Part shown: positions 1 through 64,000 of the stretch, piece after piece
Numbering within the stretch: position 1 is the first letter of the stretch
How the letters are laid out: each line of letters opens with the position of its first letter
NCBI GenBank assembly: GCA_026770705.1
Contig: JANJGN010000008.1
Span: 129,146,001 to 129,210,000 of the forward strand
Direction: 5' to 3'
Length of the DNA stretch: 64,000 bases
Source: Isurus oxyrinchus
Lineage: Eukaryota
Notes under the pieces: model-generated
Told to the model about the DNA's origin: nothing
The model's input: only the letters and a program-made list of their open reading frames with translations
Database searches by the model: none
Program-made: the position numbers and the translations under genes

Positions 1-591
1 TGATGCCAAAGGGTCACACGCTTTACGAGATTGTTCTGTTGGTTCCAACCTCTGGGTTGGAATTCAGCCTGGACTGAAGATCTCCTGTTGTCTGCCTTAG
101 GCTCACATTTCATCCAGTTCCTAATTATTACACAACACGGAACCCACAATGTGAAAACACAGCTTCTTTAGTAACAGGTGGCAAGTCCTGGGAAGATATG
201 GTCCAACGAGGATATTCATTTCAATTTGACTAAATTTCTGATAGAGGCAAATTTGTGATTGTTTGAAGCACTTTAATTTTGATTTGGAATGTTACATCCA
301 GTTTGTCCTCTCTGTCAAATGCACAACTTGATTCAACGATAAGGATTGGTCTTATCCATCTTTCTACAACTGGCCTGTATCAACTGATTACTCTTTATAA
401 ACACAAATGCTTTTGTTTTAATACTTTATGCTTCCTCTTGCCTGAGATTAATAAGAGTTTTGTAATTTAAGTGCTCCACACAAGCACTTTACAGCAGTTT
501 ATTTCTTTAACTCTGAGTATGTGTCTTTCTTGCTCCCTTCCTTTGACACTTTCTGATTGTGTTTAAACACAGCTCATTGCTAATTTCTGCC

Positions 592-698
592 AGTCTTGAC
601 AAAGGGTCAGCACATCTGTTATGTCAACTAGCCTGCTTGACCTGCTAGGTGTTACCAGCATTGTTTTCAGGCTTCCAACAGCTGTGGTATTTTTTCTT
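592..698 (+). mobile_element. Degraded PLE terminal-repeat remnant (eroded hammerhead region plus tail)
   Basis: agtcttgacaaagggtc...tgtcaact...gacctgctaggtgttaccagca...ttccaacagctgtggtatttttt is colinear with the PLE end at 19358-19494 but highly diverged. Confidence 0.5.
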
Positions 699-708
699 CA
701 TGAAGAAC

Positions 709-1800
709 AGGAAGTTGCAATTATAAAGCATCTTTAAAGTAAAGAAACATCCCAAGGCACCTCTCAGGAGGCATAATCAGGCAAAAATGAAAACCAAAGA
801 GCCAAAGAAGAAGATGTAGGAAAAGTGAAAAAAAGTTTGGTCATAGGGGTAGGTTTTAAGAATGGCCTTATTGATGGATGGGGAATTGGAGAGGTGGAGG
901 GTCTTAGGAATTCCATGGCATAAGAGCCAAGCAGTTGAAGGTTTGGCCACTACTGGTGGGGCTAGGTACAGTAGGAAGGACAAAAAGTATCAGAGGAATA
1001 CAGAGACAGAGGCAGCTCAATTGTAGGGCTAGCTGAGACTACAAAGATAGGAAGGATGTGACCAGGACAGATTTTTAATTGAAGGTTAAGAATTTAAAAA
1101 TGGTGGCATTAAAGGAGAGGTGCCAATGTAGGTCAATAAGGAGAGGCTCAGAAGTGAGTCAGGGTATTGGCAGCACTGTTTTGGATGAGCAGACGTTTAT
1201 AAATGGTGGTGAATAGAAGGCTGGCGAGGACATCGGAATAATCAAAACTAGAGATGATTGAGGCGTGAGTAATGGTTTCAGTGGCAGGTGACAAGTGACA
1301 GGGGCAGAGATGGGTGATGTCATGGAGGTGGACGTAAGCAGTATTTGTTCTGGAGAGGATATGGGTTCAGAAGCTCAGCTCTGAATGTTGAAATTGGAAG
1401 TGGTTTATTTCAGCCGGCGACAGCAGAGCGAGGGCAATGAATCAACAGCAAGTCAACAGCTTCAAGATTTCCGATGTTTAACTGGAAGAAATTTTGTCTC
1501 ACGTCTGACAACGCAGAGGCTGTGGAGAAAGCTGCTGGAAAGGTAAAGCTGAGAGTTCCAGCGTTTGTGTGGAAATTGACGCATGTCTGCAGATGATATC
1601 GCCAAACAGCAGCAAAGGGAAGGACCAAGGATAGATTCTTATGCAACTCCAGAGATAATAGTGCTGGGGTTGAAAAATAAGCCATTGCTGGACTTGCTTT
1701 GACAACAATCATATAGGAAACAGTGAAACCAAACGAGCAACCCTATCTAGCTGACAATGGAGAAAAGATTTTGGAAGAGGCAAATGTAGTCGACCGCATT
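709..1800 (-). mobile_element. L2-clade LINE 3' remnant
   Basis: Purine-rich antisense RT remnant; its 3' tail (catcccaaggcac) resembles the tail of the SINEs at 6275-6720 and 23740-24235; no intact ORF. Confidence 0.55.
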
Positions 1801-2567
1801 CAGTTTTACTCCCTTCCTGTGTAATGGGCTGCCTGATCTCTGTTCAGAAACAATCACAATTAAGAAAGGTTATTTGTAGTATTTAGCTTATTTTTCCCAC
1901 TAGGCTGAGCAGTCTAGATGTTGACTCTTTGTGCAAAGACGTACTACTTCATAAATAATCTTGAATTTGTCATTTATCATATTCTCATCTTGCCCTGCAG
2001 TTATGGTTTAACTTATAACTGTGTCCAGAAAAATCAGATTATTTTGTTCAATTTAGTATTTTCCTCTGTAAAGTCTCCGTTCAAAATCATACAATGTTTA
2101 TCTAGGTTGCACAATCCAACTTTTCCAACATTATTCTGACTTAAAAATGTGGAAATATCAGGACTGGATATGGAATGCTCTTGGCATCCTTGGGTTCCAA
2201 GTTGCTGTGCCACAATTTTCCCTGTCTATGACACACTGTAACAGCTCTAACTCACAGCACCTCAGGAAATTGTTTACTGCTCCCTTTCTCTTGATTTCTG
2301 ACAGCTTGTTACAAGTGGAACAATTAAACCCTCTCACCAGGAATTTCCTCAAAGCTTCTCCTGCTCCCCAGACATAACTTTGACGGAACTTCATCAGAAG
2401 ACCTACTTGCCCGTGCTGCTAAAATCTTGATTGATGTTATGGTGCCCAAGTTAGGGAATTCCAGACATGTGTCTCTCTGAATGGAATGGAATTAATTAAG
2501 GCTACAACAAAAACAAAAATACCTGGAAAAACTCAGCAGGTCTGGCATCATCTGTGGAGAGGAGCAC

Positions 2568-2606
2568 AGTTAAAGTTTCGAGTCCGAATGACCCTTCAAC
2601 AGAACT
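2568..2606 (-). ncRNA. Minimal hammerhead ribozyme motif (degenerate)
   Basis: Minus strand agtt-CTGTTGA-a-gggtc-attcg-gactc-GAAA-cttt-aact; helices I and II pair, helix III palindrome mutated. Confidence 0.6.
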
Positions 2607-2636
2607 AAGTAAAAATAAAAGAGAACATTTTTACTT

Positions 2637-2675
2637 AGTTCTGTTGAAAGGTCATTTGGACTTGAAACGTTAACT
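2637..2675 (+). ncRNA. Minimal hammerhead ribozyme motif
   Basis: agtt-CTGTTGA-a-aggtc-atttg-gactt-GAAA-cgtt-aact; AACGTT palindrome at helix III. Confidence 0.65.
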
Positions 2676-3576
2676 GTGTTCGTCTCCACAGATGCTGCCA
2701 GACCTGCTGAGTTTTTCCAGGTATTTTTGTTTTTGTTTTGGACTTCTGACATCCACAGTTTTTTGCTTTTAATTAAGGCTACAGTTGCTCTATACAACAC
2801 TTAGCTCTGATGACAATGAAGTAAATGGGTTAATGCCTGTATAGTCCTGCTGTTATGCCCTCGCTGATGAAGATTCAACATTAGACCAGATGCTAAAAAA
2901 CGGAATTCCCATATAATCCCTGTTGGCAGGAAACAGTGATAATCGAAGGACACAACAAGTTGAGCCATGATTGTGGCAATTTAGAAAGAGGCATCAGCAG
3001 TGTCCCGTCACAAGACCACAGCCCTGCTCTCCAAAACAAGGAATGCCAGCTTGCACAAGATGATTAAAGAAAGTTGAAAAACACCTAAACTGTGTTGAAT
3101 GTAGTGTTGAAAATATTGAATGGAACCTAGACCAGGGATCAAACCCTCCATAAAAATACCATACGAGAGAAATTTGAAACCAGGATTATAAATATCTGTC
3201 GAAAATGTCACCTCTACTCTTACAATTCAATTAACAATGAATCACATTTCACTATTCACTGCAACACATAATGAAGAGTCATTTCAAATAGAAAGCAACA
3301 GACAGATGAAAATTAAACAGAAAATGGTAGAGGATAAATTGGTAGAAAACAGGCCTGTTCTTGAATTGGTTGTTTAGGTCTCTCACGCTCGTCTGTGAAT
3401 GAAGAAATACAGATCTTTCCCAGGACTTCCAGTAGCAAAGGAGAGAACAAATAAAGCAGTCCAGATGTTGTATTGTGGAATATTCTCTAAGGGACCCAAA
3501 ACTAGAAGTCAATTGCAGGATTCTTAATGCAAGCAGATTAATAGGAAGAAAGCCAGATCATTAACAAGACAGAGAG

Positions 3577-4810
3577 GGGATTTTTAACTCCCAAGAACAG
3601 GTGGGTTGGAGACAGGTGGGCAGTTAAAGTAAGTTATTTTTAGATCATGACCACAACCTGGCTTCTACGTGCCCACTTCCAGCTTTAATGGAAGCATATT
3701 TTGGATGGCTGTAAGTAAACTACACACAGAAACTGAGATCTTTATTTGTGCTGGTGGGCCGGTACTTACTGCAGCATTTTACATTCTAAGGAGATGGTAA
3801 CGAGATAATTTTAAATTGAATTCTACAGACTTTAAATTTAGCATCTCCAACATGGGTTTCCCAGAGCTTTGGAAACTGACCAGTGAAACAGAGGTGAGAT
3901 TGATTCACAGTTCAGGTCGATATTTAAAGTTGCATTTGCTCCATCTGAATTAAAGCTCACATATTGCAGCTGGTATCTCAGCTCCTTCTGGCAAAGGTTT
4001 GGCAGAAATGTTTGGTGTTCACATAACTTTTTCTAAATGTTAGAGACTCTGAACTGACAATATTAGGACAGGAGACACTTTGGTTGTGTTTGATAGCACA
4101 TTAGATGAGGAAACCCACCATCACTGTGGCAGCAATGACATGCTGTGGTGCGGTTAAGCAGGTGCACAAGACAGCGGTGCACAGCAGACAGAGAGGTGCA
4201 CAGGAGGTAAGAGGCTAACAGCAGGAGGCAAGGCTGCAGGATGCACTATCCACATAACAGGACGTTCAGAGAGAAGCTCAGCTTCCTTGACTTCTTAGAG
4301 AAGCGCTACTTCAATGTCAGGTGGCAATAGACACCTGCAGCCTCTGAGGAGCAATTCTGCTACCTGCTGGACCCAGCTAACACACATTGCCAGCAGCTGA
4401 GAAACACAGCTGCTTTGGTTCTGCTTTCCTCCACAATGCTACCAGAGGCAAATCAATAGTCTTACAGCCCAATGGACGTAAGTGCATTAGGCAGATATTG
4501 GATCAATTGTTTGCCAGGACTGGGGCTTATGCAAACTTCCCCTGTGATGATGACAATAGCCAGAATGAGCAGACACTTGAATTTGGCTGTACCCACAGGC
4601 ATAAAGTACCAATGGTTGCAACCAGAAGTTTTCATCAATCACAAACAATATTCATCCATCAATGCAGCAGCAAGAAGATGTGTGCCAAATTCCCTGGTAG
4701 AGATCATGGTAAGTTTATATGGAGGCAGTCAAACATTCCTTATCTTTTTGTTCCAGGAAGTAAACTTAAAGGCTGACTTCTTTAAACTTGGAGCATGGAA
4801 ACCCTGAGAG
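3577..4810 (+). mobile_element. PIF/Harbinger transposon remnant with decayed transposase
   Basis: Fragments QPEVFINHKQYSSINA and CAKFPGRDH resemble Harbinger transposase motifs N-RKG-HS-N and FPGS-HD; boundaries approximate. Confidence 0.5.
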
Positions 4811-4819
4811 CTCAACCAC

Positions 4820-5130
4820 AACTAAAAGGCCTATTAAGGCCATTAAATTATCAACTAAGTTGAATTTTTTTCTGCCTGTCCAACCACACGATTAGCGGGC
4901 AGGCGAAAAGCCCAAGCGGCCTTTCCGTGTTTTAGGAAGCCTCATCCACTAGTGGAATGAGGTTTCCTAAAGCAAATAAAAATAAAATGAAAAATTTAAA
5001 ACTTAATTAATAACATGTCCCTGCTCATGTGACAGAGTCACATGATGGTGACATGTTTCATTACATGTTTATTTCCTTTGTTTTTATAACTTTTCTTCTC
5101 CCTGAGGCAGCTCTGTGCCTCAGGGAGATT
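4820..5130 (-). mobile_element. Fragment of the Harbinger-type MITE family seen at 53053-53755
   Basis: Shares gaggtttcct, aacatgtccc...catgtgac and cctgaggca blocks with 53290-53600. Confidence 0.55.
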
Positions 5131-5439
5131 ATGGAGCATGTAAATGAACAGCTCTAAGGATGAGCTGAACCCTGTTTGCTTGCATTTTGTTCTCGTAGTT
5201 CCAGTGTCCAAGAACCACTGTAAGGAGGAAGGGACAGAAGACACAAATTTGTCCTTTTCAATCAGAGCGGTTCCAAAGATAGCTGACAGAGAGAGCTGTG
5301 AAGTGGAAAAGTTCATGCTTTAGTACAAGAGTGGCTACTTTTTGTTTTTTGCCTGGAGTAGAGATAGTTCTAGTCTGTAACTGGGTGATACTGACACCTC
5401 AGTAGTTCCTCTGGTTGCTATATATTAACAACATTGCAA

Positions 5440-6055
5440 ACATAATGAGAGGGTTTTTCTACAATTTCCCAAAAATACCAAATGCTGGGAATTTTCCTGC
5501 CCTACTGTCAACCCTCTCCTCAAAAAGAATACCCTTTACCCCTCTATAAATACAAACTAAAGCTCTTTCTCCAACCTTTTACCTCCTCGCTAGTGCCTTT
5601 GAATGTGCTGTCACCTCTGCAGCCTGAGCCCATCCTTCCATCAAGTCAATCTTTGCACTTTCCCAATTAGTTTCTGCCCCTGCTACAGTGCTAAAATGAC
5701 CCTTGTGAAAATCACAAATAATATTCTCTGTGACTGTATTGCATTATCCCTCTCATTAGTTTCAACCTCTCTGCAGACTTTGTCAAAACTGACTGCACCA
5801 TCCTCCTCCAAAGCCTCCCTCTATTGTTCAGCTGAGTGGGACTGCTCTTGTCTAGTTTCACATTTGTCTATTTGTAGGCAGAAAATCACTTGCAATGGCA
5901 TGTTTTCCCACTCCTACACTGATACTATCTGAATTCCCGAAGGATCCATCCTCACCCCCTCCTTCTATCTCTTATCTAAATACTGCCTCTTGGTAACATC
6001 TTCCAAAGGTAATGTCAGGTTCTAAGTTTATGCTGATGACACAGCTCTAACTCAT
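5440..6055 (+). mobile_element. L2-clade LINE RT remnant
   Basis: Decayed RT-like text (fragment SAKMTLVKITNNIL; tatgctgatgacac = YADD) broken by stops and frameshifts. Confidence 0.55.
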
Positions 6056-6274
6056 TGTTGGATAATTCCTTTCTTTTGTTAAATTTAAATAATAGATTTG
6101 AAAAGCTACAATCACCTTCAACTATTATTGTTTCAAATACTTCATACAGCCCTGCATGCAGCCTCACATCTAATACTTATTTATGAAGAACTGTAGAAAT
6201 GATGAGCATTGTTAGCCCAAGCGTCTTCCTGCTAATTCACCTTGAAGATAGTCGAAGTTCCAAAGAGTTTTCAA

Positions 6275-6720
6275 AGAAAGAAAAACTCATATTTCTATAA
6301 TGCCTTTCAAGATCACAAAACATTCCAAATCATTATAGCCAATAAGGTACTTCTAAAGTAGTTGTTGTTGTAATGTACATGACAGCCAATTTGCACGCAG
6401 TAAGCTCCCAAGTAAAAAAAATGTGATAATGACCAGATAATTGTTTCTGAAGTGCTGATTCAGGAATGAATATTAGATAGCTCCCCTGCTCTTCTTCAAA
6501 ATAGTATCCTGGGATCTTATACCTCCTACTGAGAGGGAAGACAGGTGCTTGGTTTAACATTTCATCTGAAAGACGGCACCTCTAATAGTGCTGCACTCTC
6601 TCAGTATTGCACTGCAGTGTCAGCCTCGATTTTTGTGCTTAAGTCCTGGAATGGGACTTTGAAACTATAACCTCTGAGTCGGAGGTGTAAATGCTATTAA
6701 ATGAGCTACAGGTGACACAC
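6275..6720 (-). mobile_element. tRNA-derived SINE (Deu-domain/SacSINE1-like)
   Basis: Minus strand begins gtgtcacctgtagctca (A-box-like) with B-box-like gtttcaaagtccc; colinear with copies at 23740-24235 and 62995-63590. Confidence 0.65.
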
Positions 6721-6834
6721 TGTCATAGCTATTTTATAATTCATTTTCATTACAACTATATTGGTTGTTTTATCAACCCTAGATTATTGAAATGATTGCT
6801 GGGCCCTTTTGTTCTGTTACATTATACCGATGTT

Positions 6835-8235
6835 TTCTACCTCTGTACCTCTGGAATATGTTGAGCCTTCCCATGGCAGCCACCCCTCTCAAAAGGCCAC
6901 CATTGACGAGGAGATTTAACACTGGATCAACTCTGCCTGCATAGCCTTCTACAAACTATGGCAGTGAGTGTTTGATGACAAAGACCTCCACAAGTCAACA
7001 AAAGTCCTAGTGTACAGAATAGTTGCTGTTACCACACTCCTGAACTGCAGTGAGACCTAGACTGTGTATCAGTGACACATTAAAAATAGGAACAGGGGTA
7101 GACCACTCAACCCCTCAAGCCTGCTCCGCCATTCAATAAGATCATGGCTGATCTTCTTACGTTTCAATTTCCACATTCCCATCTACTCCCGATAACCTTT
7201 GATTGCCCTGCCTAACAAGAATCTATCTACCTCTGCCTTAAAAATATTCAATGACCCTGCCTCCACCAGCTTCTGAGGCAGAGAGTTCCAAGGTCGCACA
7301 ACCCTCTGAGAGAAAAAAATTCCCTCATCCCTATCCGAAAAGGGCGAGCCCTAATTTTAAAGCAGTGCCCCCTGGTTCTGGACTCACCCACAAGACGAAA
7401 CATCCTAGCGACATCCACTTTGTCAAAGCCATTCAGGATCTTGTATACTTCAATCAAATCAACCCTCACTCTCCTAAACTCCAATGGGTACAAGCCTAGT
7501 CTGTACAACCTTTCCTCATAAGACAACTCACTCATTCCAGGTATCAATCTAATAAACCTCCTTTGAACCACCTCCAATGCATTTACATCCTTCCTTAAAC
7601 AAAGAGGCCAAAACAGCACACATTATTTGAGGTGGTCTCACCAATGCCCTGCATAAGAATGCTGGAGAAATTCCATTAGCAATGCCTCTGCCACATCATC
7701 TAGATTCAAAGGAAGGGTACCATCAAACAAATGTAGTGTCCTTCTTGAAGCCAGCTCCACAAGCATTCAGGCATAAGTCCTATAAAATCAGCTTCAGGAG
7801 ACTGGACACTGTGTCTGGATAGCGAAGAAGCATCTGTCCCACCAGGTCTTGCTTTCTCAACTCTCGAATGGCCAGGGGAAAACAAAGAAAATACTTCAAA
7901 GACTCTCTGACGATCCCCTTGAAGCACATCAACATTGACATTAATGAGGAGCGTTCTATCAATTGTTCAAAATGGAGACAACTTGTCCATCAAGCTGCAG
8001 CACACTTTGAGTAACAACGTCTTAATGAAGATGCAGAGCAGCAGGAGAAAAGGAAATGTATGGAAACAAACCCTGCGCTCCAGATCCCACTACCTCGTGA
8101 AACACCCTGACCCATATGACCAAAGAACTTTGGGTCGAGTATCAGCCTATTCAATCACATGAAGACCCACGGCATAAATGGGCAGCCCTGACTAGACGTC
8201 ATCCTTGAATTAGAGGACAGCACAGATGATGATCT
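6835..8235 (+). mobile_element. RTE-clade LINE 3' remnant, interrupted by a CR1 at 7077-7655
   Basis: Decayed RT C-terminal text (cattgacgaggagatt = IDEEI; agtgtttgatgac; GKQRKYFKDSL) continues on both sides of the CR1. Confidence 0.55.
7077..7655 (-). mobile_element. CR1 LINE 3' fragment
   Basis: ORF 7248-7619: KDVNALEVVQRRFIRLIPGMSELSYEERL-RLGLYPLEFRR, typical CR1 ORF2 C-terminus, followed by a CR1-type 3' UTR. Confidence 0.9.
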
Positions 8236-8559
8236 ATGTTTTCTATCTTTGTTATTCCCCTTTGTTGCACAATCCTTTGATGCCATATCTCTTGAAATCT
8301 CTATTGTAGAAAGAACCAGATTCTGTATTTATCCTGCAGTACTTTCCATCTGTTACCCTGCTGAAATAAAGGCATGTCTTTTAAAAGCTTGTGTGTTTCA
8401 ACATAATAACCCTTTTAACTCCCTATATCATAATTAGGGCTAGCTGCCTTATTTATTTAATAACCAAATATACCTATCCTTACATGAATACCTTTGGCCT
8501 TGAAATCCCTCTCCCTCCAATGTTATCTGTGTCACTGAAGGGGAAAAAAAGGATGTTCA

Positions 8560-8730
8560 TGTATACTAATATGTTGCTGTTTGTGGCACCATGTAGTGCA
8601 TAAATTTTCTGCCATGTTTCCTACATCACAATGGCGACTGAATTTCAAAAGTATTTCATTGACTGTAAAGTGATTTGGGGTGTCCTGAGGTCATGATAAG
8701 AGCTACATAAATCCAAGTCCATTTTTTTTC
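8560..8730 (+). mobile_element. 3' part of Deu-type SINE
   Basis: Colinear with 24075-24235. Confidence 0.55.
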
Positions 8731-10584
8731 ATGCAACCCCCATGAGTTGAGCTGAGCCCTGTTCAGGTCCTCCTTCACCCACAAACATATGAGCCAACCT
8801 TGGCTAATGCTTGTGCTGGCTGTTTGGCTGGTCCTCCCAGTCTCTGAGCCCTGGTATGGTGAGAGTGATTGAGACAGGGGGCCTGCAATTCTGGGGGTTG
8901 AATGGCTACACTCTGCTTGTTGGGTGGTGGTGGGGAGAGGCACAAGGTGGTAAGGATTAGGATTAGGATAATCTAGTTGCATTGTAGGGGAGCCCCCTAC
9001 TTAGCATTTTTTCAGGGAATTAGAGAAGCTTATGCACAATTTGAACAGTGCGCAGCGTCCTTTGTGCTGGCCAGCTGCACTGAAGTGAGCAAATCGCCTT
9101 GGCTTCCATTGAAGGCCTCAAGCCTCCATACCTAACAATACACAAGGCATTTGCCATCAAATTATTAGCCCATCGTGACCAGAAGGACTTTAACCCAGCC
9201 CAAAACCTTAAACTTAGACCAGGTACAGGCAACTCTCTACTTTCCTGAAAGCAAGTAAGAAATGCAGATGATTGGAAGAAAAAAATGCTGCACTGAAAGA
9301 GTGTGTGTATATTTATCAGGCAGTTCATTAAATGGAGCTGACTGTGATAATTTTTTGGTGATATATTATTTAATAATTTCAGTCAATGAATAAGTAATTA
9401 TGCTTTAGAAGACACAAATTAAAGAGCGTAGATCAGAGCCTTGGGAATGTGGCTGCATAGTTCATTGAAGGAGATAAATTGGGAATTGCAAGATTGTTTC
9501 CTTAGGGAGGCTGCACTATTTCTTAGATATTACAATTGCTGAAAGCGCCATCAGTTTTGCACAAGTGTACGCCATTTGTTTTAGGAAACCAAAGTTGATT
9601 TAGTGCTTTGATGCCTAATGTAATGTTTCAAAGCTTGCAACTTCTACTTAAAGCATTTGCTGAACAGCAAAGTGAGTGATTGGTGAAAAGCAAGCTTCAG
9701 AGGAACAGGGTTAAATGTTACGTCACCAGAGAATGCCAATGGGGTTGGACTTGGCCTGTGTGGTATTAGCATCAAATCAGGTGATGCATTTGTGTATGAT
9801 GAATGGTGACTCCTTTGTTAAAATAAAGCAGCCATATTATCATGTGAATGAATAATCACCCACAGTGTACGCTAAATAATTGTCTTTGTAAACAGTTCAA
9901 ATAAATTGCCCAAGGCCTTTAACCTTGCACCCATCACCAGCTCCCACCCTCGCCCCCATCACCCACAGGTAACTTCTGCCTTCTTCAGCTATGGGTGGCA
10001 ACTCACACTGAGGCTTAGTTCTACGGATGCCAGCACCTCTCCTGTGCCATGTTCAAATGTGAATACCGGAGGGCAGTTTGACTAAAAGCGCCTCACGGAT
10101 GAGCTCAGTGTTAACCATCCAAAGTCATCATGCTTGCCCATCTTCCAGGAATGCTTGTCAACAGTCAGCAGTGAGGCCAACTATAATGATCAAATTTCTG
10201 TTCTTGCTGAAATAAGTTACTGATTCAAAACCTTAAATCAAAGTGATAGTGTTGTATTTATGTAGCTTGAAGAGGGAAGCTCAGCCTGTAAGGGACAACT
10301 GACTCTGAGGGATAACTCTGTGGTAATTGTGTTTTTGTGATTTTGTAGTGGGGGAGTCGAGCTGCCTGCGTGGGCCTGAACACTGGACGTTGCTGTTGCC
10401 ATGGTGGTGATCAGTCGGGTCAGGTGCAGCCTCGCTGTAGCAGTGGGGGGGGGGGGCGTGGGGTGAGTGGACTTTCCTGCACCCCGGGTCCTCTAGGGAT
10501 TGGAGAGCTATTTCACAGTGCTCACAGGAGGCAGAGCCAGTGCCATGGGTGTGAAGCGAATGGGGTGGAGGTGAACTTTCAACA

Positions 10585-11289
10585 TAAAGGCAAAAAACTG
10601 TGGATGGTGGAAATCCAAAATAAAAACAAAAATACCTGGAAAAACTCAGCAGGTCTGGGCAGCATGTGCGAGAGGAACACAGTTAACATTTCGAGTCCGA
10701 CTGACCCATCGACAGAACTAAGTAAAAATAGAACAAAGGTGAAATATAAGCTGGTTTAAGGGTGGGTGGGACAAGTAGAGCTGGATAGAGGGCCAGTGAT
10801 AGGTGGAGATAACCAAAAGCAGTCACAGACAAAAGAACAATGAGGTGTTGAAGCTGGTGATATTATCTAAGGAATGTGCTAATTAAGGGTAGAAAGCAGG
10901 ACAAGCAAGGTACAAATAGACCTAGTGGGGGTGGGGTGGGGTGAAGGAATCGAAAAAGGCTAAAAGGTAGAGATAAAACAATGGATGGAAATATATTTAA
11001 AAATAATGGAAATAGGTGGGAGAAGAAAAATCTGTATAAATTATTGGCAAAAAAGGGGGCTATCGGAAAGGGGGAGGGAGGGGATGGAGGAGAGAGTTCA
11101 TGATCTAAAATTGTTGAACTCAATATTCAGTCCAGAAGGCTGTAAAGTGCCTAGTGGAGGATGAGGTGCTGTTCCTCCAGTTTGTGTTGAGCTTCACTGG
11201 AACAATGCAGCTGGCCAAGGACAGACATGTGGGCATGAGAGCAGGGTGGAGTGTTGAAATGGCAAGTGACAGGGAGGTCTGGGTAATGC
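10585..11289 (-). mobile_element. Older 5'-truncated PLE (family A-related): endonuclease C-terminus, 3' UTR, hammerhead, long tail
   Basis: 11095-11289 aligns with 13080-13280 (GLNIEFNNFRS end); terminal repeat 10585-10760 includes the tail extension. Confidence 0.9.
10681..10719 (-). ncRNA. Minimal hammerhead ribozyme motif
   Basis: agtt-CTGTCGA-t-gggtc-agtcg-gactc-GAAA-tgtt-aact. Confidence 0.6.
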
Positions 11290-11737
11290 ATTCGATTTTC
11301 CAAATAACATTCTTTTAACTTTAAATATTTGGCACCAGTGGATTAAAAAGTCACTGAACTGGATGCGTTCAGTGTGCTTTGTCCTGTTTTACAATTGTTT
11401 CAAAATATTTCGTGTTTTATTTCTGAAAAAAAAACTAAGGTGTTAAACTAAGACTTTAGCTCGCTATAGTTCTGTTGTAAGTGGAATTAAATATGTCACA
11501 TCATTATTTAAAGTGTTACGAACAGGGGAGTTGTGGAATAATTTCCCCTTTTTCTCACCTCTCGACTGACCACATCAGGACGTATTTTTGAGAAGGAGGG
11601 TGCTCTAATCCCTGGAGTGCTGTAAGTGCTGTAAGAAAAGGCACAAAACAGGCTTTCGTGTAAATTTAGATGAAAAGGGCAAACATTTACTGGCACAACA
11701 TACGGAATGTAATCGCAACAAACACCCACTCTTCATG

Positions 11738-11770
11738 CACACAACACACACACACACACACACACACACA
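11738..11770. repeat. (CA)n microsatellite
   Basis: Direct observation. Confidence 0.95.
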
Positions 11771-12650
11771 AATGTAAGAAAAGAAGATTGCAAAAAAAGA
11801 GATAGCAAGCACCCGAGAATTCACTTTTACTTTAGTCCTTCAATATAGTCATTGGAAGCGTTGCAGGCCTGAGAATTTTCGTTTTGGTTCTCTGAAGAAA
11901 ACCTAAGGTCGGAGGTTTCTGCTGATGAATTCACAATGGTTCACTTCAAGCAACCGCAAGTTTCTGGCTTTTCCCGTCAAAGTTGGTCAAGCCCATATAG
12001 TGAGAAGTTATAATCTTGCAGGTAAAACGAATTAGCCCTACCTCTCTCCCTGTGATGGATTTTCTGGGCAGGATCCTCTTTTTTGCTGGGTGAGATAGCT
12101 TCTCCCTGATCTTCAAGAATGACACATCTGGCCAGACTGAGAATTACACCTCTCTGAGGTATTTTTAACTATGAAAAATGGGTGGTAACAGATGAGTCTC
12201 CTGTTATGCACCTTGCCCGATCGGATCAGCTGCTGCTGCTGGTTTCAGACGATCGTCGATAGCTAAACTCATCCCCAGTGAATTTGGAATCTTGCCTGGT
12301 GTGAAATCGCAATCATAGATTACAGAGAACAAAATAGATTGGTACACTAACGTGGGGAGTGAAATTACTGATAACTCTTTCTTAAGGCTTTGGTGAACTT
12401 TTGAAGCTTTTTTTTTGCCGGAGTAATTAAATGACCAGGACGAGTTCAGTCATTGGACTATAAAATTGGATTATACAATAAATTACCAACTAATCTATCT
12501 GGTACTGTCTCCATTCAACTCATTGCAAATGTTGCAGTAACCACCCTCATTCTTTCTGTTGGTGAGAGAAGGCTGTCAGGAAGTACAAAACAAAAACAGA
12601 ATTACCTGGAAAAACTCAGCAGGTCTGGCAGCATCGGCGGAGAAGAAAAG

Positions 12651-12689
12651 AGTTGACGTTTCGAGTCTTCATGACCCTTCGACAGAACT
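12651..12689 (-). ncRNA. Minimal type I hammerhead ribozyme motif (PLE family A)
   Basis: agtt-CTGTCGA-a-gggtc-atgaa-gactc-GAAA-cGTC-aact; predicted cleavage between 12655 and 12654. Confidence 0.75.
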
Positions 12690-13085
12690 TGATTTCGAGT
12701 CCAGGAAAGAGTTGAAATATAAGTTGGTTTAAGGTGTGTGGGGGGGGGGGGGGGGGGGGCGCGGAGAGAGAGAGAGAGACAGAGGTGCTTGTGTAGACAA
12801 ACAAGCAGTGATAGAAGCAGATCATCAAAAGATGTCAGTGACAATGGGACAAAAGAACACATAGGTGTTAAAGTTAAAGTTGGTGATATTATCTAAACGA
12901 ATGTGCTAATTAAGAATGGATGGTAGGGCACTCAAGGTACAGCTCTAGTGGGGGTGGGGGGAGCATAAAAGATTTTAAAATATTTAAAAATAAGTGGGAA
13001 AAGAAAAATCTGTAAAATTTATAGGGAAAAAAAGGGGGGAAAAAAAGGGGGGAAACAGAAAGGGGGTGGGGATGGGGGAGGGAGC

Positions 13086-15835
13086 TCACGACCTAAAGTT
13101 ATTGAATTCAATATTCAGACCGGAAGGCTGTAAGGTGCCTAGTCGGAAGATGAGGTGTTGTTCCTCCAGTTTGCGTTGGGCTTCACTGGAACAATGCAGT
13201 AAGCCAAGGACAGACATGTGGGCAAGAGAGCAGGGTGGAGTGTTAAAATGGCAAGCGACAGGGAGGTTTGGGTCATTCTTGCGGACAGACCGCAGGTGTT
13301 CTGCAAAGCGGTCGCCCAGTTTACGTTTGGTCTCTCCAATGTAGAGGAGACCACATTGGGAGCAACGAATGCAGTAGACTAAGTTGGGGGAAATGCAAGT
13401 GAAATGCTGCTTCACTTGAAAGGAGTGTTTGGGCCCTTGGACGGTGAGGAGAGAGGAAGTGAAGGGGCAGGTGTTACATCTTTTGCGTGGGCATGGGGTG
13501 GTGCCATAGGAGGGGGTTGAGGAGTAGGGGGTGATGGAGGAGTGGACCAGGGTGTCCCGGAGGGAGCGATCCCTATGGAATGCCGATAAGGGGGGTGAAG
13601 GGAAGATGTGTTTGGTGGTGGCATCATGCTGGAGTTGGCGGAAATGGCGGAGGATGATCCTTTGAATGCGGAGGCTGGTGGGGTGATAAGTGAGGACAAG
13701 GGGGACCCTATCATGTTTCTGGGAGGGAGGAGAAGGCGTGAGGGCGGATGCGCGGGAGATGGGCCGGACACGGTTGAGGGCCCTGTCAACGACCGTGGGT
13801 GGAAAACCTCGGTTTAAGGAAGAAGGAGGACATGTCAGAGGAACCGTTTTTGAAGGTAGCATCATCGGAACAGATGCGACGAAGGCGAAGGAACTGGGAG
13901 AATGGGATGGAGTCCTTACAGGAAGCGGGGTGTGAGGAGCTGTAGTCGAGGTAGCTGTGGGAGTCGGTGGGTTTGTAATGGATATTAGTGGACAGTCTAT
14001 CACCAGAGATTGAGACAGAGAGGTCAAGGAAGGGAAGGGAAGTGTCAGAGATGGACCACGTGAAAATGATGGAGGGGTGGAGATTGGAAGCAAAATTAAT
14101 AAATTTTTCCAAGTCCCGACGAGAGCATGAAGCGGCACCGAAGTAATCATCGATGTACCGGAGAAAAAGTTGTGGAAGGGGGCCGGGGTAGGACTGCAAC
14201 AAGGAATGTTCCACATATCCCATAAAGAGACAGGCATAGCTGGGGCCCATGCGGGTACCCATAGCCACACCTTTTATTTGGAGAAAGTGAGAGGAGTTGA
14301 AGGAGAAATGCCAGACGGAGGAGAGTAGTGGTGGATGGGGATTGTTCGGGCCTCTGTTCGAGGAAGAAGCTAAGGGCCCTCAGACCATCCTGGTGGGGGA
14401 TGGAGGTGTAGAGGGATTGGACGTCCATGGTGAAGAGGAAGCGGTTGGAGCCAGGGGAACTGGAAATTGTTGATGTGACGTAAGGTGTCAGAGGAATCAC
14501 GGATGTAGGTGGGAAGGGGACTGGACAAGGGGAGAGAGAAGGAAGTCAAGATAACGAGAAATGAGTTCTGTGGGGCAGGAGCAAGCTGAGACGATCGGTC
14601 TACTGGGGCAGTTCTGTTTGTGGATTTTAGGTAGGAGATAGAAGCGGGCCGTCCGAGGTTGGGCGACTATCAGGTTGGAAGCTGTGGGAGGGAGATCCCC
14701 AGAGGAGATGAGGTCCGTGACAGTCCTGGAAACAATGGCTTGATGTTCAGTGGTGGGGTCATGGTCCAGGGAGAGGTAGGAGGAAGTGTCTGCGAGTTGA
14801 CGCTCAGCCTCCGCGAGGTAGAGGTCAGTGCGCCAGACAACAACAGCACCACCCTTGTCAGCGGGTTTGATGACAATGTCAGGGTTGGACCTGAGAGAAT
14901 GGAGTGCAGTAAGTTCAGAGAGAGACAGGTTAGAATGGGTGAGAGGAGCAGAGAAATTGAGACGACTAATGTCGCGCCGACAGTTCTCAATGAAAAGATC
15001 AAGAGAAGGTAAGAATCCAGAGGGAGGGGGTCCAGGTGGAGGGAGAATATTGGAGATGGGTTAAAAGGATCCGTTGAACTGGGAGAGGACTCCTGCCCAA
15101 AGAAGTGAGCCCGGAGACGAAGACGGCGAAAGAAGAGTTCAGTATCATGCCGAGCCCGAAATTCATTGAGGTGAGGGCGTAAGGGTATGAAACTAAGTCC
15201 TTTGCTGAGCACTGAACGTTCAGCATCGGAGAGGGGAAGGTCAGGGGGGTATAGTGAATACACGGCTGGGGCTGGGATTGGAAGATGGGGTGGGGACGGA
15301 GGGACAGGCTGGGGGTGGAGGGTCCTAGATGGGTGTTGGTGTCGATGAGTTGTTGGAGCTTGCGTTCCTTAGCAGTTGAGAGAAAGAGAAAAAGTTTCTT
15401 GTTGAGGCGTCGGATGAGCCGAAGGATAAAATGAAACTGGGGGCACGCGCAGCTTTGAAAAAGGGTACGGCGGTGCTGCTGGAGGGAGAGGTCGAGTGTG
15501 TGTTCATACGGCGGCGCATGGCACTGAGTGTGGTTTTCAGAATGTGACGGGGAACAGCAGTCTGAGAAACGTTTTATATGTCCCGGAGATACCGGTAATC
15601 CTGGGTGTGGGTTCGAAAGATGAGGGGGTGGAATTTCAGTTGAAATCCACGTGGGGTAAGTCGGAGACGGAGACAGTCACTGAGAAAGGAGATATGGCTG
15701 TGAAAGCGGGTTTTAGTAAACACCTTGTCAAACACTAGGAGGGAAATGGAAAGCAAAGAAGGTGAACAAGGGCAACAGAGAGATACGGAAATCTTGTCGC
15801 AGAGAGGAACAGAACTTCTTCAAGGAGGTAGGCAT
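13086..15835 (-). pseudogene. PLE RT/GIY-YIG ORF, copy 1 (frameshifted as assembled)
   Basis: Starts ATG CCT ACC TCC TTG AAG AAG at 15835; YIDD, GTRMGPSYA and YIGET motifs are spread over several frames; many +1/+2 indels in homopolymer/dinucleotide runs and a 23-nt deletion near 14309. Confidence 0.9.
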
Positions 15836-15837
15836 TT

Positions 15838-15925
15838 CTTGAAGAGCAGTGGCAGTCAATTAAACACAGAGATAAAAACAAAGAGAACTGCGGATGCTGG
15901 AAATGCAAAACAAAAACAGAATTAC
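15838..15925 (-). other. Predicted 88-nt GT-AG intron in the PLE 5' UTR
   Basis: Donor CAG|GTAATT at 15925, branch-like TTGAC about 18 nt from the 3' end, acceptor CTCTTCAAG| at 15838, then AA-ATG of the ORF. Confidence 0.7.
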
Positions 15926-15970
15926 CTGGAAAAACTCAGCAGGTCTGGCAGCATCGGCGGAGAAGAAAAG

Positions 15971-16009
15971 AGTTGACGTTTCGAGTCTTCATGACCCTTC
16001 GACAGAACT
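15971..16009 (-). ncRNA. Minimal type I hammerhead ribozyme motif (PLE family A)
   Basis: Identical to 12651-12689. Confidence 0.75.
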
Positions 16010-16403
16010 TGATTTCGAGTCCAGGAAAGAGTTGAAATATAAGTTGGTTTAAGGTGTGTGGGGGGGGGGGGGCGCGGGAGAGAGAGAGAGAGACAGAGGT
16101 GCTTGTGTAGACAAACAAGCAGTGATAGAAGCAGATCATCAAAAGATGTCAGTGACAATGGGGACAAAAGAACACATAGGTGTTAAAGTTAAAGTTTGGT
16201 GATATTATCTAAACGAATGTGCTAATTAAGAATGGATGGTAGGGCACTCAAGGTACAGCTCTAGTGGGGGTGGGGGGAGCATAAAAGATTTTAAAATATT
16301 TAAAAATAAGTGGGAAAAGAAAAATCTGTAAAATTTATAGGGAAAAAAAGGGGGGAAAAAAAAGGGGGGGAAACAGAAAGGGGGTGGGGATGGGGGAGGG
16401 AGC

Positions 16404-18274
16404 TCACGACCTAAAGTTATTGAATTCAATATTCAGACCGGGAAGGCTGTAAGGTGCCTAGTCGGAAGATGAGGTGTTGTTCCTCCAGTTTGCGTTGGGC
16501 TTCACTGGAACAATGCAGTAAGCCAAGGACAGACATGTGGGCAAGAGAGCAGGGTGGGAGTGTTAAAATGGCAAGCGACAGGGAGGTTTGGGTCATTCTT
16601 GCGGACAGACCGCAGGTGTTCTGCAAAGCGGTCGCCCAGTTTACGTTTGGTCTCTCCAATGTAGAGGAGACCACATTGGGAGCAACGAATGCAGTAGACT
16701 AAGTTGGGGGAAATGCAAGTGAAATGCTGCTTCACTTGAAAGGAGTGTTTGGGCCCTTGGACGGTGAGGAGAGAGGAAGTGAAGGGGCAGGTGTTACATC
16801 TTTTGCGTGGGCATGGGGTGGTGCCATAGGAGGGGGTTGAGGAGTAGGGGGTGATGGAGGAGTGGACCAGGGTGTCCCGGAGGGAGCGATCCCTACGGAA
16901 TGCCGATAAGGGGGGTGAAGGGAAGATGTGTTTGGTGGTGGCATCATGCTGGAGTTGGCGGAAATGGCGGAGGATGATCCTTTGAATGCGGAGGCTGGTG
17001 GGGTGATAAGTGAGGACAAGGGGGACCCTATCATGTTTCTGGGAGGGAGGAGAAGGCGTGAGGGCGGATGCGCGGGAGATGGGCCGGACACGGTTGAGGG
17101 CCCTGTCAACGACCGTGGGTGGAAAACCTCGGTTAAGGAAGAAGGAGGACATGTCAGAGGAACCGTTTTTGAAGGTAGCATCATCGGAACAGATGCGACG
17201 AAGGCGAAGGAACTGGGAGAATGGGATGGAGTCCTTACAGGAAGCGGGGTGTGAGGAGCTGTAGTCGAGGTAGCTGTGGGAGTCGGTGGGTTTGTAATGG
17301 ATATTAGTGGACAGTCTATCACCAGAGATTGAGACAGAGAGGTCAAGGAAGGGAAGGGAAGTGTCAGAGATGGACCACGTGAAAATGATGGAGGGGTGGA
17401 GATTGGAAGCAAAATTAATAAATTTTTCCAAGTCCCGACGAGAGCATGAAGCGGCACCGAAGTAATCATCGATGTACCGGAGAAAAAGTTGTGGAAGGGG
17501 GCCGGGGTAGGACTGCAACAAGGAATGTTCCACATATCCCATAAAGAGACAGGCATAGCTGGGGCCCATGCGGGTACCCATAGCCACACCTTTTATTTGG
17601 AGAAAGTGAGAGGAGTTGAAGGAGAAATTGTTCAACGTGAGAACAAGTTCAGCCAGACGGAGGAGAGTAGTGGTGGATGGGGATTGTTCGGGCCTCTGTT
17701 CGAGGAAGAAGCTAAGGGCCCTCAGACCATCCTGGTGGGGGATGGAGGTGTAGAGGGATTGGACGTCCATGGTGAAGAGGAAGCGGTTGGAGCCAGGGAA
17801 CTGGAAATTGTTGATGTGACGTAAGGTGTCAGAGGAATCACGGATGTAGGTGGGAAGGGACTGGACAAGGGGAGAGAGAAGGAAGTCAAGATAACGAGAA
17901 ATGAGTTCTGTGGGGCAGGAGCAAGCTGAGACGATCGGTCTACCGGGGCAGTTCTGTTTGTGGATTTTAGGTAGGAGATAGAAGTGGGCCGTCCGAGGTT
18001 GGGCGACTATCAGGTTGGAAGCTGTGGGAGGGAGATTCCCAGAGGAGATGAGGTCCGTGACAGTCCTGGAAACAATGGCTTGATGTTCAGTGGTGGGGTC
18101 ATGGTCCAGGGAGAGGTAGGAGGAAGTGTCTGCGAGTTGACGCTCAGCCTCCGCGAGGTAGAGGTCAGTGCGCCAGACAACAACAGCACCACCCTTGTCA
18201 GCGGGTTTGATGACAATGTCAGGGTTGGACCTGAGAGAATGGAGTGCAGTAAGTTCAGAGAGAGACAGGTTAGA
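16404..18274 (-). pseudogene. PLE ORF, copy 2 (5'-truncated; RT domain open, endonuclease C-terminus frameshifted)
   Basis: ORF 16502-18442 contains IKPADKGG, KIHK, DVQSLYTSIP, YIDD, CPRKRCNTC and VYCIRC..C...YIGET. Confidence 0.9.
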
Positions 18275-18280
18275 CCCATC

Positions 18281-19494
18281 TCCGGCCCATCTCCCGCGCA
18301 TTCCGCCCTCACGCCTTCTCCTCCCTCCCAGAAACATGATAGGGTCCCCCTTGTCCTCACTTATCACCCCACCAGCCTCCGCATTCAAAGGATCATCCTC
18401 CGCCATTTCCGCCAACTCCAGCATGATGCCACCACCAAACACATCTTCCCTTCACCCCCCTTATCGGCATTCCGTAGGGATCGCTCCCTCCGGGACACCC
18501 TGGTCCACTCCTCCATCACCCCCTACTCCTCAACCCCCTCCTATGGCACCACCCCATGCCCACGCAAAAGATGTAACACCTGCCCCTTCACTTCCTCTCT
18601 CCTCACCGTCCAAGGGCCCAAACACTCCTTTCAAGTGAAGCAGCATTTCACTTGCATTTCCCCCAACTTAGTCTACTGCATTCGTTGCTCCCAATGTGGT
18701 CTCCTCTACATTGGAGAGACCAAACGTAAACTGGGCGACCGCTTTGCAGAACACCTGCGGTCTGTCCGCAAGAATGACCCAAACCTCCCTGTCGCTTGCC
18801 ATTTTAACACTCCACCCTGCTCTCTTGCCCACATGTCTGTCCTTGGCTTACTGCATTGTTCCAGTGAAGCCCAACGCAAACTGGAGGAACAACACCTCAT
18901 CTTCCGACTAGGCACCTTACAGCCTTCCGGTCTGAATATTGAATTCAATAACTTTAGGTCGTGAGCTCCCTCCCCCATCCCCACCCCCTTTCTGTTTCCC
19001 CCCTTTTTTTCCCCCCCTTTTTTTCCCTATAAATTTTACAGATTTTTCTTTTCCCACTTATTTTTAAATATTTTAAAATCTTTTATGCTCCCCCCACCCC
19101 CACTAGAGCTGTACCTTGAGTGCCCTACCATCCATTCTTAATTAGCACATTCGTTTAGATAATATCACCAACTTTAACTTTAACACCTATGTGTTCTTTT
19201 GTCCCATTGTCACTGACATCTTTTGATGATCTGCTTCTATCACTGCTTGTTTGTCTACACAAGCACCTCTGTCTCTCTCTCTCTCTCCGCGCCCCCCCCC
19301 CCCCCCCACACACCTTAAACCAACTTATATTTCAACTCTTTCCTGGACTCGAAATCAAGTTCTGTCGAAGGGTCATGAAGACTCGAAACGTCAACTCTTT
19401 TCTTCTCCGCCGATGCTGCCAGACCTGCTGAGTTTTTCCAGGTAATTCTGTTTTTGTTTTGCATTTCCAGCATCCGCAGTTCTCTTTGTTTTTA
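18281..19494 (+). mobile_element. Inverted 3' segment of PLE (linker, complete GIY-YIG, 3' UTR, hammerhead, long tail)
   Basis: Reverse complement of 15872-17088; frame open to GLNIEFNNFRS* at 18964. Confidence 0.95.
19358..19396 (+). ncRNA. Minimal type I hammerhead ribozyme motif (PLE family A)
   Basis: agtt-CTGTCGA-a-gggtc-atgaa-gactc-GAAA-cGTC-aact; predicted cleavage after C19392. Confidence 0.75.
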
Positions 19495-20089
19495 TGTCAG
19501 GAAGTACAGACTTCACCAGAGATTCTGCACCCACCTCACCAACCAGCACTGGGTTTCGACAGAGCACAACGTGCTGCTCTGCACTCCTGATTACTTTAAT
19601 CAGCTAAGTAGTGTTTGGTCCACATTAACAGGGTGAGCAGTAAACTGTTGAAATACAAAATGTATAATTCACATGTATGGCACAAATCTTCCGGTCTCCA
19701 TACTTTCTAAATTGGAAGTTAATTTGGGATAATTATGTCAGGAGCCCGCGAAAGTCCTCACACACACACATGCACTGAATTGTCCAGGACTTTTTAACTT
19801 CCAAAGGGCATTTCTGTTGCTCGGGGCCGCCTGAAAAAGTCTGACACTGAGCTCAGTGTCAAAGACTTGGGCCAGATACACGGGATATACCTGAATACTT
19901 ACCCAGAAATAGCATCTTGGATTACACCTTGTCTAATTCAGAGATTAGCTCGCATAATTGAACAGAGCACCACAACCAACACCCCACCCCGCTATGAGCC
20001 ACCCTGACCTAACCCAACCCAACCCAAAACAAAAACAGAATTACCTGGAAAAACTCAGCAGGTCTGGCAGCATCGGCGGAGAAGAAAAG

Positions 20090-20128
20090 AGTTGACGTTT
20101 CGAGTCCTCATGACCCTTCGACAGAACT
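20090..20128 (-). ncRNA. Minimal type I hammerhead ribozyme motif (PLE family A)
   Basis: Same as the other copies; the single change (atgag vs atgaa) falls in loop II. Confidence 0.75.
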
Positions 20129-20514
20129 TGATTTCGAGTCCAAGAAAGAGTTGAAATATAAGCTGGTTTTAAGGTGTGTGTGTGGGGGGGCGGAGAGAGA
20201 GAGAGAGACAGAGGTGCTTGTGTAGACAAACACGCAGTGATAGAAGCAGATCATCAAAAGATGTCAGCGACAATGGTACAAAAGAACACATAGGTGTTAA
20301 AGTTAAAGTTGGTGATATTATCTAAATGAATGTGCTAATTAAGAATGGATGGTAGGGCACTCAAGGTACAGCTCTAGTGGGGGTGGGGGGGAGCATAAAA
20401 GATTTTAAAATATTTAAAAATAAGTGGGAAAAGAAAAATCTGTAAAATTTATAGGGAAAAAAAGGGGGGAAAAAGGGGGGAAACAGAAAGGGGGTGGGGG
20501 ATGGGGGAGGGAGC

Positions 20515-23270
20515 TCACGACCTAAAGTTATTGAATTCAATATTCAGACCGGAAGGCTGTAAGGTGCCTAGTTGGAAGATGAGGTGTTGTTCCTCCAGTT
20601 TGCGTTGGGCTTCACTGGAACAATGCAGTAAGCCAAGGACAGACATGTGGGCAAGAGAGCAGGGGTGGAGTGTTAAAATGGCAAGCGACAGGGAGGTTTG
20701 GGTCATTCTTGCGGACAGACCGCAGGTGTTCTGCAAAGCGGTCGCCCAGTTTACGTTTGGTCTCTCCAATGTAGAGGAGACCACATTGGGAGCAACGAAT
20801 GCAGTAGACTAAGTTGGGGGAAATGCAAGTGAAATGCTGCTTCACTTGAAAGGAGTGTTTGGGCCCTTGGACGGTGAGGAGAGAGGAAGTGAAGGGGCAG
20901 GTGTTACATCTTTTGCGTGGGCATGGGGTGGTGCCATAGGAGGGGGTTGAGGAGTAGGGGGTGATGGAGGAGTGGACCAGGGTGTCCCGGAGGGAGCGAT
21001 CCCTATGGAATGCCGATAAGGGGGGTGAAGGAAAGATGTGTTTGGTGGTGGCATCATGCTGGAGTTGGCGGAAATGGCGGAGGATGATCCTTTGAATGCG
21101 GAGGCTGGTGGGGTGATAAGTGAGGACAAGGGGGACCCTATCATGTTTCTGGGAGGGAGGAGAAGGCGTGAGGGCGGATGCGCGGGAGATGGGCCGGACA
21201 CGGTTGAGGGCCCTGTCAACGACCGTGGGTGGAAAACCTCGGTTAAGGAAGAAGGAGGACATGTCAGAGGAACCGTTTTTGAAGGTAGCATCATTGGAAC
21301 AGATGCGACGAAGGCGAAGGAACTGGGAGAATGGGATGGAGTCCTTACAGGAAGCGGGGTGTGAGGAGCTGTAGTCAAGGTAGCTGTGGGAGTCGGTGGG
21401 TTTGTAATGGATATTGGTGGACAGTCTATCACCAGAGATTGAGACAGAGAGGTCAAGGAAGGGAAGGGAAGTGTCAGAGATGGACCACGTGAAAATGATG
21501 GAGGGGTGGAGATTGGAAGCAAAATTAATAAATTTTTCCAAGTCCCGACGAGAGCATGAAGCAGCACCGAAGTAATCATCGATGTACCGGAGAAAAAGTT
21601 GTGGAAGGGGGCCGGGGTAGGACTGCAACAAGGAATGTTCCACATATCCCATAAAGAGACAGGCATAGCTGGGGCCCATGCGGGTACCCATAGCCACACC
21701 TTTTATTTGGAGAAAGTGAGAGGAGTTGAAGGAGAAATTATTCAGTGAAAGAACAAGTTCAGCCAGACGGACGAGAGTAGTGGTGGATGGGGATTGTTCG
21801 GGCCTCTGTTCGAGGAAGAAGTGGAGAGCCATCATATCATCCCGGTGGGGGATGGAGGTGTAGAGGGATTGGACGTCCATGGTGAAGAGGAAGCGGTTGG
21901 AGCCAGGGAACTGGAAATTGTTGATGTGACGTAAGGTGTCAGAGGAATCATGGATGTAGGTGGGAAGGGACTGGACAAGGGGAGAGAGAAGGGAGTCAAG
22001 ATAACGAGAAATGAGTTCTGTGGGGCAGGAGCAAGCTGAGACGATCGGTCTACCGGGGCAGTTCTGTTTGTGGATTTTGGGTAGGAGATAGAAGCGGGCC
22101 GTCCGAGGTTGGGCGACTATCAGGTTGGAAGCTGTGGGAGGGTGATCCCCAGAGGAGATGAGGTCAGTGACAGTCCTGGAAACAATGGCTTGATGTTCAG
22201 TGGTGGGGTCATGGTCCAGAGAGAGGTAGGAGGAAGTGTCTGCGAGTTGACGCTCAGCCTCCGCGAGGTAGAGGTCAGTGCGCCAGACAACAACAGCACC
22301 ACCCTTGTCAGTGGGTTTGATGACAATGTCAGGGTTGGACCTGAGAGAATGGAGTGCAGTAAGTTCAGAGAGAGACAGGTTAGAATGGGTGAGAGGAGCA
22401 GAGAAATTGAGACGACTAATGTCGCGCCGACAGTTCTCAATGAAAAGATCAAGAGAAGGTAAGAATCCAGAGGGAGGGGTCCAGGTGGAGGGAGAATATT
22501 GGAGATGGGTAAAAGGATCCGTTGAACTGGGAGAGGACTCCTGCCCAAAGAAGTGAGCCCGGAGACGAAGACGGCGAAAGAAGAGTTCAGTATCATGCCG
22601 AGCCCGAAATTCATTGAGGTGAGGGCGTAAGGGTATGAAACTAAGTCCTTTGCTGAGCACTGAACGTTCAGCATCGGAGAGGGGAAGGTCAGGGGGTATA
22701 GTGAATACAAGGCTGGGGCTGGGATTGGAAGATGGGGTGGGGACGGAGGGACAGGCTGGGGTGGAGGGTCCTAGATGGGTGTTGGTGTCGATGAGTTGTT
22801 GGAGCTTGCGTTCCTTAGCAGTTGAGAGAAAGAGAAAAAGTTTCTTGTTGAGGCGTCGGATGAGCCGAAGGATAAAATGAAACTGGGGGCACGCGCAGCT
22901 TTGAAAAAGGGTACGGCGGTGCTGCTGGAGGGAGAGGTCGAGTGTGTTCATACGGCGGCGCATGGCACTGAGTGTGGATTTCAGAATGTGACGGGAACAG
23001 CAGTCTGAGAAACGTTTTATGTCCCGGAGATACCGGTAATCCTGGGTGGGTTCGAAAGATGAGGGGTGGAATTTCAGTTGAAATCCACGTGGGGTAAGTC
23101 GGAGACGGAGGCAGTCACTGAGAAAGGAGATATGGCTGTGAAAGCGGGTTTTAGTAAACACCTTGTCAAACACTAGGAGGGAAATGGAAAGCAAAGAAGG
23201 TGAACAAGGCAACAGAGAGATACGGAAATCTTGTCGCAGAGAGGAACAGAACTTCTTCAAGGAGGTAGGC
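20515..23270 (-). CDS. PLE polyprotein: reverse transcriptase + Cys-rich linker + GIY-YIG endonuclease (Neptune-type); ~918 aa if ATG and one frameshift are restored
   Basis: 882-aa ORF 20612-23260 with IKPTDKGG, KIHK, GRPIVS, DVQSLYTSIP, GVAMGTRMGPSYA, YIDD, FLDL, CPRKRCNTC, VYCIRCSQCGLLYIGET and HFN; an extra G in the run near 20662-20665 shifts the last ~48 codons (ends GLNIEFNNFRS). Confidence 0.9.
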
Positions 23271-23739
23271 CAACTCTTTCTCCCACTATCAACCCGCAGA
23301 CCCGACCCGACTCTCTCCAGCCGCCACCACTACCTCGCGACCTGACCCAATTGCTCACCCATCCACTCACTCAACCACCATCTCCCAATCACTCACTCAC
23401 TCACCCACCCCCTCACTAATTCATTCACTCACTCAGTCACCCGCTCACCCACCCACTCATGCGCTAACCCACTGAAAGACTTACCTGAATACAACAGCTA
23501 ATGTTTTAAAATGGGGGTGTGTCCTCTCTTCGCCTGTCTTCTCCTGTGCTTGTCGGTCTTCCACAGGGATAGCTGCGCTGACCCATTGCTGCTGTAGTTA
23601 GGATCAGAAGTCCTGGCTGAAATAACATAAAATGTTCAGGGCACAGAAATCTTTATGGGCAGCAAGAATGCACCCAGCATCAGTGCTGATCAGAACATCT
23701 TGGCCTATAACTTATTCTCATATATAAATACATACATAT

Positions 23740-24235
23740 AGTGTCAGCTATAGCTCAGTTGATATCACTATTGCATCCGACTCAGAGATTGGGAGTTGAA
23801 GTCCCACTCCAGAGACTTGAGCATAAAAATCTAGGATGGCACTCCAGTGCAATAATGCAATGTCAGATGAGACATTTAACTGAGGCTCTGTCTTCCCTCA
23901 GAGGTAAAAGATCCCATTACACTAGTTTGAAGAAGATGTCTTGTGGATACTATTTCCAGTCTGTTAGTTGTAATGGACATATCACCAATTTCCCAATAGG
24001 TACAGCCAGCAAGTGAGGCTCTATACCACCACTGACGGACATCAGTATCCCTCAATCAATATCACATAATCGTTACCTCATTGCTGTTTGTGAGAGCTTT
24101 CTACGTGCAAAACGGCTGCCTTGTTTTCGACATTACAACAGAAACTTCACTTCAAAACTACTTTGTTGGTTCTAAAATATTTTGGGATTTCCTGAAGTCA
24201 TGAAAGATGTTATAACAATATAAGTCTTTTCTTTC
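23740..24235 (+). mobile_element. tRNA-derived SINE (Deu-domain/SacSINE1-like) with internal insertion
   Basis: tagctcagttg A-box-like and gttgaagtccc B-box-like head, central aaagatccc block, tail ending aagtctttt. Confidence 0.65.
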
Positions 24236-24367
24236 ATTCCTGAGGGATAATCCAAAATCTGAGCCTTTGAATGCTCAAATAAATAACTAACCAAATTATC
24301 CAAAAAATTGTTGAAATATAAATTTTGATACAAACTACATAAACCCTATGTATATACATATACATAA

Positions 24368-24778
24368 AGGGGTGATGGTGGCATAGTCGTAATGTAACTG
24401 AACTAGCACTCCAGAGGTTGAAGCTAACACTCTTGGGATATGAGTTCAAATCCTACCATGGTAGCTGGTGGAATTTGATTTCAGTTAATAAAATATGGAA
24501 TAAAAAGCTAATCTCAGTAATGGTGACCATGAAGCTATTATTGATTGTTGTAAAAAAAAACTATCTGGTTCACTACTGCCCTTTAGGGAAGGAAATCTGC
24601 CATCTTTACCTGGTCAAGCTTACATGTGACTCCAGATCCACAGCAATGTGGTTGACTCTTAACTACCCTCTGAAATGGCCTCACAAGCTACTCAGTTCTG
24701 GGCAATTAGGGATGGGTAACAAATGCTGGCCTTGCCAGTGACACTCACATCCCATGAAAGAATAAATAAAAAAAAAAC
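24368..24778 (+). mobile_element. tRNA-derived SINE with LINE-derived 3' tail
   Basis: A box tggcatagtcg, B box gagttcaaatcc, 3' end cacatcccatgaaagaataaa(A)n shared with the LINE at 44700-45350. Confidence 0.8.
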
Positions 24779-25774
24779 ATATTTTTTAAACTTGAGTCTT
24801 TGTTCACCTTTTATTTCTTAACTTCAAACTCAAAAGTTGATTGTACATACAGTTGCAAATACTTTGGTTCAAATTGCATGGATCGAGAACTAGAATCTTT
24901 CAAAGTTAGAAATGGCCATTCCATTGAATTGGGTTGCATATATATATTCATTATTCCTTTTCAGTTTCCCAGTCTCCAGTGCTGGGTTAACATTGTTGTT
25001 CCCATACATAATTGGTGATATGACTGTTAAGTAACTTGAGAGGCACCTGATCAGTATTATTGCAGAAGTATCCAACTGGTCGTGTTTGTGATAACAGAGT
25101 TAACAAACTTCTATAGCAAAAATTAATGCATTTGAAAATTGAATTAAGTGGCTTTTTAACTTGTTTCAGTTAAATACGGGCGCAAGACTCACATCGTGAT
25201 TTCTGGTAAACACCCGCTAAATGTACCTCTAAGAATAATCAACTTATCTGAATGACTTCTTAGGAAATTTCACAATTTCAATCATGCAAAAGAAAAGATG
25301 CCAATACTGAAAAAGCAATGGTTAGGTGAAGCTCATTGAGAGACATCTTCAGCAATAAAAATAGTGGTCATTCTTTCGGAGGTAAATCAGTGCTTAAGAA
25401 ATCCCAGGAAAGGAAACGCAGAGTCTAATTACTGAGCTTTCAGTGGTGGTGTGGAGCCTCACTTGCTGGTTGTACCTACTGGGAGATCAGTGATATGCCC
25501 ATTAAAGCTAACAGACTGAAAATATTATCCACAATTTGCTGCTGAACAGAGTCTGGAATGTAAAGCTTGCTATCAGCGCGGCAAAATCAGGATGTTGAGC
25601 AGCACATCTTGATGAATGTTGGCTAGGGTACAGATATTGATTTTCAACTATCGTCATTTTATTGTATCCAACTGGAAACTACCTGCATCTTTTTGGTTTC
25701 TAATGCAGCTAAAAGACAGTTGACTATAATGGTTGAAATCACACTGTGCCATATTACATGGAGAAAGTGTAAAA

Positions 25775-26180
25775 AAAATGCACAAATTATGCCAGAACTG
25801 AGAGGCTATACTTATTAGGCAAGATTGAACTGTCTGGGGCTCTTTAGACAGACGTGTGACCTGATTTGAAGTCTTTAAGCTTACAAAAGGATTTGATAGG
25901 GTAGATGTAGAGAAGATGTTGCGGGGAGACTGGATCTAGGAACCTTAGGTATCAGCTAGTCATGAATAAATCCAATAGGGACTTCAGGAGAAACTCCTTT
26001 ATCCAGAGAGTGGTTAGAATGTGAAACTCACAACCACAAGGAATAGTTGGGATAACTACCACAGATGCATTTTTGGGAAAGTTGAACACATGAGGGAGAA
26101 AAGAGTAGAAAGATATGTTGATGGGGTGAGGTTGAGAGGAGTAGGAATAAGATTATGTGGAGCTTAAACATTGACCAATC
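25775..26180 (+). mobile_element. CR1 LINE 3' remnant
   Basis: atgccagaactgagagg...cagagagtggttagaatgtgaaactc, decayed CR1 ORF2 end. Confidence 0.7.
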
Positions 26181-26247
26181 ATTGACCAAATTAACCATAA
26201 AAATGTTGAAATATTATTTTTGATACAAACTACATAAACAATGTGCT

Positions 26248-26405
26248 GGGGAGGTGGTGGCAGAGTGGTAATGTAACTGAAATAGTTAATCCAGAGGGTG
26301 AGGTAAATGCTCTTGGGATATGAGTTCAAATCCTAACATGGTAGCTGACAGAATTCAAATTCAGTTAATAAAATCTGGAATATAAAACTAATCTCAGTAA
26401 TGGTG
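26248..26405 (+). mobile_element. 5' half of tRNA-derived SINE (same family as 24368)
   Basis: tggcagagtgg A box, gagttcaaatcc B box; aligns with 24368-24525. Confidence 0.8.
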
Positions 26406-27206
26406 TTGAGCTAATTGTCTTCTGTGTTTGTAAATGCTTGTATTAGAATCCTCTGTTTGGTATCAAAACAAAGATTTTTAATCTAATTTAAATAAACAAT
26501 CCTAGTGCTCGGCAATATGAAGGATGATTGCATGAAAAGCGTTTCCATTTTCAAGTACCCCACATCATGCATGCCCAGGCTAAGGGGAGGGACACAGGAA
26601 GACCAGCAGATTGCATAAAGGTAAATTGTAAAGTATCTTATAAATTCTTAAAATGTAAAACAATAGTTAAAGTAAGAAGAGGACCAATTAAATAAACAAG
26701 TTCTTACAGAGGATGAAGTAAAACAATGGAAGCTAAGTGAGTACTTTGCCTCATATTTTACAACTAATGACAGTGGGAGTGAGGGTCCAAGAGGAGGGGA
26801 AAGATACCAGTAGATAAGGTAGCTATGGATAAGAGGAGTAATGAAATAATCATTGAAACTCATTGCTGTACTTGATGGCACATATCCCAGAATACTGAGG
26901 GAGGTCAGTCAGGCTATTTCAGCAGCTCTGATGGCAATTTTTTAAAATTCTCGGATATGGAAGCTGTGACAGAGGACTAGAAGATTGACGTTGAAACACC
27001 TGAGTTCCAAAAGCGATAAACCCATTAACTGTAGTGTAGTCATCCTAACAATAAAAGTAATACTCATTCATAAAGATATAGGAACAGGACTAGGCTATTT
27101 AGCCTCTTTAGCCTATTCTGCCATTCAACAAGATCATGTGACCTAATTCCATACATCTGCCTTTGTCCCACATCCCTTAATACTTTTTGTCAATACAAAA
27201 TTAGCA

Positions 27207-27760
27207 ATTGCTTGGAGGGAGCTCAGTAGAGCTCATACCTCAGCAGTACTCTGTTAACTCAACATTTTTACAATCATGCAGCTCTTTCTTGAGGCCTTTC
27301 CCTGCCAGGTTCATGGTCTGTAAATACAAAGCTGAAAAAATAAATGTTTTTATTAAGGGCTTTCATCTCACAGAGGAAGCTTTAGGCCAATCCCCATCTA
27401 ACAACCTGCTCCAAAGACTCTGCTCACCTTTTGACAGCCGCGACAAATCCCACCATAGCAGCTGAGACAATCTACAACATTCTAAAACAATCAACAGCAT
27501 TCTAAATAAAATAACGCACAACATTCTTAAAAAAAGTCAATTCACCCTATCTCTCAATGTTAACAGATCCTTTAAAAATTTCCAGGATCTGGATCTGTAT
27601 CTTTGCCAAAACCTAAGCAGCTCTTCCTTGGGCCATACCCTATTTGTGTGCCAAGTTTCATTGAGATCTGTCTATTAGTTTTTGAGATATATTGTTTGCA
27701 AATATACTAACAAACGGGAGAAAACATTACCTCTGCCCACCTTCAGTGGCAGAGATAATT
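27207..27760 (+). mobile_element. Putative Helentron-associated non-autonomous element
   Basis: ccaagtttcattgagatc...gtttttgagata block and a 3'-terminal hairpin attacctctgcc...ggcagagataat; family assignment is by resemblance only. Confidence 0.4.
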
Positions 27761-27800
27761 AAAAATTTATCTAACTTGAGTATTGCGGAAAAGAGGTGTT

Positions 27801-27836
27801 TTGTTGAAGCTTTTCATCTTGCACTCATCAGGACAA
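27801..27836 (-). ncRNA. Minimal hammerhead ribozyme motif (family B, canonical core)
   Basis: ttgtc-CTGATGA-gtgcaagat-GAAA-agct-TC-aacaa; AAGCTT palindrome; deviations from pairing are CpG-type changes. Confidence 0.8.
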
Positions 27837-27870
27837 TTGTGAGAATACCAATGCCAAGGGAAACAACTAC

Positions 27871-28025
27871 TTTATACTATATGAGAAGACAGTGCTGATT
27901 GGTTGGCAAGTGGACTCTGATTGGTAGAGGCATTGCCATGGAAAATGCATCACTTAATGGTGACTGACAGTTAACTGCCAAACATTGTTTGAAATTTTAA
28001 ACCAGGGAGCTTGACTCTGATTGGT
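27871..28025 (-). promoter_or_regulatory. Putative Pol II promoter of the family B terminal repeat (3x CCAAT, X-box-like, TATA)
   Basis: ACCAATCAG at 27895-27903, 27917-27925 and 28017-28025; TATAAA at 27871-27876; TATAAA also at 51629 and 56322 in the other copies. Confidence 0.6.
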
Positions 28026-28403
28026 CAAGGCCTTACCCTGAGAAATGAACCAGCAAATGGCTATAATTTCGTTTGTTTAGCTGAAACAGGTACAAGATGA
28101 AAAGCTTTGACAAAATATCTCTTTTCAGCAATACTCAGGTTCTGTAATACCAAACAACAATTTATCTAACAGTAATTGCCATTTGCAGAAGAAAGTCCCA
28201 AACTTTGATCATGCTTTTTATGAAGAAGTGTTTCTTAATTTCACTCCTGAAAGGTCTGGCTGTAATTGTTACAGCACCCCACCCCCCCCCCCCCCCTGCC
28301 CCCCCAAATTCTAAACCCAACTAATGGAAATATGAATAAAACAGAGATTTTGGAAATACTCAGCAGGTCAGGTAGAATATGTGGAGAGAGAAACAAAGAC
28401 AAT

Positions 28404-29425
28404 GACCAAATCTTCCAGTCTCTGAATTGTCGGAGAGTGGGCATACAACCTAAGATGGCAGTCAGGACCCCACGGAAGTTCCGACATGTTGACCTCCGTG
28501 GGAATTGGCTCAGAATTTGGAACTTCCAATCAGCAACTCAGAGTCAGAGACTTCGTACAGTTCTGTCAAACTTACTGGGGGTGTTACCCAGGAAAAGTTA
28601 AATCAATTAAAAGCTATTCTAACTCCAAGGTAACTACAGAACTGACCCTCTAATCATTCACACTGAACCTCCCCCCCACCCTCCCCCCGCTACCCCCCAC
28701 ATCTGACCTTACCCAACTCGACAACAAGGAGCAGAACTACCCCCCACCAACCAACTACTCCCAACCCATCCAACAACACCCCAACCCACCTACCCTCTCA
28801 CCCACACACCAACCTGCCACTTCACATGCCTGCCATCCAACCCACCTACCACCTCACCCACCAGCCACCCCACCCACCTACAACCCTACCCACCTATCAT
28901 GCATCCACCTACAACCCTACCCCCCTATCAGGCTTCCATCTAATACCTCATCCACCTGCTAACCTACCCACTTACCGCTTCACCCATCTGCCATCCTACC
29001 CATCTGCCACCCTATGCTACACATCTCCACCCTACCCACCTACCACCTCACTCACCTGCTACCCTACCACCTCACACACCTACAACCCTATCCACCTGTC
29101 ACCATACCCACTTACCTCATCCGCCTACCTACCCTACCAACCTACCCATTCACTCATTCATCCACTCATCCATTCACTCATTCATTGACATGCACATTGG
29201 ACCTTTAAACCTACCTTATGGCAGCTAATGCTGCAAAAAGGGGGCGGGTCCCATCTTCCCCCTGATGCTACAGCGCTGAGGTGGAGTTCTCTGAGGGATG
29301 CTATGCTGTGCATAGAAACCAGGCTCAGAAGACCCAGCAAGAAATGCATGGCAGCACCGAGATGCGGAAAAGTTTGAGCGGAGCAGCAATCTGATGATGA
29401 TTGCCACTTATGGAAGATCTAGGCT
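28404..29425. mobile_element. Non-autonomous Harbinger-like TIR element with C-rich low-complexity core
   Basis: TIRs gaccaaatcttcca / tggaagatctaggct, aat/aat flanks; splits a PLE end remnant (28335-28400 joins 29426-29460). Confidence 0.6.
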
Positions 29426-31634
29426 AATGTTTCAGATCAATGTCTTTGGCTTCAACTGAAATAATTATCCTCTATCTAACCTGTCCCTTCCCCTAAATAT
29501 CTTGAAAACTTCACTCAAATCAACCTTTAACATTTTAAATGCCAGGGAATACATCCCTACTTTATTTAATCTCTCCTCACAATTTAACACTTGGAGTTCA
29601 GGCATCATTCTGGTAAATCTATGCTGCACTCCCTGCCAATATATCCTTCCCAAAGTGTTAGGTGTCCAGAACTGCTCAAACACTCCAGCTATGCTCTAAC
29701 CATGACTTTGTGGAGCTGAAACGTAACTGTTACCCCTTGTAATCTATTTCTCTAGAGATAATGGTCAGCATTCCATTAGCATTTTTGATTATTGTCTGTA
29801 GCTGTTTATGGCATCTTAATGATCTATGTACCTGGAGCCCCAAATCTCTTTGCACCTCCACTGTTTCTTGCTTTTCATCATTTAGAAAGTACTTTGGTCC
29901 CAAGTTGACCTTACATTTGCTGACATTGAGATCCATTTCCATGTTTGTTTATTGGTTTAATGCAGGCCAGTCAACCGAGTGTTATAAAAGACTGACAGAA
30001 TTAGAAGGGTTCATTGAGGAAATCAGTGATCAAGAAAATACAGTGAATTTTGTTTTTATGAATTTTATAAAGCTGTTTGATAAGGTGCCACATAGAGGGC
30101 AGACTGATAAAATTAGCACTCCCACAAATAAAAATTCAAGTGTTCCCATTTTTGTACAAACTCCACCATCAGCTATTAAGGACCCCTCTCCTCTCGCTTT
30201 TCATGCATGCAGCATAATGAAAGGTGAAAGGCAAGGAATCCCCTTCTACCCTTGTTCCACTACATTTCACACTCATACAATATCTGCCCCAAATGAAAGT
30301 GCAAACCCAGTTACATAGAAGTTACTAGAGGGAACAAGACCAAGTTTCACCCCAGTCACCATCTGCCATCCTGGCAGTTGCATGATACAACAAAAACTGA
30401 CTTGTTAACTAATTATAACATAGTTAATCCCACTGTGGCAAACCCTGCAAATGCTAGGCCATCTAGTCTTGTGATATGATGTGCATGTACCTTTAAGGGT
30501 ATTGTATCTTAAACTGCTGTATAATCCCATGATTCTGTAGAACACAGCAACAGTCCTACAGGTCAGACATGTCTACATAACCTTCCAGTTATCATTATCT
30601 GTTTCTAGTCTTATCTGCAAATGAAGAACCCAAATTATTGTTTCACCAATCCTTGGCACATGATTGGTACTTCGGCAATAAACGGAAGAATGCAACATTT
30701 AGTGTGGGCAAGGATCTGAAGTAATAGCATTCCCCTTTTACCTTTTCACCTTCTCTGGGAAGTAAGAATTCTCCAGAGACTACAATGAGGAAAACTGGCT
30801 GAGTACTTTTTTCTTTTGGCAATGTTAAATAAAAGTTCTTTAAAGTTGTTGCCTCCTTTTCTTCCTCCAGTTCTTAAGTATTGCCACCAGCCAACAGGCA
30901 ATTGAATCAAGGATCTCCTCACTTGATGTCTGGAGAGGACTCTGGTTTCACTCGTCTACAGTTCTGTAAACTCTCCAGCCAACTTTGGATGGCTACTTAG
31001 CATTTCAGTGCATCACCCAACTCCTTATCGTCTTGCACTGTGCAATGGAACAGAAGAAAACTGGCTGTGAAGAAGATCAATTTGTCTATATTAAGTATTT
31101 AATCCGATTGAAATTGCATTCATTAAAATAAATACAGAAAATCTTTATGCATTTCAGGAGCAAAGCTGTGCACAGTGGTTAAGATTGTTCAAATTAATAA
31201 TGGGATATTTAACCATTAATACAAAAATGATAATAAAATTGCCATTTACTGACTCAGTTTCAATTAATATGTTGTGCATTTTATACTGCAATTATTTCCA
31301 AAATGACTGAAATTAGAATTTGTTATGTGCTTCTGACATCATGTTTCCTTCTTAGAATTATGACTAAAGTTATCAGCTGACTTTTGCCACAGAACAGTTG
31401 GTAAATGCACTATCAGTTCTGGAGTTGATCCATGGAGCCTAGGGCTGGTTGTCTTTGAGTTAATGGATCCCAGCTCGGATAGCAATAAGGTTGCAGTCAG
31501 AGATTTGGATTGAGCTAAAAGTAAGAAATCCATTTTACACTAAATAATGTCTTATATGCTCTACTGTATTCCAATATTAATTTATTTCTGTATAAAAATA
31601 AAATGTAATAAAATCAAATGATTTAATAAATAGA

Positions 31635-32065
31635 GGCATTAACACTAACCACCTCTGCCACTGCCTCCCAGGCCAGAGTGGTGAGACTGATGGGTCTCCC
31701 GTGGCCAGAGCCGGGGTAGAGGACATCACAACGGGCCTCCATGACATCCAGAAGGTGGCCCAGGGATGGGTCACTGAATCAGGGGGCTGCAGTCTTCTTG
31801 GCATTTGGGGCCACGTCTTCACCAGCGCAGTCCTGAGTTACAAGCATTGAGAAGTGCAGCTGCAGCCTAAATATGGCACCCTGTGTGAGGAAGCGGCAAG
31901 GTAACAGTATGGCGGGCAAATCAGATGTCGCACACCAGCCAGACGGCATGTTTCCTGTGGTTGCATAGTTAACGAGGCATGAAAACCCACCATTGCTGCC
32001 GATGAGTAAAACAACAATTTTCCCACTTGCTACTGCGCTTTGCACAAATTTGAGATGATTCCGCC
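31635..32065 (-). mobile_element. Terminal fragment of a Harbinger element (start of Myb/SANT-like ORF)
   Basis: Colinear with 62080-62541 including the terminus gattccgcc. Confidence 0.6.
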
Positions 32066-32399
32066 TACTGACTTTCTTCCCTCACTCTCCCAGGACAAAG
32101 TAGCCTACAATACAAAGGAGCAGCAGAGAAACAGCAGAAGCCAGGAACATCTTCACCCACTGAGCCCAACGAAGGAGATGCCTCTCAGCATCATGGAGCT
32201 GACTATGACAGAATCCATAGCACCGACAAGACCATTCATTGCCATTTTACTGCTTATACCCACTTTCAACCCCCACCTCGCCCTCATTCTGCTACCTGGC
32301 ATGATGTACACGCTGTGCATATGAACATAGACCTCTTGCTTCCCTTTCAAGCCTCATCACCTGATTTTATATTTTCAGATATTCAAGATACACACCTAG

Positions 32400-35300
32400 T
32401 CAGCCACAGCATACCCAAAAGTACAGCTGCATAGCAAGGTGAGAATGGCTCATGGCCATCAAGATCATTATAGTCCTCAAAGTTCATGCCAGCAGAATCT
32501 CTGGGAGACAGCAGGCAACGTTTCCAATATTTGACAGCTCACCGTGAATTACAGCATCTGGGAGGGGATAATCTTCTCTATGACTAGAGAGGTTGAGGAG
32601 GAGTAATCACATGACTTTGCAAGGGTAGCAGGATTCCCAATAGTACAGATCAATTGCACTCATGTGGCTCTGCAGGCCCCACATATACATGGAAAGATGT
32701 ACTGTGACCGTAAGGGCTACCATTCCCTGGATGTTCATTTGATGTGTGACCATGCAGAGAATCATGTCAGTGAATACGTTAATGCTAAAAGGTTAGTCAA
32801 GGAAAAAGTGGAACCTATCAGAGATGAAGATGGAAACTTGTGTATAGATGCAGAGGCTGTGGGAAGGGTTTTGAATGAATATTTTATCTCTGTGTTTACA
32901 AAGGAAAGGGAGGATGTAGATATAGTAGTTCAGGAGGAACACAGCGAGATATTGGATGGGATAGTCATAAAGAGAAAGTACTCAAAGAGTTGAAATCCGT
33001 GAAAGTTGATAAGTCACCAGGGCCAGATGGATTGTTTCCAAGGCTGCTGAAGGAAGTCAGGGAGGAGATAGCACATCTGAGGATGATTTTCCAATCTTCA
33101 CTAGATACAGAGGAGATACCAGAGGACTGGAGAAATGCAAACGAAGTTCCATTGTTTAAAAAGGGATCAAAGGAAATGCCAAACAATTATAAGCCAGTTA
33201 GTCTTAAATCGATGGTGAGCAAATTAGTAGAATCAGCCCTGAGAGATAGGATTAACAGTCATGTGGAAAGGCATGGACTAGTCAAGGATGGTCAGCATGG
33301 ATTTGTTAAAGGAAGGTCTCCCTCACAAATTTGATTGAATTCTTTGAAGAAATGACAAGAAGGGTTGATAAAGGTACTGCAGTGGATGTTGTGTACATGG
33401 AATTTAGCAAGGCATTTGACAAGGTCCCACATGGCAGATTGGTCAGGAAAGTAAAAGCCAATGGGATTCAGGTTAATGTGGCAAACTGGATAAAAGGCTG
33501 ACTTTGTAACAGGAAACAAAGGGTAATGGTTGATGGATGCCCTTGCAAAAGGTGTTCCACAGGACTCGGTGTTGGGACCCTTGCTGTTTGTGTTATATTA
33601 TATATTAACGATTTGGACGTGAACGTGGGGGGCATGATTGGGAAATTTGCAGATGACACAAAGATTGGCCGAGTAGTGGATAGTGTAGAGGATAGCCATA
33701 ATCTTCAAACAATATAGATGGGTTGGTGGAGTGGGCGCTGAAGTGGCAGATGGATTTTAACATAGAGAAGTGTGAGGTCATACATTTAGAGAGGTCAGAA
33801 GGTTACAGGGATTACACAACAAATGGGAATATACTAAGAGGGGTAGATAAAGTGAGAGATCTTGGCATACAAGTACACAGGTCCATGAAGGCAGCAGTTC
33901 AAGTAGACAAGATTGTAAAGAAGACATATGAAATGCTCTCCTTCATCGGCAGAGATATAAAATATAAAAGTAAGGATATAATGTTGGAATTGTATAAAAC
34001 ACTGGTGAGGCCACAACTGGATTATTATGTGCAGTTCTGGTCACCACATTACAGGAAGGATGTAATAGCTCTGGAGAGAGTGCAGAGGAGGTTTACAAGA
34101 ATGTTGCCAGGGTTAGAAAAGTGTAGCTATGAGGAGAGATTGGATAGGTTGGGGTTATTTTCCTTAGAACAAAGAAGGCTGAGAGGTGACTTGATTGAGC
34201 TGTACAAAATTATAAGGGAAATAGAGTAGACAGGATAAAATTGTTTCCCTTGGTAGAGAGTTCTAGATCCGGGGACATAGATTCAAGATAAGTGGCAGGA
34301 TGTGTTGAGGGGACATGAGGAAGAATTTATTTATGCAGAGGGTAATGGGTGTCTGGAATACGCTGCCCAAGTTGGTGGTAGAGGCAGAAACTCTAAACTC
34401 TTTTAAAAAGTACCTGGATCAGCACCTTAAGTGCTGTAAGCTGCAGGACAATGAGTCAGGTGCAGGAAGGTGGGATTAGAAAGGTCACCTAGGTGTCCTC
34501 GGGCTGGCATGGACAAGATGGGCTGAATGGCCTTCTTCTCTGTGCTGTAACCTTTCTATGGTTCTGTGGTTCTAATACCCATTATCCTGGCAGCAGACAC
34601 AATGTATTCAACTTTTGCTAGTTAGGCAAACCCGGAATCTTCAGGCTACCAGAGGCTGGCTCCTTGGTGATAAGGGCTTCTTGCTTTATACCCGCTCATA
34701 CTCATTCTATACCTGGCACATGACTCTCATCCACCACCTAACAATGTTTGAACAGTGTGCCTACCGTGAGCACCATGATACAATTGGGAATGCAAGAAGC
34801 ACTTCATCAGCACCCTCAAACAATGGCCACATTACCTGGACAGCTTGTGGGGGGTTCCTTCAGCTCTCACCAGAGGATGTCTCCAATTTTGTGGTGGTCT
34901 GCTGCATCCTCTACAATGTTGCTCTCAGGAAAGCCAACCAGACATTCCGATGGCACTTTGAGAGGAGTAGGATGAAGAGAAGGAGGAGGGAGAGAAGGCA
35001 CCTGAGCTGTCTTCTCTCAGATGGGCTGTCTGTGGCAGTTTGGTTCCTCTGAAATGACATACCCATATCACCAAATCTCTGCAATTTCCTACCTTTCCAC
35101 TCCTCTGATACGGACAATCACAGAGTCTTCTTTGCCAAAACCCTGAAATAAAAAAAAGCACAAGAAAATCATTCCATAACAATATTATTGAACGACACGT
35201 CCAATAATACATGCAAGATCTTTTGTCTTGGGTGTGCCATGGCTTGTCCTAGTGTTCCTATATAGTGCTACCTTAGTGGCTGCAACGTGGCTGATGGAAG

Positions 35301-36450
35301 TGTGCCAACATTCACTAGGGGAGGTTGCAGACTTGGAGGGTAATCTTGGGCCTTGAGGGACTGGAATCTTTTTGCACCACCTCAGCATGGGTGACAGAAG
35401 TCTGGGTTGGCTGACTAAGAGGCAACAGCAAGGACAATGATGAGAGCACAAATGCTGTCATCCTGAAGGAGGACACCAGGTTCGTGTTTCTATAGAGCCA
35501 CTAGCAGTCTCCTGTGCTGCTGCTTCAGCAGCATGAGTAGTCCATTGGAGGACACATGGCTGGACTGCAGTCAGGCTGTGCCAGCTCCTTTGAACACTGG
35601 TATCTGAAGCCATGATGGCAGGCATCTGAGACTGAATGGCACCTAGATGGGCTTGTATAGCAACAAGCAGATATTTCATGGCTTAACCCTGAACTGCCAC
35701 CACAGCACTGAGATTTTGGCTGGTTCCTTCCTATGCGCAATGGAAACTGAGGCTACAGACACTGCAGCATGACTGGGTCTGCCAGCTATCACTTCCACAT
35801 TGGAGAACATGGGTTTCTACCTTAGCACAATGCCCTGTGCTAAGTTAGAGCTAAACTTCTCCATGTTCCTTGACAGTGATAAGAAGCTTTACACTCATTC
35901 TCCTGATGTACATTCCCATCAGTGGTCCATATGCCACCCCGCTGAAGGCCTCATCTGAGTCCTCCACAGCAATACTTATCTGCAAACATAATCCTCTGGC
36001 ACATGTGTTAGTCTCCCCCCCCACCCCACCCCCCACCACCCCACTCTGGCTGTAGCTCACTCGTGCCCAGTGACTCACCACATGCTGATCCTGCATCTGA
36101 ACCCTCTAAGGTACTCACCGCGTCAGTGTCCTCGCTGGTTGCTGTAACTTTCAGATCCAATTACAGTTCTTCATCAGAAGTTTGCAGTTGCTCGTACCAT
36201 TCAGGGCGAGGCTATACTGTCCGACCAGGTGGGAAATGTAAGGTATCTGAAGGCAAAAATGCAGAAGGGAAGGATTGAGGTGAGGGTAATCTGGGTGGGT
36301 GGAAAGCAAGAGGTCCATGGTCACACAATCTATAGCTTGAACTTCAGGTTAGGATAAGGGTAAAATAGGATTTGAAAAAGTGCATCAGTCAGGAGCATGC
36401 CATAATCCTAATGTTCTTGTCAAGGTCAGACATACCAGCCTCAGTAACTA
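32400..36450 (+). mobile_element. Decayed Harbinger transposon: transposase (+) split by a CR1, second ORF remnant (-)
   Basis: THVALQAP...YCDRKGYHSLDVHLMCDH before 32770 and YPGSRH...WLLGDKG...VVVCCILYNVA after 34576. Confidence 0.75.
32770..34575 (+). mobile_element. CR1 LINE, 5'-truncated ORF2 pseudogene
   Basis: KSPGPDG, PEDWRNAN-PLFKKG, QHGFVKGR, KFADDTK and LERVQRRFTRMLPG motifs; 3' repeat ttctatggttctgtggttcta. Confidence 0.95.
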
Positions 36451-37066
36451 TTGTTTTGTTGTGCTGTAGGAGTTTAGATGCAGTTCAGGAATTGTCTAGT
36501 CTCCCAAATGTAGGTTGCTTGTGTCCATAGTCTTTTTAACCCAAATCATTTATTTGCAGCAAATATTTACACATTTGGACCTCCACATGAGGTAAGAGCT
36601 CTGGTCTCTTCATGATCTCTCTTACTTCTCAGTCATGTGATCTGACATTATTCTTACATCTATGTCATGTATCCCTCTGATGTTAACCCTTTACAATTAT
36701 CAGCCCCATGATGCAGAGCGCTGTCTTCTCCAAAAGGCTCAGGAGATGCATGTGGCTTGTTCCCTGCCAATTCCTAGCCATTCCCTATGGCTATGTGCAT
36801 TTCTGTTCTGCAAGACAGAGGGAAGAATGGCCCTGAGTGTGTTAAAGTTTGCAAGCTGCCTGCCTCAATGGTACTGGCTGCTTTGCTTGCAACTTAGGGA
36901 TCATAATATAAACAGGTTTAGGGATAGATTGATGGAAGTGGTATCAGCACAGTTAAATTAAATAGAATCAACTTATCTATGCCAAATGGCTTGTTTTTGG
37001 GTGTATATTCTATGTGAATACATGTAATGTGTGTCTTCCGAGACAAAGGTAAATTGGTGTTGGTTG

Positions 37067-38156
37067 TGTTACGGACAGGGAGAGAGGCAAAACTGAACTC
37101 CTTTATTTTCTCAGCGCCTGTCCATAAGCAGAGGTATTTTATTTCTTGAAATAGGCTGTGGCATTTTTCCCCAAACTCTCTGTGAGGTCAATTTTTAAAG
37201 TGACATGCAGCAAACTCTCTTTAAGATTAAATTAGAAGTATAGTTTATTCACACATTCAAACCCAGGGAATGGTGGCAACTTCACACACACACACACATA
37301 CACACAAGCACACAAAAAGATGCTAGGAGAGGGATGTTTTAAACTATGAATAACTTAAAGAAAAAAGCACCACAGAAATGGATATCAGTTCATGTGATTG
37401 CCAGAGTCCAGAAAGTCAGGATCCAGTGAGGGTTCATTATGGAAGGACTACAGTTCAGATGGGTTCAACTAGCTGAAGCAGGAGTTGCAGAATTCCTTCA
37501 AAGTTGTTGATGATGCAGTGAGATGAGGTTAGTTATACAGAGACTTAGTCTGCTGGGCAATGGCAGGAATCTTCCACAAAACCAGGCTTTGAGGATGCTT
37601 AGATTTGATGCAGGCTGTTGGCCAGCCTGGAGTCCTGCTTTGATGTTTGCAGGCTGAAGTTTAAGCAGCAGACTGAGTTGCCAGTCTAGAAATGTAACAT
37701 TAAAACTTTTCAAAGGCCAGAAGCTAAGGTCATGTGATGTTGCCCATTAGTGAGTCAGTTGCAGGCTAACAAACAGTGTCTGTGCCTCTGGTCAAAATCC
37801 ATTGTTGACCTTAGGAGATTGATGATAGTTTTTAGCTTCTTTGCAGGTATAATAAGTTTTGGTGGCTCTCCCTTTGTTATAGGACTAGGCTGGGGAGACA
37901 GATCATCTGTTGGTTGCTGGTTTCCTTGATTGTAATATGTCCTCAAAATGAGAGGTGTGAGATTTCACAAGGATGAGGGTTGAACTTTTGTAACTGCTGT
38001 TGGATATTTCCAGAAACTGTAGCCAACTTGTGAATCATATGACCTGTAGCAGCCAACATTTGGTTCAGCAAGATCCACTTTTTAAAAAAAATAAACAAAA
38101 AGATTAGATTTGATTTAAACAGTTTGTGATCCCTTTCATGTCAAAGGGACATGACA
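37067..38156 (-). mobile_element. Putative solo LTR
   Basis: Ends tgttacg...catgaca (TG..CA, short inverted termini); flanks gttg/gtca are both derivable from gtcg by CpG decay; minus-strand AATAAA near 37244. Confidence 0.5.
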
Positions 38157-41100
38157 GTCATGAATATGTATGTAATATTTAACCTTTAATAAACCTTCAA
38201 GTGTTTTACTGTGCAATTAATTCATCGTTGGCATATAGGCACAGGGCTGCAGCCTTTGTCTATATTTTTACAAAATTCACATTCCTTACAATGATACAAT
38301 TGGGACTCAGTGTCAGCTGAGCTTCCTATTCCTGACATCTATCCCACTGACCTCAGCTGGAATATATGGATTCAGACTACAGATGTGTTGAGCTTGGCTC
38401 TATCGATTCTTCTGAATAGCCTGTGAGACTTTCTGTGTTACATGTGCAGAGTGGCTACTTGAAGTGAATTACCAGATGGCACAACAACACTTAGTGAAAC
38501 CATATTCAATCTTGATTCAGGGGAGAAGGAAGAAACTGGGTCAAGGAAGAAAGTAGTTGACTGAAGTCATGTTTTAATTTCATAGGAAAAGTTAGCAGCT
38601 ACATTTTGGACTGAAGATCAATCAAAACAGACCACTGAATTTGGTGTAATTCTCAAGTTCCTCCAAAAGTAAAGCACACAGTGGCATGTGAGGGTAGAAT
38701 TGATGAACTTCTCAATCAAGCACCTAAAAAGATAACCAGGGATCAATAGATGCCCCGACTCATCTTTCTCTGTTCCCTGACCCAACTTAATCTCAGCAAT
38801 AAAGAATGGGAAATTACTTCAACCCTTAGACCCTTATTTTACACATTGCTGTGTATCACTCTCATCAAGACTACAGGACTCAAGCATAAAGAATAATTCA
38901 TACAGAGAGAATTTTTATCCATTGAGACCTTGGATCATTGAATTTCAGAATTCAGCAGAGTGGATGAAAATAAAATAGTTTTTAAGGAAATTTCACTGGT
39001 CCTAGATTCAGTAAGTGATTCATTGCAGGCCACTACATTAAACTTCAAGAGGAAGTCTTTGGAGATTGGTGTTATAGACTTGTACAGCCTGGTGTAGGGT
39101 TGGTAAAGTAAGGAAAGAAATTCCAAGGGAAACAAAGAAAATAAGTGGCTTAAAGTAAGGAAAAGTAGAAGGAGAGGTGATAAAACTGTGAAATAACTTA
39201 GGCAATTAAGTGATGAGCAGATCTAAAGCACAGAAAGGAACCTCCTTATAGGAGTAGGGGTAGTTAGAAAATTAGAGAAGACAACTGGGGGAAAGATGAA
39301 GATTGTAAAGGACAGGGACATTACAGCTGCAGGTACAAATTACTCAGGATGGTAGATAGTTGGGTGAGTGTGAACACCTAAAGAATGGTAGCTTGCTTAT
39401 TTGGAACTAGAGCAGTGCATATTGGGGAAATGCTGGAAGGGCCACTGAAGGGAATAGAAAAGGAGCCAGTGGTATTAGTCCCAATCACACTAAATAAATC
39501 ATACTGGGGCCCTAAAAAGCGCATAAGTGAGAATTGTGTTAGATGAGGGATGAAAAGAAATGTTCTCTGGTATACTTCCAGTGATTGACAAAAGAGGGGA
39601 ATATTCTGAATAAAAATGTAAGCTATGATTTGGGAAAATCTTTATATAGGGAACTTGCAAGTGTCAGTATCTTGAACAGTGCAGTGTTCATTTTGTTCAC
39701 TTGAAGCTACAATATGCATTTGTACCAGCAGAGGGAGTCTGCTAGAATCCACAGAATCATAATTAACAAAGGGAGCCATTGTTGCTTGTGCAATTTTAAT
39801 TCTAGTTGTTGCTGGCTGTTTCATGTTGCAACCCCTTTACAGAGCTCAGCTGCACCTAAATAAAACTGGAACAGTAGGAATGCTGAGGAACATTGAGGCT
39901 ATGACAATTGATGGGGGAAATCATTAACCTATTGAGAATTGTTTAAAGCAAACAGATGGGGTGAGAAAGAAAAAAAAACTTGGATCTTAAAATTCTGATG
40001 TTTTTAGGGGAAAATTAATGCCACTCTGAAGAGGTGGGGGAGGGAGAAGGAATTTGGGACATAAATCAGATTTTAGAGTTATACTTATTTTAAATACGAG
40101 TAAAATTCTAAAAGAATTGGCTGCTCCCTTGACTTTTACTTTGAGGAAATTACATTCCAGATGACTAATGGAATTCACTAAAGCATATTTAAACTTCCAA
40201 ATAGTATTTCATTAATTTTGTAGAGAAAAAAAAACTACACCGTAAGCTTAAAGTGGAATAGGTTCAATGTAAAACCTGGGATTAGATAAGAAATCAGGTA
40301 AAGCAAATGAAGGCATGCATACTAGTTGAAGGTGGTATGTTGAATAGGGCAAGTCCTAAGTTGGGTGACGTCACAATTGCTATAGGAGCACCTACTATTT
40401 CCAGTTTACTTGAATGACTTGCATCCAGAACCTCAACACAAAATTTGTACTTCAGGCTGACCTGTAAGAGTAGGACAGAGTACCTAAATCTATTGCAGGT
40501 TAAAATGTGTAAAAAGGCAAATTTAGGACTAATGGCAAAAAGTCCTTCACGTATACAAAAGAAACACTACTTATAGGTCGTGGAGATAAAAACCTTGAAA
40601 TAGTTAAAGAAACAGTTGGATTCCATTTCTGGTCTTTCTGTTTGAATTAATTTAGATGTGTTGAACAGCTATCCTTGTCTACATTAATGTTGTGAATGTA
40701 TTCCATTTACTCTTTATATTATGGTCCATGCCTTCATAATGTCTTCATCTTTTAAATAGCCTTGTACTTTTAAATTTGTTTTCATTGACCATCTCAATTC
40801 AGACACATGTAGATGTCACTGGGTAAAGAAATTTGATGGCGAGGAGGAACCAGGGTTGTGCAGATGAACAAAGATAGACAAAACATGTGATCCATATTTT
40901 ATTTGAAGAAACAGCCCTATGATGGTTACAAAAGGTATACAATTATTTTTGTTTTGTAAATAAACTAATTTGGACAAGAACAGATTCCCTCAGTGAATTT
41001 GGCACCAATTCCTCCCTTCCTCCTTCCCTGAAAACTGACAACATCAATAGGCATGATGTAAAATCAAAAGCAAGGTGAGGTTTAAAGTATAACAGATAGA

Positions 41101-41791
41101 TGGTGAAGAAATGAATTACATTAAAAAAGATAAGATAAAAGTCATGAAGTGGAGACCCGTGATTTGAAGTATTTACCAAGGTTTGCTCCACTTCAAGAAC
41201 TTTGACTTTAATTTATGCAAGGAATTGATGCTAAATTGGATCATTATGGCAGTCACACAACAGTTAAAGTTAGATGAAAATCAGATTATGGTGAGATGAC
41301 TGATTTCTCAGCAGTTTCATACCCTGAAAAGTAATTTTCCATTACAGACATTAACAGAATTTAAAATAGTGCCACACTCTCTAGATTTGGATTCTTAAGT
41401 CATCTCTGCTTCAATAGCGCTATTTAATCTTTTCACTATAGATGCCAAGAACCTTTTAACAGGAAAAGCTCATATATCAGTTCCACAGAAGACCTTGAAG
41501 CTCATTGCATTATAACATGCTGTGTATTGACGTATATTCTTTATTCAGTCATTTCAGATGCTGGAATAGCATTCTGTCATCTGCTTCCGTTTATGTGAGA
41601 CAACATTTTCTTGTGGGAATTTTGTACTTTGAAAGTTAGAGATGTTAACTCTGAGAAATGGAACACTCTCCTATATCATACACCCTAGTGTCAGTGTCTA
41701 TTCATAAGCTGGGAATGTTTGAACAAATCTTTCTTTACAGTGGCCTCGGTTATAGAATAACATGCTATACAGGTCTAATGTAACATTCTTT

Positions 41792-44262
41792 GGGCGGAAT
41801 CTTATGTCCTCTCTCATGGTGTGTTTTAAAGCAGGAAGGACAATTAATCAAGCAGAGGATGGTGGGTGAGGACCCCACTACCTTCCTGCTTCCAGCCTGA
41901 TTAAGTCCATAGTGGGAAGTCCCACAGAGGGCCTTCCCACCTGCCTTAATGAATACCCACTCAAGGGCCTCATCTCCTGCTGCAAGTATTAATCCAGCAG
42001 TGGGTGGGCCCGTCCCTATGTGGGAAGCACAATAAGCAAACCTGTATGGTTGCTTGTGGTCTCCTGGGCAGGATTCCTTGTTCAAAGGCATGCAGTGACA
42101 GGCTGAGGGACCTGGCATTGAGAAGAGGGTGGCACTGAGAACCAGCTCCCTGCCCTTGCTGCTGACTGGTCCACACCTCCCCCCACCCCCCCCAGCCCCA
42201 CAATGCCTACCCAATGAAACCTCTCTCTCCATTATTTCACAGAATCACAGAACTGTTACGGTGTAGAATGAGGCCGTTTGGCCCATTGTGTCTGCACTGG
42301 CTTTCCAAACATTTTAACTTAGTACCAAATTCCTGCTTTTTCCCTGTAACCATTAATATTGTTTCTATTTATATAATCATCCAATGCCCTATTGAATGCC
42401 TCAGTTGAACCTGCCTCGACCACAGTTCCAGGCAGTGCTTTCCAAACCCTAACTACTCGCTGCGTGAAAAAGTTTTTTTCTCACTTTGCAATTGCTTCTT
42501 TTGCAAAACGCTTTAAAATTGTGCCCTTTGGTTCTCGATCCGTTTACTAGCAGAAACAGTTTCTCCCAATCTACTCTGTGCAGATTTTGAAAACTTCTTT
42601 CAAGTATCCTCTCAGCTTTCTCCTCTCCAAGGAAACAGTCCCAACCTCTCTAATCTTTGCTCATAACTGAAGTGTCTCATCCCTGGAACCATTCTCATAA
42701 ACCTATTCTGCACTGTCTCCAATGCGTTCACATCCTTCCTACAGTGTGGTGCCCAGAACTGTACACAGTACTCCAACTGAGGCCTAATCAGTGTCTCATA
42801 TAAGTTCATCTTAACCTCCCTTCTCTTGTACTCTATGCCCCTATTAATGAAGCTTAGAGTGCTGTATGCTTTAGAAACAGCTCTCTCTACCTGTTCTGCC
42901 ACCTTTAATGACTTATGTACATATACATCGAGGCCTCTTGACTCCTGCACACCCTTTAGAATGGTATCCTTTATTTTATACTGTCTTTCCATGTTCTTTG
43001 TACCAAAGTGCATCACCTCACACTTTTCCGCATTGAACTTCAACAGCCACCCATCTGCTCACTCCACCAATGTGTGTCGATGTCCTTTTGAAGTTCTACA
43101 CTGTCCTCCTCACAGTCGACAATTCTCCCAAGTTTTGTATCATCCACAAACTTTGAAATTGTCCCCTGCACACCAAGATCTAGATCATTTATATATATCA
43201 GGAAGAGCAAGGGTCCCATTACTGGGCCCTGGGGAACTCCACTACAAACATTCTTCCAGCCCAAAAAATACTTATTAACCATTACTCTCTGTTTCCTATC
43301 CCTCAGCCAATTTTGTATCCACATTGCTACTGCACCTTTTATTCCATGACTTATAACTTTTCTCACAAGTCTGTTGTGGGCACTATATCAAACACCTTTT
43401 GGAAGTCCATATAAACCACATCAATGGCCTTGCCCTCAGCAACCACCTCTGTTACCTCTTCAAAAAACTCTTAACAAATTAGTTAGACACGATTTTCCTT
43501 TAACAAATCTATGCTGACTCTTCCAAATCAATCCACATTTTTTTATGTGACTATTAATTCTACCCCGAATAATTGCTTCAAGAAGTTTCCCTACCACTGA
43601 AGTTAATCTGACTGATCTGTAATTGCACAGCAGACCTTTACAGCCTTTTTTGAACAAGAGTGTAATGTTTGCAATTCTCCAGTCTTCCGGCACCTCCCCA
43701 GAATCCAGGGAACATTGAAAGATTATTGGCAGTGTCCCTGCAATTTCCATGCTCACTTCCCTCAATATTCTTGGATGCATCTCATCCGGTCCCGATGCCT
43801 TATCAACTTTAAGTACTGACAGCTTATCCAATACCTCCTCCTTATCAATTTTAAGCCATCTAGTGACTGAGTTTCCTACTTTGCCACCATGGCCTGGATA
43901 GCATCTGCCTCCTAGGTAAAGACAGATGCAAAACATTCACTTAATGCTTCAGCCATGCCTCTTGCCTCTACGGGTCTCTCCTCCATCTTGGGCCTCCATT
44001 GGATATTGTTCGGTTGCAGCCACCAGATTCATGGTGATGCAGCTGAGCAAAAGTGCTGCCCACCTCTGATTGGCCAGCAGATCTCAGTAGGCAGGACTTC
44101 CTGCCCCTGGGGTCCTGATCTTGCAGAAGGCCTATCACTGGCCTCTCAAGTGCCTGTTTGGCTTGTGAGTCGGTGGGCCTTCCCCAAAGGAGTCATCACA
44201 GGTCCCTTGTTGGGTCTCCAGCCAGCAGACGAGGCACCCGTCGCATCCACAAAATTCTGCCC
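41792..44262. mobile_element. Harbinger-type MITE interrupted by a CR1
   Basis: TIRs gggcggaatcttatg / cacaaaattctgccc, ttt/ttt flanks. Confidence 0.7.
42238..43953 (-). mobile_element. CR1 LINE, 5'-truncated ORF2 pseudogene
   Basis: ORFs 43460-43936, 43040-43366 and 42612-43043 with KASGPD, SGVPQG, KFVDDTK and FNAEKCEVMHFG. Confidence 0.95.
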
Positions 44263-44699
44263 TTTATTTCTCAACTTAGAACTCTAGGGACCTCTCCTGA
44301 GTGAAGTTGCCAATTTGTGTCAAATTTGTGGTTTTGAGAGATCTTACCCAATGGGATCTTGGCCAAATTGCTTACAAATCATTTAATGTTAGCTCTTCAC
44401 AAGCAACAGCAGAGGAAACTTTTTAATCAATCTTGATGAATTTCGACCCAAGTGCCAAAGGCAAAAGGCAATGTTAATGTAACTTTCTTTCAGAAGATTG
44501 TGATGTGGCCTTACCTCGGGTATATTTTTTCTATCAATTTGTATCCAAAACTTTAACTTTATTAAGCAAATGTTGTGCTTTTGTGCTGATGGTCTGTTTT
44601 ATGGGGAAATTACACTTGAACCTTTTCTTTCTTGGATATTTCTTCATTTAATTCATTGTCATTGGTCTTGTTTCCTTGTTGGCATTAAATCCATCGGTC

Positions 44700-45350
44700 A
44701 GTCATGATCACGTGCAGCAAGGCTTGGACAACTTCCAGGCTTGAGTTGATAACTGACACTTAAAATTCACATCCTACAAGAGCCAGATAACCATCTCCCT
44801 TGACCTTGTTTAATGGAATTACCATCTCTGAATCCTCCAGCATCATCATCTTGGGAGTTACCATTGATGAAAATCTTAACCGGACCAGCCATATGAATAC
44901 TGCGGAAAAAAGAGCAAGACAAAGCACTTGATCAGCTCCCAATCCGCCACCTTAACTATTCACTCCCTCTGCCACTGGTGCAGAGTGGCAGAAGAGTGTA
45001 CCATCTACAAGATGTACTGCAGCAACTCGCCAAGCCTCCTTCACAGCATCTTTCAAATCTGTTACCTCCACAACCTAGAAGGGCAAGGGCAGCTGCTGTA
45101 TGGGAATCCCAGCACCTGCAAGTTCCCCTCTGAGCCTCACATCATCCTGACTTAGAACTACATCACCATTCCTTCAATGTCACTGGGCAAAAAACCTGGA
45201 ATTCCCTTCCTAATAGCAATGTACCTATGCCATGTGGACTGCAGAAGTTCAATAAGGTGACTCGCTGCCACCTTCTCAAGGGTAATTAAGGATGGGCAGA
45301 ATATGCTGACCTAACCAGTGACAGCCACATCCCATGAAAAAAAAAATAAA
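44700..45350 (+). mobile_element. CR1/L2-group LINE 3' remnant (tail partner of SINE at 24368)
   Basis: Decayed ORF2 end (LGVTIDENLNRTSH; CTIYKMYCSNSP) and 3' end cacatcccatgaaaaaaaaaataaa. Confidence 0.7.
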
Positions 45351-47199
45351 AGAAAGCTTTGAATTTCAGCTGTATAACAATGGATAATAGGCTTTGGTGG
45401 AAGCCTAGTTTGTATAGACGTCTGCAGAAACTTATTTACATGCAAAAGGGGTTAGGAGAAGGTAATGTTGGAGTTCCTAGAATTTAGAATGTTAAGGTGA
45501 TTTCATCAAAGTTTCCAAGATGTTAAGGGGAACAGATGGTAGAAAGTGAAAAATTCTTTCCACTAGTTGGAGATGCTAGGACTAGACGGCATAGTCTAAA
45601 ATTTAGATCCAGACCTTTTAAGACTGATGCTGTCCGAAACCAACAGCCATAAGGCCTCCAGAACTGAATATCATTGGGGAGCTTGAAAAGGTTTTCATTA
45701 CTTTTTTTGGCCTTGCATGCCACTGCTCTGAGGGGCATGAAGCACACGGCCTACCTTCAGGTTCTCCTGGCACTCCTCAGATTGGGTACTCTCGCAGAGA
45801 GAAGAAAGCGGTGCAGGTGGACCAGGAACACCTGCACTTTCCTCATTGCCATGCCTACTCTCAGCTTGCACCTGCCAGAGACGTAAAAGGCATACCGCTA
45901 CCCTTTCAGGGAAAGCACAGGAAATCGAGACTGTAATTGGGCAAACACCCAAAATCACAAGTTTCCAAGCCCATTTCCATTCATTTGAACTGGGAACTGA
46001 AAATAGCCCAAATGCGCTGGACCAGGAAAATTAGTTGCAGTCTTTTCAACGTCGAAACTTGGCTTCAAACCCAGCTAAGACTGAAGAAATGAAAAATCCT
46101 CTCTCCTGACCAAAGGATCAAAAATGTAGTTGATTTCAATCTAGTTCCGATGTATTGTCAGCCCAAACTGTTACAATTTAGCACTGAAGTGCAAGTCTCA
46201 GTCTGATTAGATAGGTGTTGTGGAAATCAGAGATCAGCAGCAGTGTGACATAATACATTAATACTTCCCTTGTCAAACAATACATAAACGCATCAGGCCA
46301 CGTGCATATCAGAACGGTCTTTAGAGGTTGGTTTGAAAAAAGATTGTGGAAGAATCAAGAGAGCATTAATCTGTGCCTAACCCTTTTGATACTTGATAAA
46401 ATTATATCGCCAAGGAAGAAAAATAAACAAAAATGATGTCATCTTCAGTAAAGTTGTTAGTTGTGAACAAATAGATGAGTAACGCCGATATCAATCAAGC
46501 AATTGCTCGAACATTAACTCATGCCCTTGATTGTTAAACAAATCCTCATTCTCCACTGCTCGTTACTTGTAGCTTGTGAAAATTGTCAGCTACAAGAGCA
46601 CAACCTTCTTGCATGGGAAGCTTAATGACATTTTTCATTAAATGATCTTCCTTTTGTAATTTCAATATGCAAACATCCATATGTGCAGTTTAATTCTATG
46701 AATGTTGATTGTAATTAGATTCATGCATTTAATTATTTCCCATTGCTATCTGATACACTAATGCAATCAATTTTACTTTGTTTAACTTCATATCATTTCT
46801 TCTTGGGGCAGACATAAATCTTTCTATGAAATAACAACATTTGGAACAAAATGGAAAAATGTTGCTCAGCAGATTTGACCTGTATCATATGCACTGTGCT
46901 CTATATTATTCTAAACTTAAAAAAATATATAAAATATAAATTCCCCAACTGATCAGTTGGTGAACGAACTGTGCAAATAGTCATTTTTATTAAAAAGATC
47001 CCAGGGTTAATCTCAGGACTGTGCCAGGTTATATTATCTCATTCAGGTCAGTAATCCAGATCATACCATTGACTACAATATCGGAGATACACCACTGAAA
47101 CTGAGACTGAGACAGAAGACTGAGACTGAGTGTGCAAGGTCAACCAAGTTTGAAAGTTTGGTAAACTGAGGGAAACTTAAATATCTTTATAAAAATCTA

Positions 47200-49565
47200 A
47201 TGTTGTTTGTATTTAACATTTAACTGCAAGTAATGTTTAACAGCAAGTACTGTTTAAACTCTAAGTTTTATTCAGAGGCCTAAACAGGGAGAAAGAAGTT
47301 ATCCACTGGCAGCCGTTAAAATAGTTAATTAAGGAAACTAGCTTGAACCAGTCTTGCTGTGCCTGTGCTCAGCTAGTTCTGTTGTTTAGAACATATAAAT
47401 TCAGGCATTCTCAGTACAATCAGCACTGAATGTGTGACCTCCAAGAACTGTGAGAATTTGGTGAGCAGAGGAAGTGTGGTGTGGAGGGGAGAGAGATGCT
47501 GCTTTGCTTTTTCAAACTTTTTCACTCTGTAGAAACTGATTCTTGTGCTACAACAAGGGAAGAAGTTAACTGTTTGGTGAGTAACTGGTAAGTGATCAAG
47601 ATCTATTCTATTCCTAAGGTTTAAAATAGCGCAGGAATTTGTTATTAGATTAATAAGCATATAAAACAAAATAAATAATTGAATCAAATAATTAATTAAT
47701 TAAATGACATAAGTATGGCAGGACAGGTGATGTGTCATGGCTGCCACATGTGGGCGTTTCTGGATACCAGTGTTATCCAGGGCAAACACGCCTACAGTAA
47801 GTGCCTGCAGCTTGAGGAGCTTCAGCTGAGAGTCATTGAGCTGGAGGCTGAGCTGCAGACATTGAGACACATCAGGGAAGGGGAAAGTTACCTGGATGCT
47901 TTGTACTAGGAGGTGGTCATATAATGTTTTTGGAATAGTGTCTTTGAACAGCACTTTCTGGAACCAACCAGTGAGCAGGCTGTACTTGACCTGATATTGT
48001 GCAAGGAGATAGGATGAATTGATAATAGAGGACACAAGTAACATCCGAGAAATATCTGTAATCAGGAAATGGAAAAGAGAGAGGAACTCAGGAAAATTAC
48101 AATCACCAAGGAAGTGGTATTGAGCAAATTGTATGGGCTAGGGGCTGATAAATCTCTGGATTCGGATGGACTTCCTAAGGTCTTGAAGGAAGTGGCTAGT
48201 GAGATACTTGATGAATTAATTTTAATTCCCCAAAATTCCCCAGATTCGGGGGAAATTCTATTAGTTTGAAAAATACCAAATGTAACTCCTTTACTCAAAA
48301 AGGGAGAGTGACAGAGAACTCAACTACAGGCCAGTTAGTCTAACATTGGTCTTAGGGAACATGTTAGAAGCTATTAATAAAGATGTTATAGCAGGGCACT
48401 TAGAAAAATCACTTCAATCAGGCAGGGTCAACATGGTTTTCTGAAAGGGAAATAATGTTTAACCAATCTATTGGAGTTCTTTGAAGGAGTCACATATGCT
48501 GTGGATGACGGGGAACTGATGAATGTACTGTACCTAGATTTCCAGAAGGCATTTGATAAGGTGCCACATCAAAGTGGAAAATAAAAGCTCATGGTGAATG
48601 GGGTAACATATTGGCATGGACAGAAGATTGGCTAGCTAATGGAAAGCAGAGAGTTGGCATAAATGAGTCTTTTTCTGGTTGGCAGGATGTAATGAGTGAT
48701 GTGCCAAAGGGATCAGTGCTGGGACTTCAAACTTTTCCAATTTATATAAATGACTTGGATGAAGGAACCGAAGGGCATGGTTACGAAATTTGCTGACAAT
48801 ACAGAGATAGGTAGGAAAATAAATTGTAATATGGAGGCTACAAATGGACATAGATAGGTTAAGTGAGTGGGCAAAGAACTGACAAATGCAGTATAATGTG
48901 GACAAATGTGCTATTATCCATTTTGGCAGGAAGAATAAAAAGAAGCTTATTCTCTAAATGGGGAGAGATTGCAAGGCTCTGAGATGCAGATGGATCCGGG
49001 TGTCTGCATGAATCACAAAAGGCTAGCATGCAGGTACAGCAAGTAATTAGGAAAAGTAATAGAATATTATGATTTATTGTGAGGGGAACTGATTATAAAA
49101 GTAGAGAGGTTATGCTTCAGTTGTACAGGGCACTGGCGAGACCACATCTGGAGTACTGTGTACAGTACTGATCTCCTATTTAAGGAGAGACATAAATGCA
49201 TTATAAGCAATTCAGAGAAGGTTCACTAGACTAATACCAGGAGTGGGTGGGTTGTCTTATGAGGAAAGGTTAGACAGGTTAGACTTGTAGCCGCTGGAGC
49301 TTAGAAGAGAAAATTTTTTTCTCTCAGAGGGTCAGGAGTGTTTGGAATTCTTCTTCAAAAGACAGTGGAAGCAGAGTCTTTGATTTTTTTTAAGGCAGAG
49401 CTAGATATATTCTGAATAAGCAAGTGGTTGAAAGGTTATTGGGTGTAGGTGGGAATGTGGTGTTGTGGTTACAGTCAGATCAGCCATGATCTTATTGGAT
49501 GGTGCAGTAGGCTTGAAGGGGCCGAGCGGCCTGTTCCTGTTTCTAATTCTATGTTTGCATGTTTG
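47200..49565 (+). mobile_element. CR1 LINE remnant with ORF1 zinc-finger start and internally deleted ORF2
   Basis: 47715-47909 MAGQVMCHGCHMW...KCLQLEELQLRVIELEAEL; ORF2 fragments 48069-49310. Confidence 0.85.
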
Positions 49566-50533
49566 TAAAATTCCATAGTCACTAGTCTCTGAGTGAAGAA
49601 ATTTCTTAGTGCGTTCAAACGTATCCAGCGCGCTCAAAACTATCCAGCATGCTCCAAGCTATCAAATACGCTCAGCAATCTGCATTGAAAAATTGCAAGT
49701 AATTTGTTACTTAAATAATATAATACAATAAATCCTGCCTTACATTTCAGACACCTAGACACAAATTTTTCTCACAGGCTTCAGAATCCTGACATCAGTA
49801 GGGATCAGAAGCCTGCATTGTGGGGAAAAGAGTCTGTGATTTTCCCTGAATCTTTAAAACGCATTTAATCTCTTGGTCCAAGCTTTTGGTCATATGGCCT
49901 AATACTGCCTTATGTTAGCTCAGCCAACTGAAAAGCTTGCCTTTTGAAAGTTTGGGAGGGCAAAAGAAAATTTCTTGGTGTGGGGTGGTGGGGGAGAAAA
50001 TTTCTCTGTGGAGTGGGGAGAGGGGTTGATGGGCAGACAACTATTGCAATTCGGTGGGGGGGGGGGTGTAGGAGGGGGAAGAGTGTGTGGCGGGGAGCAG
50101 TGTTGTGCTGCACGATTTATAGGTAATGAAGGAAAACCTTAAAGTACCTCATCAAAATAGGATCTGCTTTTTCTAAAGTTAGCTCAGCTTTATGATGTTC
50201 AAAATTCAGAAATATGAAAATAAACTCAATGATCATTTTTGTTGTATGAATGCTTAAGTGATGTTGCTAATCGCAAATGTTTGAGCACTGTGGTTTGGGG
50301 CAATTGATGGCATTGATGTCAGTTATCATTCTTGTAATGTTAAATGATAGCTAAATGATTGGTTTTGAGTGCATTTTGAGTGCAATTGATGTCAAATGAT
50401 AAGTAAAAGATTGCTTTTGAGTGCACTTATGATGTTGGTATCACTAGCAAAGCTGCATTAGTCCAAAAATGAACACTGTTAAATGCAAATGATGTCAAAC
50501 TTTTCATGTGGGGGAATTTACCATGTGAAACAT

Positions 50534-51110
50534 TCATTCAGCTGGGCCATTAGATCTAGGGTAATGAAGAGGAGAAGTAGTGTGATAAATATTCATCTTC
50601 TCACACAAATCGTGAAATGGCTTACCAATAAATTGCAGAGCACTCTCTGTAATGATCTCCCTAGGCACACCAAAGAAACTGAGAGTGTGCACGACAGTTG
50701 TGCTTGACATATTGGGCAATTGTGGAATAATGGGGTAGCTGGTAAAGTTGTCGATGATGATGATGAAGTCAGTGTCATGGACATGAAAGAGGTTGGATGT
50801 GGTATTGGACCAAGGATGTAGGAAATTCATGTGGAATCAATAGTGCTTTTTGCTGTCTTGGCATATACATGCTTGGACTTCTTGACAACTTCAATGTCAC
50901 TGTTCATACCCAGTCAATCAACTGTCTCTATTGAGAGTCTTCTCATCTGATCTATGTCCATGTGTGAGTGATGAAGTTGTTGAAGAATATCAGGTTGCAA
51001 GGGTTTCAGTATAATGACCTGCCTGCCTTGAAAAATGATTCCCCGGGAGATGCTTAGCTCGTCTCAGTAAGGCCAAACTGATCCCATGTGCTTATGTACA
51101 TCTTGACAAT
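50534..51110 (-). mobile_element. Gypsy-type LTR retrotransposon integrase remnant
   Basis: FIIIIDNFTSYP...FGVPREIITES..QF...HTTSPLHYPRSNGPAE; upstream LHHSHM zinc-binding remnant. Confidence 0.85.
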
Positions 51111-51389
51111 ATCCCTTTGACCCTCCTTCTCCTTTGGTACCTGGCATGAGTGTCACTGTAGACACTTTTGTGTGTTTTTCGAAAGGTGTGCCCATTATAA
51201 TCGTGTCCTTCTCTGGTTCTATTTTTATAATGGTTTGTTCTTTGTTTTTTGTTTGAATCTCTCTTGCTTGCTATCAATCCAGTCCTCACTGTGATCACTC
51301 ACCTTTCCATTGCTGTTCCATTTCGACATGCTGTTCCACTCACTGAACTGACAGGCTATGCACTGCAATCTCACCATAAGGGATACACC

Positions 51390-51757
51390 TACAGACAGAA
51401 AGAACATGTACACACACTGCACTTGTTTCAGCTAAACAAAATAAGTGGCAGCCATTTGCTGGTTTGTTCCCCAGGGCAATGTCTTGACCAATCTGAGTCA
51501 AGCTGCCTGTTTTCAATTTCAAACAATGCTAGGCAGTTAACGGTCAGTTCATCAACTGGTGCAATATCAATGGCAACATCTCTATCAGAGTCCACCTGCC
51601 AACCAACCAGCACTCTCTTCTCATACAGTATAAATATACTGTTTCCCCCGACATTGGTATTTTCTTGCGAATTGTCCTGATGAGTTTAAGACAAAAAGTT
51701 TTGACAAAAATGTCTCCTTTTTAAGCAATAATAAAGATCTGTACTATCAAATGACTA
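51390..51757 (+). mobile_element. 5'-truncated PLE family B 3' end (ORF tail, promoter, hammerhead, long tail)
   Basis: RQKEHVHTLHLF resembles a PLE ORF C-terminus; the remainder aligns with 27776-28094 and 55984-56244. Confidence 0.75.
51672..51707 (+). ncRNA. Hammerhead motif, family B (G12 mutated)
   Basis: ttgtc-CTGATGA-gtttaagac-aAAA-agtt-tt-gacaa; perfect 5-bp helix I. Confidence 0.6.
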
Positions 51758-53052
51758 TAGTGACATCATTGAGAAACACTCCTGGCAGAAGCTATGTTTT
51801 GAACTTCCTCTTTTTTTGAAAGAATGTACTATTCATGCTCTCCTCCACCTCTTCTTAGTTCTAGGTCACATTCTTCCTGCAAGCAGAGCCTAGCCTTCTG
51901 TCAATAGAAGTACCGAAGTTTGAACATGTGGAGACTCTCCCCTCCTCAATTTTCATTGATTGATGACTCTTTCTTCCCATCCCCTCAACCCACTCACTCA
52001 CAAACACAGAATGGATAGGTCCTGAGGGTCTTGGCCTTTGTGCATGCTCATCTCTCATCAGCATAGCTAAAACAGGGATTTCTAACAAGGGAGTTTCAAA
52101 ATAATTCTGCTGTTAGGTATACCCATCAACCTATGCTGTCCTACTGGGTTATTTTACAAGAAATGGCTTATTATGAAATTTGAGTATGTTTTGGAACTGG
52201 TCCACAGGACAAGAGCAGCAATATTTTCACAACACCATCACCTCCAAGTCACACACCATATAGCCATGGACAAAAATCTTCACTCCCTTAGCATTGCAAA
52301 GGGAGTACACATTGGGATTCCCTTCTGATCTTCTGAGCATTCCATCATGATAACCGCCTCCAAGGGCAGCTGAGGATAAGCAATAAATGCAGCTTTGCTA
52401 GAGACACCAACATCGTAAGTGGAATTTAAAAAAAAATCTCTGGCTTTGTTTAATTGGTTTTATTTGACCAATTATTCCATAAAAGGCTGCTCAAATACAA
52501 GTGGCTTTCAGCATGGCTTTGAACAATAATCCCGCTTGTAAGCTTTTCAACAATTACAGTGAAAATTTAAATCATTAACTTTCAATGTGAATTTATTCAT
52601 GCTTCACCTATTTTTCAATTCAATGTGACTAACCAATTACATGTTCTCTTCTGTTGATCAAACCTCCTCCCCACACCGGCCTCGTGCTGACATCCCCTTT
52701 TCATGACCTTCTTTAGTTTTCACTGATTGTTCTATTTCTCACGCTATGTCCCTGAGTTGTCCCAGATTACAGACCTATCAGCATACACCACCTTATGACT
52801 GCACATTGACAATATTCATGTGAGGTAGTGCTTAGTCATCCATTGATAATGTTCTGTGGATAATTTTAACTGCAGTGGAAATGTGGCAAGTATAACATGG
52901 GTGCATTCAGGTATTGGTCATATGATTTGTACAGTAACCTAACTGCTTACTGTAATCAAATAGTCTGACAGTTCTCTGAAGAAAATAAAGGTGACAGACA
53001 AAAGTGGCGTGAATTTATATGCTTTCCACTTGGCAAGAAGGATAAACTCAGT

Positions 53053-53755
53053 AGCCAGGATTTTTCCTATGGTGGGCGGGCTGGGCAGGCTGGGTGGGAG
53101 TGGGCAGGGGCGGGCACGGAGCCAATCACTGCCCGTGATTGGCTGCGAGCTGCCATTTTACGCAGGCGGTCTAATTAAGGCCCGCCCAGTGTAATACAAG
53201 GCCGGCAGTGCTCAGCACTACCTGTGCGGGCGGGGGGAAGAGGGAGAGTTGGGGCCAGCGCTCTTTTGCGCATGCGCACGAAAGAGTGCAGCAATCTGCC
53301 TGAGGCACGGAGCTGCCATGGAGATTGAATAGATATTAAAAGGATTCAATAAATGATTTAAAAATTTATTTAAACATGTCCCCTCATGTGATTGTGTCAC
53401 TTGAGTTGGGACATGTTTTTAAATTTATGAAAATTTATTTAATAGAAGCTTCAGGAAAGTTCATCCCGCTCGTGGATGAGGTTTCCTGAGAAACGCAAAG
53501 GCTGCTTGGTCTTTTTGCCTGCCCACAAACCTTAAGTTTGGGTGGGCAGCATTCTTAAGTGCTTTAATTAATTTCTTAATAGCCCTATAAGGCCGTTTAC
53601 ATTTCGGTGGGCGTGCAGCCGACTCTGGCACGAGCCCGCTGAACAAAATATCACGATGGCGCGCGATGACATCGGGGCGCACACCCAACATCACCGCGCG
53701 TCCTTTTATGTGTTGGCGTGTCAGGCCCGCCCCCACAGGCCGGAAAATTCTGCCC
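53053..53755. mobile_element. Harbinger-type MITE
   Basis: TIRs agccaggatttttcc / ggaaaattctgccc, agt/agt flanks, CpG-rich subterminal arms. Confidence 0.75.
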
Positions 53756-53934
53756 AGTATATAGTTTGTCACAACAGAGAACAAAATACTAAAGAATCAC
53801 TAGTCAATAGCAATATGACAGTCTTATTTATTATTGCTTTTGAAGCCAATTCAATAATTGCCTGACAAATTTGCTCATGTGAATTCAATGTGTTTGTTTG
53901 AAAAGTTCTATTTTGAGGGCAGTACTACATTTTT

Positions 53935-54450
53935 CTGCACTTCAAGAAGGATGTGAAGGTCTTTAAGAGAGTGCAGAGATGATTTACGAGAATGATTCCA
54001 GGGATGAGGGAATTTAGCTGTAAGGTTAGGTTGGAGAAGCTGGGCTTATTCTCCTTGGAGCATAAGGGGAGATTTGATAGAAATGTACAAGATTATGGCA
54101 GGTTTGGATAAGGTAGATAAAGAAAAGCAGTTCCCATTAGCTGATGGTACAAGGAATAGGGGACACAGATTTTAGGTTTTGGGCAAGAATTTCAGGGGAA
54201 TGTGAGGAAGATCTTTTTTACGCAGAGAGTTTTAATGATCTGGAACTTGCTGCCTCCTAGGGTGGTGGCAGTGGAGGCAATGAATCACTTCAAAAGGAAA
54301 TCAGATAATCACATGAGGGAAATAAATTTGCTGGGCTACGGGTAGAGAGCAGGAAAATAAAACTGACTGAATTGCTCTGCAGGGAGTTAACATGGACTTG
54401 ATGGGTCGCATAGCCTCCTTCTGTGCCATAAGGACTCCATGACTCTATGA
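53935..54450 (+). mobile_element. CR1 LINE 3' fragment
   Basis: gagagtgcagagatgatttacgagaatgattccaggg...; 3' repeat gactccatgactctatga. Confidence 0.85.
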
Positions 54451-56026
54451 TATATAAAGCTTGAATCAGGGATGAAAATGAGTCAAGGTGGCACTCGGCA
54501 GAGTATTTGAGAAAGGATTGCAGGCAAGAATTAAAGGTTCAAACTTAATGCTCAGAATGTGTACATTGTGAATTAAACAATGCTGCTATATCTAATCACC
54601 ACACCTAGAGTGATCCTGTAAATAGGTGGTGCATAATGGCCCAATGTCATTTATCATGCTTTGCTATATGTTCTTACTAAACTCAATGTGATCTCAAACA
54701 ACACTTACCCTGGGCTTTAAACTGTACACTGTACATATCATTCAAGAGAATATTGAACATGTCGTAAGGTCACAGTGACAATGACAATGTACACCTTTCT
54801 GAATAAGGTCTTGTTAATTACACCAATGTCTGAAATACCTTAATGGTTTGTTCCCTTTCACCATTCTGTAGAATTAAACAAATTGTTTAATGACCTCCTG
54901 ATGATCATTTGGGAGATGGTGTCCTGAAGAAATAAAAGCAAAATGTATCTCCTTTCTCCATTATGTCAACTATTGGAATAAAACTGATGTGCTGGTTGCT
55001 CATGCCTGTCTGTCCATTGTATTACAGTTGTAATTTTCTGTCTAGCTGAGCAGAACATGGGACAGATTGTAGTTGGCTTTCTCTTTTTATTAATTTTACG
55101 GTTTGACGGGTGAATGTTGCATTAAAAATGAATCGGCAGCACCGAGAATTAATCTGCACAATCTGCTTATTTAATAGAAAAATGTGCCATATAATTTTTG
55201 TGCTGCATCTAAAAATGTTAAATATGAAAAGAGTGATTAACATTTTGGTGTCCACCAGCCGCAGTGAATCTATCAGAAACATACAATAGCTTCACACCTA
55301 ATGGAGAGGTGCTGAATTTCATCACTTTTCATGTGGCAGGACATTTATATTTGTATTTTCTACACTATTTATGTTTACTCATTATTTAAGTATGTCAGCA
55401 AGTTAAATTGGTTTTCCTTCAGTGTGATTATAAATTTGTTTTGGCAGGTAACACTCACTGGAGGACAACTGCAAGGCTTCCAGAAATAATGATTTACAGC
55501 TGGGCATGAAGAGATGCATAAGTAGGGATGGACATGCTGATTTTCCCTCCTTTACTGTGGCAGTTGTTTTTATTTCTCTGACAATAGTTTTATTAAGCTG
55601 AAAACATGGCCAAATGCTGAATGCATAAAGAGCAGCCAAATTGGCAAGGACTGAGATGTCAAGATCGCTCTGAAAATTTGTGACTCAGAGCGTTCATTTA
55701 ATCTGCTTAGTGCAAAATATTTTACTGAATGAAATGATATGATCAGAGGTGGAATGGGAGGCAAGCCACTGTGATGGACTTCAAGTAGTTTAATTGTGAT
55801 TGGAGCTGCGTTGATGTAACAGACAGTCTAGTGGGGGTGCTGAGAGATCATTGTTGTAGTTATTGCTATCTAAAATATATGGATATGACTCAGGACAGAC
55901 CCAAAACTAAGTTTACCAATCACAACAAAGTGGTTTTCAGTGAGGAACAAACAAATCAAATATGAAACTATCTGGATAAATTGTCATGTGGTAGTACAGA
56001 ATTTGAGTATTGCTGAAAAGAGAGAC

Positions 56027-56062
56027 ATGGCAAACCTTTTCATCTTGCACTCATCAGGATAC
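56027..56062 (-). ncRNA. Hammerhead motif, family B
   Basis: gtatc-CTGATGA-gtgcaagat-GAAA-aggt-tt-gccat. Confidence 0.6.
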
Positions 56063-56362
56063 CTCGCAAAATTAACAATATAAGGGGAGAACAACAATTT
56101 GTACTGTGTGAGAAGACATTGCTTATTGGTTAGCAAGTGTACTCTCATTGGTAGAGGCTTTGCTATGGAGAATGCACCAGTGATGGTGATTGACAGTTAA
56201 CTGCCAAGCATTGTTTGAAATTTAAACCAGGCAGCTTGACCCTGGTGCATTCTCCATGGCAACACCTTTACCAGTCAGAGTACACTTGCCAACCAATCAT
56301 CAGCACTCTCTTCACATACAGTATAAATTGTCTTCTTCCCCCTTTATTGATATTGTTGCGAA

Positions 56363-56398
56363 GTATCCTGAAGAGTGCAAGATGAAAAGCTTTGACAT
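56363..56398 (+). ncRNA. Hammerhead motif, family B
   Basis: gtatc-CTGAAGA-gtgcaagat-GAAA-agct-tt-gacat. Confidence 0.7.
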
Positions 56399-56589
56399 GT
56401 CTCTTTTTCCAACAATAAATTGGAACAGTGGCAAAAGGCACATAACATGGGCAAATGCATAATAGTAAGATGATTGAAAAGAAATAAATAATGGGAATCT
56501 AAACAAAAAGCCTCTCACCCAACCATAGAAACCAATATGCAGAGGGAGCTGTGTCTTTGTGGATAATTCATTGAAATCAATTAGCGTAA

Positions 56590-56900
56590 TATGTGGAAGC
56601 AGTGAAGAAAACAATAGTGGGGTCTAAAGCCAGAGGAATAGGGTGCCAAACTCAGAAGACGATTTGCACAAGGCACCAGACTGATCAAACCTGGAGCAGC
56701 ATGTGCAATTCTGGCCATCATGCTAGGTAAAGGATAACCAGCAATTGGAGGTAGTACAGAAAGAGGGAACCAAGCTGACAACTCATTAAAAACCTGTGAG
56801 CCAAGAAGAGAGGTTGAAGAGTTTGCAATTGTGCACAGCAGAGAAGATGAGGCTCAGGGAATGTATTATCTAGGTTTTTAGGATGGTTAATCATGTAGCA
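56590..56900 (+). mobile_element. Highly decayed CR1 3' remnant
   Basis: ctggagcagcatgtgcaattctggccatca...gagaagatgaggctcaggg. Confidence 0.55.
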
Positions 56901-57637
56901 GCTATTAATTATCAGACCAGCCAGATGGACAGCTGTGCCTCTGCAATCTTGGACTTTCTGCTGTAAATGTATTGTATCTTTGTATGAAAGGGGAGGTTTG
57001 CTTGACAGGTGGTTATGACAGCAGGAATGACAGAAATTTAATATTGGGGAGTGGTATGTACTGTTTTGTTTAATAGGCTTGTTGGGATGTGGTTGACATT
57101 ATTGTCACTCACTTCCACTGTGAGCGTAAGTTTGATTTGATAATTTGTACCTATATATTTTACATGGAAATAAGTGAAGAGGAAGTATCATAGTGTATTA
57201 GTTTCTGTATTTGCCACAGCCAACTAACTCTCACCACCACCTTCTCAAGGGCAATAAATGCTGGCCTTGCCAGCAAAGCTCACATCTCATGCACAAATTT
57301 AAAAAGAAAAGGTTTCATTCCCTAGCATTGATCTCCTTCAGCTTCTTAAGTTCTCTGCCCAAAAGCAGGTCCTTGAAAATTATTCACAGATCCACAGTGA
57401 AGTGCTGTGATTTCTGTTAAGCAGGTAGGACAAGGAGGCAGATCCTGAATCTATCTCTGGAATGGCGATCTGATCTTGCGCTGTTGGCATTAATCTGATC
57501 CACACGCCAACTGAGCTGGGCCCCCATCCTTAAATATCAAATGCATCCTTAGTGTATTTTTTAAATGTAATAATTTTGGCATTGAATCCCAATCCCAAGG
57601 TATTTTTATATTGGGCAGTTTGGAAAATCAGGTTATA

Positions 57638-60600
57638 GAGCGGAGTTTTCCCAACCTTCCCTTGGCGGGTTTCTAGGTGGGCGAGAGCAGAGAATCCAAC
57701 GGGAGCCAGAAAGTCAGAACCCCTTCAGCAACTCATTAGCATTCATTAACATCCCATCTCAATAAAACAGCTGCTCGCGGGAACTCCTCACGCTTTCCAA
57801 TCTTACATCACGCCAGCGGGAAATTACACTGGCCTCAAACCTGTTTGAAAATGAGTGACGTGCACAAATCAGGACTTACCTTTCGGGCCTTACTCAGCTT
57901 GCAGACATCTGACGAGAAGTAGATATGGAGGCCTACAGCTACCAGATACTGGAGGACACGTGCATCACATGTGGGGCCTCGTCCACATGGCTACTCCACG
58001 AAGCAGCTTTCAGAAGGTGGGAAGACTCCACGCTGCAGCTTTGACTTCACTGAGGTTTTGACTTTCAGGGACTTTGCTGAGGCTTCAACCCATCTTCCAG
58101 GGACTTTGGCATGGAGGCTGTGTGCCTTGAGCTGCGGGATGGAAGGCAGCAGGAGGTGGTACAGATGGGCGGTGAATGTCGAGGCTGGGTGGAGTGCCTA
58201 GGTCTGAAGGGTGGGGGTGGCGGATGCCCAGGTGAACATGCTCACAGGGAGGGGTCAGTGGAGTCCATTTCTGCCTCCTGAAGTACAAATTCAGGGTGGG
58301 CATGATCGAGGGGATGGTTAAGTTTACAGGGGCCAGAGGCAGCTGGTAGGGTGGTAGGTTGAGGATTCGACAGTATTAGGTGAAGGGGGCAGCAAAGTTT
58401 GCTAGTTGGAACATGGACATGGTAGTGGGAATGAGGAGCTCAGGGAGATCAATGTGAATGGGCTTTGGATCCTCTGGAAGGAAGGGATCGTGTGCATTCA
58501 CCTGATCATTCTGGAAGGAGAAAGGGTTCAGGCTGGAGGATGATACTGAGGAGGTCAAAGGTGATGCCAAGAGGTCAGTGGTGATGAAGGAAAGAACATG
58601 GATGACTAAGGGAGGTGAAATAGTGGGGGAGCTCATGAAGAAAGTCACCATAACCATTGTTCTCAAATTGAAAGTTCTCAAATTGACCAAGGTGCTGCAT
58701 GAGAGTTGGGTCCATTCATGGGTACAGATGCAGGTCATCTCAGCTGGACAACAGATTAGGAAACCACAGCAAGCATTATTGAATATGCTGGGAACCAGTG
58801 AGATGAGATTGATGGATGAAGGCTCCACGTGCATGGGAGAGTGCTTGCATGAGGCTCTGAAAGGCACTGCCACAGACCCTACTCCCTGAAGATTTAGTCG
58901 TGGGCTGGCTGCATGCCAGAAAACTGCTTGGGGATGGAGGGCCTCATGAAGACTTTAGAAAGAAAACAGTAGACAATATAGATTGAAAGTGAATACATTT
59001 GCAGGCATTCAATTAGTGACCCTTGCAACAAGCTGTGATCAATTTTTTTTTGATTTTTCTTAGCCTTCCACTTCTTTTGGGTGCTGCCCTGACATCCTCA
59101 GCAGGGGTCCAGGCAGTCTGCAGAGTTATTTGCCCTCTTGCCTTTGATGACTTCATTGGTCATCCTTTTTGAGGGCTTCAAACACTGCTGCATGATGGTC
59201 TCTCTCCTCTTGTTGACTATTTACCATGAGTTGGAAGGCTGCTTCCAGAGGCTGAGTGTGAGCGGGCAGCCCTCTGAGTGCCGGAGACCAGGTTTGTCCC
59301 TGCCTCCGACTGCTACGGGGATGTCTCAGTGAAGCATTCTCCAGGAAGTGAGCCAGACCCTCATCTAGAGGTGTGCCCCACTGAGGTGCATGTCTATGCA
59401 CTGCTGGAGGGTGTGGGTAAGCACTGCGATGGTTCTTCATCATCTCCGTCTTCGAATGTGGCCTGGAGGTTGGGAGTTCTGGTGGTGTATCTTGTGGACC
59501 TCGATCTGCAAATGCCGAGAGGGTAGAGAATAGAGTTTCAGTTGATGAGCATGAGGAATATAAGACTATATCACTCACTGTGATTGTCAGGATGCAATGA
59601 ACTCATGGAGGTGTGATCCATACTCGGTTGCCAAGACAATCTGATCTCCCCTTACCCACAGTAGATCCCTGTCCTCCCCAGCGACCCGGGTGCAGCCTCC
59701 TCTACCTCTGTGAGGTCAGCGATGTCGGCCGGGTCTTCGACCCCAACAGCTGATGGCGGGGTGGATGAGTCAACTCCTGACCCACCAGGACATTTGGCTC
59801 GATACTTGCCTGTGCATAATGAATAACCTTCCAAGCACGGAATCAGGCATGAGTTCTCGCCATTCCGAGCAGCGGAGTGGGATCCCCTGAAAACCACCTG
59901 CCACTGCGCTTAGGCTGGAATTTTCCAGTCTCACTGGTGTTGGATGTCATGGCGGGCGGGGAGGGACAATATGGCGAGAAGGCCAAAAATTGGTTTCACA
60001 CCAGCGACGGTGTCCACCATGTTGGAATGCCAATCCTGCTGGAGGCCGGCGTGAACACGATTTACATCCCACTAATAGGATGCAAAGTAAGGCCCGACCA
60101 GAATCATCCCCCCCATGCCAGATTTTTTGTCACACTGGTGAGAAAAGATGCCGGTCCAGAAGATGTCTGGATAAGTGTGAGACATGCAGGAGTCAGGACT
60201 TAGTGTTAGGGCCTTGCTCAGATTGTGGATAACTGGGAAGAAGAAGAAGATGCTGGAGCCCTACAGCTACCAGGCCCAGCAGGAACATGTGCATCGTATG
60301 CTGGGTGGATTCTCATGGACACGGCTCCACCGCGAAGCAGCTCTCGAAAGGCGGGAGGTCTCCATTGAAGTCTCGGGTCTGCTTCGGAACATCATGGTCT
60401 TGGCCGTGGGCTGCTACTGTTGATTGGTGAGGCTGGGGACAGGAAGGTCCAGCTGTGAGTGGGACAGGAAGGTGTACTGGGGGAGGGGAAGTTGGGAGGG
60501 AGGGAATGAAGGTGTCAGGGGTCGTTGAGGTTGGGAAGTGGGAGGAGAGATTAGGAGGGGAGGAGGGTGTAATGTGGGAGAATGCGGCAAGGGGGAAGGA

Positions 60601-62570
60601 AGGTGTAAGGGAAGGAGTTCAGAGGTGGAGGGGAAGGGGTTTGGAGGGAGGAAGGAGTCCAGGGGGAGGAAGAAGTCCAGGAGGAGGAAGGAGTCTGGAG
60701 GAGGAAGGGTGGAGGAGGGAGTCAGGGTGAAAGAAGGAGTAAGGGTGGAGGGGGGACTAAGGGGGGGATGTCCACATGCACGTGCAAGGGAGGGATCTGT
60801 GGAGTCAATGATTGTCTCCTAGGGAGCGAACTGAGGGTGGGCATGGCAGGAGGGAATGGTGAGTATGACAGGGCACAGGGTGAGTCGGAAGTGTGGTAGG
60901 GTGAGAGTGTGACGGTAGCTGTAGAAGGGATGGCAAGGGTGGTTCCGTGTGCATGGGAGAGTGCTTGCATGAGGCTCCGAAAGGCTGACACACGCACACT
61001 TCTCCCTCCAGAATCACTTGTGGTGTGACTGCGTGCAGCTGAAGTGCTAGTGGGGTTGAGGAAGGGGGTAATGCATTAGCATTAGAGGGGGATGCAGTGG
61101 GAGGACTCACGAAGCCTGTCAATGATGCTGAAAGACAACATAACACATTATTCAATAAATTTGAATATATTTTCAGATTATAAAGTGACAAAATGTGTTC
61201 ACCCGTGTAACTATTTGTGATCAGAATTTCTTAACTTTGAGGCCTACCACTTCTTCTAGGTGCTACCCTGACATTTGCAGCAGGGGTGGAGAGAGTCAGA
61301 TTGTGAACCTGACCCAGCTCTAGATCTAGATTGCACTAAGGTGTGTGTCTCTGCGCTGGCGGAGGGTGTGGGTAAGCGTTGTGCGAGAGTCTTCCAGGCT
61401 GCTTATTTCCAGCTCCTCAATGGAGGAGGTGACCTCTTCGCTGGAGGTGAGGACATGGAAGGAGCTGAGGGACTGGCTGGCTGAGAGTGTCAGTCACTTG
61501 GCAGAGCTCCCTGTGATCCAAAGTGAGATAATTAGTACATAGCAGCACAGACCAAAACAGGAGAGAGAGCACTCACAGTTGCATTGAGGGAGGGATGATG
61601 TGGTGCAGGATCCTCACGAGGGTGTTCGCCATCAACCTCACCATTGCTATAGGCATGGTCCATATCCTTACCTGACAATGCGATAGCATGCTCCTCAGAA
61701 TGAGTGAAGGGTTTAATGTGGGCCACTCCAGCACCTCCTCACCCCAGTCTGGGACATCTCCCTGCTGATGTGAGCAGGCATCTCCTGCAGGAAAACAGGA
61801 GAGAGTGTGAGCTGGACACATGACAATGCGTGGAATGTTTGTGTGATGAGCGGAGCCATGGACGGGATGACGACTCAAGCTCCAGAGGATATGAGCCTGA
61901 GGGAGATGTGAGGGTGTGTGTGAGAGTTATTGGTGTTGTCCCTTGAAGCATGAGATCTCTGTGGATGTGTGATGGGTTTGTGAGTGTGTTAGTTGAGAGC
62001 GATGCATGGTTGACTTACCCTGGTGGGACGGATGACAGCATTCACCTTCTTCCTGCAGTGGATGGCTGTCCTCCTCCAGTGGTGCTGAGTGCTGCTACGA
62101 CCACCTCCCAGGCTGGATTGGTGAAACTGGTGGACCTCCTGTGGCTGCAGCAGGCGTAGGAGACATCACAACAGCCTACCACTGTGTCCAACAGGCACAC
62201 CAGAGAGGCATCACTAAATGTGGGGGCTGCTGTCTTATTTATTTTCGGGGCCATCTGTTGCCTGGAGGAATCCTGGTCTGAAGGTATGAAATAGGCTGTG
62301 CTCGTGTGCGCCTTAAATATGGCCCCTGGAGCGAGGAAGCGCTGAGGTCATGGCAGGGCAGGCAAATCCAAGCCCGCCCAGCTGCGACCTGGTGTGTTTC
62401 CTGTGAATGCATTATTAATGAGGTAGGACATGCAAGGAATGGGACGATATGGCGTGAAAAGCCACCATTGCAGCCAGCAGGTAAACTGTCCTTTTCCCTG
62501 CCCTCTACAGCACTTTGTGCAAATCTGGGCCGATTCCACCCTTAGTCTCATAAATGGGAAAATTCCGTCC
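57638..62570. mobile_element. Outer Harbinger-derived element
   Basis: TIRs gagcggagttttccca / tgggaaaattccgtcc (13/16), flanks ata/aca; decayed second-ORF-like sequence on the minus strand. Confidence 0.65.
59913..62541 (-). mobile_element. Inner Harbinger-derived element with Myb/SANT-like ORF remnant
   Basis: TTA/TTA flanks, termini ggctggaat / attccaccc; 62254 MAPKINKTAAPTFSDASLVCLLDTV...PAWEVVVAAL followed by a GTAAGT donor near 62018. Confidence 0.7.
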
Positions 62571-62994
62571 ACATAGTTTCTGGTGCAGCAGCACCCAACT
62601 ATCTGCACATGCAGGGCAGAATGACTTCAGATTCTTAGTACTGCCTCAGCATTTAATCCGTTGTACAATGGAGTAAAATAGACACTCTGGATTGTTCACG
62701 ATCACAACAGCCCTTTTCTACTCTTGTAAAGGGCCCTCTACTGACCTCTGAGCAGTGATACTGGAATTCTGCCTCACTTCAAACACTCAGCACATAATCA
62801 GCATTCTAACGTTCAGGATGCCTGATATTGGATTTTTCACTGAATAATGTGATGATTCACTGGGTTGGTTGATAACTTTATGTGGGAATGGCATTTTCAA
62901 CCTTCTTAATAGTTCAATAGGTGTTAACGCAAATTGGAATAAACACATAACATCAAGCATTTGTTACTGTTAAGTGGGGGGAGGTGTTTAATTT

Positions 62995-63590
62995 CTATGC
63001 CCTGTTCTTTTTCCTTGATGAATGACAGAACTTGCAGTTACAAAATGTCTTTCACATCCCCAGTATGTCCCAAATTGTTTCATAGCCAATTAATTTATTT
63101 TGAACTCTAATTACTGATGTAAGGTAAACGTGATAACCAATAGGTGCACAGCAAGGTTACTTAAATAAAAATTCAATGAATAATTGTTTTGCTGGTATTG
63201 ATAGAGTGATAAAAATTGGCCAGTATACCAGGAGAATCATGAAACCCAGAGGGAGACCATTGGGCTTGCCATATTTGTGCTGGCTCTTTGCAAGAGCTAT
63301 CCAATTAATCCTCCTCCTCTGCGCTTTCCCCATAGCCCTGCAGATTCTTCATTTTCCCCCCATGTGTATCCATTTCCTTGAACTCTCCATGCTCCTCTTC
63401 AAAAAATGCCATGTGATCCTCTACATCCACTTCAGGGGAAAGATGGACCTAGTTTTCACATGTCACCTGAAAGATGACACCTCTGATGGTGTAGCTATCC
63501 CTCAATCCTGCAGGTGTCAGCCTGGATCATGTGCTTATGTGCCTAGAACTCAAAACCTTCTGAATCTGAGTGGAGACAGCTACCACTGAG
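62995..63590 (-). mobile_element. Deu-type SINE interrupted by a short CR1 3' piece
   Basis: Colinear with 6275-6720; foreign segment ~63250-63395. Confidence 0.55.
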
Positions 63591-64000
63591 CAAAGAACAT
63601 GTACAGCGCACGATAGCGAAGTTTCATCAGCTTTAGTCATAAAAGGATAATGTTTTTCACAGTATAATTTCCAACTTACATTCATGTAATTATAAAAAAT
63701 TGTATCCGAGTTAAGTGTCCAATGAGCAAAATGCAGGCAAAGTTTTGTTGAAATTTGATGAGCAATTGCTTTTCAACATGTAATACTTTCAATCCACAGT
63801 CTAATCACCAAGTCAATAGCATAGGTAGTCAGTTATGCAGAGGCAGTTTCTTTTCAGATATTAGTCATTTAAATATAGCCAAGTACTAATAAATAAAACA
63901 CAATCATCTTGGAAACATAGTTGCATCTACTCTCTGGACCACCAGAGATCAGATGCTCACATGTTGTTTGACTCCAAGGAAGTGCACTGGCAATTTTGTC

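What the first reader, a model, noticed from the sequence alone, without database searches (positions are those of the whole stretch)
2492..56422. One insertion architecture repeated four times in two unrelated PLE families: inverted 3' ends, only one with a tail, inside a TSD
Seen: 2507-2768 (TSD 15 bp), 12588-19494 (14 bp), 27776-28158 (12 bp) and 55984-56414 (~8 bp) each consist of two 3' ends of the element pointing outward. One end always stops at a fixed short position; the other extends ~31-35 nt (family A) or ~20 nt (family B) further. Known: inverted segments and an optional terminal tail occur in Drosophila Penelope. Inference: the strict short/long pairing across a 26-fold size range suggests both nicked target strands prime reverse transcription, at two different defined internal sites in the element RNA, and the two cDNAs are then joined tail to tail. 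This would yield MITE-like ribozyme-bearing hairpins with no transposase involved.
Basis: partly seen in the sequence, partly recalled or inferred. Interest (0 to 1): 0.85.

Follow-up and report, generated by a model that had tools for sequence, protein, structure and literature searches.

The report
Canonical Penelope-like element insertion structure
These are ordinary insertions of Penelope-like retrotransposons in a probable shark genome, showing the already published pattern of two outward-facing element ends inside one target duplication, with a short extra tail on one side only.

Summary
The four insertions are real. Each is bounded by one direct repeat (15, 14, 12 and about 8 bp) and ends on both sides in an outward-facing element 3' end, one of them 19-35 nt longer. 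Family A is a Penelope-like element (PLE): an 882-aa ORF carries an RT domain and a weak GIY-YIG match.

Corrections:
- The 6.9-kb unit holds three segments, not two.
- One family B short end stops 5-8 nt early.
- Three further copies in the window have a single 3' end and no inverted partner.
- Family B has no coding copy here, so its PLE status is not shown.

[quoted passage not shown] The core of the proposed mechanism is also in print. PMC11167929 shows that both target strands are cut and extended, and that reverse transcription starts at two adjacent internal RNA sites bracketing the tail. That paper saw no difference in start site between strands.

Four of four mixed pairs has a chance probability of about 0.06, so strict pairing is not established. 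Earlier follow-ups of this scan reached the same verdict on other DNA of this genome.

The parts
2492..2506 (.). Unit 1 target-site duplication, left copy (15 bp)
   Evidence: Exact repeat of 2769-2783, read
2507..2627 (-). Unit 1 short-end (S) arm of family A. The 3' end is at 2507. The head-to-head junction lies somewhere in 2616-2627.
   Evidence: (arms 89.7% alike)
2628..2768 (+). Unit 1 long-end (L) arm of family A. The tail is about 2738-2768.
2769..2783 (.). Unit 1 target-site duplication, right copy
10585..11287 (-). Old (about 79-87% alike) 5'-truncated family A copy. It has an L end (tail about 10585-10615), no inverted partner and no clear duplication.
12574..12587 (.). Unit 2 target-site duplication, left copy (14 bp)
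   Evidence: Exact repeat of 19495-19508
12588..15871 (-). Unit 2 copy A: the full unit, with its S end at 12588. An ATG lies at 15835-15833 on the minus strand. The ORF is broken into pieces.
15872..18274 (-). Unit 2 copy B: a tandem, 5'-truncated copy. Its 3' end keeps the tail (about 15873-15907) and runs straight into copy A, forming a pseudo-LTR.
18275..18280 (.). 6-nt filler at the head-to-head junction of copies B and C
18281..19494 (+). Unit 2 copy C: the inverted 5'-truncated copy, with an L end (tail about 19460-19494)
19495..19508 (.). Unit 2 target-site duplication, right copy
20027..23270 (-). Copy D: a separate family A insertion with an S end only. It holds the 882-aa ORF at 20612-23260. 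Its 5' end falls inside the start codon seen in copy A. No inverted partner and no clear duplication. Both flanks are C/A-rich simple sequence.
27764..27775 (.). Unit 3 target-site duplication, left copy (12 bp)
   Evidence: Exact repeat of 28159-28170
27776..28089 (-). Unit 3 main arm of family B, with its S end at 27776. Its inner end coincides with the 5' end of B3.
28090..28158 (+). Unit 3 inverted arm of family B, with an L end (tail 28139-28158)
28159..28170 (.). Unit 3 target-site duplication, right copy
51422..51755 (+). B3: a single family B copy with an L end (tail about 51736-51754). No significant inverted arm to its left.
55976..55983 (.). Unit 4 direct repeat, left copy (8 bp)
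55984..56244 (-). Unit 4 L arm of family B (tail 55984-56002)
56245..56413 (+). Unit 4 S arm of family B. It ends 5-8 nt before the S position of unit 3. The two arms are 78% alike.
56414..56421 (.). Unit 4 direct repeat, right copy. It overlaps element-like sequence.

Best explanation
These are standard integration products of endonuclease-containing Penelope-like retrotransposons (PLEs) in a probable shark genome.

Inferred from published biochemistry: the element's GIY-YIG nuclease nicks both target strands 8-15 bp apart, which gives the target duplication. Each freed 3'-OH can prime reverse transcription of element RNA. Priming starts not at the RNA's end but at one of two protein-defined internal sites, S and L, which lie 19-35 nt apart. 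The interval between them is the 'tail'.

When both strands prime, two antisense cDNAs grow toward each other and are joined head to head, with a few bases of microhomology or filler. That leaves two outward-facing 3' ends. When the template is a multimeric transcript, one arm runs through more than one unit and creates the pseudo-LTR (unit 2). When only one strand primes, a plain 5'-truncated copy results, with either an S or an L end (D, the old copy, B3).

Shown here: the anatomy, the discreteness of the ends, and the single origin of the three segments of unit 2. Inferred: the order of events, and why paired ends are mixed.
For: Family A is a PLE:
- The 882-aa ORF matches RVT_1 (E 1.8e-07, above the curated cut-off) and GIY-YIG (E 8.7e-4).
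- The database search scored 8000 candidates, found 210 proteins at E <= 1e-30 and listed 120. All 120 listed carry one or more of PF00078, PF28514 and PF26215, some also PF01541. The two named closest hits are from the shark Chiloscyllium punctatum, at 67% and 63% identity.

Architecture:
- 4 of 4 units have tails-out arms inside one direct repeat.
- Unit 2 is an inverted truncated copy, a partial tandem and a full copy.
- Ends are discrete: 3 S and 4 L ends of family A align to two positions, and family B does likewise except for one S end.

Single event: copies A, B and C of unit 2 differ by 1-4 substitutions over 1.18 kb and share 12-15 differences from neighbour D.

Head-to-head junctions join different element positions in 4 of 4 units, as expected for two separate cDNAs:
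- unit 2: about 2346 versus 1180 nt from the S end
- unit 3: 314 versus 49
- unit 4: 242 versus about 170
- unit 1: about 109-121 versus 110 (not clearly asymmetric if the 12-nt junction stretch is filler)

Genome level, from Logan contigs of run X1. These are summed word depths, not copy numbers.
- Depth rises about tenfold from the 5' to the 3' part of the body.
- The bin holding the tail and the last 63 nt (15872-15970) has 23 times the depth of the adjacent 5' bin.
- The S boundary (15907) is a listed loose-end site: 194 contigs, agreement 0.37.

Literature:
- PMC8557442 passages: inverted 5'-truncated copy, pLTR, and a 30-40-bp tail often at only one end.
- PMC3846280 passages: a 31-bp tail on one of the inverted pLTRs, with a 9-bp TSD.
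- PMC11167929 Main text: both strands cleaved and extended, and two internal start sites bracket the tail.
Against: - No experiment or read-level evidence here shows the order of events.
- No empty site was examined, so the direct repeats are taken as target duplications from their exactness and position only.
- The GIY-YIG match is below Pfam's cut-off (20.0 versus 22.6 bits).
- Family B has no coding copy in the window and no match to family A, so filing it as a PLE rests on architecture and on CUGAUGA/GAAA boxes.
- The L boundary was not among the 6 X1 loose-end rows shown (2233 rows not shown), so a genome-wide two-peak distribution of ends is not demonstrated.
- The published in vitro work gives no reason why paired ends should be mixed.
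Confidence: 0.85

Rival explanations
1. The two nicked strands are obliged to use different start sites, one S and one L, so every inverted pair is short plus long. A physical reason compatible with the data would be one dimeric ribonucleoprotein seeding two cDNAs on adjacent sites of a single RNA, where the same site cannot be occupied twice.
For: - 4 of 4 inverted pairs in the window are mixed, across two unrelated sequences and sizes from 262 to 6907 bp.
- In unit 2 both primers end in ACA-3', yet one arm starts at S and the other at L. Primer sequence therefore did not choose the site there.
- The published wording has the tail on one of the two inverted ends.
- PMC11167929 reports an AlphaFold2-predicted dimer.
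- Earlier unchecked notes of this scan report the same asymmetry in other windows.
Against: - In vitro, no apparent difference in start site between top and bottom strands (PMC11167929).
- The literature says 'often' and 'optionally', not always.
- With 5 S and 6 L among 11 outer ends, 4 of 4 mixed has probability of about 0.06 under independence (my arithmetic).
- If one RT trailed the other on one RNA, the L arm should usually be the shorter. It is longer in unit 4 (242 versus about 170 nt).
Confidence: 0.3
2. Snap-back or self-priming: a single cDNA or template folds back and copies itself, giving the inverted repeat. This was proposed for rotifer PLEs that have palindromes at the inverted junction.
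For: PMC3846280 discussion infers self-priming from palindromes at inverted junctions in Adineta vaga. The filler at the B/C junction repeats a nearby 9-mer, a sign of slippage.
Against: A fold-back would join an element position to itself. Here the two sides of the junction are clearly different element positions in 3 of 4 units (1 is ambiguous), with 6 nt of filler or about 3 nt of microhomology and no palindrome. Snap-back also does not explain a tail taken from element sequence at one outer end.
Confidence: 0.07
3. The short units are MITE-like DNA transposons with terminal inverted repeats, moved by a transposase.
For: Units 1 and 4 look like hairpins with flanking direct repeats.
Against: - Repeat lengths vary (15, 14, 12, 8 bp), whereas a transposase gives a fixed length.
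- The arms of family A units are the 3' end of an RT-encoding element.
- The termini are unequal by a templated tail.
- Unit 3 has arms of 314 and 69 nt.
Confidence: 0.03
4. The composites arose from two or three independent insertions or later rearrangement, not from one event.
For: The region is dense in PLE copies: D lies 532 bp from unit 2.
Against: One exact duplication flanks each whole composite, and no inner duplications are seen. Copies A, B and C are 99.7-99.9% alike and jointly distinct from D.
Confidence: 0.05

Closest known systems
Insertion units of EN+ Penelope-like elements (Penelope/Poseidon, Neptune, Nematis, Naiad), as drawn in Craig et al. 2021, Fig. 2 legend (PMC8557442), and Pen2a_Av of Adineta vaga (PMC3846280)
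   Same: Single RT plus GIY-YIG ORF, steep 5' truncation, partial tandem forming a pseudo-LTR, an adjacent inverted 5'-truncated copy, a 30-40-bp tail at one end, a short target duplication, and a hammerhead-like motif near the 3' end.
   Different: The host is a probable shark. Family B's tail is only 19-20 nt. Family A's hammerhead-like core reads CUGUYGA instead of CUGAUGA. Very short two-ended fragments (262-431 bp) are prominent.
PAc (Poseidon of Anolis carolinensis) in vitro system, Frangieh et al. 2024 (PMC11167929)
   Same: Two discrete internal start sites bracket the tail. Both target strands are usable as primers. Targets are AT-rich: the duplications here are 7/8, 10/12, 10/15 and 8/14 A+T.
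   Different: In PAc the start sites lie 111-118 nt inside the ORF, in an AC-rich stem-loop. Here they lie about 38-74 nt upstream of the ATG of copy A, in U/G-rich sense sequence, and no stable fold was found (z 0.97). The in vitro work saw no strand preference, whereas the 4 genomic pairs here are all mixed.
Twin priming of human LINE-1
   Same: The second nicked strand also primes reverse transcription, giving an inverted segment inside one target duplication.
   Different: In L1 the second primer anneals at a variable internal position, so the inverted part is an upstream piece of the element. Here both arms start at the element's defined 3' start sites.
Retrozymes and other small non-autonomous hammerhead-bearing retroelements (review PMC6155905, passages)
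   Same: Family B is a non-coding unit of about 315-335 nt with CUGAUGA and GAAA boxes, presumably moved in trans.
   Different: No tandem or circular form was seen in the window. Helix II is poorly formed and there is no Rfam hammerhead match.

Membership tests
EN+ Penelope-like element (family A) | Reverse transcriptase domain in a single ORF | tested here: met
   RVT_1, E 1.8e-07, 31.5 bits against a cut-off of 29.6. All 120 proteins listed carry one or more of PF00078, PF28514 and PF26215.
EN+ Penelope-like element (family A) | C-terminal GIY-YIG endonuclease | tested here: inconclusive
   GIY-YIG at residues 817-851, E 8.7e-4, 20.0 bits, below the 22.6 cut-off. The ORF ends soon after the motif. 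Some homologues carry PF01541.
EN+ Penelope-like element (family A) | Partial tandem forming a pseudo-LTR, with an adjacent inverted 5'-truncated copy | tested here: met
   Copies B, A and C of unit 2
EN+ Penelope-like element (family A) | [quoted passage not shown] | tested here: met
   31-35 nt, present at one of the two ends in 2 of 2 family A paired units
EN+ Penelope-like element (family A) | Hammerhead ribozyme motif in the pseudo-LTR | tested here: inconclusive
   No Rfam match at gathering score or at E <= 10. By eye there is a minimal motif with helix II, GAAAC and a short helix I, but the core reads CUGUYGA in 4 of 4 aligned copies. Activity is untested.
EN+ Penelope-like element (family A) | Target-site duplication proven by an empty site | not tested
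   Exact 14- and 15-bp flanking repeats were seen, but no empty allele or orthologue was examined.
Penelope-like element (family B) | A related autonomous copy encoding RT and GIY-YIG | tested here: inconclusive
   No ORF of 180 aa or more lies near any family B copy, and there is no similarity to family A. Nothing outside the window could be searched.
Penelope-like element (family B) | Tails-out inverted arms, one-sided tail and target duplication | tested here: met
   2 of 3 copies. The third is single-ended with an L end.
Penelope-like element (family B) | Minimal hammerhead motif | tested here: inconclusive
   CUGAUGA and GAAA boxes and a palindromic AAGCUU are seen in the alignment. Helix II is only about 2 bp. 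No Rfam match.
MITE / TIR DNA transposon | Fixed-length target duplication and equivalent termini | tested here: not met
   Duplications of 15, 14, 12 and 8 bp, and termini unequal by 19-35 nt

The most novel reading that the evidence does not exclude
Paired PLE ends are obligatorily one short plus one long. One dimeric element ribonucleoprotein would hold a single RNA and seed two cDNAs, one from each nicked target strand, on the two adjacent start sites. Steric exclusion would then forbid short/short and long/long products. Such coupling would be invisible in bulk in vitro assays, which score each strand separately.
Probability: 0.2. Interest if true: 0.55.

Novelty: already known. Interest (0 to 1): 0.2.

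Why it matters
PLE integration is still only partly understood, and clean genomic examples help. Unit 2 is young: its three segments differ by 1-4 substitutions per 1.18 kb. It shows in one product a read-through of more than one unit, a tail kept at the internal tandem junction, and an inverted arm. The one open point worth a real test is whether the two start sites are coupled within a single integration event. A whole-assembly census in this repeat-rich genome could settle that cheaply. As it stands, the finding documents a known hallmark in a new host and adds no new principle.

Tried and rejected
- **Hammerhead models.** An Rfam scan of the whole window at gathering score gave 0 matches. 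Permissive scans of 19200-20300 and 27700-28250 gave only chance-level matches to unrelated families. No ribozyme claim can rest on a model.
- **A fold that would place S and L on one stem.** RNAalifold on 4 L-type ends gave -14.5 kcal/mol with no convincing compensatory pair between the tail and upstream sequence. The single-sequence fold of 202 nt had z = 0.97, and 166 of 200 shuffles folded at least as well. Rejected.
- **A hidden inverted arm left of B3.** Local alignments against 5 family B ends were no better than shuffles; the best case had 33 of 300 shuffles reaching the observed score. Rejected.
- **A duplication for copy D and for the old copy.** None was recognisable.
- **Genome-wide end census from reads.** The three raw-read runs were of other organisms: X21 laid 12 reads, X22 and X23 laid 0. 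Only Logan contigs of X1 were informative, and they give no counts of S versus L and no pairing.
- **More copies from public collections.** The invariant 23-mer gave 0 loci in metagenome contigs and 0 in viral contigs.
- **Copies in another shark.** The database search found no protein above 67% identity.
- **Literature on pairing.** The search 'Penelope-like' + pLTR + tail + inverted found 8 papers, and 'Penelope-like' + 'twin priming' found 3, none about PLE mechanism by their listings. I found no tabulation of short/long pairing. Figs S1-S2 of PMC11167929 (genomic ends) and the supplement of PMC8557442 may hold such counts.
- **Other.** The findings look-up by sequence for family B was blank.

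Full report
**What is there**

The window has no N. I mapped all copies of both repeat families with self-BLAST and alignments.

The invariant family A 3' motif occurs 7 times, against 0 expected from shuffles:

| Position | Strand | End type | Context |
|---|---|---|---|
| 2507 | - | short (S) | unit 1 |
| 2768 | + | long (L) | unit 1 |
| about 10585 | - | L | solo old copy |
| 12588 | - | S | unit 2 |
| 15872 | - | L | internal tandem junction of unit 2 |
| 19494 | + | L | unit 2 |
| 20027 | - | S | solo copy D |

Family B has 5 ends:

| Position | Strand | End type | Context |
|---|---|---|---|
| 27776 | - | S | unit 3 |
| 28158 | + | L | unit 3 |
| about 51755 | + | L | solo copy B3 |
| 55984 | - | L | unit 4 |
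| about 56413 | + | S | unit 4; ends 5-8 nt early |

All four exist at the stated coordinates. They have exact flanking repeats of 15, 14 and 12 bp and one of 8 bp. Exact repeats of 12-15 bp placed precisely at both boundaries are far beyond chance (inference: 4^-12 or less per placement). The 8-bp repeat is weaker, because it overlaps element-like sequence and the boundary is defined by the repeat itself.

In each unit both outer ends are element 3' ends pointing outward, one of them extended by a templated tail:
- unit 1: about 31 nt
- unit 2: 33-35 nt
- unit 3: 20 nt
- unit 4: 19 nt

In family A the three S ends align within about 4 nt and the four L ends within about 3 nt. There is 1-3 nt of overlap with the target, so the ends are discrete but not base-exact.

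**Corrections to the observation**

Unit 2 is three segments, not two. Read on the minus strand, it is an inverted truncated copy C (19494-18281), 6 nt of filler, a 5'-truncated copy B (18274-15872) whose 3' end keeps the tail, and directly after it the full unit A (15871-12588), which ends at S.

A, B and C differ by only 1-4 substitutions over their shared 1.18 kb and share 12-15 differences from neighbour D. They therefore stem from one source and, with the single outer duplication, from one event.

Unit 3 is a 314-nt arm plus a 69-nt inverted arm. The inner end of the long arm coincides with the 5' end of solo copy B3, so family B looks like a mini-element of about 315-335 nt with a defined 5' end.

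Three of the seven insertion units in the window are single-ended: D (S), the old family A copy (L) and B3 (L). A search for a hidden inverted arm beside B3 gave nothing above shuffles.

**What the elements are**

Copy D carries an 882-aa ORF with an RVT_1 match above Pfam's cut-off and a GIY-YIG match just below it. A database search scored 8000 candidates, found 210 proteins at E <= 1e-30 and listed 120. The best named hits are two uncharacterised proteins of the shark Chiloscyllium punctatum, at 67% and 63% identity. Family A is therefore an endonuclease-type Penelope-like element in a probable shark genome.

Family B has no ORF of 180 aa or more nearby and no similarity to family A. Its PLE status rests on the same end architecture and on CUGAUGA/GAAA boxes with a palindromic AAGCUU.

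No Rfam hammerhead model matched either family. That may in part reflect the minimal form of PLE hammerheads, which lack helix III (PMC6155905 passages). The family A core reads CUGUYGA in 4 of 4 aligned copies, so 'ribozyme-bearing' is unproven.

**Genome-level evidence**

Logan contigs of run X1 were laid on 13100-16050. Summed word depth rises about tenfold from the 5' to the 3' part of the body:

| Bin | Summed word depth |
|---|---|
| 15674-15772 | 0.89 million |
| 13199-13297 | 8.8 million |
| 15773-15871 | 0.90 million |
| 15872-15970 (tail plus last 63 nt) | 20.8 million |
| 15971-16050 | 8.1 million |

The S boundary (15907) is a listed loose-end site, with 194 contigs and low agreement (0.37), meaning many different flanks.

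These are not copy numbers. Only 6 X1 loose-end rows were shown and 2233 rows were not.

The three raw-read runs were of other organisms (12, 0 and 0 reads laid). Nothing in this output bears on pairing.

**Comparison with what is known**

The layout is the published hallmark of PLEs.
- Craig et al. [quoted passage not shown]
- Arkhipova et al. [quoted passage not shown]
- A curation guide lists inverted pLTRs and short 3' extensions as PLE peculiarities (PMC8969392; passages).
- Frangieh et al. 2024 (PMC11167929; abstract and whole Main text) showed in vitro that the full-length protein cleaves and extends both target strands. Reverse transcription starts at two adjacent internal sites not homologous to the target, and the tail 'clearly corresponds' to the interval between them.

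What remains of it is the strict rule of one site per strand. [quoted passage not shown]

**How strong is the strict pairing here?**

Four of four inverted pairs are mixed. With 5 S and 6 L among the 11 outer ends, independence predicts a mixed pair with probability 0.496, so 4 of 4 has probability of about 0.06 (my arithmetic). That is suggestive, not significant.

Two details favour coupling. In unit 2 both primers end in ACA-3', yet one arm begins at S and the other at L. The rule also holds in two unrelated sequences.

One detail speaks against the simplest one-RNA, leading-and-trailing picture. In unit 4 the L arm (242 nt without its tail) is longer than the S arm (about 170 nt).

S junctions show 2-3 nt of possible primer-template pairing in 5 of 5 cases (CA next to the element in 3 of 3 family A S ends; AAC and TAT in family B). 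This could also explain the shifted S end of unit 4. It cannot be separated from the nuclease's own cleavage preference.

**Rivals**

- Snap-back copying predicts symmetric junctions. The junction joins clearly different element positions in 3 of 4 units; unit 1 is ambiguous.
- A transposase-moved MITE predicts a fixed duplication length and equal termini. Neither holds.
- Independent nested insertions predict inner duplications and unequal ages. Neither is seen in unit 2.

**Earlier notes of this scan (leads, not evidence)**

Several windows of the same genome carry the same pattern. Three follow-ups judged it the canonical PLE structure, one of them counting seven such pairs. The scan has therefore found this before on other DNA of this genome, and my independent reading agrees.

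**Verdict**

[quoted passage not shown] 2004, Cervera and de la Pena 2014, and Ostertag and Kazazian 2001 (recalled).

Noticed in passing
window 15833-15975 (minus strand): Both start sites (S and L) and the tail lie about 38-74 nt upstream of the ATG of copy A. They sit in a stretch that begins GT and ends AG on the sense strand. Another first-stage note reads this stretch as a retained 88-nt intron. I did not test splicing.
   Followed up: no
window 23268-23272: Copy D loses similarity to copy A inside the start codon: only the G of the ATG is shared. D therefore holds the longest ORF in the window (882 aa, counted from a TTG) but lacks the ATG and the 5' leader. Both of its flanks are C/A-rich simple sequence, in line with the published microsatellite insertion bias of PLEs (PMC8557442 abstract).
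   Followed up: partly
window 18275-18295: The 6-nt filler at the head-to-head junction of copies B and C, together with the next 3 nt, repeats a 9-mer (CCCATCTCC) found again 12 nt further on. This looks like slippage during the template switch.
   Followed up: partly
window 19366-19372, 15995-16001, 2650-2656, 10704-10710 (approx.): The family A hammerhead-like core box reads CUGUCGA or CUGUUGA in young and old copies alike (4 of 4 aligned), so the departure from CUGAUGA is conserved and not a decay of single copies.
   Followed up: partly
run X20: A run labelled coral metatranscriptome (RNA) holds 0.47 of the sampled 31-letter words of the shark PLE body. That needs near-identical sequence, so it suggests shark material in that sample or a labelling or index mix-up.
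   Followed up: no
window 12574-12587 / 19495-19508 and 2492-2506: Three of the four nick sites inferred for family A units read ACA^G: both sides of unit 2 and one side of unit 1. This is a possible cleavage preference besides the general A+T richness.
   Followed up: no
window 12734-12783, 16054-16098, 19267-19314: Each young family A copy carries a poly-G run followed by (GA)n about 150 nt from its 3' end. Most differences among copies A, B and C are length changes in this tract, which may be assembly or polymerase slippage.
   Followed up: no
window 7077-7651 and 49126-49554; 23941-26405: Other unrelated dispersed repeats, 75-87% alike, direct and inverted, appear in the self-comparison. 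Not examined.
   Followed up: no

Follow-up and report, generated by a model that had tools for sequence, protein, structure and literature searches.

The analysed window, 64,000 nucleotides of Isurus oxyrinchus DNA, contains one insertion of about 6.9 kb (12586-19495) that consists of two tandem copies of a repeated unit and an inverted arm, all enclosed by an exact 14-bp target duplication (Table 1). The 3,320-nt unit was resolved by self-comparison of the window. The tandem lies on the minus strand and comprises 3,320 + 2,369 nt, that is 1.71 units, in agreement with the initial annotation, which had noted more than one unit. That annotation extended from 12588 to 16009; the tandem it described is real but forms part of a larger event, and the inverted arm with its third hammerhead-like motif had been missed.

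The two ends of the insertion differ. The left end, termed the short end, is found 67 nt beyond the predicted cut of the hammerhead-like motif, and the right end, termed the long end, is found 102 nt beyond it and adds a 35-nt tail. The predicted cut and the ATG are separated by 139 nt. Both distances had been estimated correctly from the sequence, with the amendment that the long end of this insertion belongs to the inverted arm. The tail occurs at the right end alone in both two-armed insertions of the window (12586-19495 and 2506-2771). Target duplications, of 14 and 15 bp, were found in two of the four insertions tested; none was found at the flanks of copy 3, and just a 6-mer at those of the 10582-11287 copy.

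Table 1. Element copies, ends and hammerhead-like motifs, numbered from the first letter of the window.
Feature	Position	Strand	Remarks
Older miniature insertion	2506..2771		Short-end arm and inverted long-end arm; 15-bp target duplication at 2492 and 2769
Older relative, long end	10582..11287	-	About 71% alike; hammerhead-like motif at 10681-10719 with U6
Left target-site duplication, 14 bp	12574..12587	+	Exact 14-mer; final 2 nt also match the element end
Copy 1, full 3,320-nt unit	12586..15905	-	Stops at short end; self-comparison
Hammerhead-like motif 1	12651..12689	-	Minimal type I, U6; predicted cut 12655/12654
Copy 1 ORF	ATG 15835 to stop 13086	-	Frame disrupted by the loss of 23 nt and, compared with copy 3, by 13 insertions of 1-2 nt
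Deletion of 23 nt, private to copy 1	14309..14310	-	On a 6-bp hairpin
Tail, 35 nt, between short and long ends	15873..15907	-	Within the seamless copy 2/copy 1 junction; a family DNA-run contig covers 15828-15939
Copy 2, upstream, truncated at its 5' end (0.71 unit)	15906..18274	-	649-codon open frame with RT and GIY-YIG matches
Hammerhead-like motif 2	15971..16009	-	Predicted cut 15975/15974
Head-to-head junction, 6-nt filler	18275..18280		Repeats sequence just within the inverted arm
Inverted arm, 3'-most 1.2 kb of unit	18281..19495	+	Long end; own tail at 19460-19494
Hammerhead-like motif 3, in inverted arm	19358..19396	+	Predicted cut 19392/19393
Right target-site duplication, 14 bp	19495..19508	+	Exact 14-mer
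Copy 3, separate insertion	20025..23270	-	Short end; 5' end at ATG; about 1-1.6% diverged
Copy 3 hammerhead-like motif	20090-20128	-	Relaxed descriptor

The proteins of copies 2 and 3 match RVT_1 above the cut-off (E = 1.2e-07 and 1.9e-07, respectively). The match to GIY-YIG is weak (E = 9e-04) and, with 19.9 bits, remains below the Pfam cut-off of 22.6 bits. DKG and YIDD motifs and a CX4CXXC linker are present in the copy 3 protein, the closest named relative of which is a bamboo shark protein (67% identity), which makes a cartilaginous fish the probable host. The linker of P0001 spans residues 803-811; 786 relatives were found among 8,000 scored, and the CX2-5CXXC pattern was present in 102 of 120 relatives. 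The element is an EN+ Penelope-like element with a single ORF encoding a reverse transcriptase (RT) followed by a GIY-YIG nuclease, and it has the pseudo-LTR partial tandem, the inverted truncated arm, the 30-40-nt tail and the target duplication of this class. By the CX2-5CXXC linker motif alone, it would be assigned to the Neptune type. Ten further long frames in the window gave no Pfam match. A metagenome scan with P0001 yielded 10 loci from 113 candidate stretches, none of the 10 having a hammerhead-like motif or a DNA match to the unit, and a pattern scan of viral contigs gave no match.

Two identical hammerheads one unit apart had been proposed to release a circularisable RNA. Motifs 1 and 2 are indeed identical and 3,320 nt apart on the minus strand, and motif 3 shares the identity across the 61 nt folded. 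A relaxed descriptor found six matches in the window, all within this element family, compared with two in 20 shuffled windows, and the matches are not due to chance. A seventh motif was added through alignment. In these seven copies, stems I and II are paired in 63 of 63 cells, including one compensatory change that is non-significant by itself (81 of 500 shuffles). The GAAA and the UH cut triplet (UC or UU) are present. Helix III is merely a 4-nt palindrome, ACGU in five of the seven copies and altered in the two older ones, so that cutting would need a dimer; a palindromic helix III of 4 nt is described as the type requiring dimerization (PMC4209133).

The core reads CUGUCGA instead of CUGANGA, with U replacing the conserved A6 in all seven window copies. 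Rfam gave no match in the window, and the single-strand fold of the motif was no stabler than that of shuffles (z = +0.69). The double-hammerhead fold has a predicted energy of -11.7 kcal/mol, compared with 2 x -7.6 kcal/mol for two monomers and -17.8 kcal/mol for a different dimer, and is not favoured by the energy model. "Ribozyme" is an unproven label for motifs with a CUGUCGA core, the self-cleavage of which is only predicted. Changes at position 6 are reported to reduce hammerhead activity (PMC3088659). At 0.3 mM Mg, a canonical hammerhead cut at 0.30 per min and its A6C variant at 3.6e-6 per min; at 1-10 mM Mg the variant regained 0.067-0.33 per min (PMC7151607). The U6 core may likewise weaken cutting. 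The literature search found no measurement of A6U and no Penelope hammerhead with U6; the core variant in the main text of Cervera and De la Pena 2014 is U3-A8 (PMC4209133), and the U6 variant may be among those in the supplementary material of 2014 and 2024. We infer that the hammerhead is weak or conditional, given U6 and the lack of a helix III, and that it is dispensable for explaining the tandem.

Substitutions between the copies were counted leaving out two base-run blocks and two ambiguous columns. Copies 1 and 2 differ at 4 of 2,296 positions, copy 1 and the inverted arm at 1 of 1,133, and copy 2 and the arm at none of 1,133. The distances to copy 3 are 33/3,182 for copy 1, 37/2,319 for copy 2 and 10/1,133 for the arm. 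Copies 1 and 2 have the same letter at 29 sites where copy 3 has another; the private variants that had been anticipated for tandem units are thus shared at this locus. The four differences between copies 1 and 2 are all C/T and all amino-acid-changing, three are at CpG, and one strikes a glycine conserved in 39 of 39 relatives, which points to decay after insertion. One site, 13576, is common to copies 1 and 3, and would be explained most simply by two CpG hits. A T at 15988, which makes up about 4% of the family depth in both DNA runs, is common to all three arms. By these comparisons the arms were alike at birth and stem from one template lineage. This likeness had been put forward as a pointer to a circular template. 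It is compatible with a circle, and to the same degree with a tandem donor of young age, with a jump or with two RNAs of one donor. In any case the inverted arm covers again sequence that had already been copied, and a second pass is therefore needed.

The 23-nt deletion had been correctly seen in copy 1 only. It is placed on a 6-bp hairpin and could result from skipping by the RT, later slippage or an assembly error. Since such a loss is possible both while a copy is being made and afterwards, it does not refute a single template, against which it had been said to argue if it predates insertion. Base runs of copy 1 additionally carry 13 small insertions when compared with copy 3; four or more of these (15549, 15575, 15624 and 15770) are absent from the family contigs.

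The family was examined in assembled contigs of 4 of the 23 listed runs, from two organisms, over 801 bases (15500-16300). All 23 runs are assembled contigs, one is on record as RNA, and contigs cannot reveal RNA ends or circles; the junction of a circle and that of a seamless tandem consist of the same letters, so that contigs cannot separate them. No A>T site, corresponding to a return to A6, was present at 3% depth in any of the four runs, one of which was too deep for a full count. As judged from these contigs, a return to A6 is not common in the family; C6 or G6 variants are possible, A>G and A>C sites being listed only in part and 23 letter changes lying outside the listing. Among the loose ends, the short end had the strongest support in both DNA runs (155 and 201 contigs), and the cut site did not appear among the 24 listed, a further 1,021 lying outside the listing. 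No position at which many molecules start or stop was seen, a feature beyond the reach of contigs. One contig runs from the ORF start through the tail to the short end, so that the seamless junction is the normal form of the family. Six of the 15 joints listed, four of them in both DNA runs, place ORF positions immediately next to the short end (15907-15915), with no more than 21-28 letters on the short side. They give a weak hint that non-seamless tandems, which are impossible from a circle, also occur. Other joints, which lead back to 15808 or 15729, were disregarded because they probably reflect short matches arising by chance.

Depth was 30-fold higher at 15905-15985, a value that mixes related subfamilies and provides no copy-number estimate. 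Two contigs of a presumed RNA run cross the cut, but they reveal neither their strand nor an RNA nature, and uncut and re-joined RNA look alike in them.

It is likely that the insertion arose by two-ended, target-primed copying, that the template was a linear RNA left uncut, and that read-through or a jump from one terminal repeat to the other was involved. A Neptune-type Penelope-like element would have retrotransposed once, its GIY-YIG nuclease cutting both strands 14 nt apart; the staggered cut is seen as the target duplication. Each 3' end of the target would then prime RT internally on element RNA, with a short start at +67 and a long start at +102, as deduced from the ends. The left cDNA would extend over 5.7 kb across two cut sites and the right one over 1.2 kb across one, and the two would be joined head-to-head through the 6-nt templated filler seen in the sequence. 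The template would most likely be linear and uncut at the hammerheads. It would be either the product of read-through across a tandem donor or a transcript with repeated ends, re-entered when homology guided a jump from one pseudo-LTR to the other. Twin priming on one monomer was ruled out, as the inverted arm repeats sequence already copied.

Copying from both ends is favoured because the 14-bp duplication surrounds all 6.9 kb, and because of the older case with a 15-bp duplication. The templates crossed the cut site three times within the insertion, and all seven window copies cross it, which bears out the initial statement that the template spanned the cleavage site. The choice had been limited to read-through RNA or a circle; it is wider, since a jump of linear RNA between repeated ends yields the same seamless junction. 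An uncut RNA is indicated by U6 in all seven copies together with the lack of A>T reversion in the four runs, and by the short end leading the loose ends while the cut site is absent among the 24 listed. The element of the anole behaves in this manner: mutation of its hammerhead leaves insertion unaltered and unprocessed RNA is dominant, no RNA-seq reads are reported to end at the hammerhead cut, two internal start sites, demonstrated in vitro, bracket the tail with both strands extended, and ribozyme-dead RNA serves as template in vitro, which is the only biochemical test and favours unprocessed RNA (PMC11167929). Naiads are described as without canonical hammerheads, yet they produce partial tandems, inversions and tails of the same kind (PMC8557442).

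Some observations do not sit well with a linear template. Read-through alone cannot yield a daughter that exceeds the length of its donor, and Penelope rebuilds tandems although its main transcript has 2,947 nt (PMC2377424). Some re-copying step, a jump or a circle, must therefore exist, which is a logical point in favour of the initial proposal. A jump between pseudo-LTRs was not found demonstrated for these enzymes in the literature searched. The near-identity of the arms suits a circle equally well, and the hammerhead of the anole element cuts once the protein of the element is added (PMC11167929), which speaks for a circle as well. A pseudo-LTR jump would rebuild the tandem without cutting; for a circle, two cuts would have to be made by a dimer of hammerheads that are weak and have U6.

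In the circle model, the two hammerheads of one transcript, paired through their palindromes, would excise a 3,320-nt monomer, a host ligase of the RtcB type would close it, and the RT would go 1.7 times round. The recurrence of an identical motif after one unit, the seamless join of copies 2 and 1 with which the family contig agrees, the identity of the arms at birth and the need to regenerate tandems somehow are all consistent with this. In addition, both start sites are just 3' of the cut, so that a cut monomer would be useless unless closed. We nevertheless regard the circle as unlikely for this insertion, in view of the core without A6 in every window copy, the absence of reversion in the runs and the unfavourable double-hammerhead fold. 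An RT without RNase H would also need to displace its own cDNA on a circle. Circles and RtcB closure have been demonstrated for animal retrozymes (PMC7229834), but the literature search found no circle from any autonomous Penelope-like element; ribozyme-dead RNA is functional in vitro (PMC11167929), and clades lacking hammerheads produce the identical tandem plan (PMC8557442).

The tandem could also have formed at the DNA level, either because a second copy entered the first one within its terminal repeat or through unequal recombination that altered the number of units. The anole protein is reported to cut its own pseudo-LTR region (PMC11167929), tandem insertions are mentioned by Schostak 2008 (PMC2377424), and the ORF-to-short-end joints of the family would correspond to non-seamless tandems or nested insertions. 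These joints are short on one side, however; a single duplication flanks the whole structure and none is seen by eye at the seamless internal junction, the arms have the rare letter at 15988 in common, and the 0.29 unit absent from copy 2 cannot come from recombination. An origin at the DNA level is accordingly judged very improbable. It is hardly credible that assembly created the tandem, or else the inverted arm, as an artefact. The locus is known from the assembly alone, without a spanning read, and the base-run insertions of copy 1, some absent from the family contigs, point to a noisy consensus, but the exact 14-bp duplication comes with two distinct, family-typical ends, the copies are distinguished by four substitutions and the 23-nt deletion, and the plan matches published Penelope structures (PMC2377424, PMC3846280) and recurs at 2506-2771.

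A different role of the hammerhead, which we consider quite doubtful, would be that of a dimer link. Having lost A6, the motif would mostly have stopped cutting, its stems and palindrome being kept to pair two element RNAs. The paired RNAs would pass to the two halves of a protein dimer, one using the short and one the long start, and tandems would be rebuilt through a jump between pseudo-LTRs. Such a role would account for the pairing of a short with a long end in two-armed insertions (two of two in the window). It was not found in the literature searched for the Penelope hammerhead.

The locus is an ordinary young Penelope-type element, and its architecture, its two ends and the circle model have already been published. 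The locus has the architecture of Fig. 1C in Schostak 2008 (PMC2377424), which is the standard plan (PMC8557442, PMC3846280). Cutting, ligation and more-than-unit copying were proposed by Cervera and De la Pena 2014 (PMC4209133), and a 2019 review restates the model and adds uncleaved oligomers (PMC6765202). Whether a circle, a published hypothesis, or a linear RNA was the template is not decidable from sequence.

With the Neptune clade (Craig et al. 2021, PMC8557442), the element shares the single ORF with RT, DKG, CX2-5CXXC linker and C-terminal GIY-YIG, the partial tandem, the inverted truncated arm, the 30-40-nt tail at one end and the pseudo-LTR hammerhead; it differs by the U6 in the core. 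Penelope of Drosophila virilis (PMC2377424) also has a full copy, a 5'-truncated upstream copy and a large inverted terminal repeat, and its optional repeat of 34-37 bp is comparable to the 35-nt tail, but it belongs to another clade and its tail overlaps the ORF start, whereas the tail here ends 37 nt before the ATG. In Poseidon of Anolis carolinensis (Frangieh et al. 2024, PMC11167929), two RT start sites likewise bracket the tail downstream of the cut, both strands are cut and extended, and a dimer is predicted. Its hammerhead and start sites are inside the ORF, unlike those found here upstream of the ATG, and its motif cuts with protein, whereas the present motif is predicted. The minimal hammerheads of Penelope-like elements (PMC4209133) are also of type I, with a short helix I, an extra base before helix II and a palindromic helix III stub, about 3 kb apart; position 6 is U in the present ones.

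Retrozymes are reported to derive from Penelope-like elements (bioRxiv 10.64898/2026.07.22.740005; PMC5680766), and circles have been proven for these small units (PMC7229834). The units of animal non-LTR retrozymes are likewise arranged in tandem and carry hammerheads of type I (Cervera and de la Pena 2020, PMC7229834), but they are 170-400 nt long and non-coding with canonical cores, whereas the 3,320-nt unit here is coding and its motif is minimal with an altered U6 core.

The U6 core is the one detail that specialists may want to test. The family is young, abundant, transcribed-looking and from a vertebrate, and its hammerhead without the conserved core base offers a natural test of the circle model. 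Should seamless tandems form although the U6 hammerhead is unable to cut, the circle model would not hold for this clade. A 3.3-kb circle, if detected, would be without precedent among autonomous elements of this class in the literature searched.

The open reading frame of copy 1 of the Penelope-like element was compared with copy 3, a separate insertion of the same element. With a 23-nt deletion set aside, every small indel of copy 1 (13 of 13) is an insertion that falls within a run of one base or of a dinucleotide, which suggests long-read consensus errors rather than decay. A stop-free stretch of 286 codons overlaps the RT region in a second frame in copies 2 and 3, and is probably due to base composition. 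Sampled words of the element were found at a fraction of 0.44 in a coral metatranscriptome (X12) and 0.43 in a fish metagenome (X13), for which carry-over of host nucleic acid is the simple reading.

Positions of the features, in window numbering
Feature	Position	Strand
Miniature insertion	2506-2771	
Older relative copy	10582-11287	-
Copy 1	12586-15905	-
Part sampled for words	14350-17650	
Inverted repeat, first arm	15873-17088	
Second-frame stretch, copy 2	16732-17592	
Inverted repeat, second arm	18281-19495	+
C/A-rich repeats	20000-20024, 23271-23330	
Copy 3	20025-23270	-
Second-frame stretch, copy 3	20842-21702	
Other repeat, opposite orientations	33002-34210, 42584-43810	

Copy 3, separated from the main insertion by only 530 nt, is surrounded by short C/A-rich repeats and starts inside its own start codon. 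No target duplication was found around it. Comparison of the window with itself also revealed two old copies of a different repeat, 64% alike across 1.2 kb; a Pfam search of their frames gave no match.

With the older relative copy as reference, both arms of the miniature insertion, itself an older one, end upstream of the predicted hammerhead cut, one by about 45 nt and the other by about 49 nt, which places the ends 10–14 nt beyond helix I. In this single case, the stops could reflect a common 5′ end of the RNA, distinct from the cut site.

The main insertion contains a 1.2-kb inverted repeat with 99% identity between its arms. Whatever transcript crosses it would fold into long double-stranded RNA, a likely source of small RNA.

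Follow-up and report, generated by a model that had tools for sequence, protein, structure and literature searches.

A candidate minimal hammerhead ribozyme with a pyrimidine at position 6 in a Neptune-type Penelope-like element of Isurus oxyrinchus

Introduction

Hammerhead ribozymes are regarded as having an invariant A6, and searches for them fix this base. The closest described relatives of the motif reported here are the minimal hammerheads (min-HHRs) of Penelope-like elements (PLEs). According to the parts of the metazoan survey drawn on here, an extra base after A9 and a loop-less palindrome are standard in these ribozymes, even those with A6 cleave poorly, U3-A8 is the sole core variant named, and cartilaginous fish are not in its list (PMC4209133). 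The hammerhead of the anole PLE, Poseidon PAc, is described in the sections consulted as cleaving only with the element protein, and as dispensable for insertion in vitro (PMC11167929). Outside of PLEs, the natural A6C core of the Bcep176 phage hammerhead cleaves slowly and prefers Mn, as given in the excerpts used (PMC3088659; PMC7151607), and for a type III hammerhead the mutant data referred to here give low activity for every single or double mutant in the CUGA region except the C3-G8 swap (PMC9901934). No natural A6U hammerhead was found in the literature searched, although Lunse 2017, Brill 2024 and Arkhipova 2017 may contain one.

Results

Seven hammerhead-like motifs had been predicted in the window, the whole 64,000-nt stretch of Isurus oxyrinchus DNA analysed here, and all of them are real, each 39 nt long. 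The young-subfamily motif on the plus strand lies at 19358-19396, with C3 at 19362 and U6 at 19365, and the residue C19392, after which cleavage had been predicted, is indeed in the matching position. Three further motifs lie on the minus strand: 20090-20128 (U6 at 20121), inside the 3' terminal repeat of the ORF copy at 20612-23270; 15971-16009 (U6 at 16002), separating two tandem units; and 12651-12689 (U6 at 12682), located 3,320 nt, or one unit length, downstream of the 15971 copy. The remaining three belong to older subfamilies, also with U6: 10681-10719 (minus), and the left and right arms of an inverted pair at 2568-2606 (minus) and 2637-2675 (plus). The seven are not independent, since four form one tandem/inverted cluster with copies 97-100% identical, and 2568 and 2637 form the inverted pair.

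As predicted, all seven carry a CUGU(C/U)GA core, GAAA, a 4-bp helix I, a helix II of 5 bp, and an extra base between positions 9 and 10.1; the loop of helix II has 5 nt, and both helices are complementary in every motif. The core departs from the hammerhead consensus at position 6 alone, which is U in all seven; C3, U4, G5, G8, A9, G12, A13, A14 and A15.1 are all present, so that nine of the ten fixed bases are found and A6 is absent. The A15.1-U16.1 pair and an NUH triplet are present in each case (GUC in four motifs, GUU in two including 2637, UUU in one), and G10.1-C11.1 is found in 6/7. The loop-less ACGU palindrome of helix III is intact in 5/7, extended to AACGUU in the 2637 copy only, and broken at 10681 (AUGU) and 2568 (ACUU). 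A generic descriptor leaving positions 6-7 free returned the same seven motifs and no others in the window. When the palindrome was required, 48 matches were obtained in 1.66 Mb, 44 of them with U6, against 4 on three 2-mer shuffles of the same 1.66 Mb; pattern-reversed controls across the genome gave 0 matches. The expectation that standard CUGANGA descriptors would miss the U6 motif was borne out, and Rfam hammerhead models gave no hit in the window at E<=10, a weak test, as canonical minimal motifs there were missed too.

The motifs reside in a PLE terminal repeat, sense to the ORF, as expected for PLE minimal hammerheads. The minus-strand ORF at 20612-23270, whose copy begins just inside the 5' end of the frame and carries a frameshift near the C-terminus, encodes an RT and, at its C-terminus, a GIY-YIG domain (RVT_1 match, E=1.9e-7; GIY-YIG match, E=9e-4, below the Pfam cut-off), and has 784 homologs. 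A second copy at 13086-15835 (minus) covers the full span with frameshifts, and its start (ATG at 15835, MPTSLKK) resembles homolog N-termini. Between RT and EN the translation contains CPRKRCNTC (CX4CxxC), a form of the CX2-5CxxC linker that the source, in the portion used, gives as a Neptune clade trait common to Nematis too (PMC8557442). A 5'-truncated tandem unit lies at 15899-18274 (minus), upstream of the full unit, and an inverted 3' portion of the element, bearing the 19358 motif, at 18281-19498 (plus). Tandem and inverted terminal repeats and a tail, as in EN+ Penelope-like elements, are all present; judged by these features, the element is an EN+ PLE of Neptune type. A TATA-like TATATTT, a putative promoter element, lies at 19326-19332 (plus), ~31 nt before helix I, in a block that is nearly invariant across the U6 subfamilies, and the 5' ends of copies cluster a short way downstream of it. 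Coding overlap as the cause of motif conservation was ruled out, because the ORF begins ~140 nt downstream of the motif, as measured from the 15971 copy to its ATG.

Genome-wide, 89,042 copies carry U6 in one pattern frame, compared with 3,787 with A6 and 2,202 with C or G in the same frame; such exact-match counts favour young families. Among loci picked blind to the core, U6 was present in 32/33 in-register copies of the oldest type (40 examined) and in 45/45 young copies (65 examined), and propagated variants at other core positions, beyond CpG decay, were not seen. As such, U6 is the natural state throughout this lineage, in old and young subfamilies alike, and not a product of decay, as the original prediction had held. 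A6 belongs to older sister subfamilies. C6 has propagated in one sublineage (43/100 among the copies listed), and A6 was absent among the matches listed in that survey of position 6 (100 of 1,519). The young loop occurs in ~4/100 of the A6 matches listed, and reversion to A6 is rare. The requirement at position 6 looks relaxed to a pyrimidine. That U6 as such is specifically selected is not shown, because the C6 sublineage propagated and an unchanged site is likely by chance (~73% expected for one site over ~27% background divergence). Outgroup states and age suggest an A-to-U direction of change; the tree of 155 copies was midpoint-rooted and includes truncated copies on long branches. In a second species the repeat is present (0.59-0.64 of 39 words, 105,910 contigs matched), and U6 is likely there as well, with no other letter listed at 19365 but some differences uncounted. 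Two sets of raw DNA reads gave 0 matching reads, a single RNA contig at depth 3 is not evidence of expression, and a metagenome scan gave 10 loci with 0 descriptor matches.

The rest of the motif has been constrained since the change at position 6. Over six successive U6 subfamily majorities, 1/31 constrained positions changed compared with 5/8 tolerant ones (N7, loop II and position 17; Fisher p=5e-4), and the sole constrained change converts A-U to G.U with pairing retained. The upstream UTR differs at 47/173 positions (27%; p=0.002 versus the constrained motif positions), a rate at which ~8 changes would be expected in the 31, and the flanks adjoining the motif differ at 11/20 and 4/16 positions, the former directly upstream of helix I. 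G8, G12, A13, A14 and the ACGU palindrome are fixed, and position 17 varied solely between cleavable C and U; the changed positions agree with the known hammerhead tolerance map. For the core alone the signal is modest (0/10 changes at 27% background, p ~0.04 by simple arithmetic), and neighbouring non-ribozyme blocks are equally conserved, with 1/33 changed in the tail. Maintenance, as originally proposed, is supported for the remainder of the motif rather than for U6 itself.

Covariation, which had been put forward as a check, was found only between families. Within the U6 lineage, 0/9 pairs showed two-sided changes in 75 distinct copies; compared with an A6 sister family (31/100 among the matches listed), helix II showed two-sided changes at 10.1-11.1 and 10.2-11.2. 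Helix I is mismatched in 10/46 A6 sister copies, so constraint in the clade is loose. In predicted folding, isolated 39-mers form helix II with a probability of at least 0.9, often low in longer context, where a hammerhead usually does not come out as the optimum. A6U7 and U6U7 39-mers share alternative pairings that mask the palindrome, so that U6 exerts no folding effect of its own, and the upstream partial duplicate offers no clear competing helix.

None of the 63 young copies starts at +24 to +45 from C3, around the cut site at +31, which indicates that the copied RNAs were uncut. Instead, 42/63 have their 5' ends at -12 to +23. A conserved tail lies at 19413-19498 (plus); genomic copies end at either +93 to +104 or +132 to +145 from C3, and these two places are likely the internal RT start sites. 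Counted genome-wide by flank, U6 copies start exactly at the cut in 241 cases versus 82 starting 4 nt upstream, and A6 copies in 25 versus 5; many of these starts stem from microhomology (inversions, deletions at AAC), and filters differ between the counts. Starts at +24 to +40 number 4/28 for A6-type and 0/97 for U6-type copies, where old copies yield false alignment ends. The spacing of the tandem copies would make dimer cleavage possible.

Discussion

We give about an even chance to the reading that the motif is an attenuated U6/C6 min-HHR of a Neptune-type PLE, one that probably cleaves weakly and depends on protein or dimer formation. The transcription start would lie a few bases at most from helix I, so that the motif would occupy the initial ~36 nt of the RNA and appear again at its 3' end. 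Helix III would arise when two motifs base-pair at ACGU; folding would rely on the RT protein, as in the anole element, and this protein would begin its copying 60-110 nt downstream from the cut. Without A6, cleavage would be slower, which would be tolerated because retrotransposition uses uncut RNA, while the fold and G8/G12 would still be needed to some extent and so keep the remaining positions fixed. By analogy, the slow natural A6C core elsewhere, together with the propagation of C6 here, is consistent with this reading, as is the dependence of the anole PLE hammerhead on its element protein. Conversely, the type III mutant data and the poor cleavage of A6 min-HHRs count by analogy against residual cleavage with U6. 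A bolder version, which we consider doubtful, is that the shift from A6 to a pyrimidine is an evolved brake, in which the protein replaces the role of A6 or reduced cleavage spares uncut template, and through which U6 displaced its A6 sisters. If true, this lineage would rank with the most numerous non-canonical hammerheads of any genome.

Could the motif be non-cleaving, its fold and junction bases kept for binding or folding by the RT protein, with position 6 having mattered for catalysis alone? We regard this as possible. It would account for the succession of A, U and C at position 6 in lineages that propagated, without A6 coming back among the matches listed, for the scarcity of the young loop among A6 matches, and for uncut templates; furthermore, insertion without cleavage is described in vitro for the anole PLE (PMC11167929, in the sections consulted), and proliferation without canonical hammerheads for Naiad PLEs (PMC8557442, in the portion used). 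A mere binding site, however, need not obey a catalytic tolerance map, and here G8, G12, A13, A14 and ACGU are fixed, with position 17 staying a cleavable C or U.

Conservation could also act on the DNA, if the motif overlaps an internal core promoter within the first 40 nt past the start site and the ribozyme is dead. The clustering of copy 5' ends around C3 and the TATA-like block would fit, and Penelope promoters are placed in the terminal repeat by the source as excerpted (PMC8557442). A promoter would not predict that the changes fall on N7, loop II and position 17, with one more giving a wobble, nor that bases just upstream of helix I changed freely, and we find this explanation improbable. 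Equally improbable is a vestige, in which a single master element lost its ribozyme through A6U and the mutation spread by hitch-hiking, too recently for the rest to decay. While a single mutation in a single lineage accounts for all U6 copies, and the exact-match counts are biased to young families, this explanation was already disfavoured by one change in place of the ~8 expected, with its pair kept. The attenuated ribozyme retains our preference.

A family of ~89,000 copies is invisible to hammerhead searches because these fix A6, and the same oversight may apply to some of the PLEs that were reported to have no hammerhead. A single lineage here provides a natural series of A6, U6 and C6 in a nearly identical sequence background, and the purpose of PLE hammerheads, and whether cleavage helps or limits retrotransposition, therefore become directly testable. 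What appears to be new, as we have not found it in print, is A6U in a PLE min-HHR; the extra base and loop-less palindrome of the original prediction are present, but already published for PLE min-HHRs in the part of the survey used (PMC4209133).

How, then, does this motif compare with known systems? With the metazoan PLE min-HHRs of Cervera and De la Pena 2014, as far as covered by the sections consulted, it shares the terminal-repeat location, sense strand, a helix I of 4-5 bp, G10.1-C11.1, the extra 9/10.1 base, a loop-less helix III with palindromic 15.2-16.2, and a tandem spacing of ~3 kb; it differs at position 6, U or C here versus A in 56/56 rows of their Fig. S3, largely by construction of the descriptor (PMC4209133). 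The A6 sister subfamilies of this genome share helix I, GAAA, the palindrome, the tail and the upstream block, and this common frame and flanks make the U6 motifs homologous to canonical A6 motifs of the element family; the sisters differ in their CUGAUGA or CUGAAGA core, and are older (~7% from the majority sequence) and fewer. Like PAc of Anolis, as described in the parts drawn on, the element appears to use an uncut RNA template and to have two internal sites, downstream of the hammerhead, at which RT starts; PAc overlaps the start of its ORF and has been shown to be assisted by protein, whereas here the ORF lies ~140 nt downstream in a Neptune-type element characterised by sequence alone (PMC11167929). 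Bcep176, in the excerpts used, likewise combines a natural substitution at position 6 with otherwise kept core bases, and its CUGCUGA core is the same as that of the C6 sublineage. It is, however, a single phage ribozyme with proven cleavage, compared with a minimal, dimer-type U6 motif in ~89,000 copies, known from genomic sequence only (PMC3088659; PMC7151607).

Results

The seven minimal hammerhead motifs that the original prediction placed at 2568, 2637, 10681, 12651, 15971, 19358 and 20090 are all found in the window, five on the minus and two on the plus strand. In each, the 4-bp helix I is followed by the core CUGU(C/U)GA, an additional base, helix II (5 bp, with a loop of 5 nt), GAAA, two further bases, UC or UU, and finally the strand that pairs in helix I. 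The loop-less palindrome ascribed to the intact copies is preserved as ACGU in five of the seven and broken in the other two. A descriptor with positions 6 and 7 free matched the window seven times, at exactly these motifs, and a stricter one gave 48 matches in 1.66 Mb vs 4 in three shuffles; an Rfam search of the window returned zero hammerhead matches. A second minimal-hammerhead family, at 27831 (-), 56057 (-) and 56368 (+), combines the canonical A6 with a helix II of 2 bp and a palindrome of the AAGCUU type, and provides a natural positive control. The window also holds a C-rich degenerate tandem array with a 16-nt unit (28757-29132) and decayed RT fragments (32879-34229 (+) and 42781-43936), which we take to be CR1/L2-like.

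Four of the motifs lie in a single cluster, a Penelope-like element (PLE) whose copies are 97-100% identical, and two form an inverted pair. The best named homolog of the element's protein is a bamboo shark protein (67% identity). The motif is in sense orientation to the ORF without overlapping it. It lies ~490 nt past the stop and, where units repeat in tandem at a spacing of 3,320 nt, ~140 nt upstream of the ATG at 15835. Inverted mini-copies arranged head to head, with their junction at or within the motif, occur very often (2498-2745 and many loci). A candidate 5' UTR intron, with a donor CAG/GTAATT in the tail at 19442 (+) and a pyrimidine tract ahead of the ATG at about 15925-15838 (-), would be a likeness to Penelope.

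A genome-wide census of exact matches to one fixed pattern frame, which is biased toward young families, counted 89,042 U6, 3,787 A6 and 2,202 C6 or G6 copies, with 0 in reversed-pattern controls. When copies were picked by downstream flank alone across 160 fixed-coordinate stretches totalling 1.6 Mb, position 6 was U in 66, A in 17, G in 4 and C in 2 of 130, with 41 lacking an assignment and a few non-U calls being register errors at inversion junctions. The repeat is present in a second organism, where it likely carries U6 as well.

That U6 occurs in diverged and young subfamilies alike was upheld at core-blind loci, where U6 is carried by 32/33 oldest-type copies that are in register (of 40 examined) and by 45/45 young ones (of 65 examined). 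Grouping 149 copies by flank only (16 without assignment were dropped, and some loci had been picked by core pattern or BLAST) yielded A6 groups in which 16/17 have A and the median divergence is ~7%, and six U6 groups with U in 25/26, 5/6, 9/9, 15/15, 21/22 and 38/38. Divergence of the latter falls from 4.3% in the oldest to ~1% in the youngest, and is inflated in two small mixed groups. A tree of 155 copies is ladder-like, leading from A6 copies to old and then young U6 copies; since it is midpoint-rooted and noisy, the A to U direction is drawn instead from age, the A6 sister family and published PLE minimal hammerheads, which have A6 in 56/56 (PMC4209133). The older A6 sister family has helix II AGGUC/GACCU (loci L108, L222 and L260).

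Among the six U6 majorities, 1/31 constrained positions varied vs 5/8 tolerant ones (p=5e-4). The former is position 10.2, from A-U to G.U, and the latter are N7, three loop II bases and position 17. The upstream UTR differs at 47/173 positions (p=0.002), and the flanks adjoining the motif at 11/20 and 4/16. Weighing against such constraint, the tail (1/33 varied) and the TATA-like block are conserved to the same degree, and the signal of the core taken alone is p about 0.04 by our own arithmetic. Helix covariation, proposed as a check, was not borne out within the U6 lineage, no pair having two-sided changes in 75 distinct copies; it takes comparison with the sister family (31 of the first 100 copies listed) to see such changes, at helix II pairs 10.1-11.1 and 10.2-11.2. 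Helix I is mismatched in 10/46 A6 copies. In young subfamilies, a partial duplicate of the 3' strand of helix II, together with GAAA, has built up step by step upstream of the motif (19345-19356 (+) and equivalents). Because this duplicate precedes the probable start site, only the 3' motif would carry it, and there it could compete; folding gave this competition no clear support.

Position 6 appears relaxed rather than fixed on U. The proposal that U6 is a maintained variant is not supported for U as such, given a C6 sublineage that spread within the U6 lineage. There are 1,273 C6U7 copies with an intact upstream block, and of the 1,519 exact copies in a subfamily defined by its flank, the first 100 listed were counted by eye as 57 U6, 43 C6 and 0 A or G. 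Point decay would yield far fewer C6 copies, so C6 masters transposed. Reversion to A6 is rarely seen on a young background (about 4 among the first 100 A6 matches listed).

In 63 young copies of the 1.6-Mb sample, 3' ends lie at +93 to +104 from core base C3 in 35 and at +132 to +145 in 25, resembling the pair of internal sites at which RT starts in the anole element (PMC11167929). The 5' ends lie at -12 to +23 in 42/63, and none of the 63 at +24 to +45, the range containing the cut predicted at +31; A6 families show the same peak. A TATA-like block lies ~31 nt upstream of the motif. We infer a transcription start at helix I, with most genomic copies being short products for which the uncut RNA 5' end served as template. 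The templates of copying were uncut, which is no proof that cutting never happens, because cut RNA would lose its cap. In genome-wide junction counts, copies beginning exactly at the cut outnumbered those beginning 4 nt upstream by 241 to 82 for the U6 flank and by 25 to 5 for an A6 flank, but the filters differed and microhomology accounts for many of these matches.

Discussion

What, then, does the motif do? The likeliest reading, to which we give about an even chance, is a slowed hammerhead, in which cleavage would depend on the element's protein together with a partner copy. A natural A6C hammerhead cleaves slowly (PMC3088659; PMC7151607), PLE minimal hammerheads are weak even with A6 (PMC4209133), and that of the anole element needs protein to cleave (PMC11167929). 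The main evidence against this reading is a mutational scan with low activity of CUGA-region mutants (PMC9901934). A fold that does not cleave and is kept for the element's protein is possible but less probable.

Overlap with a promoter could also explain the conservation, but we consider this improbable. Equally improbable is a vestige whose decay is yet to happen, to be set against the constraint seen among the U6 majorities. Folding predictions do not separate these four readings. The U6 motif itself is real.

The extra base and the palindrome are both already standard in published PLE minimal hammerheads, whose architecture the motif shares (PMC4209133). Lacking A6, it is not classed as a canonical hammerhead; by its sequence it is a homologous core variant of the PLE minimal hammerhead and a putative ribozyme. 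No natural A6U was found in the literature searched, including the available portions of PMC11014351, PMC6765202, PMC6155905, PMC12192606 and a 2026 preprint (main text), and relative to that literature the variant is new. Its C6 sublineage, with CUGCUGA, has the same core as the Mn-preferring variant of the phage hammerhead Bcep176.

Follow-up and report, generated by a model that had tools for sequence, protein, structure and literature searches.

Analysis of a 64-kb window of Isurus oxyrinchus DNA (the whole stretch analysed, to which all positions refer) identified an 88-nt segment, lying between a putative ribozyme and the start codon of a Neptune-type Penelope-like retroelement (PLE), which is tentatively read, with a rough probability of 0.45, as a weak and mostly retained spliceosomal 5′-UTR intron. 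The element belongs to a young vertebrate family of high copy number and, with its two ends falling within the 88-nt candidate, would offer a compact test case for intron retention. The segment is regarded here as a real and well-positioned candidate for a weak intron, retained in an otherwise ordinary PLE of Neptune type; if there is no splicing, the finding reduces to an ordinary PLE tail.

The retroelement and its copies

The minus strand between 12586 and 23270 carries several copies, 95–99% identical, of one 3.3-kb retroelement, and the window as a whole holds both tandem and inverted copies of this Neptune-type PLE. Partial tandem and inverted copies, a pLTR, a tail and a TSD, as expected of PLEs, were present, the inverted truncated copy being located at 18281–19498. 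The single ORF combines an RT with a C-terminal GIY-YIG domain (RVT_1 above the cut-off; GIY-YIG just under it with an E-value of 8e-4, its motifs being aligned), and the cysteines C783, C788 and C791 of the linker between RT and endonuclease were invariant in all 15 aligned rows. On these sequence features the element is an endonuclease-bearing PLE. The CX2-5CXXC type of linker is common to Neptune, Nematis and Naiad, and it was comparison by eye with published alignments, together with the linker cysteines, that placed the element as Neptune-type. As far as the available part of PMC8557442 extends, the element resembles the Neptune clade (DreriNep1, Neptune-1_Ac) in both its CX2-5CXXC linker and its C-terminal GIY-YIG domain, and, of the named rows in Figs S1 and S2 of that source, DreriNep1 comes closest by eye to its RT motif 3–4 region.

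Several extra bases of the frameshifted 13086–15835 ORF were absent from presumed-RNA contigs, so the frameshifts would be either copy-specific or assembly errors. Copy A has its 5′ end (23270, minus strand) at the G of its start ATG, which is 4 nt past the candidate acceptor, and no clear TSD was seen around this copy (20025–23270). A perfect donor consensus is located at 23479–23487 (minus strand), approximately 210 nt upstream of copy A and in the same orientation, and a crude host-exon scan returned no recognisable host gene. Also present in the window were RT-like fragments, which we take to be of the CR1 LINE type, together with a C/A-rich tandem array with a 16-nt period, at 33750–34229 (plus strand), 43460–43936 (minus strand) and 28757–29132.

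Table 1. Positions in the window of the insertion, the separate copy and the leader features.
Feature	Position	Strand	Remarks
Whole insertion	12586..19498	.	tandem copies plus inverted 5′-truncated copy; 14-bp TSD on both flanks
PLE ORF	13086..15835	-	N-terminal domain, RT, CX4CXXC linker, GIY-YIG; several frameshifts in the 15835 copy
Separate copy A	20025..23270	-	open frame of 885 codons starting at PTSLKK; short terminus
Putative minimal type I hammerhead motif	15971..16009	-	read from sequence; predicted cut between 15975 and 15974
uORF MLPDLLSFSR*	15922..15954	-	uATG at 15954; TAA at 15924-15922 within the donor; 10 codons
Donor-like CAG/GTAATT	15920..15928	-	8/9 consensus; T at +5; GT begins at 15925
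Candidate 88-nt 5′-UTR intron	15838..15925	-	splice-like signals in sequence; no joint in contigs
Short terminus (equivalent position)	15906..15908	-	copies ending at 12586, 20025 and 2506; TSD; loose contig ends (X19, X3)
PLE tail between the two termini	15872..15906	-	long end (15872-15873) from copy at 19498 plus TSD, and copies at 10.6 kb and 2.77 kb
Branch-point-like adenines	15856..15860	-	TTAAT and TTGAC; distance of their A to the acceptor 23 and 19 nt (15860/15856)
Acceptor-like AAG	15838..15840	-	first AG following 50 nt with none; ATG begins 2 nt later; consistent with the junction in protein P0001

Layout of the 5′ leader

The putative hammerhead matches in layout the features given in the available part of PMC4209133, with the exception of a U in place of the usual A at core position 6, a substitution recorded in all seven young copies aligned (15999–16005, and sister copies at 2.6 kb and 10.7 kb). 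Its stem II (5 bp) is predicted in four of four aligned copies, with one two-sided change, and an Rfam search of 10000–24500 yielded no match. Folding of 15826–16030 proved no better than that of shuffles (z 1.03) and gives no ground for proposing a stable leader structure; the donor is able to pair locally.

A first-pass annotation of the same DNA had proposed an 88-nt intron bounded by a CAG/GTAATT donor at 15925 and an acceptor at 15838, with a branch-like TTGAC between them and AA-ATG directly following, and each of these components was confirmed on the minus strand. The same was true of the upstream ATG that opens MLPDLLSFSR, with its stop inside the donor, and of the prediction that splicing would convert this reading frame into an out-of-frame overlapping uORF. 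In the unspliced RNA, the uORF stop precedes the main start by 87 nt; in a spliced RNA, the overlapping uORF would extend to 43 codons in the 15835 copy or to 45 in the body of copy A. The context of the uATG is weak, with C at both −3 and +4.

The main AA-ATG at 15835 gives a product beginning MPTSLKKFCSS, which had been put forward as the real start and was borne out as such: judged by the N-termini of relatives (21 of 150 examined), the MPTSLKK ATG is the true start, relatives beginning at the same place with MPTLK (P0002) or within a few residues of it (P0008 and P0079). The product of an invertebrate-type locus (L074) begins MPSLKEF.

Chance expectation and conservation of the splice-like signals

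When checked for the features of a U2-type spliceosomal intron, namely a GT donor, a branch-point A, a pyrimidine tract, an AG acceptor and a length above the minimum, the candidate was found to possess all five, its weak points being the T at +5 of the donor and the AAG at the acceptor. The latter is a minor acceptor type; no AG occurs for 50 nt ahead of it. The donor motif taken alone is ordinary, as the window contains 63 matches to the consensus with one mismatch against an expected 62.8. Nonetheless, this particular donor is the best U1 match within 16410–15700 and falls in the top 3.2% of 6820 GT sites. When the stretch from ribozyme to ATG was shuffled 5000 times with dinucleotides preserved, 0.66% of the shuffles produced a donor of equal quality, 11.6% an acceptor in such a position, and only 2 of 5000 both, a figure to be read as an upper bound on surprise since the shuffle criteria were chosen after the site had been seen. 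The intron-like signals exceed those of shuffled sequence, and the first-pass identification of the element as a PLE with a ribozyme, here still putative, was supported.

The GT is retained in seven of the eight window copies, comprising all four main-family and all three sister-subfamily ends, and is absent from one old copy; T occupies +5 in each of the seven GT-bearing copies, and an acceptor is visible in one of the eight. The 26-nt block in which the subfamilies do not vary is mostly on the upstream side of the donor, and the donor can pair locally, so that another constraint may explain the conservation.

Element termini within the candidate intron

The 14-bp TSD that flanks 12586–19498 sets the short end of the element at approximately 15906–15908 and the long end at approximately 15872–15873, thereby confirming the earlier placing of both ends (~15907 and ~15872) inside the 88 nt, at distances of 72 and 37 nt before the ATG. 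An inverted pair of the sister subfamily (2506–2771), with a similar TSD, has two ends identical to those of the main family. In X19, a sequencing run of DNA size, loose contig ends heap at 15906/15907 (69 and 115 contigs among the rows listed), and also at 15886. The long end falls short of both the acceptor and the branch-like adenines, which are therefore present only at pLTR–ORF junctions, and the complete candidate intron is found at one of the eight pLTR ends in the window.

The tail motif, of the form CAG..CA..C.CAGTT, resembles the tails of invertebrate-type relatives (15873–15906 compared with L074 and L078) and is a candidate for a protein-binding or RT-start signal. By analogy with the PAc element of Anolis, the two termini themselves may represent RT start sites.

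Relatives and a horn-shark gene model

A protein search by the N-terminal region found no full-length near relatives and no short ones; one of 39 candidates was a longer protein relative, and the only close protein retrieved with the N-terminal query was a horn-shark model with 86% identity. In this NCBI-predicted model (XP_067869940.1, Heterodontus francisci), unrelated sequence ending in FAAG leads directly into MPTLKKFCSS, at a junction where an unspliced element would read LQEM or LQGM. The Gly before the Met fits a phase-1 splice into AG/GA-ATG from a host exon ending in one base, insofar as the predicted model is correct, and a later segment of the same model is zinc-finger-like.

The invertebrate-type family represented by loci L074 and L093, which shares 43% amino acid identity and occurs as host-like DNA within a bacterial bin (G001), has a ribozyme-to-ATG distance of 138 nt, compared with 143 nt in the shark, and termini 78 and 46 nt before the ATG, compared with 72 and 37 nt. 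A GT donor matching at six of nine positions follows just after its ribozyme, and an AAG is located 3 nt before the ATG; two overlapping copies were combined to obtain this layout, in which the pyrimidine tract is poor. The coral-like acceptor contains only 53% pyrimidines. Among the distant families with a visible ribozyme-to-ATG stretch, one of three fits, L077 being weak and L089 having no AG within 48 nt. The L075/L078 family, for which 30 of 49 matches were examined, exhibits two termini and a weak GT (L078, ΔG −4.5), and none of the copies inspected ran into the ORF start. Loci L079–L083, L086, L087 and L068 had no usable ribozyme-to-ATG junction.

The bacterial bin in question (L073–L079, L085, L091 and L092–L128) contains much animal-like DNA, which is bin contamination, with several PLE families, one of them represented by 49 matches. 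At four loci of distant PLE relatives (L080:1–540, L081:1–440, L086:120–610 and L087:560–1100), a separate upstream frame containing GDSN...DSYPG, presumably an SGNH esterase-type domain, directly precedes the RT ORF. A metagenome scan with a gapped donor–acceptor pattern selected 67 loci, none of which was related by blastn, and these were rejected as chance matches. The pLTR motif gave four matches with bacterial titles in genome contigs, none of them matched by N-terminal tblastn; viral contigs yielded neither the pLTR motif nor PLE relatives.

Search for splice joints in assembled contigs

Four of 23 listed runs, from four studies, were examined as assembled contigs only, three of them being guessed to be RNA and the fourth (X19) DNA-sized; the test covered part of approximately 62,000 records, so that its counts are at-least figures, and some joints in X19 were uncounted. 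The joint 15837/15926 was found in none of the four runs, and hence in none of the three presumed-RNA runs, in a test where assembled contigs drop rare forms, RNA status is guessed and sense is not distinguished. A missing joint does not, for these reasons, refute splicing, although it does argue against the spliced form being dominant in the sampled runs. No intron-less junction was present among the contigs examined from X19.

Unspliced contigs bridging the acceptor, with at least 31 letters on each side, were recovered from two of the three presumed-RNA runs (X1, 15800–15882; X3, 15771–15881 and 15793–15882), and a contig of X5 crosses the acceptor with 21 letters on the intron side before departing. 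Conservation of the donor is divided: the GT holds in seven of the eight window copies, but at least seven X1 contigs part from the reference right at the donor, and the majority sequence of their mixed consensus (agreement 0.59) is non-GT, with no GT start in the sense direction. These contigs may derive from sister families with no donor, or from a donor spliced into host exons. An A-to-G variant at 15837, giving the GA-ATG that the splice suggested by the Heterodontus model would require, was recorded in at least 18 X19 contigs, five X3 contigs and one X1 contig. Depth ratios across the acceptor were set aside because contig depth cannot rank parts, as was an X1 back-joint from 15936 to 15826 (depth 3), regarded as a rearranged copy or an artefact.

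Precedents, proposed mechanism and alternatives

The comparisons that follow draw on the available parts of the sources cited. The layout is of a known kind, as 5′-UTR introns have already been described in Drosophila Penelope and in Chlamys-3, in the latter of which the intron spans the repeat boundary. Penelope of Drosophila virilis has a 75-bp retained 5′-UTR intron upstream of its ribozyme (PMC2377424, PMC4209133); most of its transcripts are without the intron, which is needed for production of a reporter protein (PMC2377424). The shark candidate is similar in being short and in the 5′ UTR, close to a hammerhead that is putative in the shark element and minimal in form; in the fly, RNAs with and without the intron are known to coexist (PMC2377424, PMC4209133). 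It differs in that the fly intron runs up to the ribozyme from the 5′ side whereas the shark candidate is downstream of it and holds the termini, and in that D. virilis Penelope belongs to the Penelope/Poseidon clade and the shark element is Neptune-type. In Chlamys-3_cRei of Chlamydomonas reinhardtii, a 398-nt intron spanning the pLTR boundary was demonstrated by Iso-Seq (Craig et al. 2021; PMC8557442). Unlike the shark element, Chlamys-3_cRei is a member of a clade with an N-terminal endonuclease, most Chlamys elements being without a hammerhead, and the available part of PMC8557442 draws no link between its layout and RT start sites or a uORF. The same authors call the cause of intron retention unknown, and predict more PLEs with introns upstream of the ORF (PMC8557442).

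The closest parallel for the termini is PAc, a Poseidon element of Anolis carolinensis, which likewise has two fixed genomic ends 30–40 nt apart, constituting the tail, and whose hammerhead is nearby, as is the putative one of the shark element (PMC11167929). The PAc ends were shown to be RT start sites; unlike the shark ends, 37–72 nt before the ATG, they are located inside the ORF, one of them at 111–118 nt, and no intron is described for PAc in the available part of PMC11167929. No description of a 5′-UTR intron in a vertebrate Neptune, or of a uORF switch, was found in the available parts of PMC8557442, PMC4209133, PMC11167929, PMC2377424, PMC3846280, PMC12602865 and bioRxiv 10.64898/2026.07.22.740005, although Arkhipova 2003/2006 or Repbase entries may already note a Neptune intron; the killifish Neptune paper, as far as available, makes no mention of an intron, splicing, a pLTR or a hammerhead.

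New copies end at two fixed points within the 88 nt, which on the favoured reading would be a weak intron that is mostly left in. Both ends would, by analogy with PAc, be RT start sites; a spliced junction would be without either of them, only unspliced RNA could be copied into DNA, and the intron could not be lost. With reverse transcription starting inside the intron, retention would be forced, which could explain why PLEs keep introns. A tandem transcript could be spliced at its 5′ junction and still prime from its 3′ junction, so that forced retention would hold strictly only for unit-length or circular templates, of the kind proposed for ribozyme-cut RNA in the available part of PMC4209133.

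As regards translation, it is known from the scanning model that a short upstream uORF permits re-initiation and that an overlapping out-of-frame uORF lowers initiation. The unspliced RNA may thus be translated by leaky scanning or by re-initiation after the short uORF, while splicing would remove a transcript from the transposition pool and probably damp its translation instead of giving rise to the mRNA. Because a spliced transcript would carry a uORF that runs out of frame into the main ORF, splicing is a doubtful route to mRNA; the weak uATG context may blunt both effects. The fullest version of this proposal, in which both RT start sites lie inside a 5′-UTR intron throughout this Neptune lineage, from marine invertebrates to sharks, retention is a mechanical necessity, and splicing serves as an off-switch by removing the priming sites and turning a harmless uORF into a repressive overlapping one, is considered unlikely; if true, the off-switch would give a direct answer to why PLEs keep introns.

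The strongest alternative, held to be plausible while falling short of probable, is that there is no intron, the U-rich stretch being PLE tail and RT-start region and the GT and AG arising incidentally from a conserved RNA element and the start context, serving at most as cryptic sites for host transcripts. In its favour are the joint missing from all four runs and the unspliced bridging contigs; the X1 divergence at the donor, the +5 T in seven of seven copies, the AAG and the fit of only one distant family in three (the other two being without clear sites) also count against an intron. The same explanation is favoured by a donor motif that is common in the window, by conservation centred upstream of the donor, and by a tail motif common to invertebrate families in which the donor is weak (L078). 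It is opposed by the shuffle result and by the ordered signals, including an AG-free gap with a branch-like A at −19 or −23, as well as by the junction of the Heterodontus model and the precedents in two other PLE clades; these, with the TSD-fixed termini, the L074/L093 layout and the lack of an intron-less junction among the X19 contigs examined, count for an intron.

The first-pass annotation had gone further in proposing that splicing separates the mRNA from an unspliced transposition template, a model that would have the intron removed efficiently in expressing tissue. D. virilis, with its mostly spliced transcripts and intron-dependent reporter (PMC2377424), lends this some substance, and the overlapping uORF may be bypassed owing to its weak uATG context; the runs, for their part, may be from the wrong tissue, contain DNA or have lost the junction in assembly. 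However, an abundant spliced form should leave a branch at the acceptor, through which contigs of X1, X3 and X5 run, and splicing creates the overlapping out-of-frame uORF. With the junction absent from all four runs as well, this division of roles is not supported so far and is regarded as improbable.

Solo ends bearing the donor and full junctions bearing the acceptor could also feed host exonisation, at which the Heterodontus model hints. The tail itself contains two more AGs that resemble acceptors and have good pyrimidine tracts, at 15897 and 15888 (minus strand); they are too near the donor for the 88-nt intron, and are possible cryptic acceptors for host transcripts.
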